From Protoeuglena noctilucae (lineage: Eukaryota): a stretch of DNA of 64,000 nucleotides. This document shows, in pieces, positions 1-64,000 of this stretch. The notes beneath the pieces are model-generated. The model was not told the origin of the DNA. It worked only from the letters and a program-made list of their open reading frames with translations, and did no database searches. The stretch is from contig OY253668.1 of the NCBI GenBank assembly GCA_958009085.1, positions 1,984,001 through 2,048,000 on the forward strand, in the 5' to 3' direction. The translations under genes and the position numbers were made by a program. Positions within the stretch are counted from its first letter, which is position 1. Every line of letters begins with the position of its first letter.

Positions 1-264
1 AAGCGGGACATGCTGCGCGCTCCCGGTCTCTGCCAACACCGCGTCGTTGGCACCGAACCACACAGTGGCGAAAAGGGGCGGATCTGCTTGCGAGAGTACG
101 TGGGAGATGACCGGCTGCGCCCAGCGCGTGTTGTAGCCCGATAGGCCCCGATTCAGCACCAGGGCTTTGCGCACATAGGCATTCGCGATTTGTGCCACCC
201 AGCCGTTCTCCTGGTAGCCCTGCTGGGTCAGCGAGTCCCCCAGGAGGAGCAAGGTCGCGGGCAT
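1..264 (-). CDS. SGNH/GDSL hydrolase, isoamyl-acetate-hydrolysing esterase (IAH1)-like; 5' part only, runs off the window
   Basis: Manual translation from ATG 264 gives MPATLLLLGDSLTQQGYQENGWVAQIANAYVRKALVLNRGLSGYNTRWAQ...TVWFGANDAV. This contains the GDSL block I, NRGxSGYNTRW block II and GAND block III motifs. Confidence 0.9.
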   Translation of the reverse strand, partial: MPATLLLLGDSLTQQGYQENGWVAQIANAYVRKALVLNRGLSGYNTRWAQPVISHVLSQADPPLFATVWFGANDAVLAETGSAQHVPL

Positions 265-1009
265 GGGCTGGAGAAGCTGCTTTGCTGATGAGGCGATGAA
301 TCGATGCTAGGAAAACCCGCTCGCGCTTCACAGCGAGGGCCTGGAATGCAGGCAAGCATGAATGAACACAAGCTCCAGCATGTTTCCCTGGCGTGTTCAC
401 GTCAGGTTTCGCTTTGCTCCTCCCACCTCGCTCGTCGATGAGGCTCGCAACGCGTCGCACCAGAAAGCAACAGGCATAGCATGAATCTCAAGGAGCCATC
501 GCACTCGTCGGGCGTCGGAACTTTAGGTCGACGCCGTTGCACTTACGATGCGGATACAGTGGCGAGAGAGGCTGCGCTATGAATGTGAGAAGGACACGCT
601 GTACTGAGAAGCGACCCATCGCGAGCGCGGTGGGCTGTCGCGGCAGCCGGGCTTGCCAACGTCTGCAGTTCATCTTCGCAGCTCAACGTCTCCTCGTTCC
701 TGTCCGCAGGAGGGCGCCGGCAGGGGCAGGTGCGAGATGCTTCAACGCGCTAACATGGAGAGAAGCGTTCCTTCGCGTCTGACGCGAGGATCGGACGCAG
801 GACTGTCCTCTTCGCTTTGCCCAGGCCTACGTCTCGCTGTGACCCGCCCTGCGCAGGCTGATGGGTGTACCATATGCTGACCTCTTCTCGCACACAGGGG
901 CAGGGGTGGACGTGGCGGAGCGTGGGGCGGCCGGGCGACGCGAGGTGCGTCACACATCTGCAACCTCGCGCGCCTCGCAAGCCTCGCGCGAGCGCCTCAC
1001 GCGCCGCGC

Positions 1010-4000
1010 ATGTCCTCATTCGCAGAAAGGGGGTTTCCACTGACGTCGCCCGGAAGGGGATCGGCGGCGCAGGGCGGCCAGGATGCGAAGCTCAGCGCTG
1101 GCAACCGGGTGAGCACGCTCCCTTTCGCTCTGCACCGCCAGCGCTTTCTCGATTTCATGGTCGCGCCTTGTCGACGTCCATCGCCTCCGCTCACTGCAGC
1201 TCCTGTCGAAGGCAGGGAGGTCGCCAGCAGGGTTTGGTCGGTCGAACTGGCGAGGCAAGCGCGGGGGCGCCACGGCTGGGAACGGGCGCGGCGAACCGCC
1301 CTCAGCAGATGGACCCAGAAAGGGTCTTTCACCGCCTAAGGTATGCGTGCGTCGCGCTGACGGGCAGAAGCGCCGGCAGGCTGGCGGGGCACTGGCCATG
1401 TCGGCAGCGACGCCCTAGACCTGCCCACCACACGCACCCTGCCGCAGGTGGACAAGGCTGAGGTGGCACGGATGGCCCAGGCAAAGCTGCGGGCCTTGGC
1501 GGGGCAGCAGGGGGCCCCTGGGCCCACGGGCGGCCAAAGCGGCGTGGACGCTTTGCTGGACCGATCCTCAGCAGCCGCCTCGGCAGTCGCAGGCCCCAGG
1601 AAAGGGTTCGGCGCACCGGCTGCCGTGACCAAGGGTTTCGGCGCCGCGCCCGCCGTGAGCGGCTTCGGTGCTGCACCTGCCCTGGGGACCACCCCTGGCG
1701 TGCCATCCGCGGGCATCCGGCCTGTGTTGGGCTCTCCCGAGGTGCTCCCAGCGCACGGGCCACGTGTGGGCTTCGGCGGGTCCCCTCCGCAATCGACTGC
1801 GGGGGCGGGCGTGTCGACGTTCGGCGCCGTGACGGGGCCATCGACGGGGTTTGGGGCGGTTGCTGCTTTGTCGGGGACGGCCGCGCCTTTCCGCCCTGCC
1901 CAGGCAGCGACTCCGCCACAGCCGGCGATGTCGTCGTCGCCGTTCCAGACGCAGCCAGCCGTGGCAACGAGCTCGTCGTCTCCACAACCTGCGTTCGGGT
2001 TTGGTGCCGCAGCCAACCCAGCTCAGAGCCAGGCGGGGCCCAAGCCCAGTCCCGCCTTTGGCGCTTGGGCCTCTGCGGCCGCCAGCGCGCCGAGCGCTGC
2101 AACAAGCGCTCCGTTTGGCGCTGCACCGACCGCTTCGTTCGGCTCTGCATTTGGCGCTACCCCGGCCCAGACAGGGCCAAGGCCGCAGCTGGGCTTCGGC
2201 GCTGCAACCATCTTTTCACCAAGCTCTGCGTTCGGTGGTGCTGCAGCTCAGGGAGGGTCGGGGCCGCAGCTGGGCTTTGGCGCTGGGTCTGGTCCAGCGT
2301 CCACCTCTGCACCAAGTGCTGCGTTTGGCGCTGCCCCTGCCCAGACAGGGCCAAGACCTCAGTTGGGCTTCGGTGCTGCATCCAGCCCTACTTCAGGCTT
2401 TGCCTTCGGTGCCGCATCAGGCGCCGCGTTTGGCGCTGCCCCATCCCAGGCGTCGCCGTTCGCTGGCAATGCTGGGACATCCTCGGCGGGCCTCTCCTTG
2501 CTTTCCAGTGCCTCTACGCAGCCCACGAGCGCAGCCGCCTTGCTGACAGCCCAGGGGCAGCCGTCGCAAGGCAGCTCGGCCATGACGCCCGCCACGACCG
2601 CCGATGCCCCGACCGACCCCACGAGCAAGCGGGCGGCCGAGGGCAGGGCCGCTCGGTTCCGAGGTGACTGACGCAGAGGCCACGATGCTCGACGGTCACA
2701 CTTGCCGGGCGATGCTCGACGGTCACACTTGCCGGGCACGCGTGACATCGCGGCATCGCAGCAGTGCACAGGACTCCACAATCGTCTTGCCCATGCATTT
2801 CTGCGCGCCGCAAACCCAAGCGCCCTCCGCCCCTTGCCTGCAGCCGAGCAGGCCGGGGCGGCTGCCACGGTCGGTCAGCTAAAGGGCGGCCCGGGCAAAG
2901 CGGTGGGCGTGACCGATGGCGGCGTGGATCCGATCGAGAGGCCGATTGCAGGAAACATCGTGGGTATGTGCGACAAGATGTGTTCGGATGCGGAGGTGGA
3001 AGAGCGGATGAACTCGCCTCATGTGCTGGAGAGGGCTGACCCACGGCAGAAGGCGAGTGGGATGAGATGCGGGAATGCAGGGTGGCGGAGTGCGCATGGG
3101 ATGAGATGCACACGGCAGGGATAGAATGGCCGCTTTCGCGATTCCCTTGCTTACTAGCTTGCCTTTCGCGACTACGGCCCCCCAGGTCTCTCGGGAGTTG
3201 ATGGTGGCGCATCACAGGCGCAACAACAATTACTGGCAGGACAGAAACATCGACCTCGCGACGGTGCTGCGGACACTGCCCGCCCTGGAGCGTACGCAGC
3301 ATCACCTCATCTCCCTGTTCACCCGAACTGACGTGGTGAGCAAGCCACAGTGGGACGATGCAATCGCAGAGAAGCGGGCATCAAACGAGGCCTCTTGCGG
3401 TGCAGGGTGGCCGCGCCTGGGCATGCCGCGGGCGCTGTTGCGGTACAACATCGCCACGATCCCCTCGCGCCCTCCTCCACTCCTCCCCTCCGATCCCCTC
3501 GCCCCCGCAGCCCCGAATGACCATCTACAACTTCGTGTGGGACCGCTTCCGCGCCATTTACAAGGAGCTGGACACCCAGGGGCTAAAAGGGCCACGCGGG
3601 GTGCGCCTCATCGAGCAGCACGTTCGTTTCATGCTCGTGCTGCACCACGGTGAGTGAGACGCGCAGTTTAAATCTGGAAGCGTTTGGTTATGCTGTGTGC
3701 TGCACAACGGTGAGTAGCAGTCACTTCATTGCCCCCGGTCTCACCCGTCACTTGTCTGCTGCTTTCCCACCCACTCCCACACACTCACCTGTCACTCGCC
3801 CAACGCTCTCCCACCCACTCACCCACCTCCTCTCTCACCCCCCCGCCCCCCCAGAGATGGCGGAGTCGAAGCAAGACCACAAGACGTTCAGCGAGGGATT
3901 CGACCCAGGCAATAACCTCCAGCAGCTCGAGACTTCTCTCAACTTCCTCGACCACGGGTACAAGATCGCCAGGGCACGGGGCGCGCCACTCCCAAATGAG

Positions 4001-7000
4001 GCCGAGTTTCGTGCCTACATGCTGGTGCGGGCGGCCGTGTTACACGAGAGACTGGACGGCGTGCTCAAGCACTTCACGGAGCTGCCGCAGAAAGCCCTGG
4101 TGTCGGGGCCCGCGTGGTGGGCCCTGCGTGCCGTGGCCGCGATGCAGCCCGGAGAGGGAGGTGAGGGGCGGGGAGAGGGAGGGTGGGGCGTGGTGACCGG
4201 GCAGCTCAGCGAGGGAGGTGAGGGGCGGGAGAGGGAGGGGTCATGCCATGCGCTCAGCCCATGCAACGAAAGACTCTCCCTTACCCTCCAATGCCCTGAG
4301 CGACGGCTTTTGCTTCCGCTGCACATGCACATTCGCATGCACATACACTTGCGCGACCCCTCCCATCGCCTTCACCCCTTGAGCGTGGGCGTCTGAGCTT
4401 TCGCACCCGCTTTCGTGCCCAGGCATCTTCGTCCGTTTCTTCCGGGCGCTGGAGCGCGGCCCTCCCATCCAGGCCTGCTTGCTCTATGAGGCCACCACCC
4501 TCATGCGCGTGCGGGCGGTGTCGCGGATCGTGAGGGCCATGCCACCCAAGGGCCGGCTGCCTATCGTCGAGCTGGCTGCGCTACTCGGAGCGGCCGACCC
4601 GAAAGACGTGGTGGATGTGGTGGTGGCCATGGGCAGCCATGACAAGGCCGATGCTGGGGCTCAGGCTGAGGATGGAGGGCAGGCTGATGGGGCCCAGGTA
4701 GATGCGGGGGGGGCAGGGCAATGCGACTTGCTGGTGGAGGACGAGCGGCTGGGCCTATGCCTGTCTCGGTGAGCGGTGCGGGGGTGCGCGTGCATGTCTG
4801 CTGCGCACGACTCTGTGAGCGGTGTGGGGGTGCGTGTGTGGGTGTGCGCCTGTTGGCATAAATGGTGCGGGGGTGCGCGTGTGGCTGTGCCTGTCAGCAT
4901 GAGCGGTGCAGGGGCGAAGGGCGCCGTTCTGAGTACCAAGGGTGGTGCCAAGGGACGCGACGCTCTCACGTCCACGCCCAACGCCCTCGCGTCCACGCCC
5001 GCAGGGAGAGGGAGGTCCCCAGTACGCAGGACGTCGTGAGCGCCGTGCAGAAGGCCGTGGGCACGAAGCCACTGCCAGGTGACGAGGGCAGAGACGGCGC
5101 ATGGCGACGGCATAGCACTACAGATAGCACCTGTGGCATGGCAGGGGTAGCATCAAACATCTCGCATAGCACTACAGGTGGCACCAGTAGCATGGCAGGC
5201 GTAGCAACACGACCCTCCTGCTGACCCGCCCCGCACCGCCCTTGCTCGCAGCCATCCGCGCGCGGCTGTTCGAAAACGGGCGCTCCATGACGGATATTCT
5301 GCTAAACGGGGACGGAATGGGGGCGGACGCGGGGGCAGCGATGGACGTGGCAGCTGCGTCGGCGCAGGCACAGAGACCGCCGGTGGCCTTCTCTGCCCCG
5401 ATGCGGATCACGGCGTTCACCCACAGCGTCCCGCCATCCGCGAAGCCCGCCGGGGTGACCGCGACTGGCTTCTCTGGCCCTCTTGCGGCCCACCTGTCAA
5501 GCACAGCTGCAGCCGGCCTGTCTGGTACGGTCGCCAGACAGGCGCCTGGGCCCCAGGTGCCGTCCGGGGTTCCTCCCGGCCCGGTCGCCTCCCAGGCGCC
5601 GGCCCCGCAGGGTCTGCGGCGCACCTCGTCGCGCCTGGCGCTGGGAGAGGGGAAGGCGGCGCCGGAGTCGACGCGAAGGGCGGAGGCGGAGGTGGCGGGG
5701 CGGGTGCGGGAGGCGGAACGGGCTGTGGCGTGGGCGGGGGAGCAGGCCGCGACGGCGCGTGCGGCGCTAAGCGAGCCGTGGGACGCAGACGAGGCGGCGA
5801 TGGGGGCGCGGGTGGCGCAGGCGGCTGATGCAGCGCGCGGGGCTGCGACGGTGGCCAGCCAAGTGCAGGCGCTGCACCGGGAGTGCCGGGAGACGCATCC
5901 GGCGCTGGCGGAGTCAGCGAAGGCGCTGGCATCGCGCGCCGATGCGGCGGCGAAAGCGGCGGCCGAGGTGGCAGGGGCGGTGCGGGAGCGTGCGGGTGCA
6001 GAGAGTCGCGAGCGGCAACGGCGGGCGGCTGAGGTGAGGAGACGGCGGTAGCAGCGTGGGAAGCGTCGCGTTTGGTATATGCGCACCACTACCTGCATGC
6101 ATAGCGGAGCCTGGTGGCACACGCAGGCGGCGGAGCGAGCGCGGGCGGCGGCAGAGGCGAGCGCGCGGGAGCGAGAGTGGCAGCGGGAGAGGGAAGCGGA
6201 GGCCGAGAGACGGCGCGCGGCGGAGGCGGCGGCACGCGAGAGCACGGAGAGGGCCGAGCGGGAGCGGCGGTGCGTTGCGCTCGCGACTGGGGTGTGACTG
6301 GGACGACGGCGCTCGCCTTGCCTGGTCCTAGCAATCAGCCCTACGCGCTTTCCGGTCGCAGGAGGATCGTGCGGGAGCAGCGGCAGGAGGCAGCGGCGGC
6401 TCGGGAGCGCGAGGCATCGCTTCGCCTGCGCCTGCGGATGTGGCGGCGTCAGGCGGCGCGGCTGCGGGAGGCGCGGGACCGAGAGGAGCGGCACTGCACG
6501 CTGCTGAGCGAGTGCGCCGTCGGCGCCGCGCTCGCCGGCCGCGCGTCGTACGCCTCCGTTCTCAAGCGGCCCCCCTCTGGGGCAGCGCCTCGGGAGGGCA
6601 AGCGCGCGAGAGTGGAGGCCCCGTGGCAGGTGGTGGATGTGTTGGATGCCGTGAGAGCGGGGCTCCTGCGCCGGGAGGGCGTGGCTGAGGTTGGCAACGC
6701 CGAGGGCAGAGTGGCTTGCGTCAAGGTGGCCATGGCCACCCACAACGGCCCCGCCTCCCGCATGGCGCAACACCTGGTGGCGAGGGCGCTGGGGGGCGGC
6801 GACGGGGGGCCTGTGCTCTTCACGGGCTGGTCGCCGTCGCGGGGGCTGTCGACCACGGCTGTGGGGGCCTGCGTGGTTCGGTGCGGGGCGGGGGACGCGG
6901 GACCGGGGCCCATTGCGGGGGCGTCGGGGGTTCTGGGGGTGGCGTGGGGGGGCGAGGGGGAGGCGGCGCGGCGGGCAGCAGAGAGGGTGGCGCAGCGGAT

Positions 7001-7677
7001 CCGGGAGGGAGCGGGGCCCGAGTGGCCGGTGACCGTGGCGGTGGTGACGAGCGGAGACGGGGGTGCGGGTGCGGGTGCAGGTGCGGGTGTGGGTGGCAGT
7101 GGAGTTGCATGGCGAGAGTTCTCTGCGGACCCCGGCGGCCTCAGCGCTGCGCTGGGAGAGGCGCTGGGGTGGCTGGCGTCCCGCGCGCCGCCGGACCCCC
7201 AGCTCTGGTCTCTGCGGNNNNNNNNNNNNNNNNNNNNNNNNNNNNNNNNNNNNNNNNNNNNNNNNNNNNNNNNNNNNNNNNNNNNNNNNNNNNNNNNNNN
7301 NNNNNNNNNNNNNNNNNNNNNNNNNNNNNNNNNNNNNNNNNNNNNNNNNNNNNNNNNNNNNNNNNNNNNNNNNNNNNNNNNNNNNNNNNNNNNNNNNNNN
7401 NNNNNNNNNNNNNNNNNTCACCAAGCCCGCGATGCAAGAGCGGCGGCGCGGCACGGGGCCTGCGGACGCCTCTTCGCACCGGGGGGACCTGGCCGTCAGC
7501 GTGACGAGGCCATCGAAGGTCCCTGCGACGGGGACCGCGGGGCTGGCACCCCGGGCTTGCCTTGAGGGGGTGGCACCCGGGGCTCGCCTTGAGGCCGTCT
7601 TGCGCCTCGAGCGCGACCGGCGCCGCGAGCACGAGGCGTGGCTGCGGGGCGTGCTGGAGAGCCCCGCGCCCGTGTAG
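1010..7677 (+). CDS. SAC3/GANP-family (TREX-2 scaffold) protein with N-terminal FG-repeat region; multi-exon
   Basis: Exons 1010-1108, 1200-1340 and 1448-~2663 join in frame and the third is FG-rich. SAC3 motifs follow: IVGMCDKMCSDAEVEER, LRTLPALERT, IYNFVWDRFRAI, EQHVRF, PNEAEFRAY, IFVRFFR. The C-terminus is Ala/Arg/Glu-rich. Continuity across the N gap and the stop at 7677 are inferred. Confidence 0.85.
7218..7417. other. Assembly gap (200 N)
   Basis: Run of N inside the 3' part of the SAC3/GANP gene. Confidence 1.
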
Positions 7678-7865
7678 CCGCCGCAGCTAGGCGCGGCAGT
7701 CCTTGAACCAACTTGGGACCAACGTCGTGAAGCACGGCAGCCATGGAACCAACGCGGGTTCGAGATTCGCAGACCCTTAACGTGCTTCAAGCTACCTGCT
7801 TCTACCCCAGCTAGCGTGGCACCAGCACCAACCCGGCATAGCCACGCGCGTCCCTGCAAGCCCCT

Positions 7866-8646
7866 TTACTCGGCGCCTTCGCTGCCGTCCCTGGCCTGCC
7901 GCAGCTCCTGCACGCGCCTTTGCACCCGCCCTGGCTCCCCGCCGGTGTTGACCAGGTCCGCACCCCAGTCCGCCATGTGCAAGACCGCCGCTGCCAACAA
8001 ATCACGCTTAGCCTGGGAGTCGCTCCTACCCATGTCATCAACCGCGGTATAAAGGGGCGTCCAGCCCTTGGAGTCCCGCGCCTCTAAATTCGCCCTAGCC
8101 GCCATCAGGAGGTTTACGCAAACGGGATGCAAAACACGATGCATTGGGGTATCCCGGTACTCCTCGCTATAAAGGCCATTTGGGTCCGCCCCCGCGGCCA
8201 GCATGACCGCCGTCAGCCTCGCTGCCTTCGCCGGGTCTGGATGCGTGACTGCGTCCAGAGGCACCAAGGTCTCCATGGAGTAGCCGCCCGCGTTGCGGGG
8301 ATGGTACATGGCCGTCTTCTCGGGCAGCACGAACGACGGCAAGTTGCCACGCTGCATCTTCCAGAACCAAGGATGTGTCAACATCTGCGCGCAGAAGCCA
8401 AATGCCGCAGGTCATCAGTCGAAGGTCATCCCTCGCACCCCGCGTCGTCCCTGACTTGACTTGAGCCCCGCTGTTTTTACACTGCCTTCGCACAAGCGAC
8501 ATTGGCTCTCGACGGGAGCTGCCATGCGCGACAGCGACGCTGACCTGGATCTCAAGTAGCTCCACGTCGGTCCGCAGCCCCTCGCCAGACCATACGGCCA
8601 CCCCATCTGGTGCCTTGCAATCCTTAAATGCATGAAAAGATGTCAT
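7866..8646 (-). CDS. Small ankyrin-repeat protein, two exons (8646-8545, 8384-7866)
   Basis: Ankyrin motifs LAAGADPN...DTPMH and LLMAARANLEARDSKGWTPLYTA. A GT-AG intron at 8544-8385 joins the exons in phase 0. Confidence 0.75.
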
Positions 8647-9066
8647 TGTGGCCTCTGGACCCTCGAAAGCGCGCTGCAGCTGTTGGTGCCGCTGGCAGCG
8701 GGGTTGCTGACAGCAGGTCGAAATTCAGACACAGCACAACCAAATACTGAAAAGGCCATGGGACGGATTGCCGATGTGTGGGTCAGAAGTCGGCTGAATG
8801 GCTTGCTGCAGGCTCACAGACGTGCCCAATACGTCGCGGCACTCATTCAATGCATGCCCACTCTATACGCGCTCTCTGCTGCGTTGGGCATGCGAAAGGG
8901 AAGGAACGGGGACAGGGAAGGGCGCTCGGCACCAAATCGCGCATGCCAGCTGCCAAATCACGCATAGTACCTGCGGACTAACGCACGCCGGCTGCAACTC
9001 ACGCATGCCAGTGGCGGACTCACGAATGACAACTCTCGACTCATGCAAACAGCTTTTACCGCCCCG

Positions 9067-12000
9067 CTACTTGCCACCGGCGGGCGCCGCGCTCGGCCCG
9101 TCTTTGCCGCCGGCGAGCTGCGCAACAGCACGGAGTGAAGTCATGTTACGCCTCTCCCGCACTCTCACAGCCCAGCCAACGCCCCCCCGCCGCTCCCCAC
9201 AGCTGCAGCCAGCGTGTATCTCCCGTACCCCCGCCTCACCTCCCGCTCGAGTTTCTCTCTCCTCGCCCTGTCGACGGCCGCCTTTTGCTGCAGCGCCGCC
9301 CTCTCCATCTCCAGCAGGTTGCGGAACCTCCTCCCCAGCAACACGCGCGCCAGGAACTCCGCAACAACTGTGTAGGCCCGGGCGAGCGGGCTCTGGCTCG
9401 ACTGCTCTCAGGGCGAGGGGAGGGGAGGGCGAGGTGGTTAGGTCCCACACGTTGCGAGGATCAGTGGCAAGAGACAGGTCTACGAGCTTGGCTGTGTGCC
9501 ATGTTGATGGAAAGTCAGTCAGCCACGTTGCGATGTCATCGCAGATCACAGGCGTCCTCCCTCTGACTGTCTCCAGTCCTTGCCTGGTAAGTGAGGTCAG
9601 GCTGGTGGATGTCGAGCATCTCAGCGACCATGGCCTCGACGTTCATCGCGGATGGCAGCATGGCGAGCATCTTGCCCACACGCTGCACCTCGTCCCGCGT
9701 GTCGCGGATGTAGGGCGTGAGCATGTAGAGGTACAGGGCCGTCGCCAGGCATGCCGTGGCCATCAGCCCCGCCTCGATCGCCACCACCTGCAGCAGCGTG
9801 GTGTAGATGCGCTGCACCTGCCGCAGCGCCAGCATCATGATGCCGTCCGCCACCTCGTTCTTCCCCACGTCCCACAGTAGCTGGAAGTCCGAAGACGATC
9901 CGGTCATGTAATTCACGGGGTCGTCCTCAGGGCCGCTCGAGGCCGCCGCCTGGTGGCTCGCCGTCGAGAAGTACACCTCCATGAGCACGCCCAGACCGTG
10001 CCCCACGGCACTGTACATGGGGTCGGACGCAGTGCGGCACTGGGACTTGTCCAATCGCAGGCATGACTCGCTCTGCACGATGTTGACCTGATAAGGGTCC
10101 TTGAGCACTGCGGGCGGGGGGCGGCAGGTGGGGGCGGGCGTCATTGCATAACACGGCACGACACCCTCGCTTTGGGTAAAGGTGAGGGTAGCGATGCGCA
10201 ATCTAATGAGCTCTCGATCGAGAATCTCGATCAGATCAGCGGTGAATGATGGAAGCCAATAGGCAATTCCCGACCCTCTGCATTTACAACTTCCGCATTT
10301 ACAGCTCTCGCGTGCCAGACGGCAGCAGCTCTCGCCTGAGCCCGTGAGGTGGAGGTCTGCGTTGCCGTGCAGGAGTCCCTGCCAGAGCGTCTGCGTCTGC
10401 TGGATCTGCGTCAGGAGCTGCTGCCTCGCGTACGACACCTCCATCTCCCAGTTGACCACCGTCATCTGATTCACCCAGTACCGAATCTTGGCCGTCTCTC
10501 CCAGCAAGCGCTCGGTCGCAACCAGGTCGCGCGAGGGGTTGCCGATCTGGATGATGGCCACGTAGGACGCCATGTGCAGCCCAAACACGACGCACGTGAG
10601 CAGAATCATTGGGGCCATCAGGTAGCTGATCTGCGGCAAGCGGGGCAAGGGAGGCTGACCGTCACGATCGGCACGCAAGCGGGCGCGCCTCTGGCCCTCA
10701 GCGCCGGGCCAGCACATCTCAACACTCCGTCTTAGTATCACTACATGCACTCGTGTATCTAAAGATCCCGTCTTCCACTACAAGCCCCTTCCACTACTGT
10801 CTCCTTACCTTGCGCTTGGTGCGTGTGTCCATCTCCATCGTCTTCTCCGGCTTTCGCCACTCGAACAGACCCGACTGCTTGCCGCCGACCACCATGGAGT
10901 CATCCAAAGCAGCGTTGGCGGCCGCCGACCCGTCGTCTGCCTCCGTCACCTCCGTCGCAAGCCTGCGAGGGCCGCGAGGTAATGTTTGGTGATGCGGAAA
11001 TGCAATCCTCAGATGCTGATGCAGATGCAGACCCTCATATGCTCCATGCTCTTCTCCCACCAGGGGGGCTGGTGATACCAACATCAAGGGGATCGGTGAG
11101 TATAATACCCAATGCCCCCTCCACGCATGCCACGCATCAGACGAGTGCGGATGACTGACACAGCACAGCACGTTGCATCATCCGCCCCCGACATCGTGCT
11201 CTGCCCTCGCTGGGCCCTCACCTGGCGAGGATGTGGCGCGGGATGGAGAGGAACAGGTTGAACATGGAGACGCGGTTGTCGTTGAGCTTGGCGATGTGCA
11301 TGTACACCGCCACACTGAACAGCGGCACCACCACCAAGCTCTGGAGCACCGCGATGATCAGCGCGATGTTCTGCAGACGCTGCATGTTGTTGACCGTATT
11401 CGACGCCTGAGCCACCAGCATCTGGTCCTGCGCGGGTACCAATGCCGAGTGCGTGTTGCGGACGACGAAATCGAAGTCCGGCTGGGATGTCATGTCCGTC
11501 ATGGTCGAGGGCTCCTTGCGGACCAACAGCAAAGTCTTCTGCACCCATCGCTCTGTTAAGGAAAGCAGCCCCATGTTGGTCGAGTAGCGGCGGGGAGGGC
11601 GCGTGTCCTCCAGGACTGTCACGTTAAGAAGGGGCTTCTGCGGGTGGCGTGAGGCGCATGTGTATGTTCAGCACGTTTGGCATGGCGAGGGCTGTTGTTG
11701 GGGGTGTGTCTAAGGCGCAGTCGCATGTTCACAGCTATGCACACCCGCCCAGCCATGCACACCCTTCACAGCCATGCACACCCCGCCCAGTCATGCACAC
11801 CCCGCACAGCGATGCACCACCTCCCCGCCCTCCCGCCCGTCTCACCTCAAACAGCGTGTCCCTGAGCCCGCTCTTGATGCCCTTGACCTTGGCCCCCACA
11901 TAGACCATCTGATTGACGCTGCTCAGCTCCTGCGCGTCGCCCGTCATGGACGTGCGGATCGCGGGCCACGCCGACGGCTCCAGGCCGTGCAGGGGGTTGA

Positions 12001-15000
12001 GGTCGAAGATGCTCTGGAAGACCTCGATGTTGGTGGCGACATACTCTGCCAGGAGAGTGGACCGGCCCGCGACGCGTGTGGCATCGACCATCGCCCGTGA
12101 CCCCAGGACCAGCTTGGTGTAGATGGCAAAGAAGAAGAGGTGGATGGCCACGCCCAGGAGCACGAACAGGGGAAGGCGCTTGCTCATCAGAAGCGCGAAC
12201 ATCGACGCGTTGGACATCTCCAGGAGACGGCGGAGGTGCCTGGGGGCGGTGGGTGGGTGGGGTGGCGAAGGGGTTGTGAGGAGCAATGGAGCGGGGGGTA
12301 GGTGTTTGGGGAGCAAGGGAGAGCGGAAGGGGCTGGCTGAGAGAGGGAGGGCGAGGGTGGCAAAGCACGTTGCCGGAGGGTCGCAGAGAGCGCGTGCTTG
12401 CACAAAGCACGATGCCTCATCCGCTGCCATGATGAAGCGCAGCGCTGAGCATATCGTGAGACTCCAAGATGCCGCGTCTCTCTCACCTCAGTCGCTTGGC
12501 TCGCTTGATGTGGGACGTGATGTTGCCGTGGCCCAGCGTGCCCGTGACGCTGCTGAGGGAGACGCTGATGTTGTCTGCGTCGGGCTCGGACGCCGTGTCC
12601 TGTGGCTGCGGGGAGGCAAAGAGCGGTGGGTGTCGCTGTGCTGGGGCTGGGGTGGCATAGGAGGTGCGGATGGGGCTGGGGTGCTAGGTGCGCTGTGTTA
12701 GTAAAACAGGGGAAGGCACCGGCTGCTAGTCACACGCCACCCCAACACCCCACCCTGCCCCACCCCTCGCCTTCTTAGCCTCATCCGCGCTCGCAGCGAC
12801 CGTCTTGGCGTCCTTCCGCGGCGACTTCGGGACGCTGTCCTGCCTCGCCAGCGCGTCGCCGAGGTCATCCCCGCCCCGCTTGCCCTTGCCAGAAACGCCA
12901 GAAATGGGCGGCTTGCCCTCCGCGGCCATCGCGCCCTTGCCGGGCGCCCGCTCGTCGGCAGCGGCGTACTTGCCGCGGCTGGGCTTCTCTGGCTTCTCCG
13001 CATCGTCGCCGTCGATGTCCTTGTCAAAGGCCTGCGATTGATGGCAAAGGCAGAGCACGGGTGGGTGGGGAAGGCGACACACCACGCATGCTGCGAGAGT
13101 GACTCTCACAACTCGTGCTATGAGAGTACAGTAACTCACCACGCGCGCTGCAAAGGACATCTCACCCCTCATGCCGCAAGAATGCAAGAGTGACTCTCAC
13201 CAGCCATCACGCCACCCAACAGCCACTCACCACACGCGCTGCGAAGTTGACCCCCCGCCTCTGGTCCTTGCCGTCCCCCTTCCCCTCCTCCTCCCTCCTC
13301 ATGCTCTCCTTCTGCACTGTGACCGTCTCCTCTCCTTTGGGGAGGCCGCGGCGACCCTCGTCCAAACTAAACATCTGCGACGATTGAGAAAACAAGTGCG
13401 GTCAAGCATTTCACAATCGATGGTCGGTGATGCAGTCGAAGCCATCCGCTCATAGAGGCCGACACCCCATGGCAGCTGAAGTGCGTCACAACCATAGCGG
13501 CAACCATCCCGTTCACGACAACCATCCCAGCCATAACCCCTCTCTGCAACGCATATACATCGCCTCACCAGTGCCTCCAGCCTCCTGAGGCTCTCGACGG
13601 CGTTGTCTGGCTCCTCGAAGAGACCCCGGACGAGGATCTCTGTGTCCAAGCCACCACCCGCCGCACGCCGAGTGCCACCGCTCACCGCCACTGCAGGCGT
13701 GAAGGGCAGCAGATGAGCCACAATGGATTAAAGAGGAATGGGAGAGGACTGACGAGCACAGACGTGGGACACACGGCGATGGAATGGACGGCAGCGACAG
13801 AGCAGATGACGGGTCAGCCAACTAGCAAACATCACGCACGCTTTGTGCACACGCAACCACCCACAGTGCCCACCCTCGCCCAACCTATGCCCACCCATCA
13901 CTCGCCTTGGAAGTTCGATGTGTCGACGTGGTTCATGCGTGCGGGGATGCGAATTTCGCCCCGCTTGAGACGCGCAGAGAGGTCGTCGACCGCCAGCACC
14001 GCGCTGAGGGGTTTGCCCAAGAGGCCGTTGCGCTCCCACCCAGTCAACACCTCCATATTCGCGTCCACTTGCTTGATGGTGCCGTCTCGGCTGGCCGTCA
14101 CGTGTGCCTGGACCCAATTGGCCGACCATATCTGCACCACGTATCCACCCTTGGCGTCCATATCCGCCTTGTCAGCCGCGCTCACGAAGCCCAGCTTGGC
14201 CAGCTCGGGCATGTCGAGGCGCGCGGCCTTGATGGGCGTGACGGAGAACCGAATGGGCACGTAGTCGGGCACGGACTGGCCCTTCCCGATGCACACGAGT
14301 GACGCCCGCAGGGTCATGGCCTGCCCGGTACTCTTGGCCGCAGACAGCTCGGACAGGGCCTGGGAGATGACCACCTCGGGATCCACGCGGCTGTAGAGCT
14401 GCGCGTTCTGCACCAGCGACTGCAGGACGTCCAGGTAACTGCTCAGCTTCTGCCCCACCATCTCGACCGCGCTCAGCCCAAACACGTCGCCCGCCACATC
14501 CGTCTTGCCGAACCCCACGCCCCCCCGCGCGGCCGCGACCGTGCCGTCCGTGCGCACCACCACGCTCATCTTGATCTGATAGTCCTGCAGCTCCGAGAGG
14601 GACAGGATCCCCCAGGGCGCGCTGTCGGCCGGGAGAGGGGCGCCGTGCACAGTCACGACAAACTGCATCGAGTTGCCGTGGCGTTGGGGCCACCACCGGA
14701 GCTGCACGGGCACGGGGACGTGGTTCTTGCCATCCAAGAAGACGGTGTGGCCCTTGAAGCATGGGACGTGGTCGGGGGGCTGCTCGCCGTGCATGACGGC
14801 GGCGCGCAGGAGCGGGGTGTGGAACTGCGGGGGGTGGAAAGGGGGTGGTGGTGGGGTGAGGAGGTGGACATGAGAGGGATGGGGTGTTAGCAGAGGGGTG
14901 CAGAGAGACAATGGTCTGGTGCTTGGCATGCGCCGACCGACCGCGGTAAATGAACCAGCACACCGCACACTGCACAGCTGAGCATAACAGTCATCACCCC

Positions 15001-18000
15001 ACCATACCTGGGCATAGGGCGTTCGGAGTATCTTGTCCAATGACATGCGCTTGAGCTCCAGCACCTCGTCCTCATACCCAAGCATCTTCTGCAGAGATGG
15101 TATGCGGGGGGCTTATAGTGAAGCGAGGCAGGGGCTGCTGGCAAGGGTTGACGGTTGAGGGTGGCAGGGACTGGTGCCAAGGCAGGGATTGGTGGAATGG
15201 CTTGAGGGTGAGTTGAGGCGGGACTGGTGCCGGGGGCCGGAAGGTGGAGCAGCGGGCAGAGCCGACATGTGAGTTCGCAACTACGCTAGTGTGACTGTGC
15301 ATCATCGTGACTCGCCTGGAGGCACCGGTTGACGTAGAGGAGGTGTCCGTTGACGTCAAACACCATGACCCCCTCCACCTCCCTCTCAGGCGTCATCTCC
15401 ACCTCCAGCAGCTGCCCGTCACCCATGCCGACCTTGCGGGCTGCGAGGGAAAAACACGTGTGATTTAAATGGCGTGCACTCATCCCGATCATTCGCATCG
15501 ACTAACTGATACAACCGGGACAAGGGAATGGCTCATCACATAGCCGCCCCTGCAAGTCATCCCTGCACTCCACCACAGGGCCAGCCACCCCACTGCCACC
15601 CCGCAGCCACACCCCTGCACCAACACCATCCCCGCCCCCTCACCCCGGCAGTGCACGGGAATAATGTCCCGGGAATATTTGTGCCGGAACGCCTCGCTCA
15701 GATCCACCACGGGCTCATCGTCCTCGTCTTTCGCGTCATACTGCCCCGCCACGCCCATCATCTCCACGTCCGTCAGGCCCTCGGGGGTGCTGTCTGCCAT
15801 CGAAAAGAGCTTCTCGTGAGCCTCTTGTAAGAGATCCATCCACCGGTTGCCCGGCTGCCCCACCACCGACATGTCCTTGCCCTGGAAGTCGAGCGTGTTG
15901 TAACCTGGGTGTGATGAAAAAGAGACGAGGGGATGTCAGATTCGCACATGCCGAGAGCTGGGACTGACTGGGTGGGTATCAGTGCTTGGTTTGGTTTGGA
16001 TGCGTGGAGAGGTGCGATCGTGGGCGTCTTGACGGATGCTAGCAAGTCGATGGCTGCTGGCGATGAGCAATGGCTTTCGGCAGAGGGAGAGGTACTAAGC
16101 ACCCAGCAGGACCAGTCACCCACTCTCTCACACGCACCTACATCCCCGATCTCTCTCTCAAGTGACCCACACCAAGTCACCCACTCACCCGTGACGGCAG
16201 TGAACGCCTTGTTCACACATAACACCGCATTGGTCGCATCCACCCACACAACCATCACTCACCCGTGACGGCGGTGAATGCCTTGTTGACGCACAACACC
16301 GAATTGGTCGCATCAACCCACACCAACATGCGCCCCTCGGGTCCCCCCGTCTCATCCTCCTCCAGTGGGTGGATAACACCGATGTAGCTGTTGCCCTCCG
16401 TTCCCTGGTTGAGCTTGGTCACTTTCAGGCTAATGGGGATCACGGTGCGGTCCCGGCGCATCGCAAGCACCTTCGTCGTGTTGCCCACAATGTGGCCCCT
16501 GGGAGGGGGTATGAATGCAGGGGTTGGTCATGCATACAACTTGGGGGTGCGGGGGAGTGGGTCTGTTACAAGCGGGAATGTCAACATCGTTGGTGTGGGA
16601 CGTTGCAAGCGTGGGATACAGCAAGCATGGTAGATAGTAACCACCCAACATAGCGAACACATAACATTGCTGTGTCTCACCTCCCCGTGGCCTTGTAAGC
16701 GCGCAGGTAGGCGTTGTGCTTGGTGCTGAAGGGGGGTGGCATGAGGACGCTGACATTCAAACCCTCGAGCTCCCCCGCACGGTAGTCGAGCATCTGGTTG
16801 AGCACTGCGGGTTGATATATATACAAATTGGGATGTTAACGAGTTATCAACACCATTGGGTTGATAAGAGATGGGGCGGCGTGACCGGGTGGGATGTGAC
16901 GGGCATGGTATTGAGGTGTGGCGGGGGGCACATGGCAGGCACGCAAGGGGAGGTGACCAACATTTACAGGCCTGCTCGCGATGCGCATGCGTGTTATGGC
17001 ATCTTCTCACGTTTGTTGGTCATCTGTATGATGCCCGTCTCTGTGATGCACACGATGCCGTCGTGGCCGTCATCCACGGTCGCGGACAGATCCTCGCCAC
17101 CGTTCTCCACTGCGAATGGGAAGATTGGAACTCAAATGTTCGGCATTACTATATACCAGTCGGCTGCGATGATGCAATCATATTGGCTGTCGTCATGACC
17201 ACCCAGTGGCCTCTCCCTCACCTGCCGCCGCCAGCAGGTGGTCCCTCTTGCGCTCCTCCGCCATGTCCTCGGTCTTATCAGCGAGGTTGAACAGTCGCAG
17301 GGCTTTCCAGGGATTGCAGATGACCTCTTCCACGAACTTGCCATACGACCGGAGCAGCTTGACGTTGGAGGGGTAGCGCTCGAGCATGATGCTGCGAGAG
17401 GGCGTGGGGTGGGGGGAGAGGGGGTGAGCGGAAGTGGGGTGATGGCGGGGGGTGCTGGTGGTGCGTCACGGCGCTAACGTTAGGTTAAATGCTGCTACTC
17501 TGTAACGCTAACCAGTGGTCACGATAAGCGCAGTTAAAACGCTCGCCAGTCGCCACAGCTCCTGCACCCGTGCTCCCCTCACCTCTCATCCACAGCCACA
17601 GCCACACCCACCACACCAGTGCATCTCTCACCGGTACAGCTTCGGCTATACATCCATGCCTCTCACATCCATACCTCCCCACTGCCTTACCTGTACAGCT
17701 TCTGCTCTCACACCCATGCTGCTCTTACACCCATGCCCCCCTCATCTCTCACCAACAGCCACACCCACCGCACCACTGCTTCTCTCACCGGTACAGCTTC
17801 TGCGTGGCCAGCTCCACGATCTGGATCTTCCTCAGCCCCCCCGAGATGGACCGGAAGTTCTTGTCCTTGCGCATCAGCAGCTGCCAGAAATGGTGCGTGA
17901 CCTGGATCGACGCCTGGTGACTCTGCTGCGCCGCGCGGAAGCTCTGCTGGAACTCCATGAAGGACATCAGGTCCATGGCGCCGTCTGCAACGGTGGAAGT

Positions 18001-21000
18001 AGAAGTGTTATTGTATTGTGTGTTATGTGTCACACTCCATGAAGTGTCCTTCATGGACATCAAAACCATGGCGCCGTCTGCAATAGTAAAAATAGATGTG
18101 TTATAGTGTGTCACATGTCACAGTGTCACAGTGCGTGAAGGACATATGGTCCACGGCACCGTCTGCGGGAGTGAGTAGGGGTAAGGGGTGTTATGGGGTG
18201 TCAGGCACGGGTGGAGGAGTGAGGGCGACTCAGTGCATGGTATGAGCCAACCTACTTGCATGACAGGAGAAGCACACCACAATGCATGATATAAAGGACC
18301 TAAGCACGCGCACTTGCTGCAGCAGCCGCCGCTATCACCTCCCCCGCCGTCCCCATCCCCATCCCTCTCCCCGCTCACCCGACCCGTATCCCTGTGTCTG
18401 CACGAAGGCCTTGTGGTCCCTGTCGATCCAGAAGTACATCATGCGAAGGTTGATGTTCATGGGCATCTTGGCAGCGCGAAGAATCTGGGAGAGGGCGCCG
18501 GGGTTGTCGCGGCGCACGCTCCTGGGGAGGAGGAGGGGAGAGGAGAGGGGGTGAGATGGTGTGGCACACGGTGCCCATCGAAGCAGCTCCGATTCATCAA
18601 TGCAGCGCTGCTGTCTGCAGCGCGCATGCCGCGTCTGCAGCGCCGTGCTCCCTGTGTCGGCGCCACGCTCGGTTATAAGCATACCCGAGGCTGACCCTAC
18701 ACGCACGGTCTGCCCAACGACCACGTGTGCCCAGCTCACAACTCGCCTGAGGAAGTTGGCGTGCTGCAGGACCAGCAGCGCATTGTCGGGGAATCGACTC
18801 ATGGCGTACTTGAGCACAGCCTCCGCGGACGCCTGCAGCGACTCGTCGTAATTGCCGAAGCGGTCCTGGATCCTAGCACAGCGGCTGCAGATCTGCGGGG
18901 ATGCGGCGGCGGCGAGGGACGCGTCAAGGAGTCGTGGAGATGCGCTGAAAGAAGCAGCGACTGGAATGTAGACAGGCAGACAGGTGAGCTGGGAGCAAGT
19001 AGCGTGTCGCGATAGCTGCAGAGCAAGAGCTGGGAGCAAGGAGCTAGTCGCGATGGCATGGCCGCGGCTCAGCCCAGCAGGCCAGCACAACAGGCAGTGG
19101 GCAGTGCCTAGCTCCACTCCTCGCCTCTGCTTGGGTCGGGCTCGTGATGGCCCGCCATTTGCCGTCCAGGTCACCCCCGCGCTCCATGCTGGCCAGACGC
19201 ATGCTGGCGTTGCGCGTGGCCGTCTCCCCTCCCATCTTGCTCACGAACTTGCGCCGCTGGTCGGACTGCGGGGGCACCCAAGGGGACAATCACCATGATG
19301 CTAGCTGTGCTGCATCACGCTCACGCTGCTCCTGCCAGTGGGGCAGGCATGCATGCACATGCATGCGACCGTGCAGCATCATGTGAGAACCACCAGGGCG
19401 TCCCAGCACGCTAGCAATGTAGCATGGATGTACATAGATAGATCGCTTTTGTCTCCTCAAAGTCACCTGGATGTTTATGTACAAATGCCCTCGTCTCCTG
19501 AAAGTCACCTGGATGTACATGACGAGGTATCCCAGGACGGCACCCACGACCACCACCGAAGCCCAGAGGATGGGGGCACTGCCGGGAGACAGGCTCTTAG
19601 TGCCAATGGCGATGAGGAGAAGGCCGGTGGCCACCAAGACGGTGTGGATGGCCGCGACTGCGCAGTTCACGTGGCGCCTGGGAGGGGTGGTGGTGGTGGG
19701 GGGACGTGCAGGGGCGTGGGGATGTGCACGGACGGGGCACATGCAGAGGCGAGGCACATGCAGGCGCATGCATGGCACATGCAGGCACAAGCGGGGCCAT
19801 GGTGATGGAATGCTTGATAAAACTCCTCAGTCCAGTCTCACCTGTAGAAGGGCTCCGTGCGCAGCGTGTCATACAGAGCCTTGGACGACAGCACCGCGAC
19901 GAAGATCCCAGCGATGTACGGCTGCTTGCGGAACACGAGGGGCACAACGGCCAGGGCCGAACCCAGGACGGTCCATTTCGTGGCCCAGCGGCTACTGCGG
20001 CGCGGGGAGAGCAACGGGGCTGATGGGCGTGTGGCCACGGCTGGTCTGCGTCGTCACTGGTGAAGGTCGCGTCATCGATGGCTTGTTGCCTTGGCCGGGA
20101 AGCCGTATGCCAACGGTGTGTCCGTGGCCTTCCATGCATTTCTCTCACTTGGGGGTCGCGAGGAGATTTGATGCGAGGATGTTGGGGTCAAAGTCGGCGA
20201 GGCTGTTGGCGAGGGCGAGGGCGATGAGCAGCGGCAGGGTGGCCAGCGCGACGACGGAGAGGACGGTGCCGTGACCTGCGGAGCGACGGCGCAAACGGCG
20301 TCCCGTCCGGCCATGTCTGCGGCGGATCTCTTACGCACGTGCTACCCCAATGCAGCATTGGAGTGAGAGCGCGTGCGGCAACCTATCTACGGCGCAGTCT
20401 GAGGCGGCTATCTGCACGCGTGTTCGCGCAGCGCATCACCTGAGTAACAGAGCTGATCAGGGAACACCTTGTTGTAGGCCTGGCGGTGCTGGATGTGCGC
20501 GTTGATGACGTCGCAGGACACCGCACTGCGGGGGCGGCGCCACCTCCGCGTAAGCGTCGCGATGGAGGCGATGGAGCGCACTTTCTGCTATATCTCAAGC
20601 AAACGCTTACCTGGACGCGAGCGCGACGATCGGCAGGAAGAAGAGCTCGATAACAAGGGCCCTGCGGCGATTGCGTGCTGCCGCGCGGTCACCACGACGC
20701 GGCGACATGGCAGCAACATGCACGGACACGTTATGGTACGCAAGCCGCTGACCTGAGCAGCCCCGCGACGAAGATCACGGGTCCCCATGGCTGCGACTGC
20801 TTGGCGAACGTGTAGCCGATGTAGCAGACGACAGCGGTGAGGAGGCCGACCAGGCCCAGGGCAGCGAAGAGCAGGTAACCGAACGTACTGCGGAGGCGAG
20901 CAAGGTGGCGGAAATTGATCGTGCAGCCGCGAGGGAGCGCGACAAGAAGCAATTGCATAGGCTTCAGGGCTCCTCACGAGTAGCCGATCCTCTGCAGGAC

Positions 21001-21528
21001 GTACGAGACATCGATCCACTTGATGTTGCCCAGGGAGGAGACGCCGTTGGCCTCGTCAAAGTGCCAGGGGAACTGCGTCAGGGGAGGCAGGGTCAGGGTT
21101 GCAGCACGTTCGACGGCGTAGGGCTGGGAAGGATAACCGGCAGGGCCTTCCAAAGCACCTGAGGTCCCATCAGCAGCCCCAGCAGGGTGAGGTGGGGGAT
21201 GATGAGCACGAACACGGAGTACTGCGAGGGGAGAGGCCGCGGCGACTGAGACCTGCCTGGGAACAGCAAACTCAAGCAAGGCACAGCATTAAGCACACGC
21301 TTGTGCTGGATTCTGCCAGCGTCTCGCCTTCCAGGACGACGTGTAGCGGGCGGTCCTGAGCGAGTACAGGACGCGGAACATCGTGTCTTGCACGCCCCGG
21401 TCCTTGCCGAGGAGCTGCGTGATGTTCTCGTCCGAAAGCATGATCCCGTCGGTGGCGCTCGTCTCTCCGCCGAGAGAGGCGCCCGACGCGGACGCCCCGC
21501 TCATCGCCACGGAGCCCTCGCCGTCCAT
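9067..21528 (-). CDS. TmcB-like / FixL-like (FXL) multi-PAS membrane protein, paralog A; roughly 30 exons
   Basis: N-terminal hydrophobic helices, then YRxMLERYPSNVKLLRSYGKFVEEV (TmcB/C-type helical region). FixL-type PAS GLNVSVLMPPPFSTKHNAYLRAYKATGRGHIVGNTTKVLAMRRDRT, further PAS repeats, and C-terminal TM segments ending MLAMLPSAMNVEAMV. I see no kinase domain. Confidence 0.85.
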
Positions 21529-21686
21529 TCCTCAAGGAGACCAGAGAGGCCGCAGCAAGCGGGACGATGGGAGGCTATGCGAAGCAAATGAGGATCTCTG
21601 CGGGGACGTATGAATCGAAATCGATTAGATTGATCGTCGCATTGTGACCGGGCGGACCGCAGAGCGCGCAGATGCGCCTTGAAGTC

Positions 21687-21918
21687 GTTGGGGTCAATGC
21701 GCCAACCCCTGGCGTCGCGTCATCCATTCGCTGGCGCATGCGAGCGATTCATTCGATCCCAACGACACCGCGCAGTCTCCCGGCCCGCGAACCCCGCAGG
21801 CGCCGAGGCGGGGTTCGCGGGCCGGGAGACTGCGCGGTGTCGTTGGGATCGAATGAATCGCTCGCACGCGCCAGCGAATGGATGACGCGACGCCAGGGGT
21901 TGGCGCATTGACCCCAAC
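21687..21918. repeat. Long inverted repeat: 111-bp arms (21687-21797, 21808-21918), 10-nt spacer, one mismatch
   Basis: GTTGGGGTCAATGCGCCAACCCC...AACCCCGC aggcgccgag GCGGGGTT...GGGGTTGGCGCATTGACCCCAAC. Base-by-base comparison shows a single mismatch (left CGCATGCG vs right-arm reverse complement CGCGTGCG). Confidence 0.98.
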
Positions 21919-22013
21919 TGCCCCCCAAATCCATCTCGCCCGCCTCAGGACTCCGTTGCCACTTCTCCAGCTCTGCATACGACTGCTGTGACTAAATTGC
22001 GTTCGAGGAAACG

Positions 22014-25000
22014 ATGACGGACGCTGGATCGGTGTCGGGCCACTCGCAAGGGACGTCCTCCTTCGACGTCAGGCGAGCTCCACATCAAGCCATGCCGTGC
22101 GCCCTCCTGCCCATGACTCAAACCGCGCTTCGCCAATCGGCGCCTCCTTGTCCTCTCCTCGCAGCTCGGTCGGCAGCGGGTCCCATGGGTCGGGCCTCGG
22201 CGCGTCGTCCGTGGCCGGCCTGTCCAACGCGGACGCCACGGGCAACGGCCTCAGCACCCGAACGTCCCTGGGTGACCACATATTCAGTTACACGAGCGCC
22301 ACGACGCGCTTCGCCTTTGAGTTCTCCTGGAAGCTCCAGGCCCTCATCTTCGCGTACCAGCACTTCATCCTGTTCGTGTACGCCCTGCACCCCATCTGGG
22401 GCTTCGACATCCACTGGAGCGGCACGCTGGGCCGCTGGGCTTTGCGTCTGCAGGGCCACGGATGGGCCATGATGTACGGCGGCGTCACGGTGCTGGTGAG
22501 CGGCCGAGTGTACGTCCACCATCGTGACACGCGCGGGGTAGCCAGGTGGTCCCCAGCCGCATAGCTGCATGCCGAAGTCGCTTTTTGTGCGTTTCCGTGT
22601 CGCAGGATGGCCTGGTGCTCTGCGCGGTCGCCCTCACCTGCACGCACGCCGCCCTGGCCACCCACCTGTGGTTCGTCGGTCGGCGCAACAAGGCCAGCTT
22701 CTACGGCGAGACGCAGGCAGTCCGCTTCCTCGAAGTCGTCTTCTTCAAGCTGCTCGGGTGCGTGCTCATGGAAAAGACCCGACAGCTGAGCGCCACCAGG
22801 GGTTACGCCAATTGCCTTGCTGCACCTGTGCCTGGACCGCATATCTGCATGCCCAGGAGGCCAGGACCCCTCACGTTGCCCATAACCCAGTGCATTTCAA
22901 TCGCAGGATCCCCGTGCTGGGCGTGATGCTCGCGCCGCTGACGTGCGACTGGTCGGGCAACATCACGGGCATCGCTGGCAGGAACCTCTTCGTGCGGGAC
23001 CTGGCGTGCTCGGACCCACGCCTGAGCATCCTCGGATGCGTCGCGCTCGTCGTGGCGCTCCTCGTCCACATCCCCCTGTACCTCATCGTCCACCTCAAGG
23101 AGTGCGAGCTCAACCCCATCACCGTGCTGCCCCTCCCCTCGGGGTCCTTCCTGGCTGGCCTGCGCATCCAGTCCCTCCTCGTCGCATCCCTGGTGACAAT
23201 GCTTGCGTCTTGTCGCTCCCATTGCAGCCATCGCGCCCGTCCCTACGCCCCACACGTGCGATGGCCCCTCGCATCGCTCCGCGTAACGCGACTGTTCCAT
23301 ACCCTCTCCTCCCCCGCAGGTCATCCTCCACCTCCTCGTCGGCGTGCACGCCACGCTCGCGGGTACCCTCATCTCGCTCCTGTGGGTGTGGATCGCCTAC
23401 ATCCACCTCGTGCGCATGCCCTTCATCGGACACCTCCACTGCGCCTTCCGCAACGGCGTCGCAGCCTCCCTCTGCTGGATCTTCATCATGGCCACCGCGC
23501 AGACCACGGGCACGCAGGCCACCGTCGTGGCTGCGGCCGGGGCGCCGCTGGCATTTGTCGCGGTGGCGGGCCTCTCGTTGCTGCGTGCCCGGTGGGCGTA
23601 CAAGGTTTCGGAGAGGTTCTTCGGCCTCAAGGCCACCTTGGCGGCCAGCGCCAAGCGAGTCCACAAGTTCTGGGACTGCGAGGAGCCTGAGGTGAGGGAC
23701 GCAGCGGCAGCCCGCGTGAATGGGGAGTCTGCTCTGAGCGTGGGCGCAGCTCCGAGATCACGACATGGATGGAATGCTAGCGGCAACCTCCGCCCTTTCT
23801 CGCAGATGCTGGTGCGGATGATCAGGCGCGGCAACCAGCAGCTCGCGCCGGAGATCATCCAGGGCTGCGGCATCGCCATCGTGCACGCGGGGACGCACTT
23901 CGTCGACTCGCCTCAGGTCGTCATGGCGCTCGCGGCATTGCAAGCTTTCCTCGAGAACGACATTCACGCGGCCAACTCCTCCGTCCAGAAGGCCCGGGGG
24001 ATGACGCTGAGCCTGGTGCGTCGGTGCCGGAAACATACACTCGAAACTTCGCGTGAGATCGTCGGAAATCCCCCGCATCGGCACGGGTGGAATTTTTGGA
24101 TCAAAAGATACTCCTGTGTGTGCAGCCTCTGCGCATCGCGGTCCTCACGCTCGAGAAGGAGCTCCGCAAGCGCAAAAACGCCGAGAACGGCGACAGCCTC
24201 GACTGGGCGTCCTACGTCGACCTGCAGAACAGCCTCAAGATCCTGCTGCAGACCCACAGGTGAGCGGCGCCTGGCTCTCGACCTGTGCAGCGCTGGCAGT
24301 CTGCAGCGCAGGCAGGGCCAGCCAACAATTCTTGCCCCTCTGCCGCAGGAAGGCGGTGCAGGCGTCGCGCGATAGCTGGAAGGTGATCATCAAGCACGAT
24401 GTCGGGCTGGACGACGTCATCAAAGCCATCCGCCGCATCGAGCGCGCCGACTGGGTCGCCAACGAGGCCTACCGCTCCATGCTCGAGCGACACCCCCGCA
24501 ACAGCAAGCTCCTCCAGGTGCGCAGTGCAGCTGCGTGCGTGTGCCATCCCGCAGCCACCTCCGATCCTGTCATTGAACCTATCACACTGACTCACCGGTT
24601 GACGTCAGTCCACGTCGCACGTCGCTCCCGGTCCCAGCCCCATGGGCCCCGTGCTCCCTTCCATTCCCCCGCAGATGTATGCCAAGTTCCTGGAGGAGGT
24701 GCAGGCGAACACGGGCCTGGCCCACCAGTACTACCAGGAGGCGGAGAAGCTCGAGGACTCTGCTGCAGCGAAAGGCGAGGCAAACGACGGGGAGGACCTC
24801 GAGTCCGGCGCAGCTGCGGGGACGACGAGCATCGACGAGCATCGAGACGCGGTGGTGGTTATCAACACCGAGGGCGTCATCACCTTCACCAACTCGCACC
24901 TGTGCAAGATCTTCGGGTGAGAGCGAGGCAGGGGTCGGGGGACCGTTGCTGCTCAAGATGGGTTAGAAGCTGAGCGAGGTGCTGGCAGCAGTGGTGACTG

Positions 25001-28000
25001 ACCGTCTCGTTGACTGGAGGCGCTTGCGTACTACACGCAGGTACAAGCGCGGGGACCTGAACGGCCGCAACGTGGCGAGCCTGATGCCCCCGCCCTTCTG
25101 CCAGCAACACGACCGCTTTGTCAAGAACTACGTCATGACGGGCGTGCCCAAGATCCTAAACCGCACGCGCAAGGTCGTGGCGCTCTCGCACGACCGGTCG
25201 GTATTAGCGGTGCAGCTGTGCGTGACCAAGATCTCCCAAGCTGGCCGCGACGCCTTCATGGGCGTGATGCGGAAGATCGAGGAGGACCCTCGTGTGGCCA
25301 AGTGCTACGTGACCCCTCAGGGACACGTGCTGTCGGTGTCCAAGGCCTTCACGACCATGATGGGCTACACGGGGGACGAGGTGGTCGGCCAGCCCCTCGA
25401 CACGGCCTTCATGAACGAGGCGCAAGTGATGGAGCTCATGCAGAGGGCCATCCGGGGCGGGGAGGGCGCTGTGGTGACCGAGATGGCGCGGGTCGTGTCC
25501 AAGTTCGGCGAGGAGTTCGAGGCCGATCTTTCGACCGAGGTGGCGGGGAGCGAGGCGGCACGCATCGTCGTCATCAGCGTCAAGCGCCGCGGCGAGGAGC
25601 GCGCGGCTGCCGTCGTGGACGCCCGCGGCGCCTTCATCGCGGCGAACGTGCTGCTCGAGCGACTCACGGGCTTCTCGGAGGCAGTGCTCAAAGACATGAG
25701 CGTCACGGACCTGTTCCCCGAGCCCCTGCGCACGCTGCACGGGGAGAAGGTCAAGGAGCGGGGGGACGGCGTCGCGGCGCGCGTGCTGTACCTACACGGC
25801 CGCGTGATGGAGCTGGCCCTCGACAACGGCGCCACCGCCCTCGCCCGCATCTCCGTCATCGCCAAGCGCGTCGCCCGGGACGCCTCGGCCGCCGCCCTCG
25901 CCTCCAACGACGCCATGATGTACTTCGACGTGCTCTCTCCTGCCGACTTCCTCCTCCAGACCGCCATTGAGGTCGAGGTGGCGCAGGACGGCACCATCGC
26001 CGCCGCCCGCACCCTCCCCGCCGCCTTCGGCTACGCAGAGGGGGACCTGCTGGGCCAGGACCTGTCAGCCGTGCTCGACAGCGCAGAGCGCGGCATCCCC
26101 CTCGTCGCCGCCATCGCCAAGCACCGCCAGGCCTCCCCGCTCCCCATGCCGGTCCCCGTCATCGCTCGCGGTGGCATTCTGACCGCCGCCGTCATGGAGG
26201 TGATGCCCGGGCCCCGCCTCTCGCTGCGCCTCAGCCGCATCGACGCCATGTGCATCGTGGCGGAGGTCGACGAGGCCCTCACCGTCCTAAGCCTCTCGGG
26301 CCCCGTGACGCCTCTCACCGGGTACGCTCCCGACGCATTGGTTGGCAAGCCCTTGCTGGACCTGCTACCCCGCCTGGACCTCCCCTCGCCCACGCTCTCC
26401 GGGATGCTCGACTCGGGCCTCCCCAAGTCCGGGGGCATCCGCAAAGCGCAGCGCCTGGGCCGCAGCCACCTCAATGTCGACCTGCAGTGTCGAGACAGGA
26501 CTTACAAGGCCAACGTGCAGGCGGTCGAGAATCGGGAGGCGGGGACGCGGGGGTTCGTCATGATCGAGGCCCTGGGCCACCCCATCCCGGGCCCCTTCGG
26601 CAGCGGGCAGATCGTGCACACCGGCAACGTCGACCTGGGCGCACAGCTGGCCCTGCCGGGGTCCCCGAGGGGCCTGACATCGCCGCGCTCGCTCGTGAGG
26701 CAGGCCACGGGACCCCGCAGGCCCCTATCGGTCCGGCGGGGGTCCCTGGACGGCGCAGCGGGCGCTGCCGCGGCGGCGGCGGCGGTGGGCGGCGCAGCGA
26801 CCCCTCTGCCCGGCGTGGAGGGCGCAGAGAGTGGCGACGCGGAAGTCCACGCCGAGGGCGCGGTCGTGGCCACGCAGCCGCGGACGGGTAGCGGCCACGG
26901 GTCGCCCTCTCACGTGGCCTTCCAGGACCCGCAAGCCACCGAGGACAAGCCGGCCACCCATGACCAGCCCAGTGGCGATCGCGCTTCCCCCGCTGCCCCT
27001 GCTCTCGACTCCTCCGCAGCGCTGCCCCTCCACATGCGCCTCAGCGAGCGCAGCCCCACCCCCGCCCGGGCGCCCATGCCTGCTGGTATCGTGGATGCCG
27101 CAGCTGCTGCTGGGGACGGGAGCGACGGTGCGGAGGACTCGCGCCGATCGGAGGAGCGGTCGTCGCAGCGCAGCTTCGCGTACAGCCGCATGCGCGACTG
27201 GGTGGACAGCGGCGGGTCGCCCCACCCCGCGGACGGGTTTGCGGAGGCGGAGGGCGGGGCGCTAGAGGCGCAGCCGCTGCGTGCGGCGGCCATCAGCAAG
27301 CTGCAGGGGCACCTGGAGGGGCGGCTGCAGGGCAGGGTGGCGTCGCGGATGGCACTGAGGGACGCGGTGGTGAAAGAGGGCGAAGGTGAGTGGATGCGCG
27401 GGGTGGATGGGTGGGGTGGGGGTGCTTGGTGGTTTGTGGCATGTGGGATGTGGCGTCGCACTGAACTGGCCCTTCTTCGCTCTCCATGCTTTCTGTCAAT
27501 ATCTATTTCTCGTCTTCATTCATCTCATCTAGTCTCATCTGCCCCTTGTCGATCCGACTGTCTTCGCAGGATCGGTGTTTGACAGCACCCGGCCCGCCAT
27601 GGCTTCCCGCCATGACAACAAGACAGGGGACGCACCCAAGTCGGCGCTGGTGAGGGGGCTTGTTAGAATGATCAACGCCACACTACACGCACGGTGCATG
27701 CGCTGGCATAGCTTGGCTTATCAGCAGTACCGTCGCAGCGCAAGGCGGGAGACGTGACATGTGAGGTGGGATGTCGGTGCATGGTCGATAAACACCAATT
27801 GTTCTCTTCGACTCCCTGCAGCGCGCCACTCTGATAGACGGCACCTTGGCGGCTGCGGCGGACTCGAGGCATGCCGACCGGTGAGTGCCTGTTGCATGGA
27901 CTGACTGAGGCATGATGATGGATTGACGCTTGCCAGCCAGTGAGCGCCTGCCTGTCTGTGCTCATCATGACTCCACATCTCACCTGCACCCGTGCCGTTG

Positions 28001-31000
28001 TCTCATCAGTCTCCTCAATCAGTCTCACCACACTCTGCTATCTTAAACGACCATCGCCGTTTCATACGCAGGCCCGTCGATGCTTCCGAGAGGCACGCGG
28101 GCATCGAGGCGACCCTCCACGCCAAGACATCCAAGAAAGACTCCACGGCCAGCGCAGAGACGGCAGACAACGCCGACGCGACCGCAGAGCAGCGACAGGA
28201 GACCGCCATTGCCGCAGCCGATGCGCAGGGTGGTGGTGACGCGAACGCCGCACCGACCAACGAGGGTGGCTGCGAGGAGGCCGACGTGGTGGCGCTGCAG
28301 CTGCCGCCCGCGCTGCGCCGCCCAAAGCGCCTGAGCTTCGCCAAGCGAGCGACGGGCAACACGGAGGCCACATCGGCCCTCCCGACCCCGTCGTCGCCCC
28401 GCATGGGCAAGGATGCGGCCCCTCTCGACTTCGCCGGCACATTGAGTGCCCCCAAGCGCTACGGCAAGGATCTGGGCGCGTCCCACCCCGTCTCTCCCCG
28501 CCGTGCCAGCAATGCGACCGTCCCTGTGACGGGTCGCAAGAGCAGCGAGGTGGCGCCCGCTTCGGATATGGAGAGCAACGCCGGGGACCGCACGGCTGGG
28601 CAGTACCGTCTGGCGATGAGCGGGCAGGACAAGGATGGCGGGGAGTACGACTCGCATGACTTGCTCCAGCAGGACGACGTGCAGGTGAGGGGTGGGGTGG
28701 GTGGTGGTGGGGGTGGTGGTGGTGGTAGTGATGGTTGGGTTGAGAGGTGGTCTGCGGGTGAAGGCGGGAGTGAGGGTGGTACTGTAGATGGGACGATCTC
28801 ACTCCCTCGATCTCACCTCTCCTTACTGTAACTCCCCTCTCCCACCCCCCCAGGTCAAGGCTCGGAAGTTCAAGCGCATCCACGCCCTCCTCACCACGGG
28901 CGTCATGCACCGCCCGCAAGTGCTGCTCAAGTACGCGCTGTGGGTGGTGGTGGCCGTCATCGCCGCGTCCCACTCGGTGGGGTATGCGGTTACCAGCTCT
29001 GTCATGCGCCACCACTACGTGATGCTCAACCACGTCAACCTCTGCAGTGCCAACATGAAGGGGTCCATGGACATCGTCAGGCGAGGAGACGGGTGCATGT
29101 TAGCATGGTACTACACATCGTATGTGTAATACCGCAAACCGTCTCTTCTCATGTCTGTGTACACCCTCACACGCACCTGCCCCTTGGTCACACACCCTCT
29201 CGCCACTCTCACACACGCGCTCCCCACCCCAACACACCCTCACACACTCTTCCACACCCTCTCTTACACCCCTTCTCACCACTCTGACACTTCCCTTCCC
29301 TCCCTCCACCCCCCCAGGGCCGCCCGCGTCATGCAAGCGATGGCGGTGGGCGTGGCGGTGCCCGGCTATTCATATGACATCGCAGTGCAGGAGCTGCAGG
29401 CCAGGACCACCAGCTTCCTCGCCAACCACAACGCACTCTACACCGCCACCAGCAAGTACCCCGGGAAGTGGGGCAGCACGTTCCACGTGAGTGCAACGAG
29501 GCGCGGCACAGCACGTTGCGTAGCATGGACGGGAATGTGCTGTTGTTAGGGTGTCATGGGCGAGAGGCAGGCTCTGTGGCTGTCCATCACACCATCTCCG
29601 GTCCCCTTTTCCCTCAAATGCTTGTGACTACCGACCAGACCGACACCCCCGCATCGCCACCACCTCTATCCTCCCCCCCAGTCCCTGTGGCTAGACAACG
29701 ACATGAAAGTGACGGAGATGACGTCCTCGGACCTCAACACCTCCACGCTCACCCAATCGCAACGCAACCTGTGGGAGGTGGGCAACGTGTTTGCATCCCA
29801 GGCCTTCCTCCTCGCCAAGGTCACCGCGGAGCAGGCGGCATCTGCGGACGTAGCGCAAGACTCCACGTTCCGGTATCTGATGGACAACGGGGACACCCCG
29901 CTTAATCAGAGATACACGCAAGTGCTCGACGCATTGATCGGACGCGCCAAGTGGAATCTCCATACTATGGGGGTGTCCGCGCTCGTGTTTCTGGCTGTCG
30001 AGGTCGGGGTGGTGGTGCCCGCGGCCATCTGGGTGCTCAAAGCGCGGCTGACGGGCGTTCTGGCGGTGCGGGTACGCCAGATCGCCTTTCTGGTGGCCGT
30101 GCCGAGGGGGGTGCTGGTGGAGCTGGCGAGGCGGTCGATTGAGCTGGAGGATGTGGAGGGGGTGGATGACGGGGAGACGGGGGCTGCGGATAGGGAGGCG
30201 GATAAGGAAGTGGCGATGGCGAGGGACAGAATGGGGGAGGCGAGGCTTTCGTCCAAAGCCATGCGGGCGCTGCTGGCGCAGAAACTGGACTACGAGCGCG
30301 TGTGCGGTGAGTTTGGTAGTAGTGGGGGGGTTTTGGTGGGGTGGGGTGGGGTGGGGTGGGGTGGGGTGGGGAGGGTGGGGGGTGCATCACATCACAGCGA
30401 ACGATACGCTTACTGCCGCTCGTTCATATGCTCACTGCCATTCATGCGCTCACTGCCACTCACTCACGCAAAGCCTGCCACCCTCGTGCCCACCTCCCCT
30501 CCATACACTCACTGCCACCCTCGCTCACCCCCCATCCACTCACACTGCCACCCCTAACCCCCCCCCCCCCCACCCTTCCCCCCGCAGTGGCGCGCGACCA
30601 GATCCTCGCCCGTCGCCCCAAGCAAAAGTCCCACCGGAGCCTGGAGCTGCGCATCATCACTCCTTTCCTGATATGGGCCGCCGTGGTGGCTCTACTGTTC
30701 GGGCTCACCTGGTTACTTCAGACCATCAGCGCCCGTCGATTGGAGCCAATGCGTGCGATGAGCAACCAGAACAACTTCGCTGCCAAGGTTCTCTATCACT
30801 CGACGCAGCTGGTGGTCGAGACGATCAATCAGAGGAACGGGAGCCCCTATGCCATCATGGACACCTCGATTGACAGGTGAGATGGTAGTGAGGGAGTAGA
30901 TAAGGGTGGGGTGTGTGGGTGGTAGATATGCCATCATGGACGCCTCGATTGACGGGTGAGGGAGCGGATGGGGGAGTGGAAGGGTGTGTCTTGTCACAAT

Positions 31001-32574
31001 TTGACGAACAGATGGCTCCCTGGCATGGTGACATAGCGTGCACTGGTCTATGGTAGCCGTGTTCGTGCGTGTGTGCTGCATGCAATCAACGTTCTCTACA
31101 TATCTCACATTCGCAGGAGCGAGTTGAAGGCGACGGCGGACGACATGGAGTCGATCGGCCTGAGCATGATATGGGGAGACCCGCAGCTGCTGGGCAAATA
31201 CGACATGCCGTCGGGGACAGTGTTCCGGAGCAAGCAGCTGCTCGCCATCTACTTCGACGCATTCTGCTTCAAGGTGAGAGGGATGGTTATATACTATGAT
31301 ATTACTATGATATGTACTGGTCTAGTAGTAGAGATGCAGCTGCTGCCATATATCAGGTCAGCCGCACCGCACCGCCACCCAACACCTGTCATCACCCCAA
31401 CCCCCCCTCTCTCCTCCCGCAGACGAATGGCAACTGCAGCGGCGACGTGGATTCCCTCGATGAGCCGTCTTTAGACCGTGGCCTGTTCGCCCTGACATCT
31501 CGGTACATGGACGAAGTGCGGCTGCTGTCGGACGACGATGTCATCGATCTGACCGACACCAACAGCCGGTGAGCGGAGATTGGGGTGGGAGTGGAAAAGC
31601 GATTCATGTGATTGATAGCGACAGCCGGTGAATTGGGATGGGGCTGACCGATACCGACAGCCGGACGCATGTGCTGAGATCAGGAGGCGCAGTTGGCATT
31701 ATCGATGAAATATCAATCCATCCCACAATTTCCCTACTCCCCCCACCCTCTCTCTCCCCCTCAGTTACCAGTTCATCATGTCTCACGGCGTGGAGGAGCT
31801 GGCCAATGCCCTGACCATGGTGGAGGCGATCATCAAAAAGGACCAGCAGATACTGGCCAGCATCGAAGTCATCCACGTGCTGCTGCTCGTGGCCACGCTC
31901 GTCATGAGCCTCAGGTGATGGATAGCACTTGGCAATGCGTGATGATCATCAAAGTTACTGCATGCTCGTCGCGAGCCTTGTCTTGTGTCCCTCTCCCCTT
32001 CCCCAAACACCACTCTTGCGATCGGCACCTTTGCACCCACCCCATAACCCCTCCCTCACCACCCACACACTACCCCCTCCCCTCCCTCACCTCATTACAA
32101 CACCCCCTCCCCTTCCCAACGCAGCTGCATCATTGTCGTCCTCCGCCCTTTAGACCACATACTGGCCGTCGAGAGCAACTACCTGGCCATGCTGTGCTCG
32201 GAGCTGCCACGGGAGCTGGGCGTCGAGGATTTGATCACTGCAGCACGAAACGAGATGGCACGAACCCAGGATGAAAGGGATGATCGGGGCGATGGGGCGA
32301 TGATGGAGAGGGGGGAGGAGGGGGGGGAGAAGGGGGGGGTAACGGGGAAGCATGTGAGTGGGGGTGGGGGTGGGGTAGTGTGGGGGTGGTACGCATGTGA
32401 GTGGTGGGGTGATGGGTGGGGGTGGGTGTGGGGTAGTGTTGGGGTGGTAGAGGGGGTGATAGAGAGGGTGGATGGTATGTGGATGGCTGGCTCATGCAAC
32501 TCATCAGCAACGGTGCTTCCTTTCCCTCGCAGGATGGCCAGGATGCCGGCAACGACAGCGCGGCCGACAAGTGA
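22014..32574 (+). CDS. TmcB-like / FixL-like (FXL) multi-PAS membrane protein, paralog B; roughly 19 exons
   Basis: Same architecture as paralog A: N-terminal TM helices, YRSMLERHPRNSKLLQMYAKFLEEV, PAS GRNVASLMPPPFCQQHDRFVKNYVMTGVPKILNRTRKVVAL, more PAS repeats, a low-complexity linker, and C-terminal TMs ending LCSELPRELGVEDLI. Confidence 0.85.
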
Positions 32575-33795
32575 CCCATCACACACGCGCACCGTCAGAC
32601 GACAACACGGTCACCCATCCCATCACAACCCGGGTCTGACACAGCCTGACGGCCTGACAGCTGTGCTGTCATCGGCTGAGTTGATACGACATGCACAATC
32701 ACGAGCCTCTCGCTACTCCACTTCATAACATGACATGATATGACCTGATATGCTCGTCATACGAGCATATATACGTCCGTGTTCGTTTCCCTTTCCACCG
32801 ACCCACGTAGCGCACACAGGCGGCCGGCTTGCATGCATGGCGCCCTCACCCCATCTCAGCCCACTTGCCGTGACTGTGTGGCATGTATGGGCCGATGCGC
32901 AATACAATACAATACGATAGAGAGTGCGTGAATGGGGTGCTCACACCCCATCTCAGCCCATGCGCCGCAGTGAGTGTGCATGGCGGCATGTGTGGGCCAA
33001 TAATATGCAACATAGAGAGTGCATGTATGGCTCGGCCACTGCAGAGAGAGAGTGGCATAGCCAGAGAGCTTGTGTGTGGCACAGCCATTGCAATCAATGC
33101 ACCGATGGCCATGACAGCGCTTATCGTGTTTGCATGTTACCGCCGTACAGCTTGGCCACTTCCACCCCTCACTCTCTCCTCGTCTCTTTCCCTTGTTTTT
33201 ACTTGTTCCTTTACCCTCGCTGCTGTCAATCAACTTGTCGTGTTGTTGCCACGTACCCTTTGCCCCACTCACTGCGCCCAATAGTCGCTCTCATGGCGGC
33301 ACGCAGTAATGACCACGCAACAGCGCAACAGGCGCGACTGTTGGTGCGTTGGGGACATGTAATTGTCAATATCGCAAATAGTGTCTCGGTGTTCACTGTT
33401 GGTGTTTCCGACAGTCGCACCGTCCTGTGACACCATCCTTTGTTGCTTTGAGCAGCAGCCACTCCCCACTCCTCACGAGCGCCATCCACACCCGCGCTGC
33501 AAGAGGTGAGGTAGCATCTAGAAGATATATTTGATACAACAGGGTACCTGCTGTATGAGTATCAGCATCCATGCGGTGACTGCGGCTGTGACTCTGCATC
33601 TGACTGGCCTTTGAATCCAACAATACACACTGACCGATGTCAACGCGATGGTGATAAAGCGAAAGAGATAGCAGCGATAGCGACAGTCAACTATACGGCA
33701 GGAAACGACACAAGCCCTCTCCACATTCCATCTCTCCACACACACACACCCCGCCATCTGATCCCCCTTGTTACATCTGATCCCCCTCTCTCCCC

Positions 33796-36700
33796 TCATT
33801 TCTTCCCCGCATACAGCTGCCGGAATATCTTGTGTCGCTTGGCGGGTGCCCTGACTGGCGCCGTCTGCGCCTGACGCTTGGCGCCAGAAACGGCGGCGTC
33901 GGCATCCCTGGCATATTCGGCGTAATGCATGTCGTCGGCGCCTGTCAGGGTGGCCAGGGATCCCACCACGCGGCGGACACCCTGGGGGGGTGGGGGTGGG
34001 TGAGGGTGAGGGTGGCAGTGGGGGTGGCAGTGAGCGTGTTGCGATGCAGAAGGGTGCGGGGTGAGGCGATACGCAGAGTGTCTCTCATCATCACACCCAC
34101 AACACCGCACACCCTCACTCACCCCCGCTCCCTGCTTGGTCGCCTTGGCCCCATCGCCCACGATCTCCTCCCTCAGCACATCCTGCGAGACAGTCAGAAG
34201 GAAAATGAGTGTATTACATCTAGTAACCATCTGTGTTACTAGTCATGGTCATTTTCACGATAGTTATTGCAAGCAAGGCGACCAGAGTGCCAGCACCCCC
34301 CTCTCGCATTTACCCATATCCATATATTCACACCCACATTCATCTCCCCTCACCTCCAGCAGCTTCTGCCTGTTCTCTGGCTTGGCCATCCGCGTCTGCT
34401 GCAGCTTGGCGCGGTACGTGGGGTGGCGCCTGAGAGGGAGTGACAGAGAGGGGGAATGTGGTTTGCTGTAAATGGATTACTTGTACATTGAATAGCATAG
34501 TAGTATTACTTGTACATTGAATAGCATAGTAGTACTATCTTCATCATCCATAGCGCCTTCGCCTGCGCTGGTCGTCGACACGACCCTCACTAATCGCACC
34601 CCATGCACATCGCCGCTCCCATATGTTTTTCACAAATGATACGACTAATAATCACCTGAAATAGTCCTCGTAGTCGAGCACCCTATAGCTGTACCCCTGA
34701 TCGACCAGGAACCGCTGCCGCTTGACGCTGAAGTACATCTCACGCGTGTCACGCGAAACGAGCGAATAGAACACAGAGTCCACGCCCATCACGCGAGAGA
34801 CCTGGGGATATATTGGGGATATATTGGGGATACATAGTAGTATTGTGGGAATTATGGTTTTAATATAATATAATATAATATAATATAATATAATATAATA
34901 TAATATAATATAATATAATATAATATAATCCACTCGCCTTCCCCGCCGCTTTCCGCCTCAAGATGCGCCCCAGTCGCTGTGCTTCCTGCCTCCTGGATGC
35001 CCCGTGGGACGCCACTTGGATGATCACATTGGCGTCGGGGATGTCGATCGAATCGTCGCCCACCTTGGAAAGCAACTATGGGGGTGGGGGGATGGTGTGG
35101 GGTTAGGGTGAGATGTGAGTGAGATGTGAGTGAGCTGAGACGTGACTGTTAGTCGAGATGCAGTGCTAATCGCCACCCCCACTTTTCCCCTACTCCTCAC
35201 CAGCGTCTTGATCTTGCCCGTCTTGAATGCCTCCAGTATCTGCATGCGGTCTGCAAGTGATGGGAAAGGGAATGACAGTTTCAGCACATGGTACATAGAT
35301 CGTTTACTATATATCGACTGACCCATCGCATCGCATGTCATCACGCCCGCACACAACCAACGCCTCACCCCAACCCCCCCCACCCCCCTATCAACAATCA
35401 CCTGCCTGCGACGTCTTGCCGTAAATGCAGTTGCGGTTGAACACCTTCTGCATGTGCAGCAGCGCGAAGATGTTGTCCGAGAACACGATCGTGCGGTGGT
35501 TGAGCTCCTCGTGGGTCCTCATCAAAAATTCCACCATCATGTACTTGACGGGGTTGCACACCCACAGGCGCTGGCGGAGCGAGGGGGAGTCGGACTTCAG
35601 GTACTCGCTGCGGGCGGGGGTGAAGTGTGGGGGTATTGGAAATTAATTACAGTAATAATTGTAGTGATGATTATTAGTGAAAGTAAAAGTGACAGTGACA
35701 GTAATGATGGTGATAGTGATAGTATAGTAGTAATGATATAAGAAATAATAATAGTAATAGTAATAGTAACAGTGGTAGTGATAGTGATAGTAATAGTATT
35801 ACTATTATCAAGTAATGAAAACAGCCTCACCGGAAGAACGGCGCCGTCATGGGGCACCATATCTCCAGGCACTCCACCGTGGCGATGTGGCCCTCTTTGG
35901 CCAAGTCACTCCAGTTGGCCTGGGGATGGAAAGGGGGTGCAGCAGTTGCTGTAATATTAGCAGATAGCGAATAGCAGATAGCGTACGTTGTATGTAGGAT
36001 GGTATATGATAACCACCCGCCATTGCCCAATCGCACACCACCACCACCACCACCCACCCCCCTCCATATCCCCCCTCACCTCGTACAGCTTTGGCCCGAT
36101 CAGGAAGTGGAGGTCATTGATGCGGCTGTCCTCCCGGACGAGCGTGGCGGTCAGCCCCAGCTTGCAGTGGCTCTTGATGATGCCAAAAGACTTGCGGAAG
36201 TCGTCGGCAGGGGCCACGTGCACCTCATCCAATATCAGCAGACCCCACTCCATCGACCGGATCATCTGGGAGGGTGAGTACGGTGATGTATATGGTATGG
36301 TATGGCACATACTGAGAGATGGGCAGTGATGGTGCTCTCTAATACATGAGATAGTGGCCTATGGTGACTTGTGAGTAACAATGATAAACCCCACTTTCTC
36401 TGAATCTCGCCTGCATGACCCTCTCGCTCTCCTCGCTCTTCTTCCCCTCGCCCCCCGTCATCATCGTGTAGGTGGTGATCTGGGAGAGACGGGGGGGGGG
36501 GGGGGGGGATGAGAATGAGTGAGCGAGAAAGGTACATACTGGCACTGGCAATCAACAGTGTTATCGTCCATCGCGAAGCAGCACCCAAATCACCCACCCA
36601 TCACATATAGATCTATTACTTAAACATCCCTCACCAGCACCCCGCACGCCCCCGGGAAGAACCTCTTGTCTACATCACATACATCCATCACTCATACATC

Positions 36701-39700
36701 TACTCATATATCAAACATATACTACTCATATATCAAAAAAAATCCCTCACCAGCACCCCGCATGCTCCCGGGAAGAACCTCTTGTCCTCGGCCGTGAATT
36801 TGGCGACGTGGAATTCTGGCAGCGTCGACCACTTCAGAAACTCGCCCGCCCACTGCTCCACCGCAAGCGTGTTCTGGGTGTGATGGGAGATGGGGGGGGA
36901 GACTAGGGTGGTGGGAACACGATGGTCGATCCATCACTCACTCACCGACTCATCCACTCACACTCGCTCACTCACTCATCCCCTCACTCACTCACTAACT
37001 CACTCAATTACTCACTCACCTTGCACAGCACCATCACGCTCTTCTTGATCCTGGTGGCCGCCGCGATCCCAGTCAGTGTCTTCCCCGCCCCGCAAGGCAG
37101 CACCACGATGCCCGAGCGAGCACGACCATTGCCAAACATCTTCGACAGGCACTTCTCCTGGTAGGGGCGCAGGCGGACCTGGGGGGGACAGCCGGCAATA
37201 CTTGTCCTTTTACTAATAACTATTAACCTGATAATGATAACGGGTTGAGTATAATGGACCGCACGCCTATCAACTACCCCCCAACCCAACCCCTAACAAC
37301 AAACCCCCCCCCACCAACACACACGATAACGCCACCCCAACCCCCACCTGCGGCCTGAGGTCCATCTGCAGCGTGGGGTTGACCCTGTCGTTTTTGAAAT
37401 CGTATTCCTCCAGCATGGGGAAATTCAAACCATCCGGCAGACACCTCTGCTTGACCCGCTCCACTTGCGACGCGGCAATCTCAAACGCCCACACCACCTC
37501 CTCGCCCTCCTGTTTGAAAGAAGGGGAGATGCGGGTTTATATGATATATATAGTATTACTACATATAGATATCGATGAGAGTAGTAGGAGTGTCTATAAA
37601 AAGAGAGCGAAGCAAACATCGCATGCCTCGCCTGTATGTCGTATCCCTCGTACTGACGCTGCTGCTCCTGAGTGGCAGACGCATTGGCCACGCCGGCACC
37701 TGCGATGGGGGAACAACGATCACTTTTGGTCCATTATCACGCAACTGGCGATCGACTGTTCATCGACTGCCGATGCGACTACCCAGCGCGCGCTCTTTCG
37801 TCCATCGCCCAGCCACGCATGTTGTACAGCTCTGCGATCTATGCCTATCAACAGAACCTCACCCCCACCGCTGCCACCCCCATCACCCCCAACGCCACGT
37901 CACCCCCGCCCCCCCCCCCCCCCCCCCATCACCCACATCACAACCCCCCACCCCACTCACCCCTCGCCCCCATCGCCTCCTCCCCCTCCTCATCGCTTCC
38001 CCCCCTGCCCCCTTCAACCGCATCCACCGCCTCTTTGGTCAGATCAATGGCAGCGTGCTCCCTCAACGCCCTTCCGGACTCTATCACTCGCTTCTCCCCC
38101 GCCATCGCAGATTGAATGACGGAGTCCCTGAGAGGAGATAGGGGGGAAGGGGGGTGAATGGGGTGAGAGTGAGAGGGAAAGGGGTGGGGTATGGGTGGGG
38201 TGGGGGTGTTGGGGTGGTGTGGGGTTGCGGGTGAAAGTGAGTGAGAGTGGGTAAGCGAAAGTGAAAGTGGGGTGTGAGTGAGTAGGAGCGGTGGTTATGA
38301 CTTTTAACGATCGCAGCAACAGCGACAGCGTCGCATCCCACCCCACTCATCACAAACTCTCACCACCAACCAACACCCCCCCTCCCCTGCTCTCACCAAT
38401 AGCAATCACCACAACCACACCCCCTCCCCGTCAATCACCTGGCCAGCCTGTCCAGCACCGCCTTGTCGGGCGACTCCACCCAGAATCGGTTGTGCTTGAG
38501 CACCACCTTCACCTTGCCGAAGTTGACGGTCGAATCGTGGATGAAGCGGGAGAGCTCGGGGGGGACGCCCACCTGGGAAGATGGGGGGGGGTGAGGGGGG
38601 GGCGAGGAGTGAGAGTGAGGGGGTGGTGCGGTGAGAGGGAGGGGATGGTGGGGTTGCGATGGTCGGATGGGGTGCAACAAGCGGGTGAGACGTGCGACTG
38701 CTATGTCTCTACAGCACCACAACACAAAGCAACAGCCCCATCTATCCCACTCCCACTCGCCTTGCTCATGCGTTGCAGCACCACCCAGTGCAACTGCCCA
38801 TCTATCACTCTAATCCAATGCACTACTCGCCTTGCTCATGCGCTGCAGCACTTCCACGATGGTCTGCGTGGTCAGCCCCACCGACACGGCCGCGTACAGC
38901 GAGTGGGGGGTGAGGCGGTACTCATGGATGCTGTCGGGGCGGGTGAGGGGCTCGGCGATGGCGATGAGGAAATCTGAGAGAGGGGACGAGGGGGAGTGAG
39001 TGGGTGATGGGGATGAGGGGAGTGGGGGGGGTGAGGGGAGGAGAGGGTGAAAGGTTATGGCCATTGCTACTCCTCACCCCCACCGCCATCGCCACCCACC
39101 GCCTATCACCTATCCCAATCGCTACCCACCACCCATAGGCATTGCAACCCACCCCCCACCACTACCCCATCTCTCACCGTATGCTTGTCGGTAGATGGGC
39201 GACTGAGACTCGAGGATTACTCTACCAATTGCCCATCTCTCACCACTAACCCACCATTCATCATTACCCCCTCTCTCACTACCCCCATCTCTCACCGTAC
39301 GCCTGCCTATAGATGGGCGACTGCGATTCCAGGATCACCCTCGCGTCCGGCAGCACCCACATGGGGCGGTTTGGGTGGTCGGGCTTCAAATCCAGATGGG
39401 AATAATCCACGCAGCCGTGGCCCTCCTCATCGTCCTCGTCCTGAGGGGAAGGGGGGTGGGAGTTGATGCGAGCATAAGATGTAATTGACTGAGAGAGTTG
39501 TTGACTGTGTTGGTAATAGGGTCCAACCACCAATCCATTACGTTGTTGACGCACAAGATGCAATTCTTTGGCCATCAAACCATCACCACCGTCACCATTA
39601 CTCCCTCACCTCCGTGTCCACCCCATCCTCGTTGTCCCGAAAGAACCTCCCCCCGCCCCCCGCCTTGCCACCACCGCCCCTCGCACCACCACCCTTCCCC

Positions 39701-41476
39701 GCACCGCCACCGCCACCCCTGCCCTTCTTTCCACGCCCAGATGCTGTCGATGCCGCCCCACCCCCCGCAGAAGCCGCCTGCCTCGCCCTGCCACGCCCCG
39801 CACCCCGCCCCTTCCTCCCCCCACCGCTCTCCTCCTCCCCCTCCTCATCGGTCCCGTCCACCTCGACCCCCATACTTGAAACGTCAGAATCTGACACCAC
39901 CATCGCCGCCTTGCGGGCACGCGGCGCTCGCTTGGCGGGGGCTGGCTTGGCGGGGGCTGGCGCGGATTTGCGGGTGCTGCGTGAGGCGCGGGACGTGCGG
40001 CCCTTGCTGCGCGGATGGGTGGGGGAGGGGTGGTGAGAGGTGGGGATGTCTTTTGAATGAAACACCCTCACTCAGAGCAACTGAACTATATGTCACTAAG
40101 ACGGACAATGACACCCACGCCATGACGCCCACCACCCACCTCTTGCTCTCCTCCACTCCCTCGTCCCCCGACCCATCCTCGTCGCTCTCCCCGCCATCGC
40201 TGCTCCCAGACTCCGACTGCAATGGTGGTGGAGAGCGCGACACAGGCATAGCAATCGACGCTGTGCAGTGACAGTGCTACAACACGTGTAACAGTCATCG
40301 ACTTTAGTCATGGTCACATCGCCCACCCCACCCCACAACCCTCCTCCACCTTCTCACCTCTACCACCCCCTCCATGTCCATCTCGTCCCCCTCGCTGCTC
40401 ATCCCTTCCCCCGCCGCGTCAAAGTCCTCATCCCCTGAATCGTCGTACTCGTAATCGCTGTCTGCCGCCTTGCGAGCGCGGGCGCGGCGACCCGCCCGGT
40501 CCTGGAGATATCATATGGATATCATAGAGTGGGGAGGAATCCGAGTCATGTTAAGTAGATATCTGATGTAGTTGATAGACGCTGTGTTGTCTCATAACGC
40601 TGACGGTGGTGATCGCTTCACTACATGCAAGTCTGCCCATCACCCATCGCTAGCCCTGCTAACTACTACCACCCACCACGCACCTGCACCTGCTCTTTGG
40701 CGTTCCGCTGAGCCCGCCCCGCCCGCCCGCCCCCGTCCACCACCACCACCACATCCCCGTCGCTCGCCCCACCCTCCACCGCAGCGCGCCTGGCAGCTGC
40801 CCGGCCCTGCGACCGCTTGCGACCCCCGGGGGCACCCGCAGTCGAGACAGATGCGTTGATCGGTGCCAATTCCGGCGCCGGGGCAGTCGAGGGTTGCGGC
40901 TCCGAGGGCAGAGCACCCTGCGCACCCCGCGTGCCCTGTGCGCGAGCAACAGCGGCGCGCGGACATCAGGATAGAGCGCCTGGGATCGACAGTCTTCCAT
41001 ATATTGCGCATATGTATCCATGAAGATTGCCAAACGCGACGCCGACAGGGCCCGCTGCGCCCTGCACCCTTCGCCCCGCGCCTCGCCTCGGTCGCTGGCT
41101 TGACCCCGTACGCCGCAGCCGTCGCCGCGCCGAGCTTGATCTTGAGACCTCCCCCGAAATTAACCTTGAGCTGCGGGAAGGAGGGAACCGCGGCATCGCA
41201 TCCGCGTCGCCATGGGGACGCATCGGCTCTGGTGCGGCTACGGTGCTCCGCGCAGGCGGCTTCTGGACACGCCAGGCACGCGACGTATGGAGGAGAAGTC
41301 GCATCGCTTGACAGCGCACAAGGCACGGTCCATCGTCGGCCCCAGACCCGCCATTGCCGCGGTGCACCGGTGCAGCGAGCGCGCCCGCGACGATGCGAAG
41401 AGCTCACCTTGGGCTTGCTCGCCTCCGCACCGTCCGTTCGGTTCCCTCCTTCCCCGTCGGGCGCAGGGTCCCCCAT
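33796..41476 (-). CDS. XPB: TFIIH / nucleotide-excision-repair 3'-5' helicase XPB; multi-exon
   Basis: [67 protein letters not shown] (Walker A), [16 protein letters not shown] and [14 protein letters not shown]. The start codon and the acidic 5' exons (39600-41476) are less certain. Confidence 0.95.
34861..34929. repeat. (TAATA)n pentanucleotide microsatellite, about 13.8 units, in an XPB intron
   Basis: Perfect TAATA tandem array next to the GC donor at 34937. Confidence 0.97.
35645..35815. repeat. AT-rich degenerate (AGT/AAT/GAT)-type low-complexity repeat in an XPB intron
   Basis: Sequence such as agtaataatagtaatagtaatagtaacagtggtagtgatagtgatagtaatag. Confidence 0.75.
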
Positions 41477-41897
41477 GATGGCCCCTGCCGCAGGCGCAGG
41501 CCCGGGCAGGGGCACACGCGCTGGCCTGGCGCTCGCGCCCGGTTTCTCCGATAGACGCGGCCCTGATCGAAGATATTTTGAACAGTAGATTCACCCGCGC
41601 AGTAGACTATGATGAATCTGCCACGGCGCTCCGCGCGAAAGAGCCGTGTCTTTGCGTGTGAGTGCTCAGCCTGCTCGCGTGGGCTAGCGATGCAGGGGAG
41701 AAGGTTCCGTGTCAAGGCAGAGACAATGTGTAGACTGCCGTACCTCGGGGGCGGCGAGGCCTCGTAGTCTGCCACAGCTCACGAGCTGGCATCGTGCGGC
41801 ACATCAAGGTACAAAACCCGCTCGGCAGCGACGATTCCAAAGAACCCCGCGATTAACGACAGCAATACGGATCCATCGGCGAGCCAACATCGAGAAT

Positions 41898-43793
41898 ATG
41901 GCGCGCAAGTGAGTCGGGGCAGAGCAGGGGAGTGTTGTGCCCATTTCTGTGCCGAGCCCTGTGCTACCGCACTGTTTTTGTCATCACTCGCATTCACAAG
42001 ATGTCAAGAATGCCGTAGCGCGCCTGAGCCGCCGCGCTTGTCGGGCCATCGCGCGCCCATCCGCCCCTGCAGGCGGAAGCGGGCAGACGAGGGCTCCGAG
42101 GCGCTGACGGAGGAGGAGAGACAGCGCCGGGAGCGTCAAAGAGAACTAAGGGAACAGGCACTCGCAGCGCGGAAGGAGGTGACGCACTCGGCGGCGCGTT
42201 CGCGAGCCTTTGCTTCCTATTAGGCTGCCTGTGCGCTGACGCGACGCCGCTGCCGCGCGCGCAGGGCGGCGAGTATGTTGCGAGTGCGGAGAAGAAGCGC
42301 AAGGAGCGAAGCCTGAGCCGCCTGCGCCAGCGCGAGGCGGAGCGGGCCAAGGCGAGCGCGAAGAGCCCCGCGAAGAGCGGTGGCAAGGGGAAAGCGAAGC
42401 GTGATGGCAAGCGGGAGGTGAAGCCGACGCGAGAGGGAATGCCTAAGAAGACGGTGCAAGTGGTGATCATCCCGCTGTACTGGAAGAAGGAGGAGGGCGG
42501 CCAGCAGAAGCGCGATGTCTTGGCCGGTGAGGGGCGCGACGGTTTACATGATGCATGGCTGTGCAAGCTATCGACAGCATGCATGGATATAGACACTGCC
42601 ATCGTAGCACCGTTCTCACTTCCCACTATCTTACTACCACAGCATCCTCGTCACCCCTCACCCCCCTCTCCCACACACCAATATACCCCCCTACCCCCAT
42701 ATAACCCCTTCCCCCGCCCCCCCCGCCCCCCCCCCCCCCCTCAGCGTCTCGTCTGGCATCCGAGCTCCTTCGTTCCCGCGGCTACGCGGCGTGGGTGGAT
42801 TTGGACGAGTCTGCAATGCCAGGGACCAAGTTTCGCAAATGGGAGGAGGAGGGGGTGCGCGTGAGGGTGGAGATCGGTCCTAAGGACGTGAAAGACGCAG
42901 ACAGGATGACGTGCGTGGTGGCGATCGCCAAGGGGGTGGGGGAGGTGGCGGACAAGGCGACGGTGGGGCTGGGGGAGGGAGAGGCGCTGTTTGACAGGCG
43001 AGGGGTGGTGGGGTGGGTGAATGGGTGGGGTGGTGAATGGGAGAGGGCGGGTGGTGAATGGATGAGGGATGGGGTGGGGCGGGGTGGGTGGATGGAAGAG
43101 GGGGTGGTTGATGGGCGGGGAGAGGGGTGGGGTGGTTGAGTGATGAATGGGAGAGAGGGTGGTTGATGGATGAGGGGTGGGGATATGATGAGGTTGTAAG
43201 GAGTCACGCCTCGTCCCCTGCTCTCAGGGTGCGCAAGGGTGCGGGTGACCCCATACTGGAGCCGAGGGAGATGGATAAGGAAATAATATCGACGATTCAA
43301 CAGCAGAGGGCGGCCAATGGAGCGGGGAAGGGGCGGGGGGGTGGGGCGAGGGGTGCGGGGGGTGCGGGGGTGGCGAGTGCGGGTGCCAAGACGGTGTTTG
43401 GGAGTGATGATGAGGGGGAGGGTGGTGATGGTGGTGATGGTGGTGGGGGGGGTACAAGTGGGGGTGCGAGTGGGGGAGTGCGTTTAAATGCTGAGGACGA
43501 GGATGACTTTGGGGTGGATGAGGATGGGGAGGAGGATGCGGCAAAGACGGAGAGGAAGGGGGTGAGGGTGGGGTGGGGTTTGGCATGTGACGCTTACATG
43601 CGTGTGCATGTGTCGATAGAAGAGTGGCTGTGCGACCAGCACTGATAGATAGATAGCATGGCATTTGATCCATATAAGATTATCACTAGATTGACAAGAC
43701 ATCGTGTCTTCATCGCAGGGTGACCCTCGCGGGGACCGCAGAGACCGGCAGAGGGGGCGGGGGCAGCAGGGGGGGAGGCGGGGAAGGCGATGA
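41898..43793 (+). CDS. Protein with a stand-alone class IIa (ProRS-like) anticodon-binding domain, basic N-terminus and Gly/acidic/Arg-Gly C-terminus; 6 exons
   Basis: Spliced translation MARKRKRADE...VQVVIIPLYWKK...ELLRSRGYAAWVDLDESAMPGTKFRKWEEEGVRVRVEIGPKDV resembles the ProRS anticodon-domain pattern PGxKFxxWExxGVxxRxEIGPKD. No catalytic domain is present. Confidence 0.75.
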
Positions 43794-44110
43794 ATGGGTG
43801 GCCATGGGTGGATGGGAATGTGCATGATGCATGTTACGTGTTGACACTTAGTATAGACATGCAGTTGGTGCTTGGTCACGAACGATCGCATTTGATGAAG
43901 AGGAGTCAGTGACGGTGCTGTTGCTGACATTAGCAGATATCGACAAACGAGCGAATGTGCCGCGAAAGAGACTTGAAACGGGCCAACGCAAAGAGCGAAG
44001 CAGTCAGCCACACCCCACTCGCCCCACCACAACAATCCCACTACCACCACCACCCATCTTCCCCCCCAGCTTCACACGAAACAACCAACCTTTCCCCCCC
44101 AACCACTCCT

Positions 44111-47100
44111 TCACTCCGCCCCTCCCTCAGCCCACCCCGCCAACGTCCCCCCCAATGCCGCCGACCCTTGCCTTGACCCCACCCCACCCTCTCCCTCCAC
44201 CCCACCCCCCTTCCCCTCCCCCACCTCCCCATCCCTCGTCCCGCGAATATGAGGCGACTCCACATCATCCCCACCCTCGTTCCCCTCATTCCCCAGTCCC
44301 AAAGGCACATCGACCGAGCTGCTACCGACAGATGGCGACAGCGTGAGTGGCGCACGACCGGACACCCCATCCCCATCCACCACCCTATCATCCCTGTTCT
44401 CCTCATCCCGACCATCCCTGCTCTCCAATTCGGCGCCAAAGCCCGCCCCCTCAGCCTCACGCAAACTGTACTCGCCCCTGCCGCCCTCAGACATCGAGCC
44501 AGACCCCACCGACCCAGCTGCAGGGGCCAGCTCTCGGAAACACCCACCCTCGCTGTGCGCAGTGACAGCGGCGGATGCGGGGATGGATGTCCTATGAGTA
44601 AGGCCAGGGTCACTGCTCAGGTCCCTTTCGGGGTGATGCTGAGGGCCGCCATTGCTTGGGAGTGCGGTGGGGGTGGGGGCGGGGGCGGGGGTGGTGGCGT
44701 TATGGGTAGAGGCGGCATTGGTGGATTCCAGAGTGGCTAGGCGTGCCTGCAGTGCGCGTATCTGCCTGCGCAGGTCCTCCACCGTTGCCTCGGTGGCGCC
44801 GGAGTGGACGCTGGGGGGGGGGGGGGGGAGGGGGTGAGGGGTGAGTGGGTGCATGTGGGGTGAGTGGGTGCATGTGGGGTGAGTGGGTGGGGGCAGTGAG
44901 GGTGGGGTGGGGAGAGGGATGGTGAGGGATGGTGTGTAGTGCGTGGCAGGTGTCCGTGGCGCAGTGCGATGGGTGACGAGGCCATGTCTTGCAATGACCG
45001 CGTCTGTCCATCTCTTTATGCACAACAACCACTCACCGCCCCTTCAGGTCCTCCGTGCGCTTGTTGATGACCAGCCCCGCTGATCGGCTCACGCTCCGCG
45101 CCACCGTCAGCATCATGGACGTCTTCTCACGCTGGGGGGGGGCATTAGAGATGGAAAAGGATTGAATCTTATATGTGTTGATTGCACCGCAGTGGCATTG
45201 AACAAACCACAGCTTGGAGTGTTGCTAGGGGTGTTGCCAACCCCCATGTCACACCACCCGTCACCCCCACCCCTTGCATCCCCCACACCACCACACATAT
45301 CCCCTCACCTCCAGCACCTCACTGGCGATCAATAAACACCCCCGCATCATCCATGCACCCACCACCCATCCCCTCACCTCCAGCACCTCACTGGCGATCC
45401 TCTCCACCTCCCCGACCGACACGCCCCTCACGTGACGCCCCGCACCCCTGCGCCCATTCCCACCCACACGCCCCTGCCCCGTCTGCCCGTTCTTGCCATT
45501 ATCCCCAGCATCCTCGCCCATCAACGCACTCTCCACCGCCCTCTCTGCGATTTCCTGCACCTGCCCCGCAAAGCCAGCTGCTCGCTCCCCCGCCGCCGCT
45601 GCCGCTAGCAGCTCCATCTCTCCACGAAGGACGCGCTCTAGGTCGGAGAAACGCGACTCCTGATGGGGGAGGAGGGAAAGAGAGTGATGGTGAGGGAGTG
45701 GGGTGGGAGGGGTGGGTGGGGGGATGCGGTTTGTAGATGCGTGGGGGGTGCGGGGTTGCTTGTGTTCCCGCTTGCAAACGTATCCAATATGCGACTCATT
45801 TGTGTGACATGCGACATGCCGCCCAATCCGTTTTCAAATCCATGCGACCCCACTCCCACCATCCCCATCCATCACCCCCACTCCCCCGCTTCACCTGTTC
45901 CCTCACGAATTCCGCCCTCATTCGTTGGAACATGTCGTGCACGTCTGCCTTGTTGAGGCACCCAACGCCCCTGGCTGAGCCCTCCACGGCCACGCTGGGG
46001 GAGAGACGAGGGAGGGGGGGGGGGGGGGGGTGTAGATGATGAGAGAGGGGGATTAATGGGGGTGTGGATGAGAGAGGGTTGAAGAGAGCATGCAGTCACA
46101 CGGCCCTGCTAGCTGTCCATCTCCCATCTCCCATCCATCTCTCCTCACCTGGCCTGGCTGTCCATCTCTTTCCGCACCACATGCCGCACGTCCTCCTTCC
46201 ACGCATCCGTGTCCCTCTCCGCACGAGTGGCACCCTGAAGACAGGAGAAACAAGTGACAAACAGTCAGGCAAACACCATGTGATTGCATCTCAAGCACCA
46301 CCGCATCCGTGCATGAGGCTACATGAAGCCACAGCCAATGAATCCCAGATACCCGGTCGCTTGGCCTGCCTGGTCGCATTGCCTGGTGACCTGCTCTGCT
46401 CCTTCCCCATCTTTCCCTATCTCCCCCTCACTCCTCACCTGCGTCGCCCACTCCATCTCCACTCCCCCACTCCCCCCGACACACCTGCGTCGCCCACTCC
46501 ATCTTCTGCTCCAAGGTCTCCTCGAATGTCTCCCGGTCCTGGCGCAAATACTCGGCCACCAGCCACTCCACCTGCTCTCGGGTCATCAGGTCCCCGGGGC
46601 CCTCCGCAGCGGCGCCGGCGCCCGCGCTCGATACATTCGCGATCGCTTGCTCGACGCTGCCGCTCGGGGCGGGCGAGTCGGGGTCGGACGGGGCCAGCTT
46701 AATCGACACCTGGCTGGGCTCGGAGGCCATCGACACGGAGGGCATCGGGACGCCGCCCGGACCGCCTTGGGAGGACGATCGCTGCGTCTGATTCGAGCCA
46801 AGCGCACCTGCGGGCCGGCGGGGGGCCCCGGTCGCGGCCCGCGGAGAGGTGTCATGTCGCCACCGTGCTGCCCCGTTGGCGCCGCGCGCGGGGCCGGCCG
46901 TCCCCGAAAACGCAGAGATTGCGTGACCCGAGAAAAGACAAGGTCAGAGCCGACGCGAGCCGAGGCGCGGCGCACCTTCCGCATCGTTGCGATGGGTTGG
47001 GGCCGCCCCGTTTGCCTCCGCCGCGTCCCGCTGCGCGGACTGCCTGCGGGAGGAGAACGCCATCGCCGTGTGAATCAAACCTTGCCCGATGACGGAGCCA

Positions 47101-47541
47101 GGAAGACGTCTGGTGGGGGCGCGGCCGGCCAAGACGCGGCCAAGACCCGCAACACCAGGGTGGTTCCTCTCACTCGGCAACTCGCTGCGCCAGGTCCTGG
47201 ACCCGCTTCGTCAGCTGATCCAGCTCCATGACTGGCGCCGGCGCGTGCGAATGCTTGAGCTCAGCGCGCAGGCTCGCGAGCTCGCGCCCCTGCTCCGCGA
47301 CCTTCTGCTGGAGCTCGCCCAGCGAGGGAGCGGCCGAGCCGTGGTGGGCGATGACATCGTGGTCGAAATCTCGGTGACCGCCGCCGTCTTTTCCGCCAAA
47401 GCACCTCGCCAGCAAGCCCTGTGCGCGAAAACAGCTCCTCGCTTTGCTTTCGCCCCGCTCCCCGAGACCCCGCCGCACGCACCTGGTCCTTACAGGCCTA
47501 AGCTTTACCTTGCGGGAGCCACCGGCAGCCGAAGGGGCCAT
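44111..47541 (-). CDS. Hypothetical coiled-coil protein; multi-exon
   Basis: In-frame GT-AG-joined exons encode LGELQQKVAEQGRELASLRAELK, MTREQVEWLVAEYLRQDRETFEETLEQKMEW and VEDLRRQIRALQARLATLES. I recognise no family, and both ends are uncertain. Confidence 0.6.
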
Positions 47542-47805
47542 GGCGAGCCGGCGCAGGCCAGGGGAGGTCCTTTCACCTTGATGTGACTGGTCGAATGCGA
47601 CGACGACGCGGGTTATCGACAAGCAGCGCCACGCGGTCGTGTTCTTCGCAGTCTTTCGATGATCTGAGCCCGGCGAGGGGAGCGGCGGGCGTGCCAGCGG
47701 CGCGAAATCGTTGGTTTCAAGCGTAGCGTTCTGCGCCAGCGGCACCAATCATGCTCGCGCGGCGCCGGACATCGCATGGCATTCCTCAAAAGCCATCCGC
47801 TAGCG

Positions 47806-50800
47806 TCACGCGGCGGGGAAGAACATTTTGGTGGCGATGCGGGTGAGGAAGGAGAGGGGCCAGGAGGCGGCGGCGATGGCGATGTTGATGCCCCATTCGG
47901 TCTTGCTGCGGGGGCGGGAGGAGATGATTGCGTCGCGGGGCGGTTGGCGGGTGACATAGGGCGGGAGACACGTGAGGGTGCGTCGCATGGCATGGCCACG
48001 CATGACCCATGACGATCGCCCATATGCATGCACCCCAATGCATGGCCCATGAATGCATGGCCCATATGCATGGCCCATCCCAAGACTGCCTGTCCCCTCC
48101 CATCGCAACTGCGAACTCACTTGAGTGGCGTGATGACGAAGAAGGTCCCGACGGGCGTGAGCATGAAGATGAGCTGCAGCCCCGTGGTGACGATCATGAC
48201 GCCCAGGAAGATGTGGTTGGTGAAGATGCCGTCAAAGACGTTGATCTCGTCGTCAATCTTGCGCGCGTTCACCTCGTTGAAGAGCTGCAGGAAGATGAAG
48301 GTGTTGAAGACCATCGTGTTGACGTGGGACTCCTGTGCGGTCTGCCACTCCGTGAACACCAGCTCCGTCATCTGACGGTTGTGCGCGTAGTTGCCGCCGG
48401 GAAGAGCACCGTCGGGCAGGCGCAGGCACCCGGAGGGGTGCACGGGCCACCGGTAGGAGCGGCCGGTGTACTCGCGGTCAATCAGCAGCGCGCTCTTGAG
48501 CTCCCCCCGCGAGTAGGAGGCGGCGGTGAGGTAAGAGGAGAGGGTCTGGTCCTGCAGCACGCTCGACGTCACGCGGTCGTCCAGCTGCGGAGGGGTGAGG
48601 GGTTGAGGGAGTGGGTGAGGGGGTTGGGGGGGTGTCAGATGATGGAGCGACGGGGATTTGTGACGGAGAGAGGGTGAGTTGCCGACAGGCAGATGGTCGC
48701 AGCCACCGTTGCTCATGCATCGACGCAGCGCACCCCCCCACACACAGCACTCTGCCATCACACACACTTGCAGTGACCACCACCCCCGCACCCCCACTAC
48801 CCCCCCACCCCATCGCCCCCTCACCTGGCTGGCGGTGAGGGTGCAGTCCTTGGCCCTGTAGTAGTCGTTGATCTTGGGGGGCACAAAGATCAAAAGCATG
48901 AGGGCCACGAACTGGTAGATGCCCTGGATGAAGATGTGCTTCCACATCTTTCGGCTGATCAGCGCGCTCTTGCCGTAGGGCTTGCGGTTGAGCAGCTCCT
49001 CGGTGGGCAGCTCGGTGGCCAGCGCGAGCGCCGCCATCGAGTCCATGACCAGGTTCACCCACAGCAGCTGGATGACGTTGAGGGGCGTGCCCTTCTGGGC
49101 GATGGCGGCGGAGAAGGCGATGAGCAGCGCCACGCAGTTGATGGTGAGCTGGAACTGGAGGAACTTGCGGATGGCGTCGAAGATGTTGCGGCCCCACATG
49201 ACGGCCTTGACGATCGAGTTGAAGTTGTCGTCGGTGATGACGATGTCCGAAGCCGCCTTGGCCACCATCGTCCCCGCGATGCCCATCGCCAGCCCCACCG
49301 ACGCCTCCTTCAGAGCGGGCGCGTCGTTCGTCCCGTCGCCCGTCACGGCCACGATGTCCCCGCGCCTCTCCATCAGGAACTTGACCAGGCGTTTCTTGTC
49401 TTTGGGTTTCGATCGCGCCAGCACCTGCAGCCGGTCGATAACCTTGTCCAGCTCCTCGTCGGGCATCTCCCGGAACTCGTCCCCGTCCATCACCACCCCG
49501 TCTCCAAACAGGATCCCGCACTCGCGAGCGATGTACGTGGCCGTCAGCTGGTTGTCCCCCGTCACCATGCGCACCGTGATGCCCGCGCGGCGGCACTGGG
49601 CCACGGCGTGGGGGACCTCCTGGGGGGATGGGAGAGGGGGGGGAGGGGGGTTGGGGGTGTGGGGTGGAGGTAGCTGTATGGGGTGTGGGTGTGCAAGCGG
49701 TTGCGTGCAAGCAGGTGCGCGCCACCCAAGTCATGAACTGCGCTTGCAGAACATACAGCCCCCGCCCCGTGCAACCCCCCCCTCTGCTCGCCTTCCTGAC
49801 CGGGTCCTTGATCCCCACCACCGCGCACAGCACGGGGTCCCTCAGGGGCGGCTCCTCAAAGTCGTCGTCTTTCAGCGTCCCCGGCAGGTCGCAATAGGTC
49901 ATGGCCAGGCAGCGCAGGCCGCGGGACGCCATCTCCTTCGCCACCTCCGTCGCTTCCTTCACCAGATCGCCCGACATCTGGGAGGGGGTGGGGGGTGGGT
50001 GAGTGGGTCGGTGTCACACACACACACACACACACACACCGAGCTTTCGACTGAGTCAGCACAGCACAAGTCATGTCACCACTGCCGCACTCGCGCCACT
50101 GCTGGCCCTTACCAACCAATTTACCCAGCCTCACACCACATTACACTGCACCGTCACACTGCACCCCCTCTTCCGCACCGCAACCCCCACCGTCGCATCG
50201 CACACCACCCCCGACCCACCCACCCCCCCACCTAAGCCTCCAACTCACCGCCACGACCTTCCCCTCCAGCGTGGTGGCGTGCGTGCACTCCTCGATGACC
50301 CAGTCCCACGCGCCCTTGGTGAACATGCGGTAGCCCTGCCCGTGCCGGAACACGGCGTGCGACATCTTGGTCGCCGAGCTGAAGATGTACTTGCGGTGCA
50401 ATGGGTGTTTCTGGCGCATCTGCCGGTAGTCGACTCCCCACTGGTCGGCCAGCAGCAGGAAGGCCTGCTCGGTCGCGTTGCCCCCCGCAAACACGGGCTT
50501 CTTCGTCACTTCGTCAATGGTCTTGAAGCACTCGGAGTTGAGCGTGGCGTTTAAGTAGATGAGCTCCGACTGGTCCTTGCGCAGGGCGTCCATGCGGGGG
50601 GTCTGCTTGTAGTGCTTGCCAAAGAAGTAGCCCTGGGGGGGGAGGGGGGGGGGGGGGGGGGGGGGGTGTGGGTGGGTGAGGGTCGGGGTGGCAGTGGGGG
50701 TGGCAGTCGTTCATCTATGTCACTTCTTATCGTCATAACATCCAATCGTATTCATCCTCATCCACCACCACCAGCTCTCACCTCCACGATGGTCATCTGG

Positions 50801-53800
50801 TTCTCTGTCAGCGTCTCCCTCTAATCATCATTTATCATTCACATCCACCACTCATCTCACCTCGACAATCGTCATCTGGTTCTCCGTCAGCGTCCCCGTC
50901 TTGTCGGAGCAGATGGCCATGGCGCCGCCCATGGTCTCGCAGGACGCCAGCACGCGCACGAAGATCTTGTCGGTGAGCATCTTGCGCATCGAGTACGCGA
51001 GCGCGATCGTCACCGCCTGCGGGGGAGGAGAGGGGATTGGGTGAGGGGTGGGGAGCGTGGGGCTGGCAGGGATGGGTTTGGACTGGCACGCTGTTGAGAG
51101 ATCGGTCGGTCGGTCGTGTTTCCAACAATACACAGGCAGCCTCAATGTGCACACAATGCAGTCACGCTGCGGGCCTGATCAGTGCACCTGCTCCACCCCT
51201 GCTACCTCACCCCCACCCCATACCCCTAACCACCCTCACCAGGGGCAGCCCCTCGGGCACGGCCACGACGACGATGGTGACGGCGAAGAGGAAGTAGTTG
51301 AGGACGTCGGTGCCGTGCTGGGCGTAGGCGCCATTGCGGTACAGCACCAGCCACTCAATCGTCAGCACCACGAAGCACACCGCGCCCACCGCCATGCCCA
51401 GCTTGCCGATCGCCGCGGCAAGGTCCGCCAGCTTGATCTGGAGCTCTGCGGGGGAAGGGGAGAGGCGACGGGGGTGATGTTATTGCAAGCGCGTGTATGT
51501 GCGACCGTCTGCCGCCATTCACCCAGCAATCTCCACCCCCCGTTCGCTTCCCTCGCTTGCTCGAACTCAAAGCGACACCGTTGTTCACCCCAGTCCCACC
51601 CTCATGCGCACATGTACCACCCTTTCACATCCCCCACCCAACCCACCCCACCCCCCCACCCCACCCCCCCACAACCCCACCCCACCCCCACCCTCTCACC
51701 CGTGTCCGGCGCCTCCCCCATGACATCCTCGAGGGTCTTGCCGTAGAAGGACTGCTCCCCCACAGCCGTCACCACCATAGTCCCCGACCCCTCGACAATG
51801 TACGACCCCGAAATGAGGTAGGGCTCCTGCTCCCCCTTCATGATGGGCTCGGACTCTCCGGTGACCGACGACTCGTTGGCCTTCAGTTTGAATCCCTGGA
51901 CGAAGAAGCCGTCCGCCACCACGGCGTTGCCCGCCTCGAGCTTGAGCACATCCCCGACGACCACGTCCACGTTCTTGATCACCTCCTCCTTCCCTGCAGT
52001 TGCGTGGGAGAGAGGAAGAGGGTGGGGATAAGAGGGGCGAGGCACAGAAGGCATGGCATGAGGTGCACCCTTGGGAGGGCATCAAGAATAACGCCATGGG
52101 CGGGGTGGGGTGGGTGGGGTTGGCATTTCGTAGCAATCATACACAATCATGCACAGCTAGTGTATGAAGAGCCTTCCTTTGTCACCCCAGCCCCTCCAGC
52201 CACGCCCCGTCCCGCCCACCACCCCTCTATCACACACCCACCACCTCTCACCTCCCCGCATGACCGTCACGTCGAACACCTCCCGCTCCGAGTTGAGCTT
52301 CCGGAACTGCTTGTCCTTCGAGTAGTCGTTCCCCGCGCCCACCGTCGACACCACCAGCACCGCCACCCAGATCGCCACCCCCTCCACCCAGCCCCCCTGC
52401 GCCCGCTCCTCCGGGATCGTCACCCCCAGCACCGTCGACACCAGCGCCGCCAGGCACAGCAGGACCAGCATCGGGTCCTGCAACACCTCGAACAGCAGGC
52501 CGAAGAACGTCTTGGGAGGCACCTCCTTGTACCGATTGGGGCCGAAGTCCTCGCGGCGTATCCCCACCGAATCCATCGACAGACCCACCGATAGGTCCTC
52601 CACCCCCAGCTTCTGGCCCAGGCCCGCGACGCCTCCCAGCTCCTGCAAACGAGCGAGCGGGGGCGCTGGGCGCGAGCAACGCCCCCCCTCCTGTTTCTCC
52701 CAATTGGCGTACCGACCCTCGGCGCACCGACCACTGGCCCGGCCCCGATTCGGCGCGGAAGCCCCACCTTGAGGCGCTGGTGCATCTTCTGCTTCATGTT
52801 AGCCGCCTCCGCCTGCTCCTCCTGACTCAGCGGCTGCGCCGCGGCCCCGCCGTTCTCCTCGCCCTCGCCCCCCATGTGGGCCTTCTTGTGGCCCGTGCCC
52901 CCGGCCTTGACGGCGATCTGCGCACGCGGAGGCGGCAGAGCGATGCGTCAGGCGAGCGCCGGAGCGCGGCGGGGTCCGTCGCGGGGAGGGACGGCCGCGC
53001 GGGGCCATTTTGGGCGGCCGGGGGAGGCGCAGGCACCCGCGCGGGCGCTGGGAGGAGCGCGAGGCGGCTGCGGGACATCGCGCGCGCCAAGAGGAAACCG
53101 GAAGCCGCGCATCACTCCGAGAACGCGGCGGGAGCGACGCGGCGGGGCGCGGGGGCACGAGGTCAACGCGGCGAGCTGAGCCCGGCGAGGTCAGCGGAGC
53201 CAGGTCGTTTCCGGCCATGAGGGATCCGCGATAGCAGCCTCGCTTGGTATGAAACCGGGAGGAAACGCCACCCTCCGGTTTCGAGCCCGCCAGGCGCCGG
53301 GGTGGGGGCCCCAGTGCTCGGCACATGTTTGGACGCGGGCAGCGCGCGAACAGTGGCGGGAAGGGCAGAGAAGGCAGCGCCTGCTCACTCAAACGCCGAC
53401 AACAAAGGGAGAGGCGGCGGCCATGGCCTGCGAGGGACCATCGCGAGCCCCGGGCGAGTCGGCCCTGAAAGGGCCGGGACCAGACCCGCCCGGGGATCTC
53501 TGGACCCCGTAGTGGGCGCGACGGATGTAATATAACGGATTTCGCCGGGACAAAGGGTCTCCCAGGGCCTGCCGAGCCCGGAAGAACGCCCCCCCGACCA
53601 TCTCCCCGGCAACGCCGGCCCTGGCCGCCATGCCGAGCGCGGAACGCGATCAAAGGCAATGACAGCAGCTTCGAAACGCGCGCCGGCCCCGCGACGGCCA
53701 AGCATGCGGACATGTCACCCGAACTGCGCCCACCAGTCCCGAGCCATCACTCACGTCGTTCAGCTCATCGAGCTCCTCCCGCGTAATGCCGTAATGGCCC

Positions 53801-53832
53801 TGCAGGGCTGGCCGAGCCTCCCCCTCCGCCAT
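47806..53832 (-). CDS. P-type IIB (PMCA/ACA-like) Ca2+-transporting ATPase; multi-exon
   Basis: [44 protein letters not shown] (phosphorylated Asp), [40 protein letters not shown] and [11 protein letters not shown]. Confidence 0.95.
50015..50039. repeat. (CA)n microsatellite in a Ca2+-ATPase intron
   Basis: About 12 CA units. Confidence 0.9.
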
Positions 53833-54676
53833 CGCCCCACCCCCTGCGGGCCACGCGCGGGTGCCCGGGACGGGTGGGCAGCGATATCGCGCGGGTGGCC
53901 ACGGTACCGGGCTCGAGGAGCGGCGTCGCGACGCCTGGGAATCGCCCGGCTATCGGTCTCAGGGAAAAACCAAGCAATCCACGGGCCTTGGCGACAACCG
54001 GCGGCACCCCCGCGCCATAATCCACAAACCTAAGCGCGGGGCAGGTCCGAGGGGGCGGGAAAGGGGGGCAACTCCCGCGGCTCCCCCGTGTCAGAAAAAC
54101 CTTCACCTCGCGGGCCGAGCTCGACGTCGCCTCCGGGAGATTGGACGGACCAGCCGCTTTCCAAACTCGCGTACTGCTGCCGGGGATGCGAACGCGCCCT
54201 GAGGACGTGCATGGCTGTGCTCCCCTGTGACACGGTCGCAGGCTCCCAGCGACGGGCAGCACCCCGGCCTGCAGCGCCGCTGGGCCTCCCTGGTCAAGTC
54301 CGCACCCTGAGCGACGATGCGACAAGGCAACGCACGGGCACCGGGACGCCGGATGCGCCGGACTACGCGGCTAAGCCGGGGGCAAGCTCACGCTTGCCGG
54401 GCCTGCGAGCTAGGGGCCCTCTCGCGGGCGCAGCGCTCGGCGATGGACAGGGCAGGGTGCAGACTGCGGGTGACAGCCACCCATCGGGGCGAATACACGC
54501 GCTGCTGCCGGCACTGGGTCTTCTGACAGCAGCTGGCAAGAGCGGGCGCCAGCCCGCTCGGTTCTCCGCTCTGCTGTCCGTCCAGCGGCGCCCAGACGCT
54601 GTCACCCTCGCAACAGTGGCCAGGGCCCCCCACAGTCTTCGCTTTACCCACTCCTGCGTCCCGTCAAACATCAAAC

Positions 54677-55522
54677 ATGGGCGGTGGTGTCACCCGGAAG
54701 CTCTTCGGGCTCCCCCTGCCCGTCGAGGCCATGCCCGTTGTTCTCATCACGGCGGCCGCCGTTGGCCTCTCGACCTTCTCCCTTGGCCGGTGAGGGCCGG
54801 TTCGGAGGAACCGCTGGCTGCCTGGGCAAATTGGGGCGTCCCCCGACGCCATTGCGGCGCTGACGCAAAGCTAGCATGCTATTCTGTGGAATTCCCGTCC
54901 CGGAGACCGCGGGGTGTAGGGACGGGGCGCAGGGACGGGCCAGACACCCCCGAGCAGGATTGCGCCTTGCCGGGGGCCCGTGCCTGCTCCCCACGCTCTC
55001 ATGCGCTCCGTTGTGTCAATAAATGTTCTCGCGGAGCGCGAGGGGAGCCATCCGCGCCCTCGGAGCGCCCTTGCCGCTCTCTTAGAATCCTCAGCGGGCG
55101 CTCTCCGGCCCCCGCTCGGCCCCCACTGCACGCCTTGCATCTCCGAAGCACTCATTAAGCGACCCGCTCGCCCTTGTGCTCAGCCTGGCCATGGCGGGGC
55201 CGGACGTCGAGTGGAGCAAGCAGCGTCGTGGCTCCGCGTTCTCCACGAAGCGGGAGCTCAAGGTGAGGGGCCTGCCCGGTTCTTGACTGGACGAATGTGC
55301 TTGCGTACCACCCGGACGCGCCGGCGAGGCCCCGCGGCGCTGCACAGCTCGACGCTTCGGTCGAGCACGCGTCAGGCGCGCTGAACGCCGCGGACCGGTC
55401 CGCGTGGTCCGCAGGAGGGCGTAGCTTGGAAGAGCCACCCGCTGCGCGACCTCTCCGGGCGGAACCCCGAGATCTACCCCGGGCTGAACCGGATGTTCAC
55501 GTCCGGCGAGCGCCCCTACTGA
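54677..55522 (+). CDS. B12D / NDUFA4 (MLRQ)-like small mitochondrial membrane protein; 3 exons (54677-54789, 55184-55262, 55415-55522)
   Basis: Spliced translation MGGGVTRKLFGLPLPVEAMPVVLITAAAVGLSTFSLGRLAMAGPDVEWSKQRRGSAFSTKRELKEGVAWKSHPLRDLSGRNPEIYPGLNRMFTSGERPY*. One TM helix, then PDVxxxKxxR and EG...H.LR...PEIxPxLN, as in plant B12D proteins. Confidence 0.85.
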
Positions 55523-56202
55523 ACCCAGGCCCAGTCGGGCAACAGAGACTCGTGCACTCGTAGTTCTTTCGCTCATTGACACTGATGGTTTGTTTTTAGG
55601 AAGTTTGGGGGCCCCAAGAATGCTGCGTGGGTGACTGCACCGCCGAAGCTGTCTTTTGAAGCAGGTTGTGAGGAAGAGGAAACCGTTTGGTCGTATATAT
55701 GTTGCTGCTTAAGAAGGCCCACCCTCCAATCACTGTGCTGTGGCCCGCCCCCGGTCAAGTCGCGCCTGCGGGCGTCTTGCTCATGATCTGGCGTCCATGT
55801 GGGTCCTGTGCCACGAGCAGGAAGCACGGATCGCAGATGTTGCTCAAGGAGCTGTCACGGGTGCTCTGTGAAAGCACTCGGAACGTTTTGCTCCCAGTCC
55901 CGGGTGCGCCTCTGGTGATCCTGGTGGTTGCCAGGGGGCTCGTGGGACGGCAGCAGAGCATCCCATGGCCCACTGTGCGCTTCCTACGATCGGCGCCGCC
56001 GCGATCGCCGGACGACGCGCGGCGCCGTCGTCAAACATCTCCGCGAGGGCCACACGCGGGCCGGAGGCGGCCGCTGCCCGCGACTGGTGAGTTCCCCGGC
56101 ATCGCGATCTCCCAATTCGTCACTTGTCGTCCGGTCTTTGCACCCGCAATGCCGCAGGCTTATCTACGCACGCGCGTAGCGGCCAAACAAATCTTCTGGT
56201 CC

Positions 56203-57660
56203 ATGTGGCGCGGCCCCCGCAGGCGCGCGACGCGCCAGGCCGGCGCGGTCCTGGCGTGCGCTCTCTCTCTGGCCCTCACGTGTGCTGCGGGACCGGCCCG
56301 AGCGGACGAGACGCAGGAGGCGCTGCGCGCGGTGCTCGCAAAGAACAGGAGTGCGCTGCAGGACTCTGCGAGTTCGAGCACGGAGATCTTCTGGGGCAAC
56401 GGGTGCTTCTGGGGGCGCCAGAAGGACTTCATCGACACGGAGCTGCGGCTGGGGAGGTCCGCGGACGCCGTTACTGCGCGGGTTGGCTACGCCGGGGGGG
56501 CGACCCCCAGCCAGCGCGTCTGCTACTACTACTCGTCCCCCGACACCGTGTACGAGAAGCTGGGCCATGCCGAGGTCGTGCAGGTGAACATTGCCTCATG
56601 CCGTGCGCAGCGGGCACGACAGAAAGAATGATGTGCACGAGAGAGATGTTCACGAGAGAATGATGTGCAATGCGCACATTGTTACTTACCGCACTTGTGA
56701 TGGCCTTGATCCCCAGGTGTCTCTGCGCAACGAGGCGGCGGAGTCTGAGCTCCGTGAGTTCGCCAAGACGTACTTCTCCCAGTTCAAGCGCACGCCCCTG
56801 GGCATGATGCGCCTGGACCCTCAGGACGTCGGGGCGGGGTACCGCAACGTCATTGGACTGCCGGGGGGGATCCGCAGCCCATTGATGAAGGTAAGGGTGG
56901 TGGTGCTGGTAGTGGTAGTTTTGCATTGCGATTGTAACTGTGGCTCGTGATTGTGGCTGTGGCTGTCTGAAGGCCTCGGGGCAGCTGTTGCACCCCATGC
57001 TGTCTCGCATTGCCCTTACTGTTCATGGCCCTGTCATGGTCATGCGTGAGACGTGCGTGCAGATTATCCAGGAGGAGAACGTCTACGGCATGGAGCTGGT
57101 GGAGGGGACGGGCAACATGTACGACAACAAGGCGAGAGGGGGAGGGGAGCCATACACACGTCGCATAGAGAAGCGCACTGTGCCAATCGCAGCGTTACTC
57201 GCCATCATATGTCAATCTGACACATCTGATACGATATCTCTGGCGTCTGCCTGGTAGCCCAAACAAGTCGTACGACTAAGCAAATGACTGCTACCCTTTT
57301 CTCGCACTCCCAGGGCCTCTCCCTGCTTGGCGGCCGTGCGAGGGAGGATGATGCGATCAACCGCGTCTATGTCATGGACACGGACAAGTTTGCATTCAAC
57401 CAGGCAGAGGTGTACCATCAGTTCCACAACGGCATTGGCAAGACTTTTCCCAGCTCTTATACACGTGACCTGAAGGTGAGTGGGGGTGGGGGTAGCAGTG
57501 TGGGTGTTGGTGGGGATGTGGGTGTGGGTGTGACATCGGGGTCTCAAGGTCAGATCGTTCAAATTTAACCCTGCTTCACCCTCACCGCTCGTGTCTGCAG
57601 GCCAAGGCTCTGGAGCGTGGGTTGATTGCCGAGACGGGCTGCCCGGAGCTGCCGTTCTGA
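56203..57660 (+). CDS. Peptide methionine sulfoxide reductase MsrA-like protein with predicted signal peptide; 5 exons
   Basis: Catalytic GNGCFWG, VGYAGG, GHAEVVQV, DPQDVGAGYR and AEVYHQ motifs, with a C-terminal Cys (TGCPE). Hydrophobic leader AVLACALSLALTCAAGPARA. Confidence 0.88.
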
Positions 57661-57944
57661 TGCAGAGAGTGCTGCAGCAGTTAGAGTAGATTTGAACCGA
57701 GTCATGACCCGATTGCTTGGGTTCAAGAGACGGGGCGTGGTACTGGCTTTTATAGCAAGCGATGGGCGCACAATGGCCACACTGGCAGCGCACACGCCTC
57801 TTTAGCATGGCATCGACAGCATCGCCGGTATCCCCTCAGCGCAAGCGAGTTCCCCAACCATCCACTCCCCACTCTCACAGCCGCCGTATGCCCCAACACT
57901 CGTGACACCCGTCGCTCTCTCCCCCGCTCACTCACGCCGTGCTC

Positions 57945-60900
57945 TTAGTGCCCTGCCCCACCTTGGCTTCCTTCATTCCGAGGACCTTGAGGAGGAAGGC
58001 GTACTCGAGGGCAGTCTCGCGGAGCTTGTCGAACCGGCCACTCTTGCTGCGAGCAGGACGGGGTTGTGGCGTGCAAACACTATGCCTCTACCTCAGTCTT
58101 ACGACTGACTACTGACTGCTACAGTATTACAAACTGTTACACTGCTACAATCGCCCGTGTTGTACCTCAGCCCATGCTATCAGAGAGCCTTCCCTGTCGC
58201 TGTGTCGCTGTCTCTGGTCTCACTGACTGTCAGTCACCTGAAGTGCCCCGCCCCCATGTCCACCTTCATCAGCAGCAGGTTGTCCCCCTGCTTGGCGGCC
58301 CTCAGCTTGGCGCAGAGCTTGGCGGGCTCCCAGTACGCCACGCGGGGGTCCCAGAGACCGGCCGTGATGAGGATGTGGGGGTAGGCCTGGGGAGTGACTG
58401 CGGGAGAGGGGTGGGGGGATGAGGATGTGATGGGTGACGAGGGTGTGGGGGTAGACCTGGGGAGTGACTGCGATGGGATGGGTGGGGGGATGAGGATGTG
58501 GGGGTAGAGGTGAATATGGGGCTGCATCTCCCTCACACTGTTGTCCACAGGCGAGTGAGTCTTGATCAACCAACACCACCCCTCATGTCCCATCTCCCAA
58601 CTCACCATTATCCACCGGCGAGTAGCTCTTCATCAGTTGGTAGTACTCCTCGTCCTTTAAGGGGTTGCCCCACTCGTCCCATTCGATCTCCGTAAGTGGA
58701 ATACTGGGATCCATCATGGTCGTCAGCACGTCCACGAATGGCACGCCCATGATCACAGCACGAAACAGGTCGGGGCGCATGTTGACGGTGGCACCCATGG
58801 TCAGCCCCCCAGCCGAGCGGCCGCTGATGCAGAGGGTGGAGGGGGAGGTGAGGCCGGAGGAGACGAGGTGCTCGGCGCAGGCGATCTGGGGAGGGAAGGG
58901 GGGATGTAATAGAGATGGGACGTGGTGATGGGTGGGGGTGCGACCGGGGCGCAGTGTGATGGCAGACAGCAAGGTGAGATGTGCGGTTTCACTCAATCAC
59001 TCTCATCCATTCCCTCACCAGGTCCGTGAACGTGTTGGTCTTCTTTTTGAACTTCCCGTCCTCATACCACCGCCTCCCCATCTCCCCACCGCCCCTCACG
59101 TGCGCGATGCCAAATGACACCCCCCGATCCAGCAGCGACAGCAGATTCGACTGGAAGTAGGCGTCGTTGGGGATCTCGTAAGCGCCATATGCGTCCAGCA
59201 GCATCGGGGCTGGCTGGGGCGCGTCTTTGCGACGGACGATGGAGATGGGGACGCGCGTGTTATCGGGGGCCGTGGCCCAGAGGCGAGAGGTCTCGTAGTG
59301 AGAGGAGTCGAAAGGGCCCCTGGGGGTGGGGGGATGTAGGGGAGTGGTGGGGGCTTGTGGGGGTGTAGGGGTAAGACAGGTGGGAGAGGTGGTGAGGGTG
59401 GTGGTGGGTTGCAAGTGGGGTGCAAGTGGGGAAAAGGGGGATGTGGAGAGTGTGTGGGTGTGAGGAAATGCGTGGGTAAGAGAGGTGGTCGCTTCAACAA
59501 ACATCATGCTCATTTGCGACCACTCACTTGACCGGCGTGACCTTCTTGACCACCTGCCTCATGCTGCCCATGTCGAGATCAATGGCAGAGGCGGGCGTGG
59601 TGAGGGACGTGTAGGCCAGCCGCAGCACGGGGCTGTCCCAGTCGCCCTTGGCCCCCGTCGTGAGCTCATAGGATGGTTCTCGAAATTCGGCGCGTCGGCC
59701 CTGGTGCAGGGACCGGACGGGCTGGCCGGGGGGCGGGAGGTCGAACACGGTGGCGGACTGGGGGGGGGGGGGGGGGGGGGGTTGGGGGGAGGTGGTGGGG
59801 GTGAGGGGGGGGTGCGAGAGTGTGAGAGGGAGAGAGGTGGTGAGGGTGGTGGTGAGGGGGAGTGCGATAGTGACGGTGGGAGAGGAGAGACGGGTGTGAA
59901 TTGTGTCCCCGAGCAGTGCCCTCATTTACAGCCCACTCCATGCTCCCATGCGCATGGCTGTCGATGCTTAGCCACAGATGCTATCACTGCCCCTCCCTCA
60001 CCTGCAGCCCGTCGATGCGTTCCATGGCCACCATGTGCGCCTTGGCCACCACCACCTCCTCCAGCTTCACATCCGCGCGGTGGGGCAGCAGCACAGTCGT
60101 GGATGTCGGGTCACTCAGGGGGGCCACCAGCAGCTCCGAGTTGAACTGAGGTCGACAGGTGGCAAGGGGGAATGAGATGTGCAGTATGCGGTGAATTCAG
60201 TGTTGAAGTGTTGAGTAAATGCATGGCGTAGATCCGCACCCACACTGCTACCCCCACCCACACCCATACCCCCACCCACACCCCCACTGCTACCCCCACC
60301 CCCACCCACATCCATACCCACACTGCTACCTACACTGCTACCCCCACTCACACACCCATCCAACACCCCCACCCCCACTAACACCCCCCCCTCCCCACCC
60401 CCTCACCCTCTCGTCATCCCGAATAGTGATGAAGAGGTCCTGGTCGCGGAACGCCACCCCATACTCCACCCCGTACTTCCTGGGCAGCACCGTTCGGAAC
60501 TCCCCCGTGGGATTGTCTGCTTTTAGTATCCTCTCCTCGCTCGTCACGGCTGAGCCCGTGTGGATGACGACGTGGGAGCCGCACCAGGAGCGACTCACGC
60601 CCACGTAGAACTGGCCGTCCGTCTCGTGGTACACGCACACGTCCTGGAGAGAGTGGATGGAGAGAGATTGAGACTAGCGAAAGGAAGGTGCAATGGGCGT
60701 GCACGGCCAGTCTCTGGTGCAGCTACCACCTACCATCTATCGTCATCACTGTGCGTCGCCCTCACCCACACACTATCAAGCGCAACTCCCCCCCCCCAGT
60801 CCCCCTCCCCTCGCCTGTTCCGGTTCCGTCCCCACCACGTGCCTCCAGACCTTCTCCGGCCGGTCGAGCTTGTCCTTGGTGACGTAGAACAGCGTGCGGT

Positions 60901-62854
60901 TGTCAGACGCCCACGCCAGCGACCGCCCCTCCGTGCCCTCGATGGGACGCGCCAGCACCTGCCGATTGGTTGCCAGGTCCTTCACGTGCAAGGCGTATCT
61001 CTCGTTGCCCACCGTGTCGACCGCGTATGCCAGCAGGCGGTGGTCGGGGCTCACTACCGCGCGGCCCACCATGAAGAAGGAGTGGCCGCGGCTCTCCTGA
61101 GAGAGAGGAGGGAGGGGGCGGGTGGTGTTATTGGTACTGGGAATGAAAAATCAAGGCTCTCATGGGGGAGAGAGAGAGAGGGAGTGGGTGGATGGGTATC
61201 GCGGCTCTCCTGAGAGAGAGGGAGGGGGTGAGGGGGTGAGTGAGTGGTAATGGTGGTGAGAACGAACGACAACAGCTCATTTGGGGGGGGGGTGAGAGAG
61301 GGGTTGGGTGGTAATGTTGGTGAGAAGGAGTGGCCGCGGCTGTCCTGAGAGAAAAAGGGGAGTGCGTGGGTGTTGTTCAGAAGAATAGTATCACCCATAA
61401 TCTTATCTAAATACCACTAACGACTCCAATAATGCATCCCCATCCCTCGCCTCACTTCAGCCCATCACCCCATCACCCATCTCCATCTCTTGCCTTGTTC
61501 TCGTCCAGCATGACTTGCTCATCCATGCTCTCATCCATCACGTCATCCACCGACGGACAGCGGTGGATCTGGGACGCGGGGACCTTGCGGCGGCAGTGGC
61601 TGCGGTACTGGAGGCCTGAGAGTGATGAGGTGGGTGAGATGAGGAGATGAGGGAAGGGAAGGGTGATAGGGGAGTGAGAGAGAGTGGGGATGAGAGGGGC
61701 AGTTGCTGCGGTACTGGAGGCCTGCGAGGGTGGGTGATGTGGGTGACATGGGGGGTGTGAGTGAGTGGGGATGAGATAAAGTGGTTGGGTGCACACGATT
61801 AACGCCAACATAGTGTTGATAGAGAGAGAGACCCCAGCAGAGCATCGTTGCCATGCATCCTTGCATCGTTGCATCATGGTCCACACCCATGCTCGCTCGC
61901 CTTCGTAGGTGCGCGAGTAGTAGAGGTACTGACCCTTGCGCACCGGCGCAGAGATGTCGGCTTCCTGAGAGGGGCAGGCGTGGGGGGTGGCAGTCGCACG
62001 TTGCAGCTGGCATGCCTGCCAACACCATGCTGCGCTGATATCAGAGACAGCCCCACACGTGCCTGCTTGCCTGCTCGCCACCACCGTGCTGTGATAGTTA
62101 TCAAAGACAGTCCACACACGCATGCCATGCCACTGTCCAACCCCGCCCATCTGCTCACCTGCAGCCGCCCCCTCATCTCCTGAAACAGCGACTCTTGCAG
62201 GTCCACGGTGTCCGCCATCATCGCCTTGGTGTAGGCATTCTGGGGGCCAAGCGGGGAGAGAGTGGGGCATCAGGACACCGCAGCACGTCGACGGTACAAA
62301 GGATAGCTAAAGGAGAGCATGCTGTGTCGTGCTCCAGCACTTGAGACCATCGCCCCATCGGCAACACCCATCCCATACCTCTGCATCCAGGTACTGGATG
62401 ACGTCCGGCCGCTTGCGCTCGTCGTCCCTGCATAAGAGCAAAGCGAGACTGGTTACACAGCATGCGCCACACGCCTCTCCACCACCACCGCACAAGCTGC
62501 GACGACAGCTGCGGCGCACAAAGCGACTTAAACAAGCACCAGATGATCTCTCCTCGACTGCACAGCCATCCGCACAGTCACCTTAGCCAGTAATACTCGT
62601 CAATGCGCTCGTCCCCCGTCAGCTCAGACTTGAGGACGTGGGGGCGGCGATCAGCGACGGGTGCGGGGACCATGGCGGCACGCGCGCGCTCCACCTCCGC
62701 ATCCGATGCGCCCGATGCAACCTGGGCGAGGGAAAGATAAGGAGACGCGGGTCCGGCAAGCTGCTCGCGCTGTCATTAAGCAAACAAAGCTGCAGCAACC
62801 CACCAGCGTGACGAGGGCGCGCTTCTCCGCGTCCCGGACGCCTGGGCGCGGCAT
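57945..62854 (-). CDS. Oligopeptidase B (protease II, family S9A); multi-exon
   Basis: [36 protein letters not shown], catalytic Ser motif [18 protein letters not shown] (Asp) and MGAGHF (His). The start is uncertain: ATG 62854 or 62673. Confidence 0.93.
60238..60352. repeat. Degenerate intronic minisatellite (CACTGCTACCCCCACCC-like units)
   Basis: Four copies of cactgctacc separated by cccaca/cccata tracts in an oligopeptidase B intron. Confidence 0.7.
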
Positions 62855-63441
62855 CCCACGCAGCAAGTGACCCCGACCGTTCTACGAGGAATGACGAATG
62901 CGGTGTATGCGGTGACGGGGGGACGCGGCACCCGGCCGCTGACGATGGAGAAAGAAGAGCCTTTCTTTCCTCACCCTGCGCGCTTTCTTGACGTCGCTCA
63001 TCACAGACCGCAGCGGACCAAAGTTTCCATTGATATCGCCCTTGGGATCGAGGACGAAACGCCGCACCTGCCGCGCGATCCTGCAGCGAAGTGGAACTTC
63101 TCCCCGTGAAGCTCACGCTCTGGCCGGATGGCCGATTGCAGTAGCCGAGCAGATTCCATGACATTCAATCCATCGCATCGTGGTGCGGATCGCGCCCGCC
63201 TCGGCGAGCCTCACCCCGCAGCGGCCAGCACCACCGCTGCCGCCATGACTGACTGCTTCGCCCTGTCCCCAGCCATCCTGGCCACGCAAGCAGGCTCGGC
63301 AGCCCACTGGAGTTCTCCCGAGGAGGGCGGCGAGTTCCATTAACAGTCAGGGTTGCACTGCACACTGGCATCGTTCCCGACGTCTGACCCTCGTTCACAC
63401 TTGCAGCTATGTTCGCCAAGCAAACCACTCCCCGCAGCAAC

Positions 63442-64000
63442 TCATGCCGTCGCCGCGGCGCCCTGTCCCCAGCTATGCTCGTGGATGTGAGCGGCCGCGA
63501 GCGCCTGCAGAATTGTGACCCTAAGCGCCGTCACCGCCCCGGCTAATGGAGCCCCACGCCCCTCTTCTTCCCCATCCATCGCATCGTCGTCACCCGGTCC
63601 GCCCCGCCCCTCCTCGGCCGCATCCAGGCACTCCAGCAGCGCGTGGACGTCAGAGACTGACAGGCGGAAGGACCCCAGCCCCTGCAGCAGTGACCGCGCG
63701 TGCAGCAGCACCTCTACACGCTCCGCGTCCGCACAGAAGCCGCCGGGGCCCACCAGGCAAAGCAGCGACAACTGGGGATGGGTGAAGAGGGGGGGCAGGG
63801 TCACGCAGAGCAGCGTGCAGGTGCAGGCGACATGTGCAGAAGAACGGTGCACCTCCTGTCAATGTGACTGTGACTGCGACTGGCCCGCAACGATCGACCA
63901 ATGATCAATGCCCCACTCGCCTTGGCCCGGCCAGCCGCCGTCTCTGCCCCGCTCCCCGCCCCCTCCGCCCCCTCCCTCCCCACCACCTCCCTCGCACTGC
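63442..64000 (-). CDS. 3' end of a hypothetical protein gene entering from beyond the window
   Basis: Exon ...AETAAGRAK with a GC donor at 63920 joins a terminal exon LSLLCLVGPGGFCADAERVEVLLHARSLL...AAATA*. I recognise no family. Confidence 0.55.

What the first reader, a model, noticed from the sequence alone, without database searches (positions are those of the whole stretch)
13080..61725. Window-wide pattern: introns hold copies of the adjacent exon end plus splice site, differing mostly at synonymous positions
Seen directly: at 15 or more introns in six genes, the last or first 15-70 nt of an exon, with its splice site, reappears 40-270 nt away inside the intron. I aligned six donor-side copies codon by codon (39178-39223, 50782-50814, 36635-36670, 38761-38781, 16189-16255, 13140-13154) and found 24 synonymous versus 2 non-synonymous codon differences. 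A neutral intronic copy should gain mostly amino-acid-changing differences. The copies have no obvious acceptor and reading through the first donor is blocked, so ordinary mutually exclusive splicing does not explain them. Inference: the copies are or were under coding constraint. Possible causes are frequent conversion or pop-out recombination into the exon, non-canonical splicing, or capture from a diverged haplotype. I know of no named system for this. Caveat: I chose the alignment ends by eye, which can inflate the synonymous fraction.
Basis: partly seen in the sequence, partly recalled or inferred. Interest (0 to 1): 0.9.

Follow-up and report, generated by a model that had tools for sequence, protein, structure and literature searches.

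The report
Exon-end copies inside neighbouring introns
Many introns of this marine green-alga-like genome carry a small nearby duplicate of the adjoining exon edge and its splice site, most likely harmless leftovers of local duplication, yet the donor-side copies differ from their exons at silent codon positions more often than simple decay predicts.

Summary
The structure is real. The window has 60 local direct repeats against 2-5 in shuffles, and 18 pairs span an exon-intron junction (14 donor-side, 4 acceptor-side). In the stretch laid on reads, 5 of 6 such pairs lie inside single DNA contigs of two runs from different studies, so tandem haplotype mis-assembly is excluded there. The one gene with RNA contigs (Ca-ATPase) splices from the exon-proximal donor and omits the copy.

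With fixed rules over all pairs the counts are 29 synonymous to 11 non-synonymous on the donor side and 1:8 on the acceptor side. Neutral-copy simulations expect 23-34% synonymous. The donor-side excess holds (0 of 1000-5000 simulations reach it). It is strongest in two pairs, XPB 9:0 and PAS 6:2.

Where it could be measured, amino-acid-changing differences occur at about the intronic rate, while silent sites are 2-5 times too diverged. Constraint on the copy is therefore not the best reading.

Most likely these are silent junction-spanning duplications, a known kind, plus unexplained extra synonymous change at exon 3' ends. No acceptor, introner family or copy-bearing mRNA was found.

The parts
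39283..39341 (-). XPB/ERCC3-like gene: exon end (39297-39341, 15 codons [15 protein letters not shown], plus G at 39296) and first 13 nt of the intron. This is the exon copy of the strongest pair.
   Evidence: Bridged by DNA contigs X1 record 1 and X5 record 14. The relative L001 has an intron at the same position.
39165..39223 (-). Intronic copy 118 nt downstream. It encodes the same 15 amino acids, with 9 synonymous and 0 non-synonymous codon differences, an intact GTGAGA donor, and GC3 0.60.
   Evidence: (phase 0/1/9). The intron-derived parts of the 118-nt unit still align (z 4.6; 54 matches, 12 mismatches, 8 gap events).
16256..16329 (-). PAS-domain gene: exon end (22 codons MLVWVDATNSVLCVNKAFTAVT, plus G) and GTGAGTG. 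First unit of an exact 74-nt tandem.
   Evidence: Not covered by the read lay-out.
16182..16255 (-). Second 74-nt unit, lying in the intron: 6 synonymous and 2 conservative non-synonymous codon differences. It starts with an in-frame ATG.
50855..50901 (-). Ca-ATPase exon end (…[13 protein letters not shown]) plus donor. This donor is the one used in the mRNA contigs.
   Evidence: RNA contigs X9 record 22 and X11 record 9 leave exactly 159 nt between the neighbouring exons. The joined frame is open.
50776..50822 (-). Intronic copy 79 nt downstream: 4 synonymous and 2 non-synonymous differences, the latter at its far edge. Absent from the mRNA contigs.
   Evidence: DNA contigs X1 record 6 and X5 record 17 bridge it.
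36738..36786 (-). XPB exon end [12 protein letters not shown] plus donor (exon copy).
   Evidence: Bridged by X1 record 1 and X5 record 13.
36622..36670 (-). Intronic copy 116 nt downstream: 2 synonymous, 0 non-synonymous.
38825..38851 (-). XPB exon end VLQRMSK plus GCGAGT (exon copy).
38755..38781 (-). Intronic copy 70 nt downstream: 1 synonymous difference.
   Evidence: Bridged by X1 record 1 and X5 record 14.
13128..13246 (-). PAS-gene exon end FAARV plus donor (13219-13246) and its intronic copy (13128-13155): 2 synonymous differences. A third, more decayed copy lies further downstream.
30848..30960 (+). Exon end YAIMDTSID plus donor (30848-30881) and intronic copy (30927-30960): 0 synonymous, 1 non-synonymous, plus 1 split-codon change.
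45299..45399 (-). Exon end IASEVLE plus donor (45368-45399) and an identical 32-nt copy (45299-45330). Spacing is 69 nt, in frame, with no stop before the copy.
   Evidence: DNA contigs end at this exact repeat, so it is not bridged.
17598..17803 (-). Exon end QKLY plus a long intron start (17755-17803), with two downstream copies (about 17690 and 17598-17646).
58540..58636 (-). Oligopeptidase gene: exon end [10 protein letters not shown] (58607-58636) and an older intronic copy [10 protein letters not shown] (58540-58569): 4 synonymous, 3 non-synonymous.
58364..58472 (-). Acceptor-side pair: real acceptor plus exon start (58364-58402) and an upstream intronic copy (58434-58472): 0 synonymous, 3 non-synonymous.
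17954..18107 (-). Acceptor-side pair (with a third copy near 18130-18166): exon start GAMDLMSFM against GAMVLMSMK: 1 synonymous, 3 non-synonymous.
61075..61377 (-). Acceptor-side pair: exon start ESRGHSF (61075-61129) and a copy 248 nt upstream (61323-61377): 0 synonymous, 1 non-synonymous.
61592..61728 (-). Acceptor-side pair: exon start (61592-61622) and a copy (61698-61728): 0 synonymous, 1 non-synonymous.
3637..3715 (+). Short donor-side pair at 3637/3697 (0:1). Further short donor-side pairs lie at 19451/19493 (0:0), 31549/31644 (1:1, donor lost in the copy) and 46436/46482 (0:0).

Best explanation
Introns in this genome grow by frequent small local (mostly tandem) duplications of 20-250 nt. 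Duplications inside exons are removed by selection. Those inside introns, or spanning a splice junction, survive because the spliceosome keeps using the exon-proximal site (first donor, last acceptor). The second copy of 'exon edge plus splice site' is then a silent, non-coding passenger that decays.

The donor-side synonymous skew is real. It comes mainly from too much synonymous change between the exon end and its copy, most probably on the exon side at exon 3' ends. It does not come from protein-level protection of the intronic copy.

Shown: the copies, their excess over chance, their presence in independent DNA contigs, use of the first donor in the Ca-ATPase, and neutral behaviour of the acceptor-side copies.
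Inferred: the duplication-and-filter origin, and that the extra silent change sits on the exon side. Its cause is unknown. Candidates are selection on donor choice after the duplication, or the regional G-skew that reaches into exon ends.
For: - Local repeats: 60 against 2-5 in shuffles. Most are purely intronic, and 17-18 span junctions. That is roughly the share a position-blind duplication process filtered by selection would leave.
- No dispersed intron family was found; similarity between introns is only G-rich low complexity.
- DNA contigs of X1 and X5 run collinearly through 5 of 6 pairs in 34.5-53 kb.
- The Ca-ATPase RNA contigs of two metatranscriptome runs use the first donor. Pseudo-donors GT[GA]AG lie downstream of the real donor in 3 of 9 RNA-supported introns.
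- Acceptor-side copies: 1 synonymous to 8 non-synonymous, consistent with free decay.
- Against the intron-derived part of the same duplication unit (XPB 0.18, ATPase 0.15 substitutions per site), amino-acid-changing differences are 0 and 2, against about 3.0 and 2.1 expected. Silent sites are 2.4-4 times too diverged.
- The XPB copy has GC3 0.60, against 0.80-1.00 in every exon segment scored.
- No protein-only-conserved older copies were found beyond the control distribution.
- The distant relative L001 has the same intron but no copy.
- Third-position G rises from 0.41 at exon starts to 0.51 at exon ends, so the intron's compositional pressure reaches silent sites of exon 3' ends.
- A known analogue is the human F7 intron-7 minisatellite, whose first unit spans the exon-intron boundary and whose downstream pseudo-donors stay silent (PMC1557585, abstract read).
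Against: - The XPB pair (9:0, no indel in 45 nt, including an AGG/CGA arginine switch) is hard to obtain from free decay of the copy (0 of 5000 and 0 of 2000 simulations). If instead all changes fell on the exon side, the ancestral exon would have held six codons that are almost unused today.
- With strong codon bias, standard theory predicts slower synonymous turnover than in introns, not faster (my own reasoning, not computed from data).
- Intronic pairs show G and C to be the most stable bases, so composition does not explain third-position changes.
- I have no explanation for the donor-versus-acceptor asymmetry (Fisher p about 0.001).
- RNA evidence covers one gene only, and contigs hide rare isoforms.
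- Exon frames outside the ATPase rest on a codon-usage score and on reading by eye.
Confidence: 0.5

Rival explanations
1. One reading: some donor-side copies are, or recently were, under amino-acid-level constraint. They might be translated in an unannotated isoform, or exchange with the exon by conversion or pop-out recombination.
For: - XPB copy 9:0, PAS copy 6:2, donor side overall 29:11 against 23-34% synonymous expected.
- 12 of 13 HSP-defined donor-side copies keep a GT donor.
- The PAS copy begins with an in-frame ATG.
- The XPB and ATPase copies would be in-frame cassettes of 42 and 39 nt if the AG in front of them were used (read from the sequence).
Against: - The AGs in front of the copies sit in purine-rich contexts (GAG| and ...GATTAG|), unlike the real acceptors.
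- The ATPase mRNA contigs omit the copy.
- The XPB copy is full of codons this genome avoids.
- Pooled amino-acid-changing divergence is about neutral.
- No deeper protein-conserved copies were found, and the relative L001 has no copy.
- Conversion-mediated selection needs conversion faster than 1/Ne. The observed silent divergence needs conversion slower than mutation. The two DNA sources differ at only 1 base in 18.5 kb, which argues against a huge effective diversity (inference).
Confidence: 0.12
2. The silent differences predate the present arrangement. Either the exon side was overwritten by short-tract gene conversion from a diverged allele, lineage or paralogue (pairing is possible only in exons), or the copy arose by unequal exchange between diverged homologues. 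The copy would then be a fossil of another functional version.
For: - This would give purely silent differences and silent divergence above that of the flanking intron, as seen in XPB and the ATPase.
- In the ATPase pair the differences swap one preferred codon for another (ACG/ACC, GTC/GTG, ATT/ATC), as between two working genes.
Against: - The XPB copy's rare codons do not look like any working gene of this genome.
- Its intron-derived part is homologous to the spacer, so it is an in-place tandem duplicate.
- Pairs within one gene have very different silent divergence (9/15, 2/12, 1/7 codons).
- No asymmetry between donor and acceptor sides would be expected.
- The whole genome is not held, so a donor copy could not be sought.
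Confidence: 0.12
3. Assembly artefact: two haplotypes or strains stitched in tandem.
For: - The PAS 74-nt tandem and all pairs outside 34500-53000 were not checked against reads.
- The window has a 200-N scaffold gap at 7218-7417.
- The 45299/45368 pair is not bridged by any listed contig.
Against: - X1 record 1 (7.8 kb) and X5 records 13, 14, 16 and 17 run through the 36622, 38755, 39165, 46436 and 50776 pairs with 0-1 differences.
- Depth is even, about 10-16 in X5.
- The unbridged pair is an exact 32-nt repeat, at which a 31-mer assembly must break.
Confidence: 0.03
4. Chance and choice of ends: a few short alignments happen to be silent-rich.
For: - Two pairs carry much of the signal.
- The 10 weakest donor-side pairs alone give 6:4 (p = 0.11).
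Against: - With fixed ends and all pairs, 0 of 1000-5000 simulations reach the donor-side value under three spectra. Under the G-rich-zone spectrum, 0 of 1000 reach the 14:9 left after dropping the two strongest pairs.
- An annotation-free best-of-six-frames permutation also singles out 39165 (p <= 0.0005) and 16182 (p = 0.0075) among the 25 pairs tested.
Confidence: 0.08

Closest known systems
Human F7 intron-7 37-bp minisatellite spanning the exon 7/intron 7 boundary (PMC1557585; abstract read)
   Same: A tandem repeat whose first unit holds the exon end and the authentic donor. Downstream units carry identical, potentially functional pseudo-donors that stay silent, and the most upstream donor is used.
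   Different: Here it is not one locus. About 18 junctions in 64 kb are involved, mostly as two copies, often with a spacer, and on acceptor sides too. Copies are up to about 20% diverged, with a silent-site excess that is not mentioned in that abstract (the only part I read).
Intron gain or sliding by tandem duplication of coding sequence with a proto-splice site (Rogers model; Drosophila cases in PMC2891723, passages read; also listed in searches: PMC3265369, PMC4974935)
   Same: Small tandem duplications in genes are tolerated when splicing removes the extra copy, so duplication reshapes exon-intron structure.
   Different: In that model the new intron runs from the GT of copy 1 to the AG of copy 2. 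Here an existing intron is simply lengthened, and the copy keeps its own donor 40-270 nt inside the intron.
Introner elements of marine algae (PMC9860276; seen in a search listing, details recalled)
   Same: A marine alga with many introns and repeated sequence in them.
   Different: No dispersed family, terminal repeats or short target-site duplications were found. The repeats are copies of the neighbouring exon edge.
Tandem exon duplication giving mutually exclusive exons (recalled)
   Same: A nearby duplicate of coding sequence that keeps the reading frame and differs at silent sites.
   Different: Only the exon edge is copied, without a usable acceptor, and the one mRNA examined does not contain it.

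Membership tests
Junction-spanning local/tandem duplication with silent pseudo-splice sites (F7 IVS7 type) | A direct repeat in the same orientation that contains the exon edge plus the splice site, with the second copy inside the adjoining intron | tested here: met
   18 pairs. 60 local repeats against 2-5 in shuffles.
Junction-spanning local/tandem duplication with silent pseudo-splice sites (F7 IVS7 type) | The exon-proximal (authentic) site is used and the copy is absent from mRNA | tested here: met
   Met for the Ca-ATPase only. RNA contigs of X9 and X11 leave 159 nt between the flanking exons.
Junction-spanning local/tandem duplication with silent pseudo-splice sites (F7 IVS7 type) | Copies evolve as non-coding sequence | tested here: inconclusive
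   Acceptor side 1:8, and pooled amino-acid-changing divergence is about neutral. The donor side shows a silent excess, 29:11.
Introner / transposon-derived introns | A dispersed family of similar introns with element ends and short target-site duplications | tested here: not met
   12 introns compared with the window gave only low-complexity G-rich matches.
Tandem exon duplication / mutually exclusive exons | A whole exon with its own acceptor and donor duplicated, and isoforms carrying one or the other | tested here: not met
   Only 8-67 nt of the exon edge is copied. No pyrimidine-rich CAG acceptor lies before the copies. The ATPase mRNA contigs lack the copy.
Intron creation by AGGT tandem duplication (Rogers model) | The intron consists of the 3' part of copy 1 plus the 5' part of copy 2, so the exon-end copy abuts the acceptor | tested here: not met
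   Copies lie 42-157 nt from the real donor, are followed by their own donor, and more intron follows.
Tandem haplotype mis-assembly | The junction between the two copies is absent from reads or independent assemblies | tested here: not met
   5 of 6 pairs in 34500-53000 are bridged by contigs of X1 and X5. Pairs elsewhere were not tested.

The most novel reading that the evidence does not exclude
A subset of donor-side intronic copies of exon ends is kept at the amino-acid level while its third codon positions drift to intron composition. The XPB copy shows this most clearly: 15 of 15 residues kept, 10 base changes, no indel, GC3 0.60. That would mean these 'spare exon ends' are read as codons by some route not yet described, such as unconventional splicing, an internal start, or regular exchange with the exon. 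A second reading not excluded: after such a duplication, competition between the two donors drives rapid synonymous recoding of the real exon end.
Probability: 0.12. Interest if true: 0.85.

Novelty: new member of a known kind. Interest (0 to 1): 0.45.

Why it matters
If the ordinary reading holds, this window shows introns lengthening by junction-spanning micro-duplications at unusual density, about 18 junctions in 64 kb. It also offers dated 'fossils' of exon ends that could be used to measure how silent sites in exons evolve relative to introns in a genome with extreme codon bias (GC3 about 0.93).

The donor-side silent excess and the donor-versus-acceptor asymmetry are not predicted by simple decay. 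If they hold genome-wide, they point either to selection on synonymous sites linked to 5' splice-site choice or to hidden use of the copies. Both can be tested with data that already exist for this organism: culture DNA runs and marine metatranscriptomes.

Tried and rejected
- Whole-genome census: no genome is held for this window, so everything rests on 64 kb.
- Earlier scan notes: none for this genome, its relatives or these words.
- Related loci in metagenome contigs: 1 locus (L001, 62% amino-acid identity, GC 72%). It is too distant to polarise silent changes. At the nine differing XPB codons it matches the copy at 4 and the exon at 1, which is not significant.
- Protein search with the open frame through the XPB copy: only the window's own ORF came back.
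- Introner hypothesis: rejected.
- RNA structure around the XPB copy: z = -1.1, nothing special.
- Antisense coding as the source of the 3-periodicity: the long plus-strand ORF over both copies reads different peptides (by eye).
- Alternative splicing that would swap or insert the copy: no GT/GC donor and AG acceptor combination keeps the frame, except in-frame cassettes of 42 nt (XPB) and 39 nt (ATPase) behind poor acceptors (by eye). The ATPase cassette is absent from the mRNA contigs.
- Base composition or mutation spectrum as the cause of third-position changes: intronic pairs show G/C more stable than A/T, and no transition bias (62 transitions to 106 transversions). Spectrum-aware simulations lower the expected synonymous fraction.
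- Avoidance of in-frame spacing: 3 of 13 spacings are multiples of 3, so no signal.
- A six-frame tblastn self-search was swamped by low-complexity matches.
- The lay-out table listed only 15 of 77 joints, so rare isoforms in XPB could not be looked for. Parts without RNA cover are not evidence.
- Three literature searches listed no paper whose title or abstract start describes intronic exon-end copies with a synonymous bias. That covers only the held open-access library and those terms.

Full report
What the window is.

The window is 64 kb with about 63% G+C and one 200-N gap at 7218-7417. It is densely packed with intron-rich genes. A codon-usage score trained on an RNA-supported gene coding segments covering 25.2 kb.

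Codon bias is extreme: third positions are 93% G+C in the training set and 0.76-1.00 in every scored segment. The best named relatives of a Ca-ATPase exon are green algae at 64-66% identity (Pedinophyceae sp., Chlorella variabilis). No whole genome is held.

Genes recognised by reading the translations, with names resting on my own knowledge of the motifs:
- an XPB/ERCC3-like helicase (about 34.8-40.1 kb, minus strand);
- a PMCA-type Ca-ATPase (47.7-52.9 kb, minus strand);
- an oligopeptidase-B-like gene (57.9-62.3 kb, minus strand);
- PAS-domain genes (12.7-17 kb minus strand; 24.1-27.4 kb plus strand).

Noticed in passing
window, all scored exons (e.g. 47705-52900): Extreme codon bias. Third positions are 44% G, 49% C, 3% A and 4% T in the training set, and every scored coding segment has GC3 of 0.76-1.00. 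Introns are about 64% G+C.
   Followed up: partly
ATPase introns 47906-52766 and others: Introns are polar. The 5' 40% is G-rich and C-poor (G 0.38-0.66), and the 3' 40% is mostly C-rich and G-poor. The two halves can pair (fold of 38960-39345). The extended donor motif GTGAGAGATGG occurs 16 times against 2.1 expected. Third-position G in exons rises from 0.41 at exon starts to 0.51 at exon ends.
   Followed up: partly
about 32000-38000: A low-GC island (0.50-0.58, against about 0.63 elsewhere). The XPB introns there hold AT-rich micro- and minisatellites (e.g. 34861-34929 with a 20-nt period; 35724-35797), while the exons keep GC3 >= 0.82.
   Followed up: no
45299-45399 and 19451-19516: Duplicated donors spaced by 69 and 42 nt, in frame, with no stop between them. 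Use of the second donor would insert 23 or 14 residues, so these are possible alternative 5' splice sites.
   Followed up: no
45356 (run X5, loose ends): Two metagenome contigs match the window from 45356 rightwards but carry other sequence to the left. The break lies between the two copies of the 45299/45368 pair. This could be a repeat elsewhere or a structural variant in the wild population.
   Followed up: no
38826-38831, and L001:560-800: The XPB intron after ...VLQRMSK appears to start with GCGAGT (a GC donor). It is absent in the related metagenome contig L001, which reads straight through, so this intron differs in presence between relatives.
   Followed up: partly
7218-7417: A run of 200 N (scaffold gap) inside a region of long GC-rich open frames with unclear gene structure.
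   Followed up: no
1361-2671 (+), 2683-2737, 7539-7594: A glycine/alanine/FG-rich repetitive open frame resembling a nucleoporin, with internal 174-nt repeats (2145/2319), and 27-nt tandem repeats at 2683 and 7539.
   Followed up: no
36968-37584, 44372-44988 and 51159-51775 (depth table): Contig word depth jumps to hundreds or thousands in both DNA runs over short simple repeats (e.g. the CACT-type repeat near 36961-37019, and G-runs near 44813 and 46030). These are high-copy low-complexity sequences.
   Followed up: no

Follow-up and report, generated by a model that had tools for sequence, protein, structure and literature searches.

A duplicated exon/intron junction in the XPB gene of a marine green alga, with copies that differ only at silent sites

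The window, by which we mean the whole 64,000-nucleotide stretch of DNA analysed here, carries on its minus strand the DNA-repair gene XPB of a GC-rich, intron-dense marine green alga. One XPB exon (39296..39440; 48 codons plus one base) has an open frame flanked by cag upstream and gtgag downstream, and the protein of the relative P0005 aligns to it over 39431-39297. The last 46 bases of this exon and its splice signal recur 118 bases downstream within the intron, a pair hereafter referred to as XPB1. The exon copy (39296..39341, minus strand) consists of 15 codons plus G; the intronic copy (39178..39223, minus strand), also of 46 nt, encodes the identical peptide with 10 silent nucleotide differences and has G or C at 8/15 third codon positions (GC3). 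The letters given for both copies by an earlier, sequence-only reading were found at exactly these positions. Exon-type sequence ends at 39296 and 39178, respectively, and in each case the terminal ...TACG is followed by GTGAGAGATGGGG. Behind the exon copy lie donor 1 and about 19 intron bases common to both copies (GTGAGAGATGGGGGTAGTG; 39277..39295, minus strand), and behind the intronic copy a second, intact donor-like site with 18 shared intron bases (39160..39177, minus strand). The spacer between the copies (39224..39276, minus strand) is overlapped by two more copies of the donor-like motif, at 39279-39267 and 39243-39231, and by a tandem repeat of period 18 (39232-39296; 3.7 copies). 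The whole intron (38974..39295, minus strand) measures 322 nt, with a G-rich 5' half and a C-rich 3' half, and the donor-like motifs have their complement in its 3' end; alignment with P0005 sets the next exon at 38974-38831. A repeat search scores the pair as 59 nt at 83% identity, in the same orientation and with a spacing of 118. At the boundary of the XPB1 unit, a partial further copy reaches only 6/10 bases (offset 111 or 143).

Both copies are also present in independent data. A 6,954-letter contig of run X5, whose sample and study differ from those of the window's possible source, spans 37959-44867 with 0 differing letters and includes both; its depth of 18.6 is like that of its neighbours (14.8 and 20.9). 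The sequence-only reading had considered that the reads might hold a single copy, or that the two versions might be alleles; they stand instead in tandem on one X5 contig. Allele-like differences inside a tandem stutter are the typical look of an assembler that has stitched two haplotypes or strains together, and a metagenome assembly is the probable origin of the window. Against such an artefact, the X5 contig holds the two copies and the new join at single-copy depth, De Bruijn contigs are unable to cross a junction whose words are missing from the reads, and there are no Ns nearby, the sole N run in the window being at 7218-7417. This explanation has practically no probability left and is already refuted for short-read contigs.

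Junction copies are common in this DNA. Among the short-range direct repeats of the window, 12/24 are copies of exon/intron junctions, nine at 5' and three at 3' splice sites, and XPB alone holds three of the 12. In the second XPB pair (XPB2; 38755..38851, minus strand), the exon end and GC donor at 38851-38825 occur again at 38781-38755, with a spacing of 70, one silent difference and a partial third copy at 38717; in the third (36622..36786, minus strand), the exon end and donor at 36786-36738 recur at 36670-36622, with a spacing of 116 and two silent differences in the exon part. A PAS-like gene (g16k; 16182..16323, minus strand) repeats 61 exon bases and the donor at a spacing of 74, with six silent differences, one Ser/Ala difference and a partial third copy at 16172. 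The copy in a Ca-ATPase gene (50776..50901, minus strand), which precedes gtgag and has a spacing of 79, shows four silent differences and two amino-acid-changing ones at its upstream edge. Two further pairs are an identical 32-nt repeat at 45299..45399 (minus strand; spacing 69), where the X5 contigs break and a 97-letter contig lies between, and a plus-strand pair at 30848..30960 (g30k; spacing 79), both of whose two differences change the amino acid. A minus-strand gene at 17558..18165 has both a triple 5' junction (17800, 17703 and 17645) and a triple 3' junction (18165, 18078 and 17985), the copies of the latter showing ordinary decay, and an oligopeptidase-like gene (61075..61728, minus strand) has 3' junction copies at 61366/61213/61097 and 61728/61618 whose differences change the amino acid. 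A partial third copy stands at the expected offset in two of seven pairs (XPB2 and g16k, 8/10 bases each), the other five having at most 6/10. When the two strands were scanned at the peptide level (24 and 19 matches), no new silent-diverged junction case emerged. Junction copies thus lengthen the introns of this alga, and we are confident that the XPB1 feature is a genuine local direct duplication of an exon/intron junction, one of many. That the window holds at least 12 such copies had escaped the sequence-only reading.

At the third XPB pair, RNA shows which donor is used: beyond 36751, the final base of the upstream copy, an X9 RNA contig no longer matches and goes on with the sequence of the next exon, so that 36751 is joined to 36479 and splicing removes the copy. 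The transcript-derived protein P0003 (569 aa, from a 1,725-nt contig) likewise reads ...GACGVL directly followed by ITTYTMM across this sister junction. P0003 maps collinearly in 13 segments, five of them at 100% identity, and begins downstream of the XPB1 junction. From the sister junction we infer that at XPB1, too, the upstream donor is used, and that the copy would therefore leave with the intron, untranslated. Translation past donor 1 hits a stop after five codons. An alternative exon was considered and rejected, as the copy covers 46/145 exon bases, is preceded by ...ttggt and, in our own reading, has as its sole frame-keeping AG one that follows ggtgag and has no pyrimidine tract. A further candidate role would be that of a decoy or poison exon, which would regulate splicing through nonsense-mediated decay if some transcripts used the second donor. 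RNA contigs with loose ends at 50873 in the ATPase gene were also set aside: their continuations in X9 and X10 differ and look like the ATPases of other organisms, at a conserved motif.

Read in frame, the XPB1 copies share one 15-residue peptide while 9/15 codons differ, with 0 amino-acid changes; our recount agrees here with the sequence-only reading, including its AGG/CGA arginine swap. Nine of the 10 nucleotide differences are at third positions, which are near saturation (9/15), whereas the 30 first and second positions hold a single change, the silent first-position one of the arginine pair. We simulated an exon under purifying selection and a copy decaying neutrally, conditioned on 10 differences, and an all-silent outcome arose in 0/20,000 runs with uniform mutability and in 2/20,000 with G/C sites three times more mutable; for the shorter BLAST-defined segment (8 differences), the fractions were 0.0000 and 0.0008 of 6,000 runs. 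The ten all-silent differences are thus unlike the expected product of a dead copy decaying in place, and the earlier judgement that simple neutral decay fits poorly is borne out. When the informative 5' pairs are pooled, two replacement codons, or four with BLAST-defined boundaries (P 3.5e-6 to 8.1e-5), compare with 14.1 or 12.6 expected. Leaving out XPB1, the discovery pair, gives P 2.3e-3 to 1.2e-2, and adding a split codon P 1.1e-2 to 4.5e-2; the remaining 5' pairs therefore lean toward silent differences too, less strongly (P 0.002-0.045). Silent divergence is compatible among the three most diverged pairs (9/15, 6/20 and 4/11 codons; chi-square P 0.19) and unequal among pairs inside XPB (9/15 versus 3/19 codons; Fisher P 0.012). 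By hand counts, differences at position 3 versus positions 1-2 number 22:6 at 5' junctions and 5:7 at 3' junctions (Fisher P 0.032), and the repeat units contain many indels in their intron-derived parts and none in their exon-derived parts.

It might nevertheless be argued that plain tandem duplication and neutral decay suffice, the all-silent pattern being a chance extreme that was singled out for notice. With 12 cases in 64 kb, junction copies are so common that extremes will turn up somewhere in the genome, and ordinary decay is seen elsewhere, in the two replacement changes of g30k and in 3' copies that hold replacement changes and an 11-nt insertion; replication beyond XPB1 with objective boundaries, moreover, reaches just P 0.002-0.045. 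The simulated frequencies for XPB1 alone, the like tilt of the other pairs and the saturation of third positions beside nearly unchanged first and second ones make this reading highly improbable.

The bases behind the donors have an ordinary cause. Thirteen are identical after the two XPB1 donors, and about 19 are alike save for one extra G, which the sequence-only reading had taken to be better conserved than the silent sites. Yet GTGAGAGATGGGG has six matches in the window, versus 0.21 expected, and four of the six lie within the XPB1 intron; such fourfold occurrence suggests that a short motif was multiplied or homogenised locally, and the identity of the donor-proximal bases needs no special constraint.

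Structural roles of the RNA were examined separately. Pairing with 39145-39112 has an energy of -39.6 kcal/mol for the exon copy and of -30.4 for the intronic copy; only 0.3% of uniform synonymous recodings pair as well as the exon copy. As a reason for the silent choices, exon-intron pairing was rejected, since the effect is gone when recodings follow genome codon usage (GC3 0.89; P 0.315), and among the exon copies of other pairs none pairs significantly (P 0.065, 0.255, 0.38 and 0.965). Nor does the XPB1 region fold unusually (z = -1.54; 6/100 shuffles fold equally well). Over 38500-39700, Rfam gave 21 matches at E up to 1, none of which reaches gathering (best 27.6 versus 105 bits) or covers the intronic copy at 39178-39223.

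The base composition of the XPB1 copy also bears on the explanations. Its third positions, 8/15 G+C, are intron-like: XPB exons have a GC3 of 0.861 (404/469), XPB introns a G+C of 0.526, and 0/315 fifteen-codon exon windows are as low as 8/15 (P 2.3e-3). Continuing selection that keeps the coding sense of the copy, with codon-usage pressure relaxed, is alone in predicting zero replacements, an intact donor with identical flank and intron-like third positions at XPB1, and it agrees with a silent excess at 5' copies, which keep a donor, and its absence at 3' copies (22:6 versus 5:7, the same hand count). The copy could still be translated, for instance in unit-deleted alleles where it makes the exon end or through an unrecognised splice form, or it could be a functional second 5' splice-site module. 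In our own reading, however, no GT/GC...AG pair swaps the copy for the exon end in frame, and among the five pairs with silent differences no unit length (118, 70, 116, 74 and 79) is a multiple of three, a property found only in the identical pair at 45.3 kb (69). The lack of an acceptor in usable phase and the unit length together mean that the XPB1 copy cannot replace the exon by splicing; a stop stands five codons past donor 1, and the sole in-frame mini-exon needs the acceptor after ggtgag, without a pyrimidine tract, and deletes conserved residues. If selection acted indirectly, by way of rare gene conversion or unit deletion, Ne x rate x s would by our own estimate have to exceed 1 at a rate below the mutation rate, and the sequencing runs show zero diversity. 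For gene conversion in particular, our population-genetic estimate led us to reject the idea: conversion erases silent and replacement differences alike, and its rate would have to exceed 1/(Ne s) yet stay under the mutation rate. We consider continuing selection at XPB1 unlikely, and quite unlikely the general claim that intronic exon-end copies with intact donors are alive, that is, under purifying selection at the amino-acid level with relaxed codon pressure, whether by interchange with the exon end or as a second splice-site module; the routes of such interchange may be deletion of a unit, copy choice or splicing of an unrecognised kind.

Alternatively, it may be the exon that moved. The copy would have been frozen with the ancestral sequence, as a young or a constrained non-coding element, and all ten changes would be exonic, silent survivors accumulated faster than neutral, for example under pressure toward G/C-ending codons. 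Identical peptides and donor flanks would be accounted for without a second lineage; 6/10 differences have A/T in the copy versus G/C in the exon, in a genome with a GC3 of 0.86-0.95; and in our own reading the related locus L001 matches the copy at 6/7 of the sites where it matches either version. But L001 is too distant (62% identity in the XPB1 exon) for its silent sites to be informative, and its matches track codon preference. Two of the exon changes would run the wrong way (GAG>GAA and TAC>TAT), one would be from G/C to G/C, and the three diverged pairs together show no significant skew in direction (10 versus 5, P 0.30). An ancestral exon stretch with a GC3 of 8/15 would itself be exceptional (0/315 windows), and the many indels in the intron parts of the units argue against youth. 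We hold this very unlikely.

The best remaining explanation, which we put forward tentatively and with the odds still against it, is that recombination brought together two diverged coding lineages, one of which gave rise to the exon copy and the other to the intronic copy. The two versions would have spent most of their separation inside two functional XPB sequences, either diverged alleles or homeologs, such as those that a hybrid lineage inherits from its two parents. The homologs could then have undergone an unequal exchange, guided by microhomology, that set the two versions side by side; or a gene-conversion tract could have overwritten the exon and spared an earlier local copy, the tract being confined to the exon, we propose, because the introns no longer align. 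In either event the intronic copy would be a fossil of the other allele. The sequence-only reading had held that simple haplotype divergence fits poorly, which stands insofar as both copies lie on one contig; a diverged allele brought in by recombination, on the other hand, is the explanation that we now tentatively favour.

Several observations sit uneasily with this two-lineage origin. The intron-like third positions of the copy are awkward for it: a functional allele from a similar genome should resemble an exon, and a GC3 of 8/15 counts against two lineages. Silent divergence inside XPB is so unequal (9/15 versus 3/19) that a single uniform second lineage cannot explain all pairs. Many separate illegitimate or exon-bounded exchanges within 64 kb would be demanded, and the asymmetry between 5' copies and 3' copies with their ordinary replacement changes is unpredicted by allelic origin. 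No other letters appear across the 14.6 kb covered by run contigs, which drop rare variants, and at the protein level the ATPase ORF of the window and the XPB transcript are each alone in their 90% cluster (one member sequence). In metagenome contigs, L001 is the sole related DNA locus found (62% identity), and it is without the intronic copy; in prokaryote genome contigs there were 66 loci, of which the best was 69% identical and all others were bacterial helicases, and viral contigs yielded two loci, both distant. Among the metagenome, prokaryote and viral contigs searched, none is near enough to polarise the silent changes. With no second lineage seen and a copy of GC3 8/15, the puzzle stands, and our statement as a whole, structural duplication plus two-lineage origin, is a tentative one, less likely to be right than wrong.

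What these copies document is concrete, ongoing intron growth in an intron-dense green alga by stuttering of the introns' splice junctions; the decoy splice sites left behind are perfect, yet the cell evidently passes them over. Should silent-only divergence prove general, a second parental genome may have left dated fossils in these copies, so that cryptic hybrid ancestry would be readable from a single haploid sequence; or else selection may act on them as intronic elements of a kind not described so far. If selection were indeed the cause, they would form a new class of conserved intronic element, a silently recoded spare of the exon end. In the limited collection of literature searched, no account turned up of exon ends copied into introns with silent differences alone.

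Internal gene duplication was reportedly treated by Gao and Lynch in 2009, and tandemly duplicated, mutually exclusive exons are said to have been described by Kondrashov and Koonin and by Letunic, Copley and Bork. As in mutually exclusive exons, an intronic copy of an adjacent exon here keeps its coding sense and a working-looking donor; unlike in them, just 46/145 exon bases are copied and no acceptor is in usable phase. Internal tandem duplication across an exon/intron boundary, leading to intron sliding or gain, is the subject of the available parts of two reports (Lehmann et al. 2010, PMC2891723; Hellsten et al. 2011, PMC3265369), and the potato RdRp case belongs to the same class, as far as the accessible text goes (PMC4974935). 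Judged by these excerpts, the likeness is that a splice site lies within a short direct repeat, that one of the two sites is used, as RNA shows here at the third XPB pair, so that the extra copy becomes intronic, and that in two sister cases the unit boundary bears microhomology or a partial third copy. The present copies differ from the cases in those excerpts in being pervasive (12 in 64 kb) and in affecting both 5' and 3' sites, and from the published descriptions, in their available portions, in that nearly all differences between exon and dead copy are silent in three cases.

Introners, according to the accessible parts of two papers, are transposon-derived introns of marine algae (PMC9860276; PMC3879977). 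Like the hosts there described, ours is a marine alga with many lineage-specific introns (L001 is without most XPB introns) and with complementary intron ends; unlike in the introners of these excerpts, what is repeated is 21-61 nt of host exon rather than a short target-site duplication. An introner was rejected, as there is no dispersed repeat family and 4/6 motif matches are in the XPB1 intron alone, and self-comparison of the window revealed no other intron family. With about 23 introns and 54-68% GC, the window gene is also unlike those of Pelagomonas (0.45 introns per gene) and Chloropicon (0.5), and unlike Amorphochlora (27% GC) and the short, AT-rich introns of the Micromonas low-GC region, as these are characterised in partial sources. 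The available part of a report on a trebouxiophyte green alga describes an allodiploid hybrid: mitotic recombination has turned its haplotypes into mosaics of the two parental species, and loss of heterozygosity is pervasive (PMC12636532). That part of the text mentions no tandem junction scars in hybrid mosaic genomes and, unlike in the hybrid algae, no second subgenome, heterozygosity or parental species is seen here. Nevertheless, the mosaic model of hybrid algae and yeasts, as outlined there, would supply two diverged coding versions per gene together with frequent exchanges, and it fits a clonal, low-diversity lineage.

An exon of XPB, the TFIIH helicase gene, ends on the minus strand with AGG GTG ATC CTG GAA TCG CAG TCG CCC ATC TAT AGG CAG GCG TAC G, followed by GTGAGAGATGGGGG, and a copy that starts 118 bases downstream, inside the intron at 38974-39295, reads AGA GTA ATC CTC GAG TCT CAG TCG CCC ATC TAC CGA CAA GCA TAC G, followed by GTGAGAGATGGGG; the final exon-type bases are 39296 and 39178, respectively. 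This pair (XPB1) was recovered in the direct-repeat search of the window as a 59-nt direct repeat with 83% identity (D7). The sequence-only reading had described 15 codons, nine of them differing and all silently, and this proved exact on re-reading: the two versions encode an identical 15-residue peptide, with 9 of 15 codons differing (10 nucleotides) and no amino-acid change. It had also judged neutral decay a poor fit, and simulation concurs. When the exon takes silent changes only and the copy takes all, conditioned on the observed difference count, 5.4 or 4.9 replacement codons are expected against the 0 observed, and an all-silent outcome arose in 0/20,000 cases (uniform mutation) or 2/20,000 (G/C sites 3x more mutable). 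Chance, as an account of XPB1, is in our view very improbable.

The tandem arrangement is physically real at the level of short-read contigs, and an assembler stitching two haplotypes together is excluded at that level. The window probably derives from a marine metagenome assembly, and every word sampled from it is present in independent runs labelled with a named organism. Among contigs compared over 36400-51000, one of 6,954 letters from an independent sequencing run (X5) spans 37959-44867 without a differing letter and thus takes in both XPB1 copies as well as the newly formed boundary where the spacer meets the copy. This contig has a depth of 18.6, similar to that of neighboring contigs, and the window's sole stretch of Ns lies far away (200 Ns at 7218-7417). 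A second X5 contig spans 36522-37891. No differing letters were listed over these 14.6 kb between the window, a run labelled as a culture and a further metagenome sample (X5, X6, X9, X10); lineage diversity seems very low, though contigs lose rare variants.

XPB1 belongs to a series. Self-comparison of the window gave 24 direct repeats with spacings of up to 400 bases; by inspection, 12 copy exon/intron junctions and the remaining 12 are microsatellites, repeats within coding sequence or G-rich repeats in introns. Nine of the junction copies are of 5' splice sites (4.1, 16.2, 17.6, 30.8, 36.7, 38.8, 39.2, 45.3 and 50.8 kb) and three of 3' splice sites (18.0, 61.1 and 61.6 kb), two of these three occurring in threes. 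XPB itself holds three: XPB1, 36786/36670 and, in a GC-AG intron, 38851/38781. Two of the seven pairs checked clearly show part of a third copy at the predicted offset, the mark left when short direct repeats slip or exchange unequally. The copy at 45299-45399 is 32 nt long and perfectly identical, and is apparently the most recent of these events; X5 contigs end exactly at this repeat, and a 97-letter contig lies between its copies. The in-frame coding repeats at 2145-2384 (plus strand; PAQTGPRPQLGFGAA..., 174, 81 and 93 bases apart) resemble FG-type repeats and show 5 nucleotide differences with 15 residues unchanged, as expected when both copies are translated.

Across six informative 5' pairs, 2 replacement codons were observed versus 14.1 or 12.6 expected with boundaries set by us (P 1.2e-8; 5.6e-7), and 4 with BLAST boundaries, which add two edge mismatches in the Ca-ATPase pair near 50.8 kb (P 3.5e-6 to 8.1e-5). 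Leaving out XPB1 under BLAST boundaries gives 4 versus 9.7 or 8.7 (P 2.3e-3 to 1.2e-2; with the split codon added, 1.1e-2 to 4.5e-2). XPB1 thus shows the silent-only effect strongly; replication in other pairs is moderate and comes from the 16.2-kb pair in a PAS-like gene (six silent, one Ser/Ala) and the Ca-ATPase pair (four silent). The low-divergence 5' pairs and the 3' junction copies resemble ordinary decay: amino-acid replacements are present, as is an 11-nt insertion. The ratio of differences at codon position 3 to those at positions 1-2 is 5:7 for 3' junctions versus 22:6 for 5' junctions (Fisher P 0.032, a hand count in which the 3' copies and two short 5' copies were scored by eye). 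Such a pattern requires that both versions were under coding-type constraint for most of the time since they separated; a frozen copy beside a fast-changing exon strikes us as improbable.

The near-identity of the intron bases after the two donors, also pointed out from the sequence alone, is genuine but does not stand as a separate anomaly. With one mismatch allowed, GTGAGAGATGGGG matches 6 times in the window versus 0.21 expected, 4 of them inside the XPB1 intron (39295, 39279, 39243 and 39177) within an 18-nt tandem repeat. This donor-proximal motif is multiplied or homogenised locally, an ordinary cause of identity, and we therefore do not count it again. Neither the self-comparison nor the motif count revealed a dispersed intron family. 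The final intron bases, CCCCTCTCTCAG, are complementary to donor motif copies (I4, I9, I12, I13). In both XPB1 copies exon-type CCCATCT could pair with AGATGGG just 3' of the donor (predicted arms 39311-39317 with 39288-39282 and 39193-39199 with 39170-39164, minus strand), which would place the 5' splice site inside a 20-nt loop; these arms are the two blocks that match exactly between the copies. Folding was rejected as a cause, the fold of the XPB1 region being unremarkable, and no Rfam family fits this region. A stable duplex between exon copy and intron segment, at first promising, vanished under a codon-usage-matched null (P 0.315). The 3' half of the intron (39013-39099) gives weak matches, far sub-threshold, to mirtron-type hairpin families (27.6 vs 105 bits).

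By our reading XPB has about 23 introns, G/T-rich in their 5' half and C/T-rich in their 3' half, that at 38974-39295 included. At least four start with GC instead of GT (GCGAG...; 37631-37630, 36410-36409, 34937-34936 and 38830-38829, minus strand), three of which are confirmed by mapping a transcript-derived XPB protein across them (P0003; 569 aa, 1,725-nt contig), which aligns collinearly to the window in 13 segments, 5 at 100% identity. Some carry AT-rich microsatellites, namely (TAATA)n with 13.8 copies and TAGTGA-like hexamers, and also a (TCAC)n run (34861-34929, 35675-35798 and 36934-37019), in a region otherwise at 54-68% GC. In the one related DNA locus compared (L001, the XPB of a distant relative; 62% identical in the XPB1 exon), the XPB1 intron is present, most others are absent and there is no copy. 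Alignment of L001 1-2423 with 34000-41500 sets one unbroken exon opposite six introns, the only common ones being those after ...QAY (before G) and after ...GVL, which points to large gain in this gene or loss in L001; L001 ends in long poly-G runs resembling a sequencing artefact. Among named organisms, the neighboring Ca-ATPase is closest to those of pedinophyte and trebouxiophyte green algae (66-69% identity).

At the 36.7-kb junction the copy is removed with the intron: a metatranscriptome contig matches the window as far as 36751, where the upstream copy ends, and from there carries the next exon's sequence. The protein P0003, whose sequence starts downstream of XPB1, reads across this join as well. 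At XPB1, where the repeat unit is 118 bases, read-through of donor 1 meets a stop after five codons; reading the intron sequence revealed no in-frame use of the copy and, by eye, no GT/GC...AG pair that would swap it for the exon end. Continuing amino-acid-level selection on the copy under relaxed codon pressure is thus left with no route found for expression, although it predicts the copy's intron-like third positions (G+C 8/15, against 0.526 in XPB introns and 0.861 in XPB exons, where 0 of 315 windows are as low); we consider it unlikely.

Our best guess, held tentatively, is a two-lineage origin: exon and copy would trace back to two functional versions of XPB, alleles or homeologs, that had diverged and were then joined by unequal exchange or by exon-bounded conversion beside a local duplicate. 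Those same third positions, so unlike XPB exons, argue against it, as do the unequal divergence among XPB pairs (P 0.012) and the failure of a second lineage to appear in the run contigs or protein clusters. In its favor, the three most diverged pairs are compatible with one another in silent divergence (P 0.19), and such an origin has a precedent in hybrid green algae, for which mosaic haplotypes are documented (PMC12636532).

Follow-up and report, generated by a model that had tools for sequence, protein, structure and literature searches.

Intron 6 of a PMCA-type Ca2+-ATPase gene in the marine green alga Protoeuglena noctilucae contains a second copy of the end of exon 6, complete with an intact splice donor, and similar junction copies occur throughout the genome with an excess of silent differences from the exon ends they resemble. 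We think it fairly probable that the two units derive from two diverged alleles, joined when recombination anchored in the exon ran into intron sequence that could no longer be aligned. Both units are present in the DNA, and the first donor is the one joined in an RNA contig. The window referred to below is the whole stretch of 64,000 nucleotides that was analysed (contig OY253668.1, positions 1,984,001 to 2,048,000), and positions are counted within it.

47806..53832, minus strand: PMCA-type Ca2+-ATPase gene, 11 exons, 1067 amino acids
50861..51016, minus strand: exon 6, with its 15-residue end; covered by the X8 RNA contig with 0 other letters
50861..50893, minus strand: unit 1, exon half; the exon end present in mRNA
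50823..50860, minus strand: unit 1, intron half; the GT donor in use (score 7.3) and 38 bases of intron start, rich in G and T
50815..50822, minus strand: joint of 8 bases, 6 of 8 alike with exon 50901-50894
50782..50814, minus strand: unit 2, exon half; the copy within the intron, identical to unit 1 at 29 of 33 positions, no acceptor ahead
50740..50781, minus strand: unit 2, intron half; a GT donor that goes unused (score 8.3), then an intron start that matches unit 1's at 67%
50633..50739, minus strand: remainder of intron 6, with C-rich 3' half and AG acceptor; intron 6 totals 228 bases
50249..50632, minus strand: exon 7, from the gene model and the X8 RNA contig

The gene model is intact, with Pfam matches to Cation_ATPase_C and Hydrolase; its first exon is uncertain, as the HMM and our hand model disagree there. 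Among the 120 protein matches listed, the closest named relative is Pedinophyceae sp. YPF-701, at 69% over one exon. Exon 6 terminates directly after the DKTG motif, and its end (50893-50861) and the copy (50814-50782) lie on the minus strand at an offset of 79, each followed by GTGAGA. The sequence-only reading had claimed that both encode the same 11 residues and that all four differences are silent (ACG/ACA, ACG/ACC, ATT/ATC and GTC/GTG), and on re-reading this holds over 33 bases. The count of silent and replacement differences varies with the boundary chosen: automatic extension of the repeat to 41 bases (50901-50861 versus 50822-50782), ahead of which the codon is TAG, adds two replacement differences (ACG/AGG and GGG/GAG) to the four silent ones, both within the 8 bases upstream of the 33-base repeat. 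Four of four silent has P = 0.003 if decay occurred in the copy alone and P = 0.021 if the exon too drifts at silent sites, while the silent excess within the 41-base bounds has P = 0.18. Taken singly, the four silent differences at this locus are weak evidence. Among 21 neighbouring introns, unit 1 is the best match to the intron start of unit 2, and the joint, judged from its letters, is probably an imperfect microhomology at which the intron half was rejoined to exon sequence.

Sister cases lie elsewhere in the window:

39178..39341, minus strand: XPB helicase gene; exon end 39341-39296 and copy 39223-39178, 10 of 10 differences silent (P = 1.8e-4), including AGG/CGA
38761..38851, minus strand: XPB helicase gene; exon end and copy differ once, silently
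36635..36786, minus strand: XPB helicase gene; exon end and copy differ twice, both times silently
16189..16329, minus strand: exon end of 67 bases with its copy; 6 differences silent and 3 replacements, of which 2 lie at the outer edge

Across 60 evenly spaced loci, 28 junction copies were found at 1055 predicted introns (2–3% of introns), which extrapolates to about 1200 per genome. They occur on both donor and acceptor sides and mostly consist of two units of 30–140 bases. Control anchors placed 60 bases inside exons yielded a copy in 0 of 1206 cases, so that junction-anchored copies are far above chance. Exon, intron and frame calls in these counts come from our own HMM, checked against RNA at two junctions of the PMCA gene.

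The sequence-only reading had also called this an independent gene with the same silent-only divergence. A silent-dominated class does extend beyond the window, but silent-only divergence is no rule within it, since 140 of 280 differences at 121 junctions together are replacements. In a second set of 56 further junctions, chosen blind to codons, silent changes make up 68 of 122 differences. Of 19 multi-difference copies, 5 are silent throughout (about 0.76–0.8 expected), and the silent-to-replacement rate factor is 3.4 (2.4–4.85), where plain duplication permits about 2. The first 50 cases outside the window gave 45 of 116 silent and a factor of 1.7 (1.2–2.45), compatible with plain duplication. 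All 106 cases outside the window give 2.45 (1.90–3.10), a range that still touches 2, with 7 of 38 copies all silent against 1.5 expected. A two-class fit places about 40% of copies at a factor of 10 and the others near 1.1.

In a paired comparison, CpG present in the exon and lost in the copy accounts for 33 changes on the silent side versus 8 on the replacement side (P = 1e-4), and C/G swaps occur at 23 of 388 four-fold sites versus 10 of 845 zero-fold sites; at silent sites, G/C-to-A/T transitions outside CpG are not in excess (24/600 versus 20/618). The exon halves of the class differ as alleles do, with a silent excess over neutral decay. Replacement differences are near neutral (mean BLOSUM62 −0.47 versus −0.60 expected; 2 stops versus 1.6; n = 34) and barely richer near the outer edge of the copies. 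No present protein-level constraint on the copies was seen.

The intron halves are homologous and probably older than the duplication. Their median gapped identity is 60% (59 cases), and in 12 cases with identical exon halves it is 39–71%. Only 2 of 57 pairs are at least 80% alike without gaps, and 3 of 52 in the second set with gaps, and divergence of intron halves showed no correlation with that of exon halves in either set. A half's own partner is nevertheless its best match among neighbouring introns in 16 of 57 cases, against 4.1 expected. In multi-copy arrays, each copy is followed by a different intron start. The tandem paralogs L069/L070 are too old for calibrating intron against exon change.

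The strongest alternative, which we consider unlikely but still a serious competitor, is ordinary tandem self-duplication across the splice site, arising by slippage or by end-joining with the sister chromatid. Decay of the copy would then be random, and the exon would accumulate silent changes, at a higher rate under CpG turnover and GC-biased conversion; turnover of the G-rich intron halves would far outpace that of the exon copy. In rice, many insertions are tandem duplications left by break repair (reviewed in PMC7407515). The alga has a few perfect self-repeats (L022 and L049), and 63 of 508 long introns lacking a junction copy hold internal repeats. The first set outside the window and the neutral replacement differences also fit this explanation, and the silent differences in the PMCA copy, at P = 0.02, come from one of many candidates. 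However, simulated self-duplication, built on simple substitution and indel models, missed the observations on two measures under all 11 settings: 26–65% of simulated cases have intron halves at least 80% alike (seen in 2 of 37), and 14–46% show hidden exon homology past the edge (seen in 0 of 37). High-complexity intron halves are also as diverged as simple ones (median 0.45 versus 0.50), and the all-silent copies, the paired CpG comparison and the XPB copy at 39178..39341 argue against it.

Error-prone templated end-joining on the same chromosome, in which a faithful exon half would be followed by an intron half pieced from nearby G-rich sequence, seems improbable to us. It would account for related, scrambled intron halves beside identical exon halves and for the exact pieces of 14–21 bases that some halves have in common, and alternative end-joining is known to make templated insertions (PMC7407515). 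The PMCA intron halves, however, differ through scattered point changes and not exact patches. Because this route yields no silent bias, it leaves the excess in the second set, the CpG result and the XPB case unexplained.

Use of the copy as an alternative exon end, micro-exon or regulated poison donor, kept by selection on protein or splicing, is less probable still. The peptide is identical, the second donor outscores the first, 37 of 43 unused donors in the class retain GT or GC, and RNA contigs drop rare forms. Yet where the sequence-only reading had looked to the donor at 50781 and to the copy's codons in mRNA, the one contig that X8, a single RNA run, offers for this gene carries the first exon end without any other letter and omits the copy. 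By its record coordinates 50861 is spliced straight to 50632, RNA depth across 50690-50833 is 0, and in this contig the most upstream donor alone is used. No usable acceptor was found ahead of the copy, where the two candidates, at −3.75 and −4.66, fall under the 1st percentile of scores for predicted acceptors, in a region 46 bases from the first donor that is without a C-rich tract. Splicing at 50781 would lead to a stop two codons into the intron. Across the class, multiples of three are not favoured among unit lengths (11 of 43), and a poison donor would leave the copy's codons unconstrained, with replacements and stops at the neutral level as seen. A mutually exclusive or cassette exon was rejected on the missing acceptor, the absence of the copy from the X8 RNA contigs and the lost frame; intron gain by tandem duplication was rejected as well, as the X8 contig shows no new intron between the copies. 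The silent bias is better explained as inherited from a past working exon of another haplotype than by present use. Silent-only differences in an exon copy do not prove that it is translated, and the PMCA copy has no effect on the pump.

An assembly artefact, with two haplotypes of one sample written in tandem, predicts exactly this pattern of silent-only exon differences and unlike introns but is scarcely credible at the PMCA locus, where a field metagenome contig of another study (X5) spans 50705-51400 across both units with 0 other letters and 0 gaps. The sequence-only reading had staked its case on the copy being present in genomic reads, and this independent contig carries it. Runs X1 and X2 contain 1.00 of 465 sampled words and may be the assembly's own source.

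Returning to joining of two alleles, we envisage that two haplotypes pair within conserved exon and that copying from one of them passes the donor into intron no longer alignable with that of the partner. The strand would then rejoin the exon of the partner where a short and imperfect match lies, 33–41 bases upstream of the donor. Candidate routes are one-sided invasion with end-joining and unequal crossover, which would give an identical product. That product, and with it the putative identity of the foreign unit, would be the exon end and intron start of allele B followed by the exon end and complete intron of allele A. The reciprocal product, a deletion, would not persist. Since splicing starts from the first donor, the insertion is removed with the intron and tolerated, and the differences would be silent because both exon ends were working coding sequence before joining; after joining, the copy would decay at random. 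A microhomology signature at the outer edge of the copies is unconvincing (G 0.42 versus 0.39 in controls).

Several observations count against an allelic origin. The differences are lopsided by context (GAA in the exon with GAG in the copy, 8 to 1; CpG loss mostly on the copy side), a pattern not expected from a symmetric two-allele model. For the XPB case, 9 of 15 codons must have changed, above what is usual between alleles. No second allele was seen, and the first set outside the window fits plain duplication.

The source of the units was sought within and beyond the genome. A degenerate motif matches the two PMCA units only, genome-wide, so there is no paralog source at this locus; other P-type ATPases are 65, 56 and 42% alike in protein. 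Blastn of intron halves against an 864 kb sample matched only the same intron or simple repeats, with none for PMCA. X5, one field sample, is a single haplotype with the same two units and identical to the window, and no single-copy parental alleles appeared in 4 runs or in the metagenome scan, which returned 6 loci at 47–52%. Runs X13 and X14, picked because they might be diverged relatives, yielded nothing beyond short, distant P-type ATPase matches to conserved motifs. The 120 protein matches listed include nothing between the window's own protein and 69%. Runs X18-X24, which bear the same species label, contain almost none of the sampled words and carry no weight as evidence. Family matches to Mnd1, two Spo11/TopoVIA and HAP2 are present in the genome.

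It is tempting to speculate further, though here we lean slightly toward doubt, that the introns archive about a thousand pieces of other haplotypes, some diverged like another species, caught when exon-anchored recombination overran a splice junction. As only intron-side insertions survive, this would act as a one-way ratchet, with repeated events presumably lengthening introns into patches with G-rich 5' halves and C-rich 3' halves. Internal donor motifs sharing at least 7 bases with their own exon end number 7 versus 0 in controls (of 339). The excess of decayed donors in long introns is weak (16 versus 7.0 in the longest class, 18 versus 14.5 in the next); no excess of decayed acceptors in long introns was found, nor lower GC3 next to them. 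If the archive exists, one haploid genome records its population's diversity and hybridisation history. If allelic origin holds, sex between diverged haplotypes is a driver of intron lengthening, a single assembly lets past allelic or hybrid diversity be read from about a thousand paired exon samples, and the class offers many natural pairs of equal donors or acceptors for studying splice-site choice in a green alga.

The full-text literature searched, outside which lie most subscription papers and supplements, holds no report of genome-wide junction copies of allelic origin. One-sided invasion, or aborted SDSA completed by end-joining, was reportedly described by Puchta in 1998 with induced breaks and transgene templates. 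The likeness is that one broken end is extended along a homologous template before a homology-free join, so that a templated insertion stays behind; in the alga, by contrast, the process would be read from natural scars with an allelic template.

In the hypervariable fungus Schizophyllum commune, crossovers are confined to exons (PMC4209137), and recombination between diverged haplotypes is restricted to conserved exon sequence, as proposed for the alga. Those crossovers are clean, however, the main text of that paper containing neither 'duplication' nor 'insertion'. Potato RdRp gained an intron through tandem duplication across an intron-exon boundary (PMC4974935). There too the duplication crosses a splice junction and inherits its signals, but potato gained a new intron and exon whereas the PMCA copy stays within one intron, adding 79 bases.

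A close parallel in layout is intron 7 of human F7 (PMC1557585), where a 37-bp VNTR with silent 5' pseudo-sites has a repeat unit spanning the exon-intron boundary, the most upstream donor being used while intact downstream donors stay silent. The PMCA repeat shares a unit holding the exon end and an intact donor; its two units are not near-identical throughout, their intron halves being 67% alike. F7 is a one-locus minisatellite of near-identical units, whereas the alga mostly has two units whose exon halves are near-identical and whose intron halves are about 60% alike, and its copies occur genome-wide, on donor and acceptor sides, with a silent bias.

The copy lies within a PMCA-type Ca2+-ATPase gene on the minus strand, whose open frame gives 1067 aa from 11 exons. 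The genome is 26.3 Mb in 27 contigs, and the window is on contig C1. Over one long exon the best named relative is Pedinophyceae sp. YPF-701 (69%) and the remaining matches listed are mostly chlorophytes, so a green alga is the most likely source; its sequence is also present in marine metagenomes. Introns were predicted with a self-trained HMM (donor consensus CAG/GTGAG, acceptor CCGCAG), which recovered 9 of the 10 hand-placed PMCA introns, the first one differing. In a genome sample of 1183 predicted introns, about 19% of predicted donors are GC, with GAG likewise next; the PMCA intron at 49791-49620 is an example. The window also holds a 200-base assembly gap (7218-7417) and, outside predicted genes, a palindrome of 234 bases (21687-21918, 96.6% self-complementary). 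The features compared are the following.

50893-50861, minus strand: end of exon 6, exon half of unit 1
50860, minus strand: donor of unit 1, where its intron half begins
50814-50782, minus strand: intronic copy of the exon end, exon half of unit 2
50781, minus strand: donor of unit 2, where its intron half begins

The sequence-only reading had described the copy as differing from the exon only silently, and this held when we re-read it: 4 differences in 33 bases, all silent, with GTGAGA after each exon half. Automatic extension added 8 bases holding two replacement differences, with TAG as the preceding codon. We read these bases as a joint rather than as copy, the boundary being a matter of choice. 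Four silent differences of four have P = 0.003 if the copy alone decays and P = 0.021 if the exon drifts too at silent sites, rising to 0.18 under the longer bounds, so the locus by itself is weak evidence. By hand calculation, its membership in a silent class is very probable to nearly certain, depending on the bounds chosen.

We compared 4 of 24 sequencing runs with 50330-51400. In X5, a field DNA run from another study, one contig covers 50705-51400 with no other letters and no gaps; that sample therefore carries the two units in tandem as well, contrary to the refuting condition of the sequence-only reading, absence of the copy from raw genomic reads. In X8, an RNA run, one contig of 2812 bases matches in three pieces, 51400-51239, 51015-50860 and 50628-50330 (record places 471-632, 633-788 and 792-1090). 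The upstream joint (51239/51015 side) alone is listed directly; for the second, the record places fit a joint from 50861 to 50632. Within the exon piece every letter agrees with the window, and RNA depth is zero across 50690-50833. Use of the donor at 50781 and the copy's letters in mRNA, both raised by the sequence-only reading, are absent from this contig (contigs drop rare forms, and low use is possible). Splicing there would meet a stop two codons inside the intron. The second donor scores 8.3 versus 7.3 for the first, and acceptor scoring found no acceptor upstream of the copy. The copy is real and unused.

Such junction copies, second copies of an exon end or start with its splice signal inside an intron, occur across the genome. 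A search designed to detect copies on the intron side alone found 43 at donors and 22 at acceptors among 1564 predicted introns in 864 kb, with none in 507 introns shorter than 100 bases and 44 in 273 of at least 200 bases. Sixty evenly spaced loci gave 28 at 1055 introns, which extrapolates to about 1200 in the genome; at loci with copies the other introns were longer (162 versus 114 bases). None of 1206 control anchors inside exons gave a copy. Double-donor patterns matched 235, 90, 42 and 72 places, some simple repeats included, versus 12, 1, 2 and 2 for reversed controls. The window holds 15 cases; three in the XPB helicase gene carry 13 differences, all silent. The PMCA copy is one member of a large, partly silent-biased class.

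Acceptor-side copies in the window lie at 61075-61344, 61592-61721, 58364-58467 and 17958-18162; the unused upstream AG is intact in 15 of 22 acceptor-side copies, and silent bias is lower on that side (36 of 93 differences silent versus 104 of 187 on the donor side). Introns of at least 170 bases cluster in gene-sized patches; their 5' halves are rich in G and their 3' halves in C, a tendency that grows with length. In a pattern search, the 5-base donor word GTGAG also turned up as a long array near 311866-312048 of contig C8.

For a copy that is junk from birth, beside an exon drifting at silent sites, silent differences should build up about twice as fast as replacements. An initial 50 non-window cases (45 of 116 differences silent, factor 1.7) fit this expectation of plain duplication. 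A second set departs from it: in 56 new junctions, drawn from 60 loci chosen by double-donor pattern, 68 of 122 differences are silent (factor 3.4, 2.4-4.85). Of its 19 copies carrying at least three differences, 5 have silent ones only, versus 0.76 expected. Pooled non-window cases give 113 of 238 (factor 2.45, 1.90-3.10), with 7 of 38 copies all silent versus 1.5 expected. When two classes are fitted, about 40% of copies take factor 10 and the others lie near 1.1. Replacement differences look neutral, and the copies are therefore without present protein constraint.

A CpG test independent of any outgroup was applied to all 121 cases, with three bases trimmed at either end: exon CpGs lost in the copy changed on the silent side 33 times and on the replacement side 8 times. 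Junk decay would strike both sides equally, and CpG gains in the exon would have to run at an estimated tenfold or so of the neutral rate. Four-fold sites show C/G swaps at five times the frequency of zero-fold sites. Against a silent bias, other G/C-to-A/T transitions show no silent-site excess (24/600 versus 20/618), and difference direction is uneven by context, which could reflect one donor lineage with a different mutation spectrum. Among the 121 copies, GAA in the exon and GAG in the copy run 8 to 1, and it is chiefly the copy that has lost CpG (GCG/GCA, 10 to 3).

Under plain duplication the exon end and the intron start are copied in one piece and should age alike, but they do not. In 59 cases with at least 18 intron bases the intron halves are 60% alike, gapped; in 12 with identical exon halves they are 39-71% alike. 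Complex intron halves have diverged as much as simple ones. The paired intron halves are nevertheless still homologous: when neighbouring introns compete, an intron half matches its own partner best in 16 of 57 cases versus 4.1 expected, and for PMCA the partner outscores all 21 neighbours. Self-duplication followed by substitutions, indels and slippage was simulated under 11 settings and passed through the same detector. Every setting gave well-matched intron halves in 26-65% (observed, 2 of 37) and hidden exon homology past the edge in 14-46% (observed, 0 of 37). A few perfect self-repeats exist. Where three or four copies form an array, each copy is in most cases followed by another intron start. 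We regard plain duplication as an unlikely origin.

We lean towards a scar of allelic recombination. Two alleles of a single junction would be expected to show this combination, exon halves almost the same and differing silently beside intron halves that diverged long ago, and no paralog supplies the PMCA copy; both points favour an origin from two haplotypes. Two haplotypes would pair within the exon, copying would run past the donor into an intron unable to realign, and a short, imperfect match upstream would serve to rejoin the strand. The insertion would then be spliced out via the first donor, and would survive because that donor removes it. The pathway, which unit is foreign and a ratchet on intron length are inferred parts. 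One-sided invasion completed by end-joining is known in plants. Family matches to Mnd1, Spo11/TopoVIA and HAP2 indicate that genes for sex are present. The other allele was not found, the X5 field sample being identical to the window, nor was a close relative in the protein search, the metagenome scan or the 4 runs compared. Separately, tandem paralogs (L069:8959-10000 with L070:1-51, versus L070:3932-5019, in two sampled loci) have exon segments identical over as much as about 180 bases next to unalignable introns, and gene conversion there seems confined to exons.

In the literature searched, junction copies that are spread over a genome and derive from alleles are not described. An intron gain like that in potato RdRp (PMC4974935) was rejected for the PMCA copy, as was a cassette exon. 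Exons are the main site of crossovers between diverged genotypes in Schizophyllum commune (PMC4209137). Human F7 likewise splices from the foremost of several equal donors (PMC1557585), and the PMCA junction copy works in the same way as that pseudo-donor repeat. It does not qualify as a minisatellite like F7, since the intron halves of its two units have diverged deeply.
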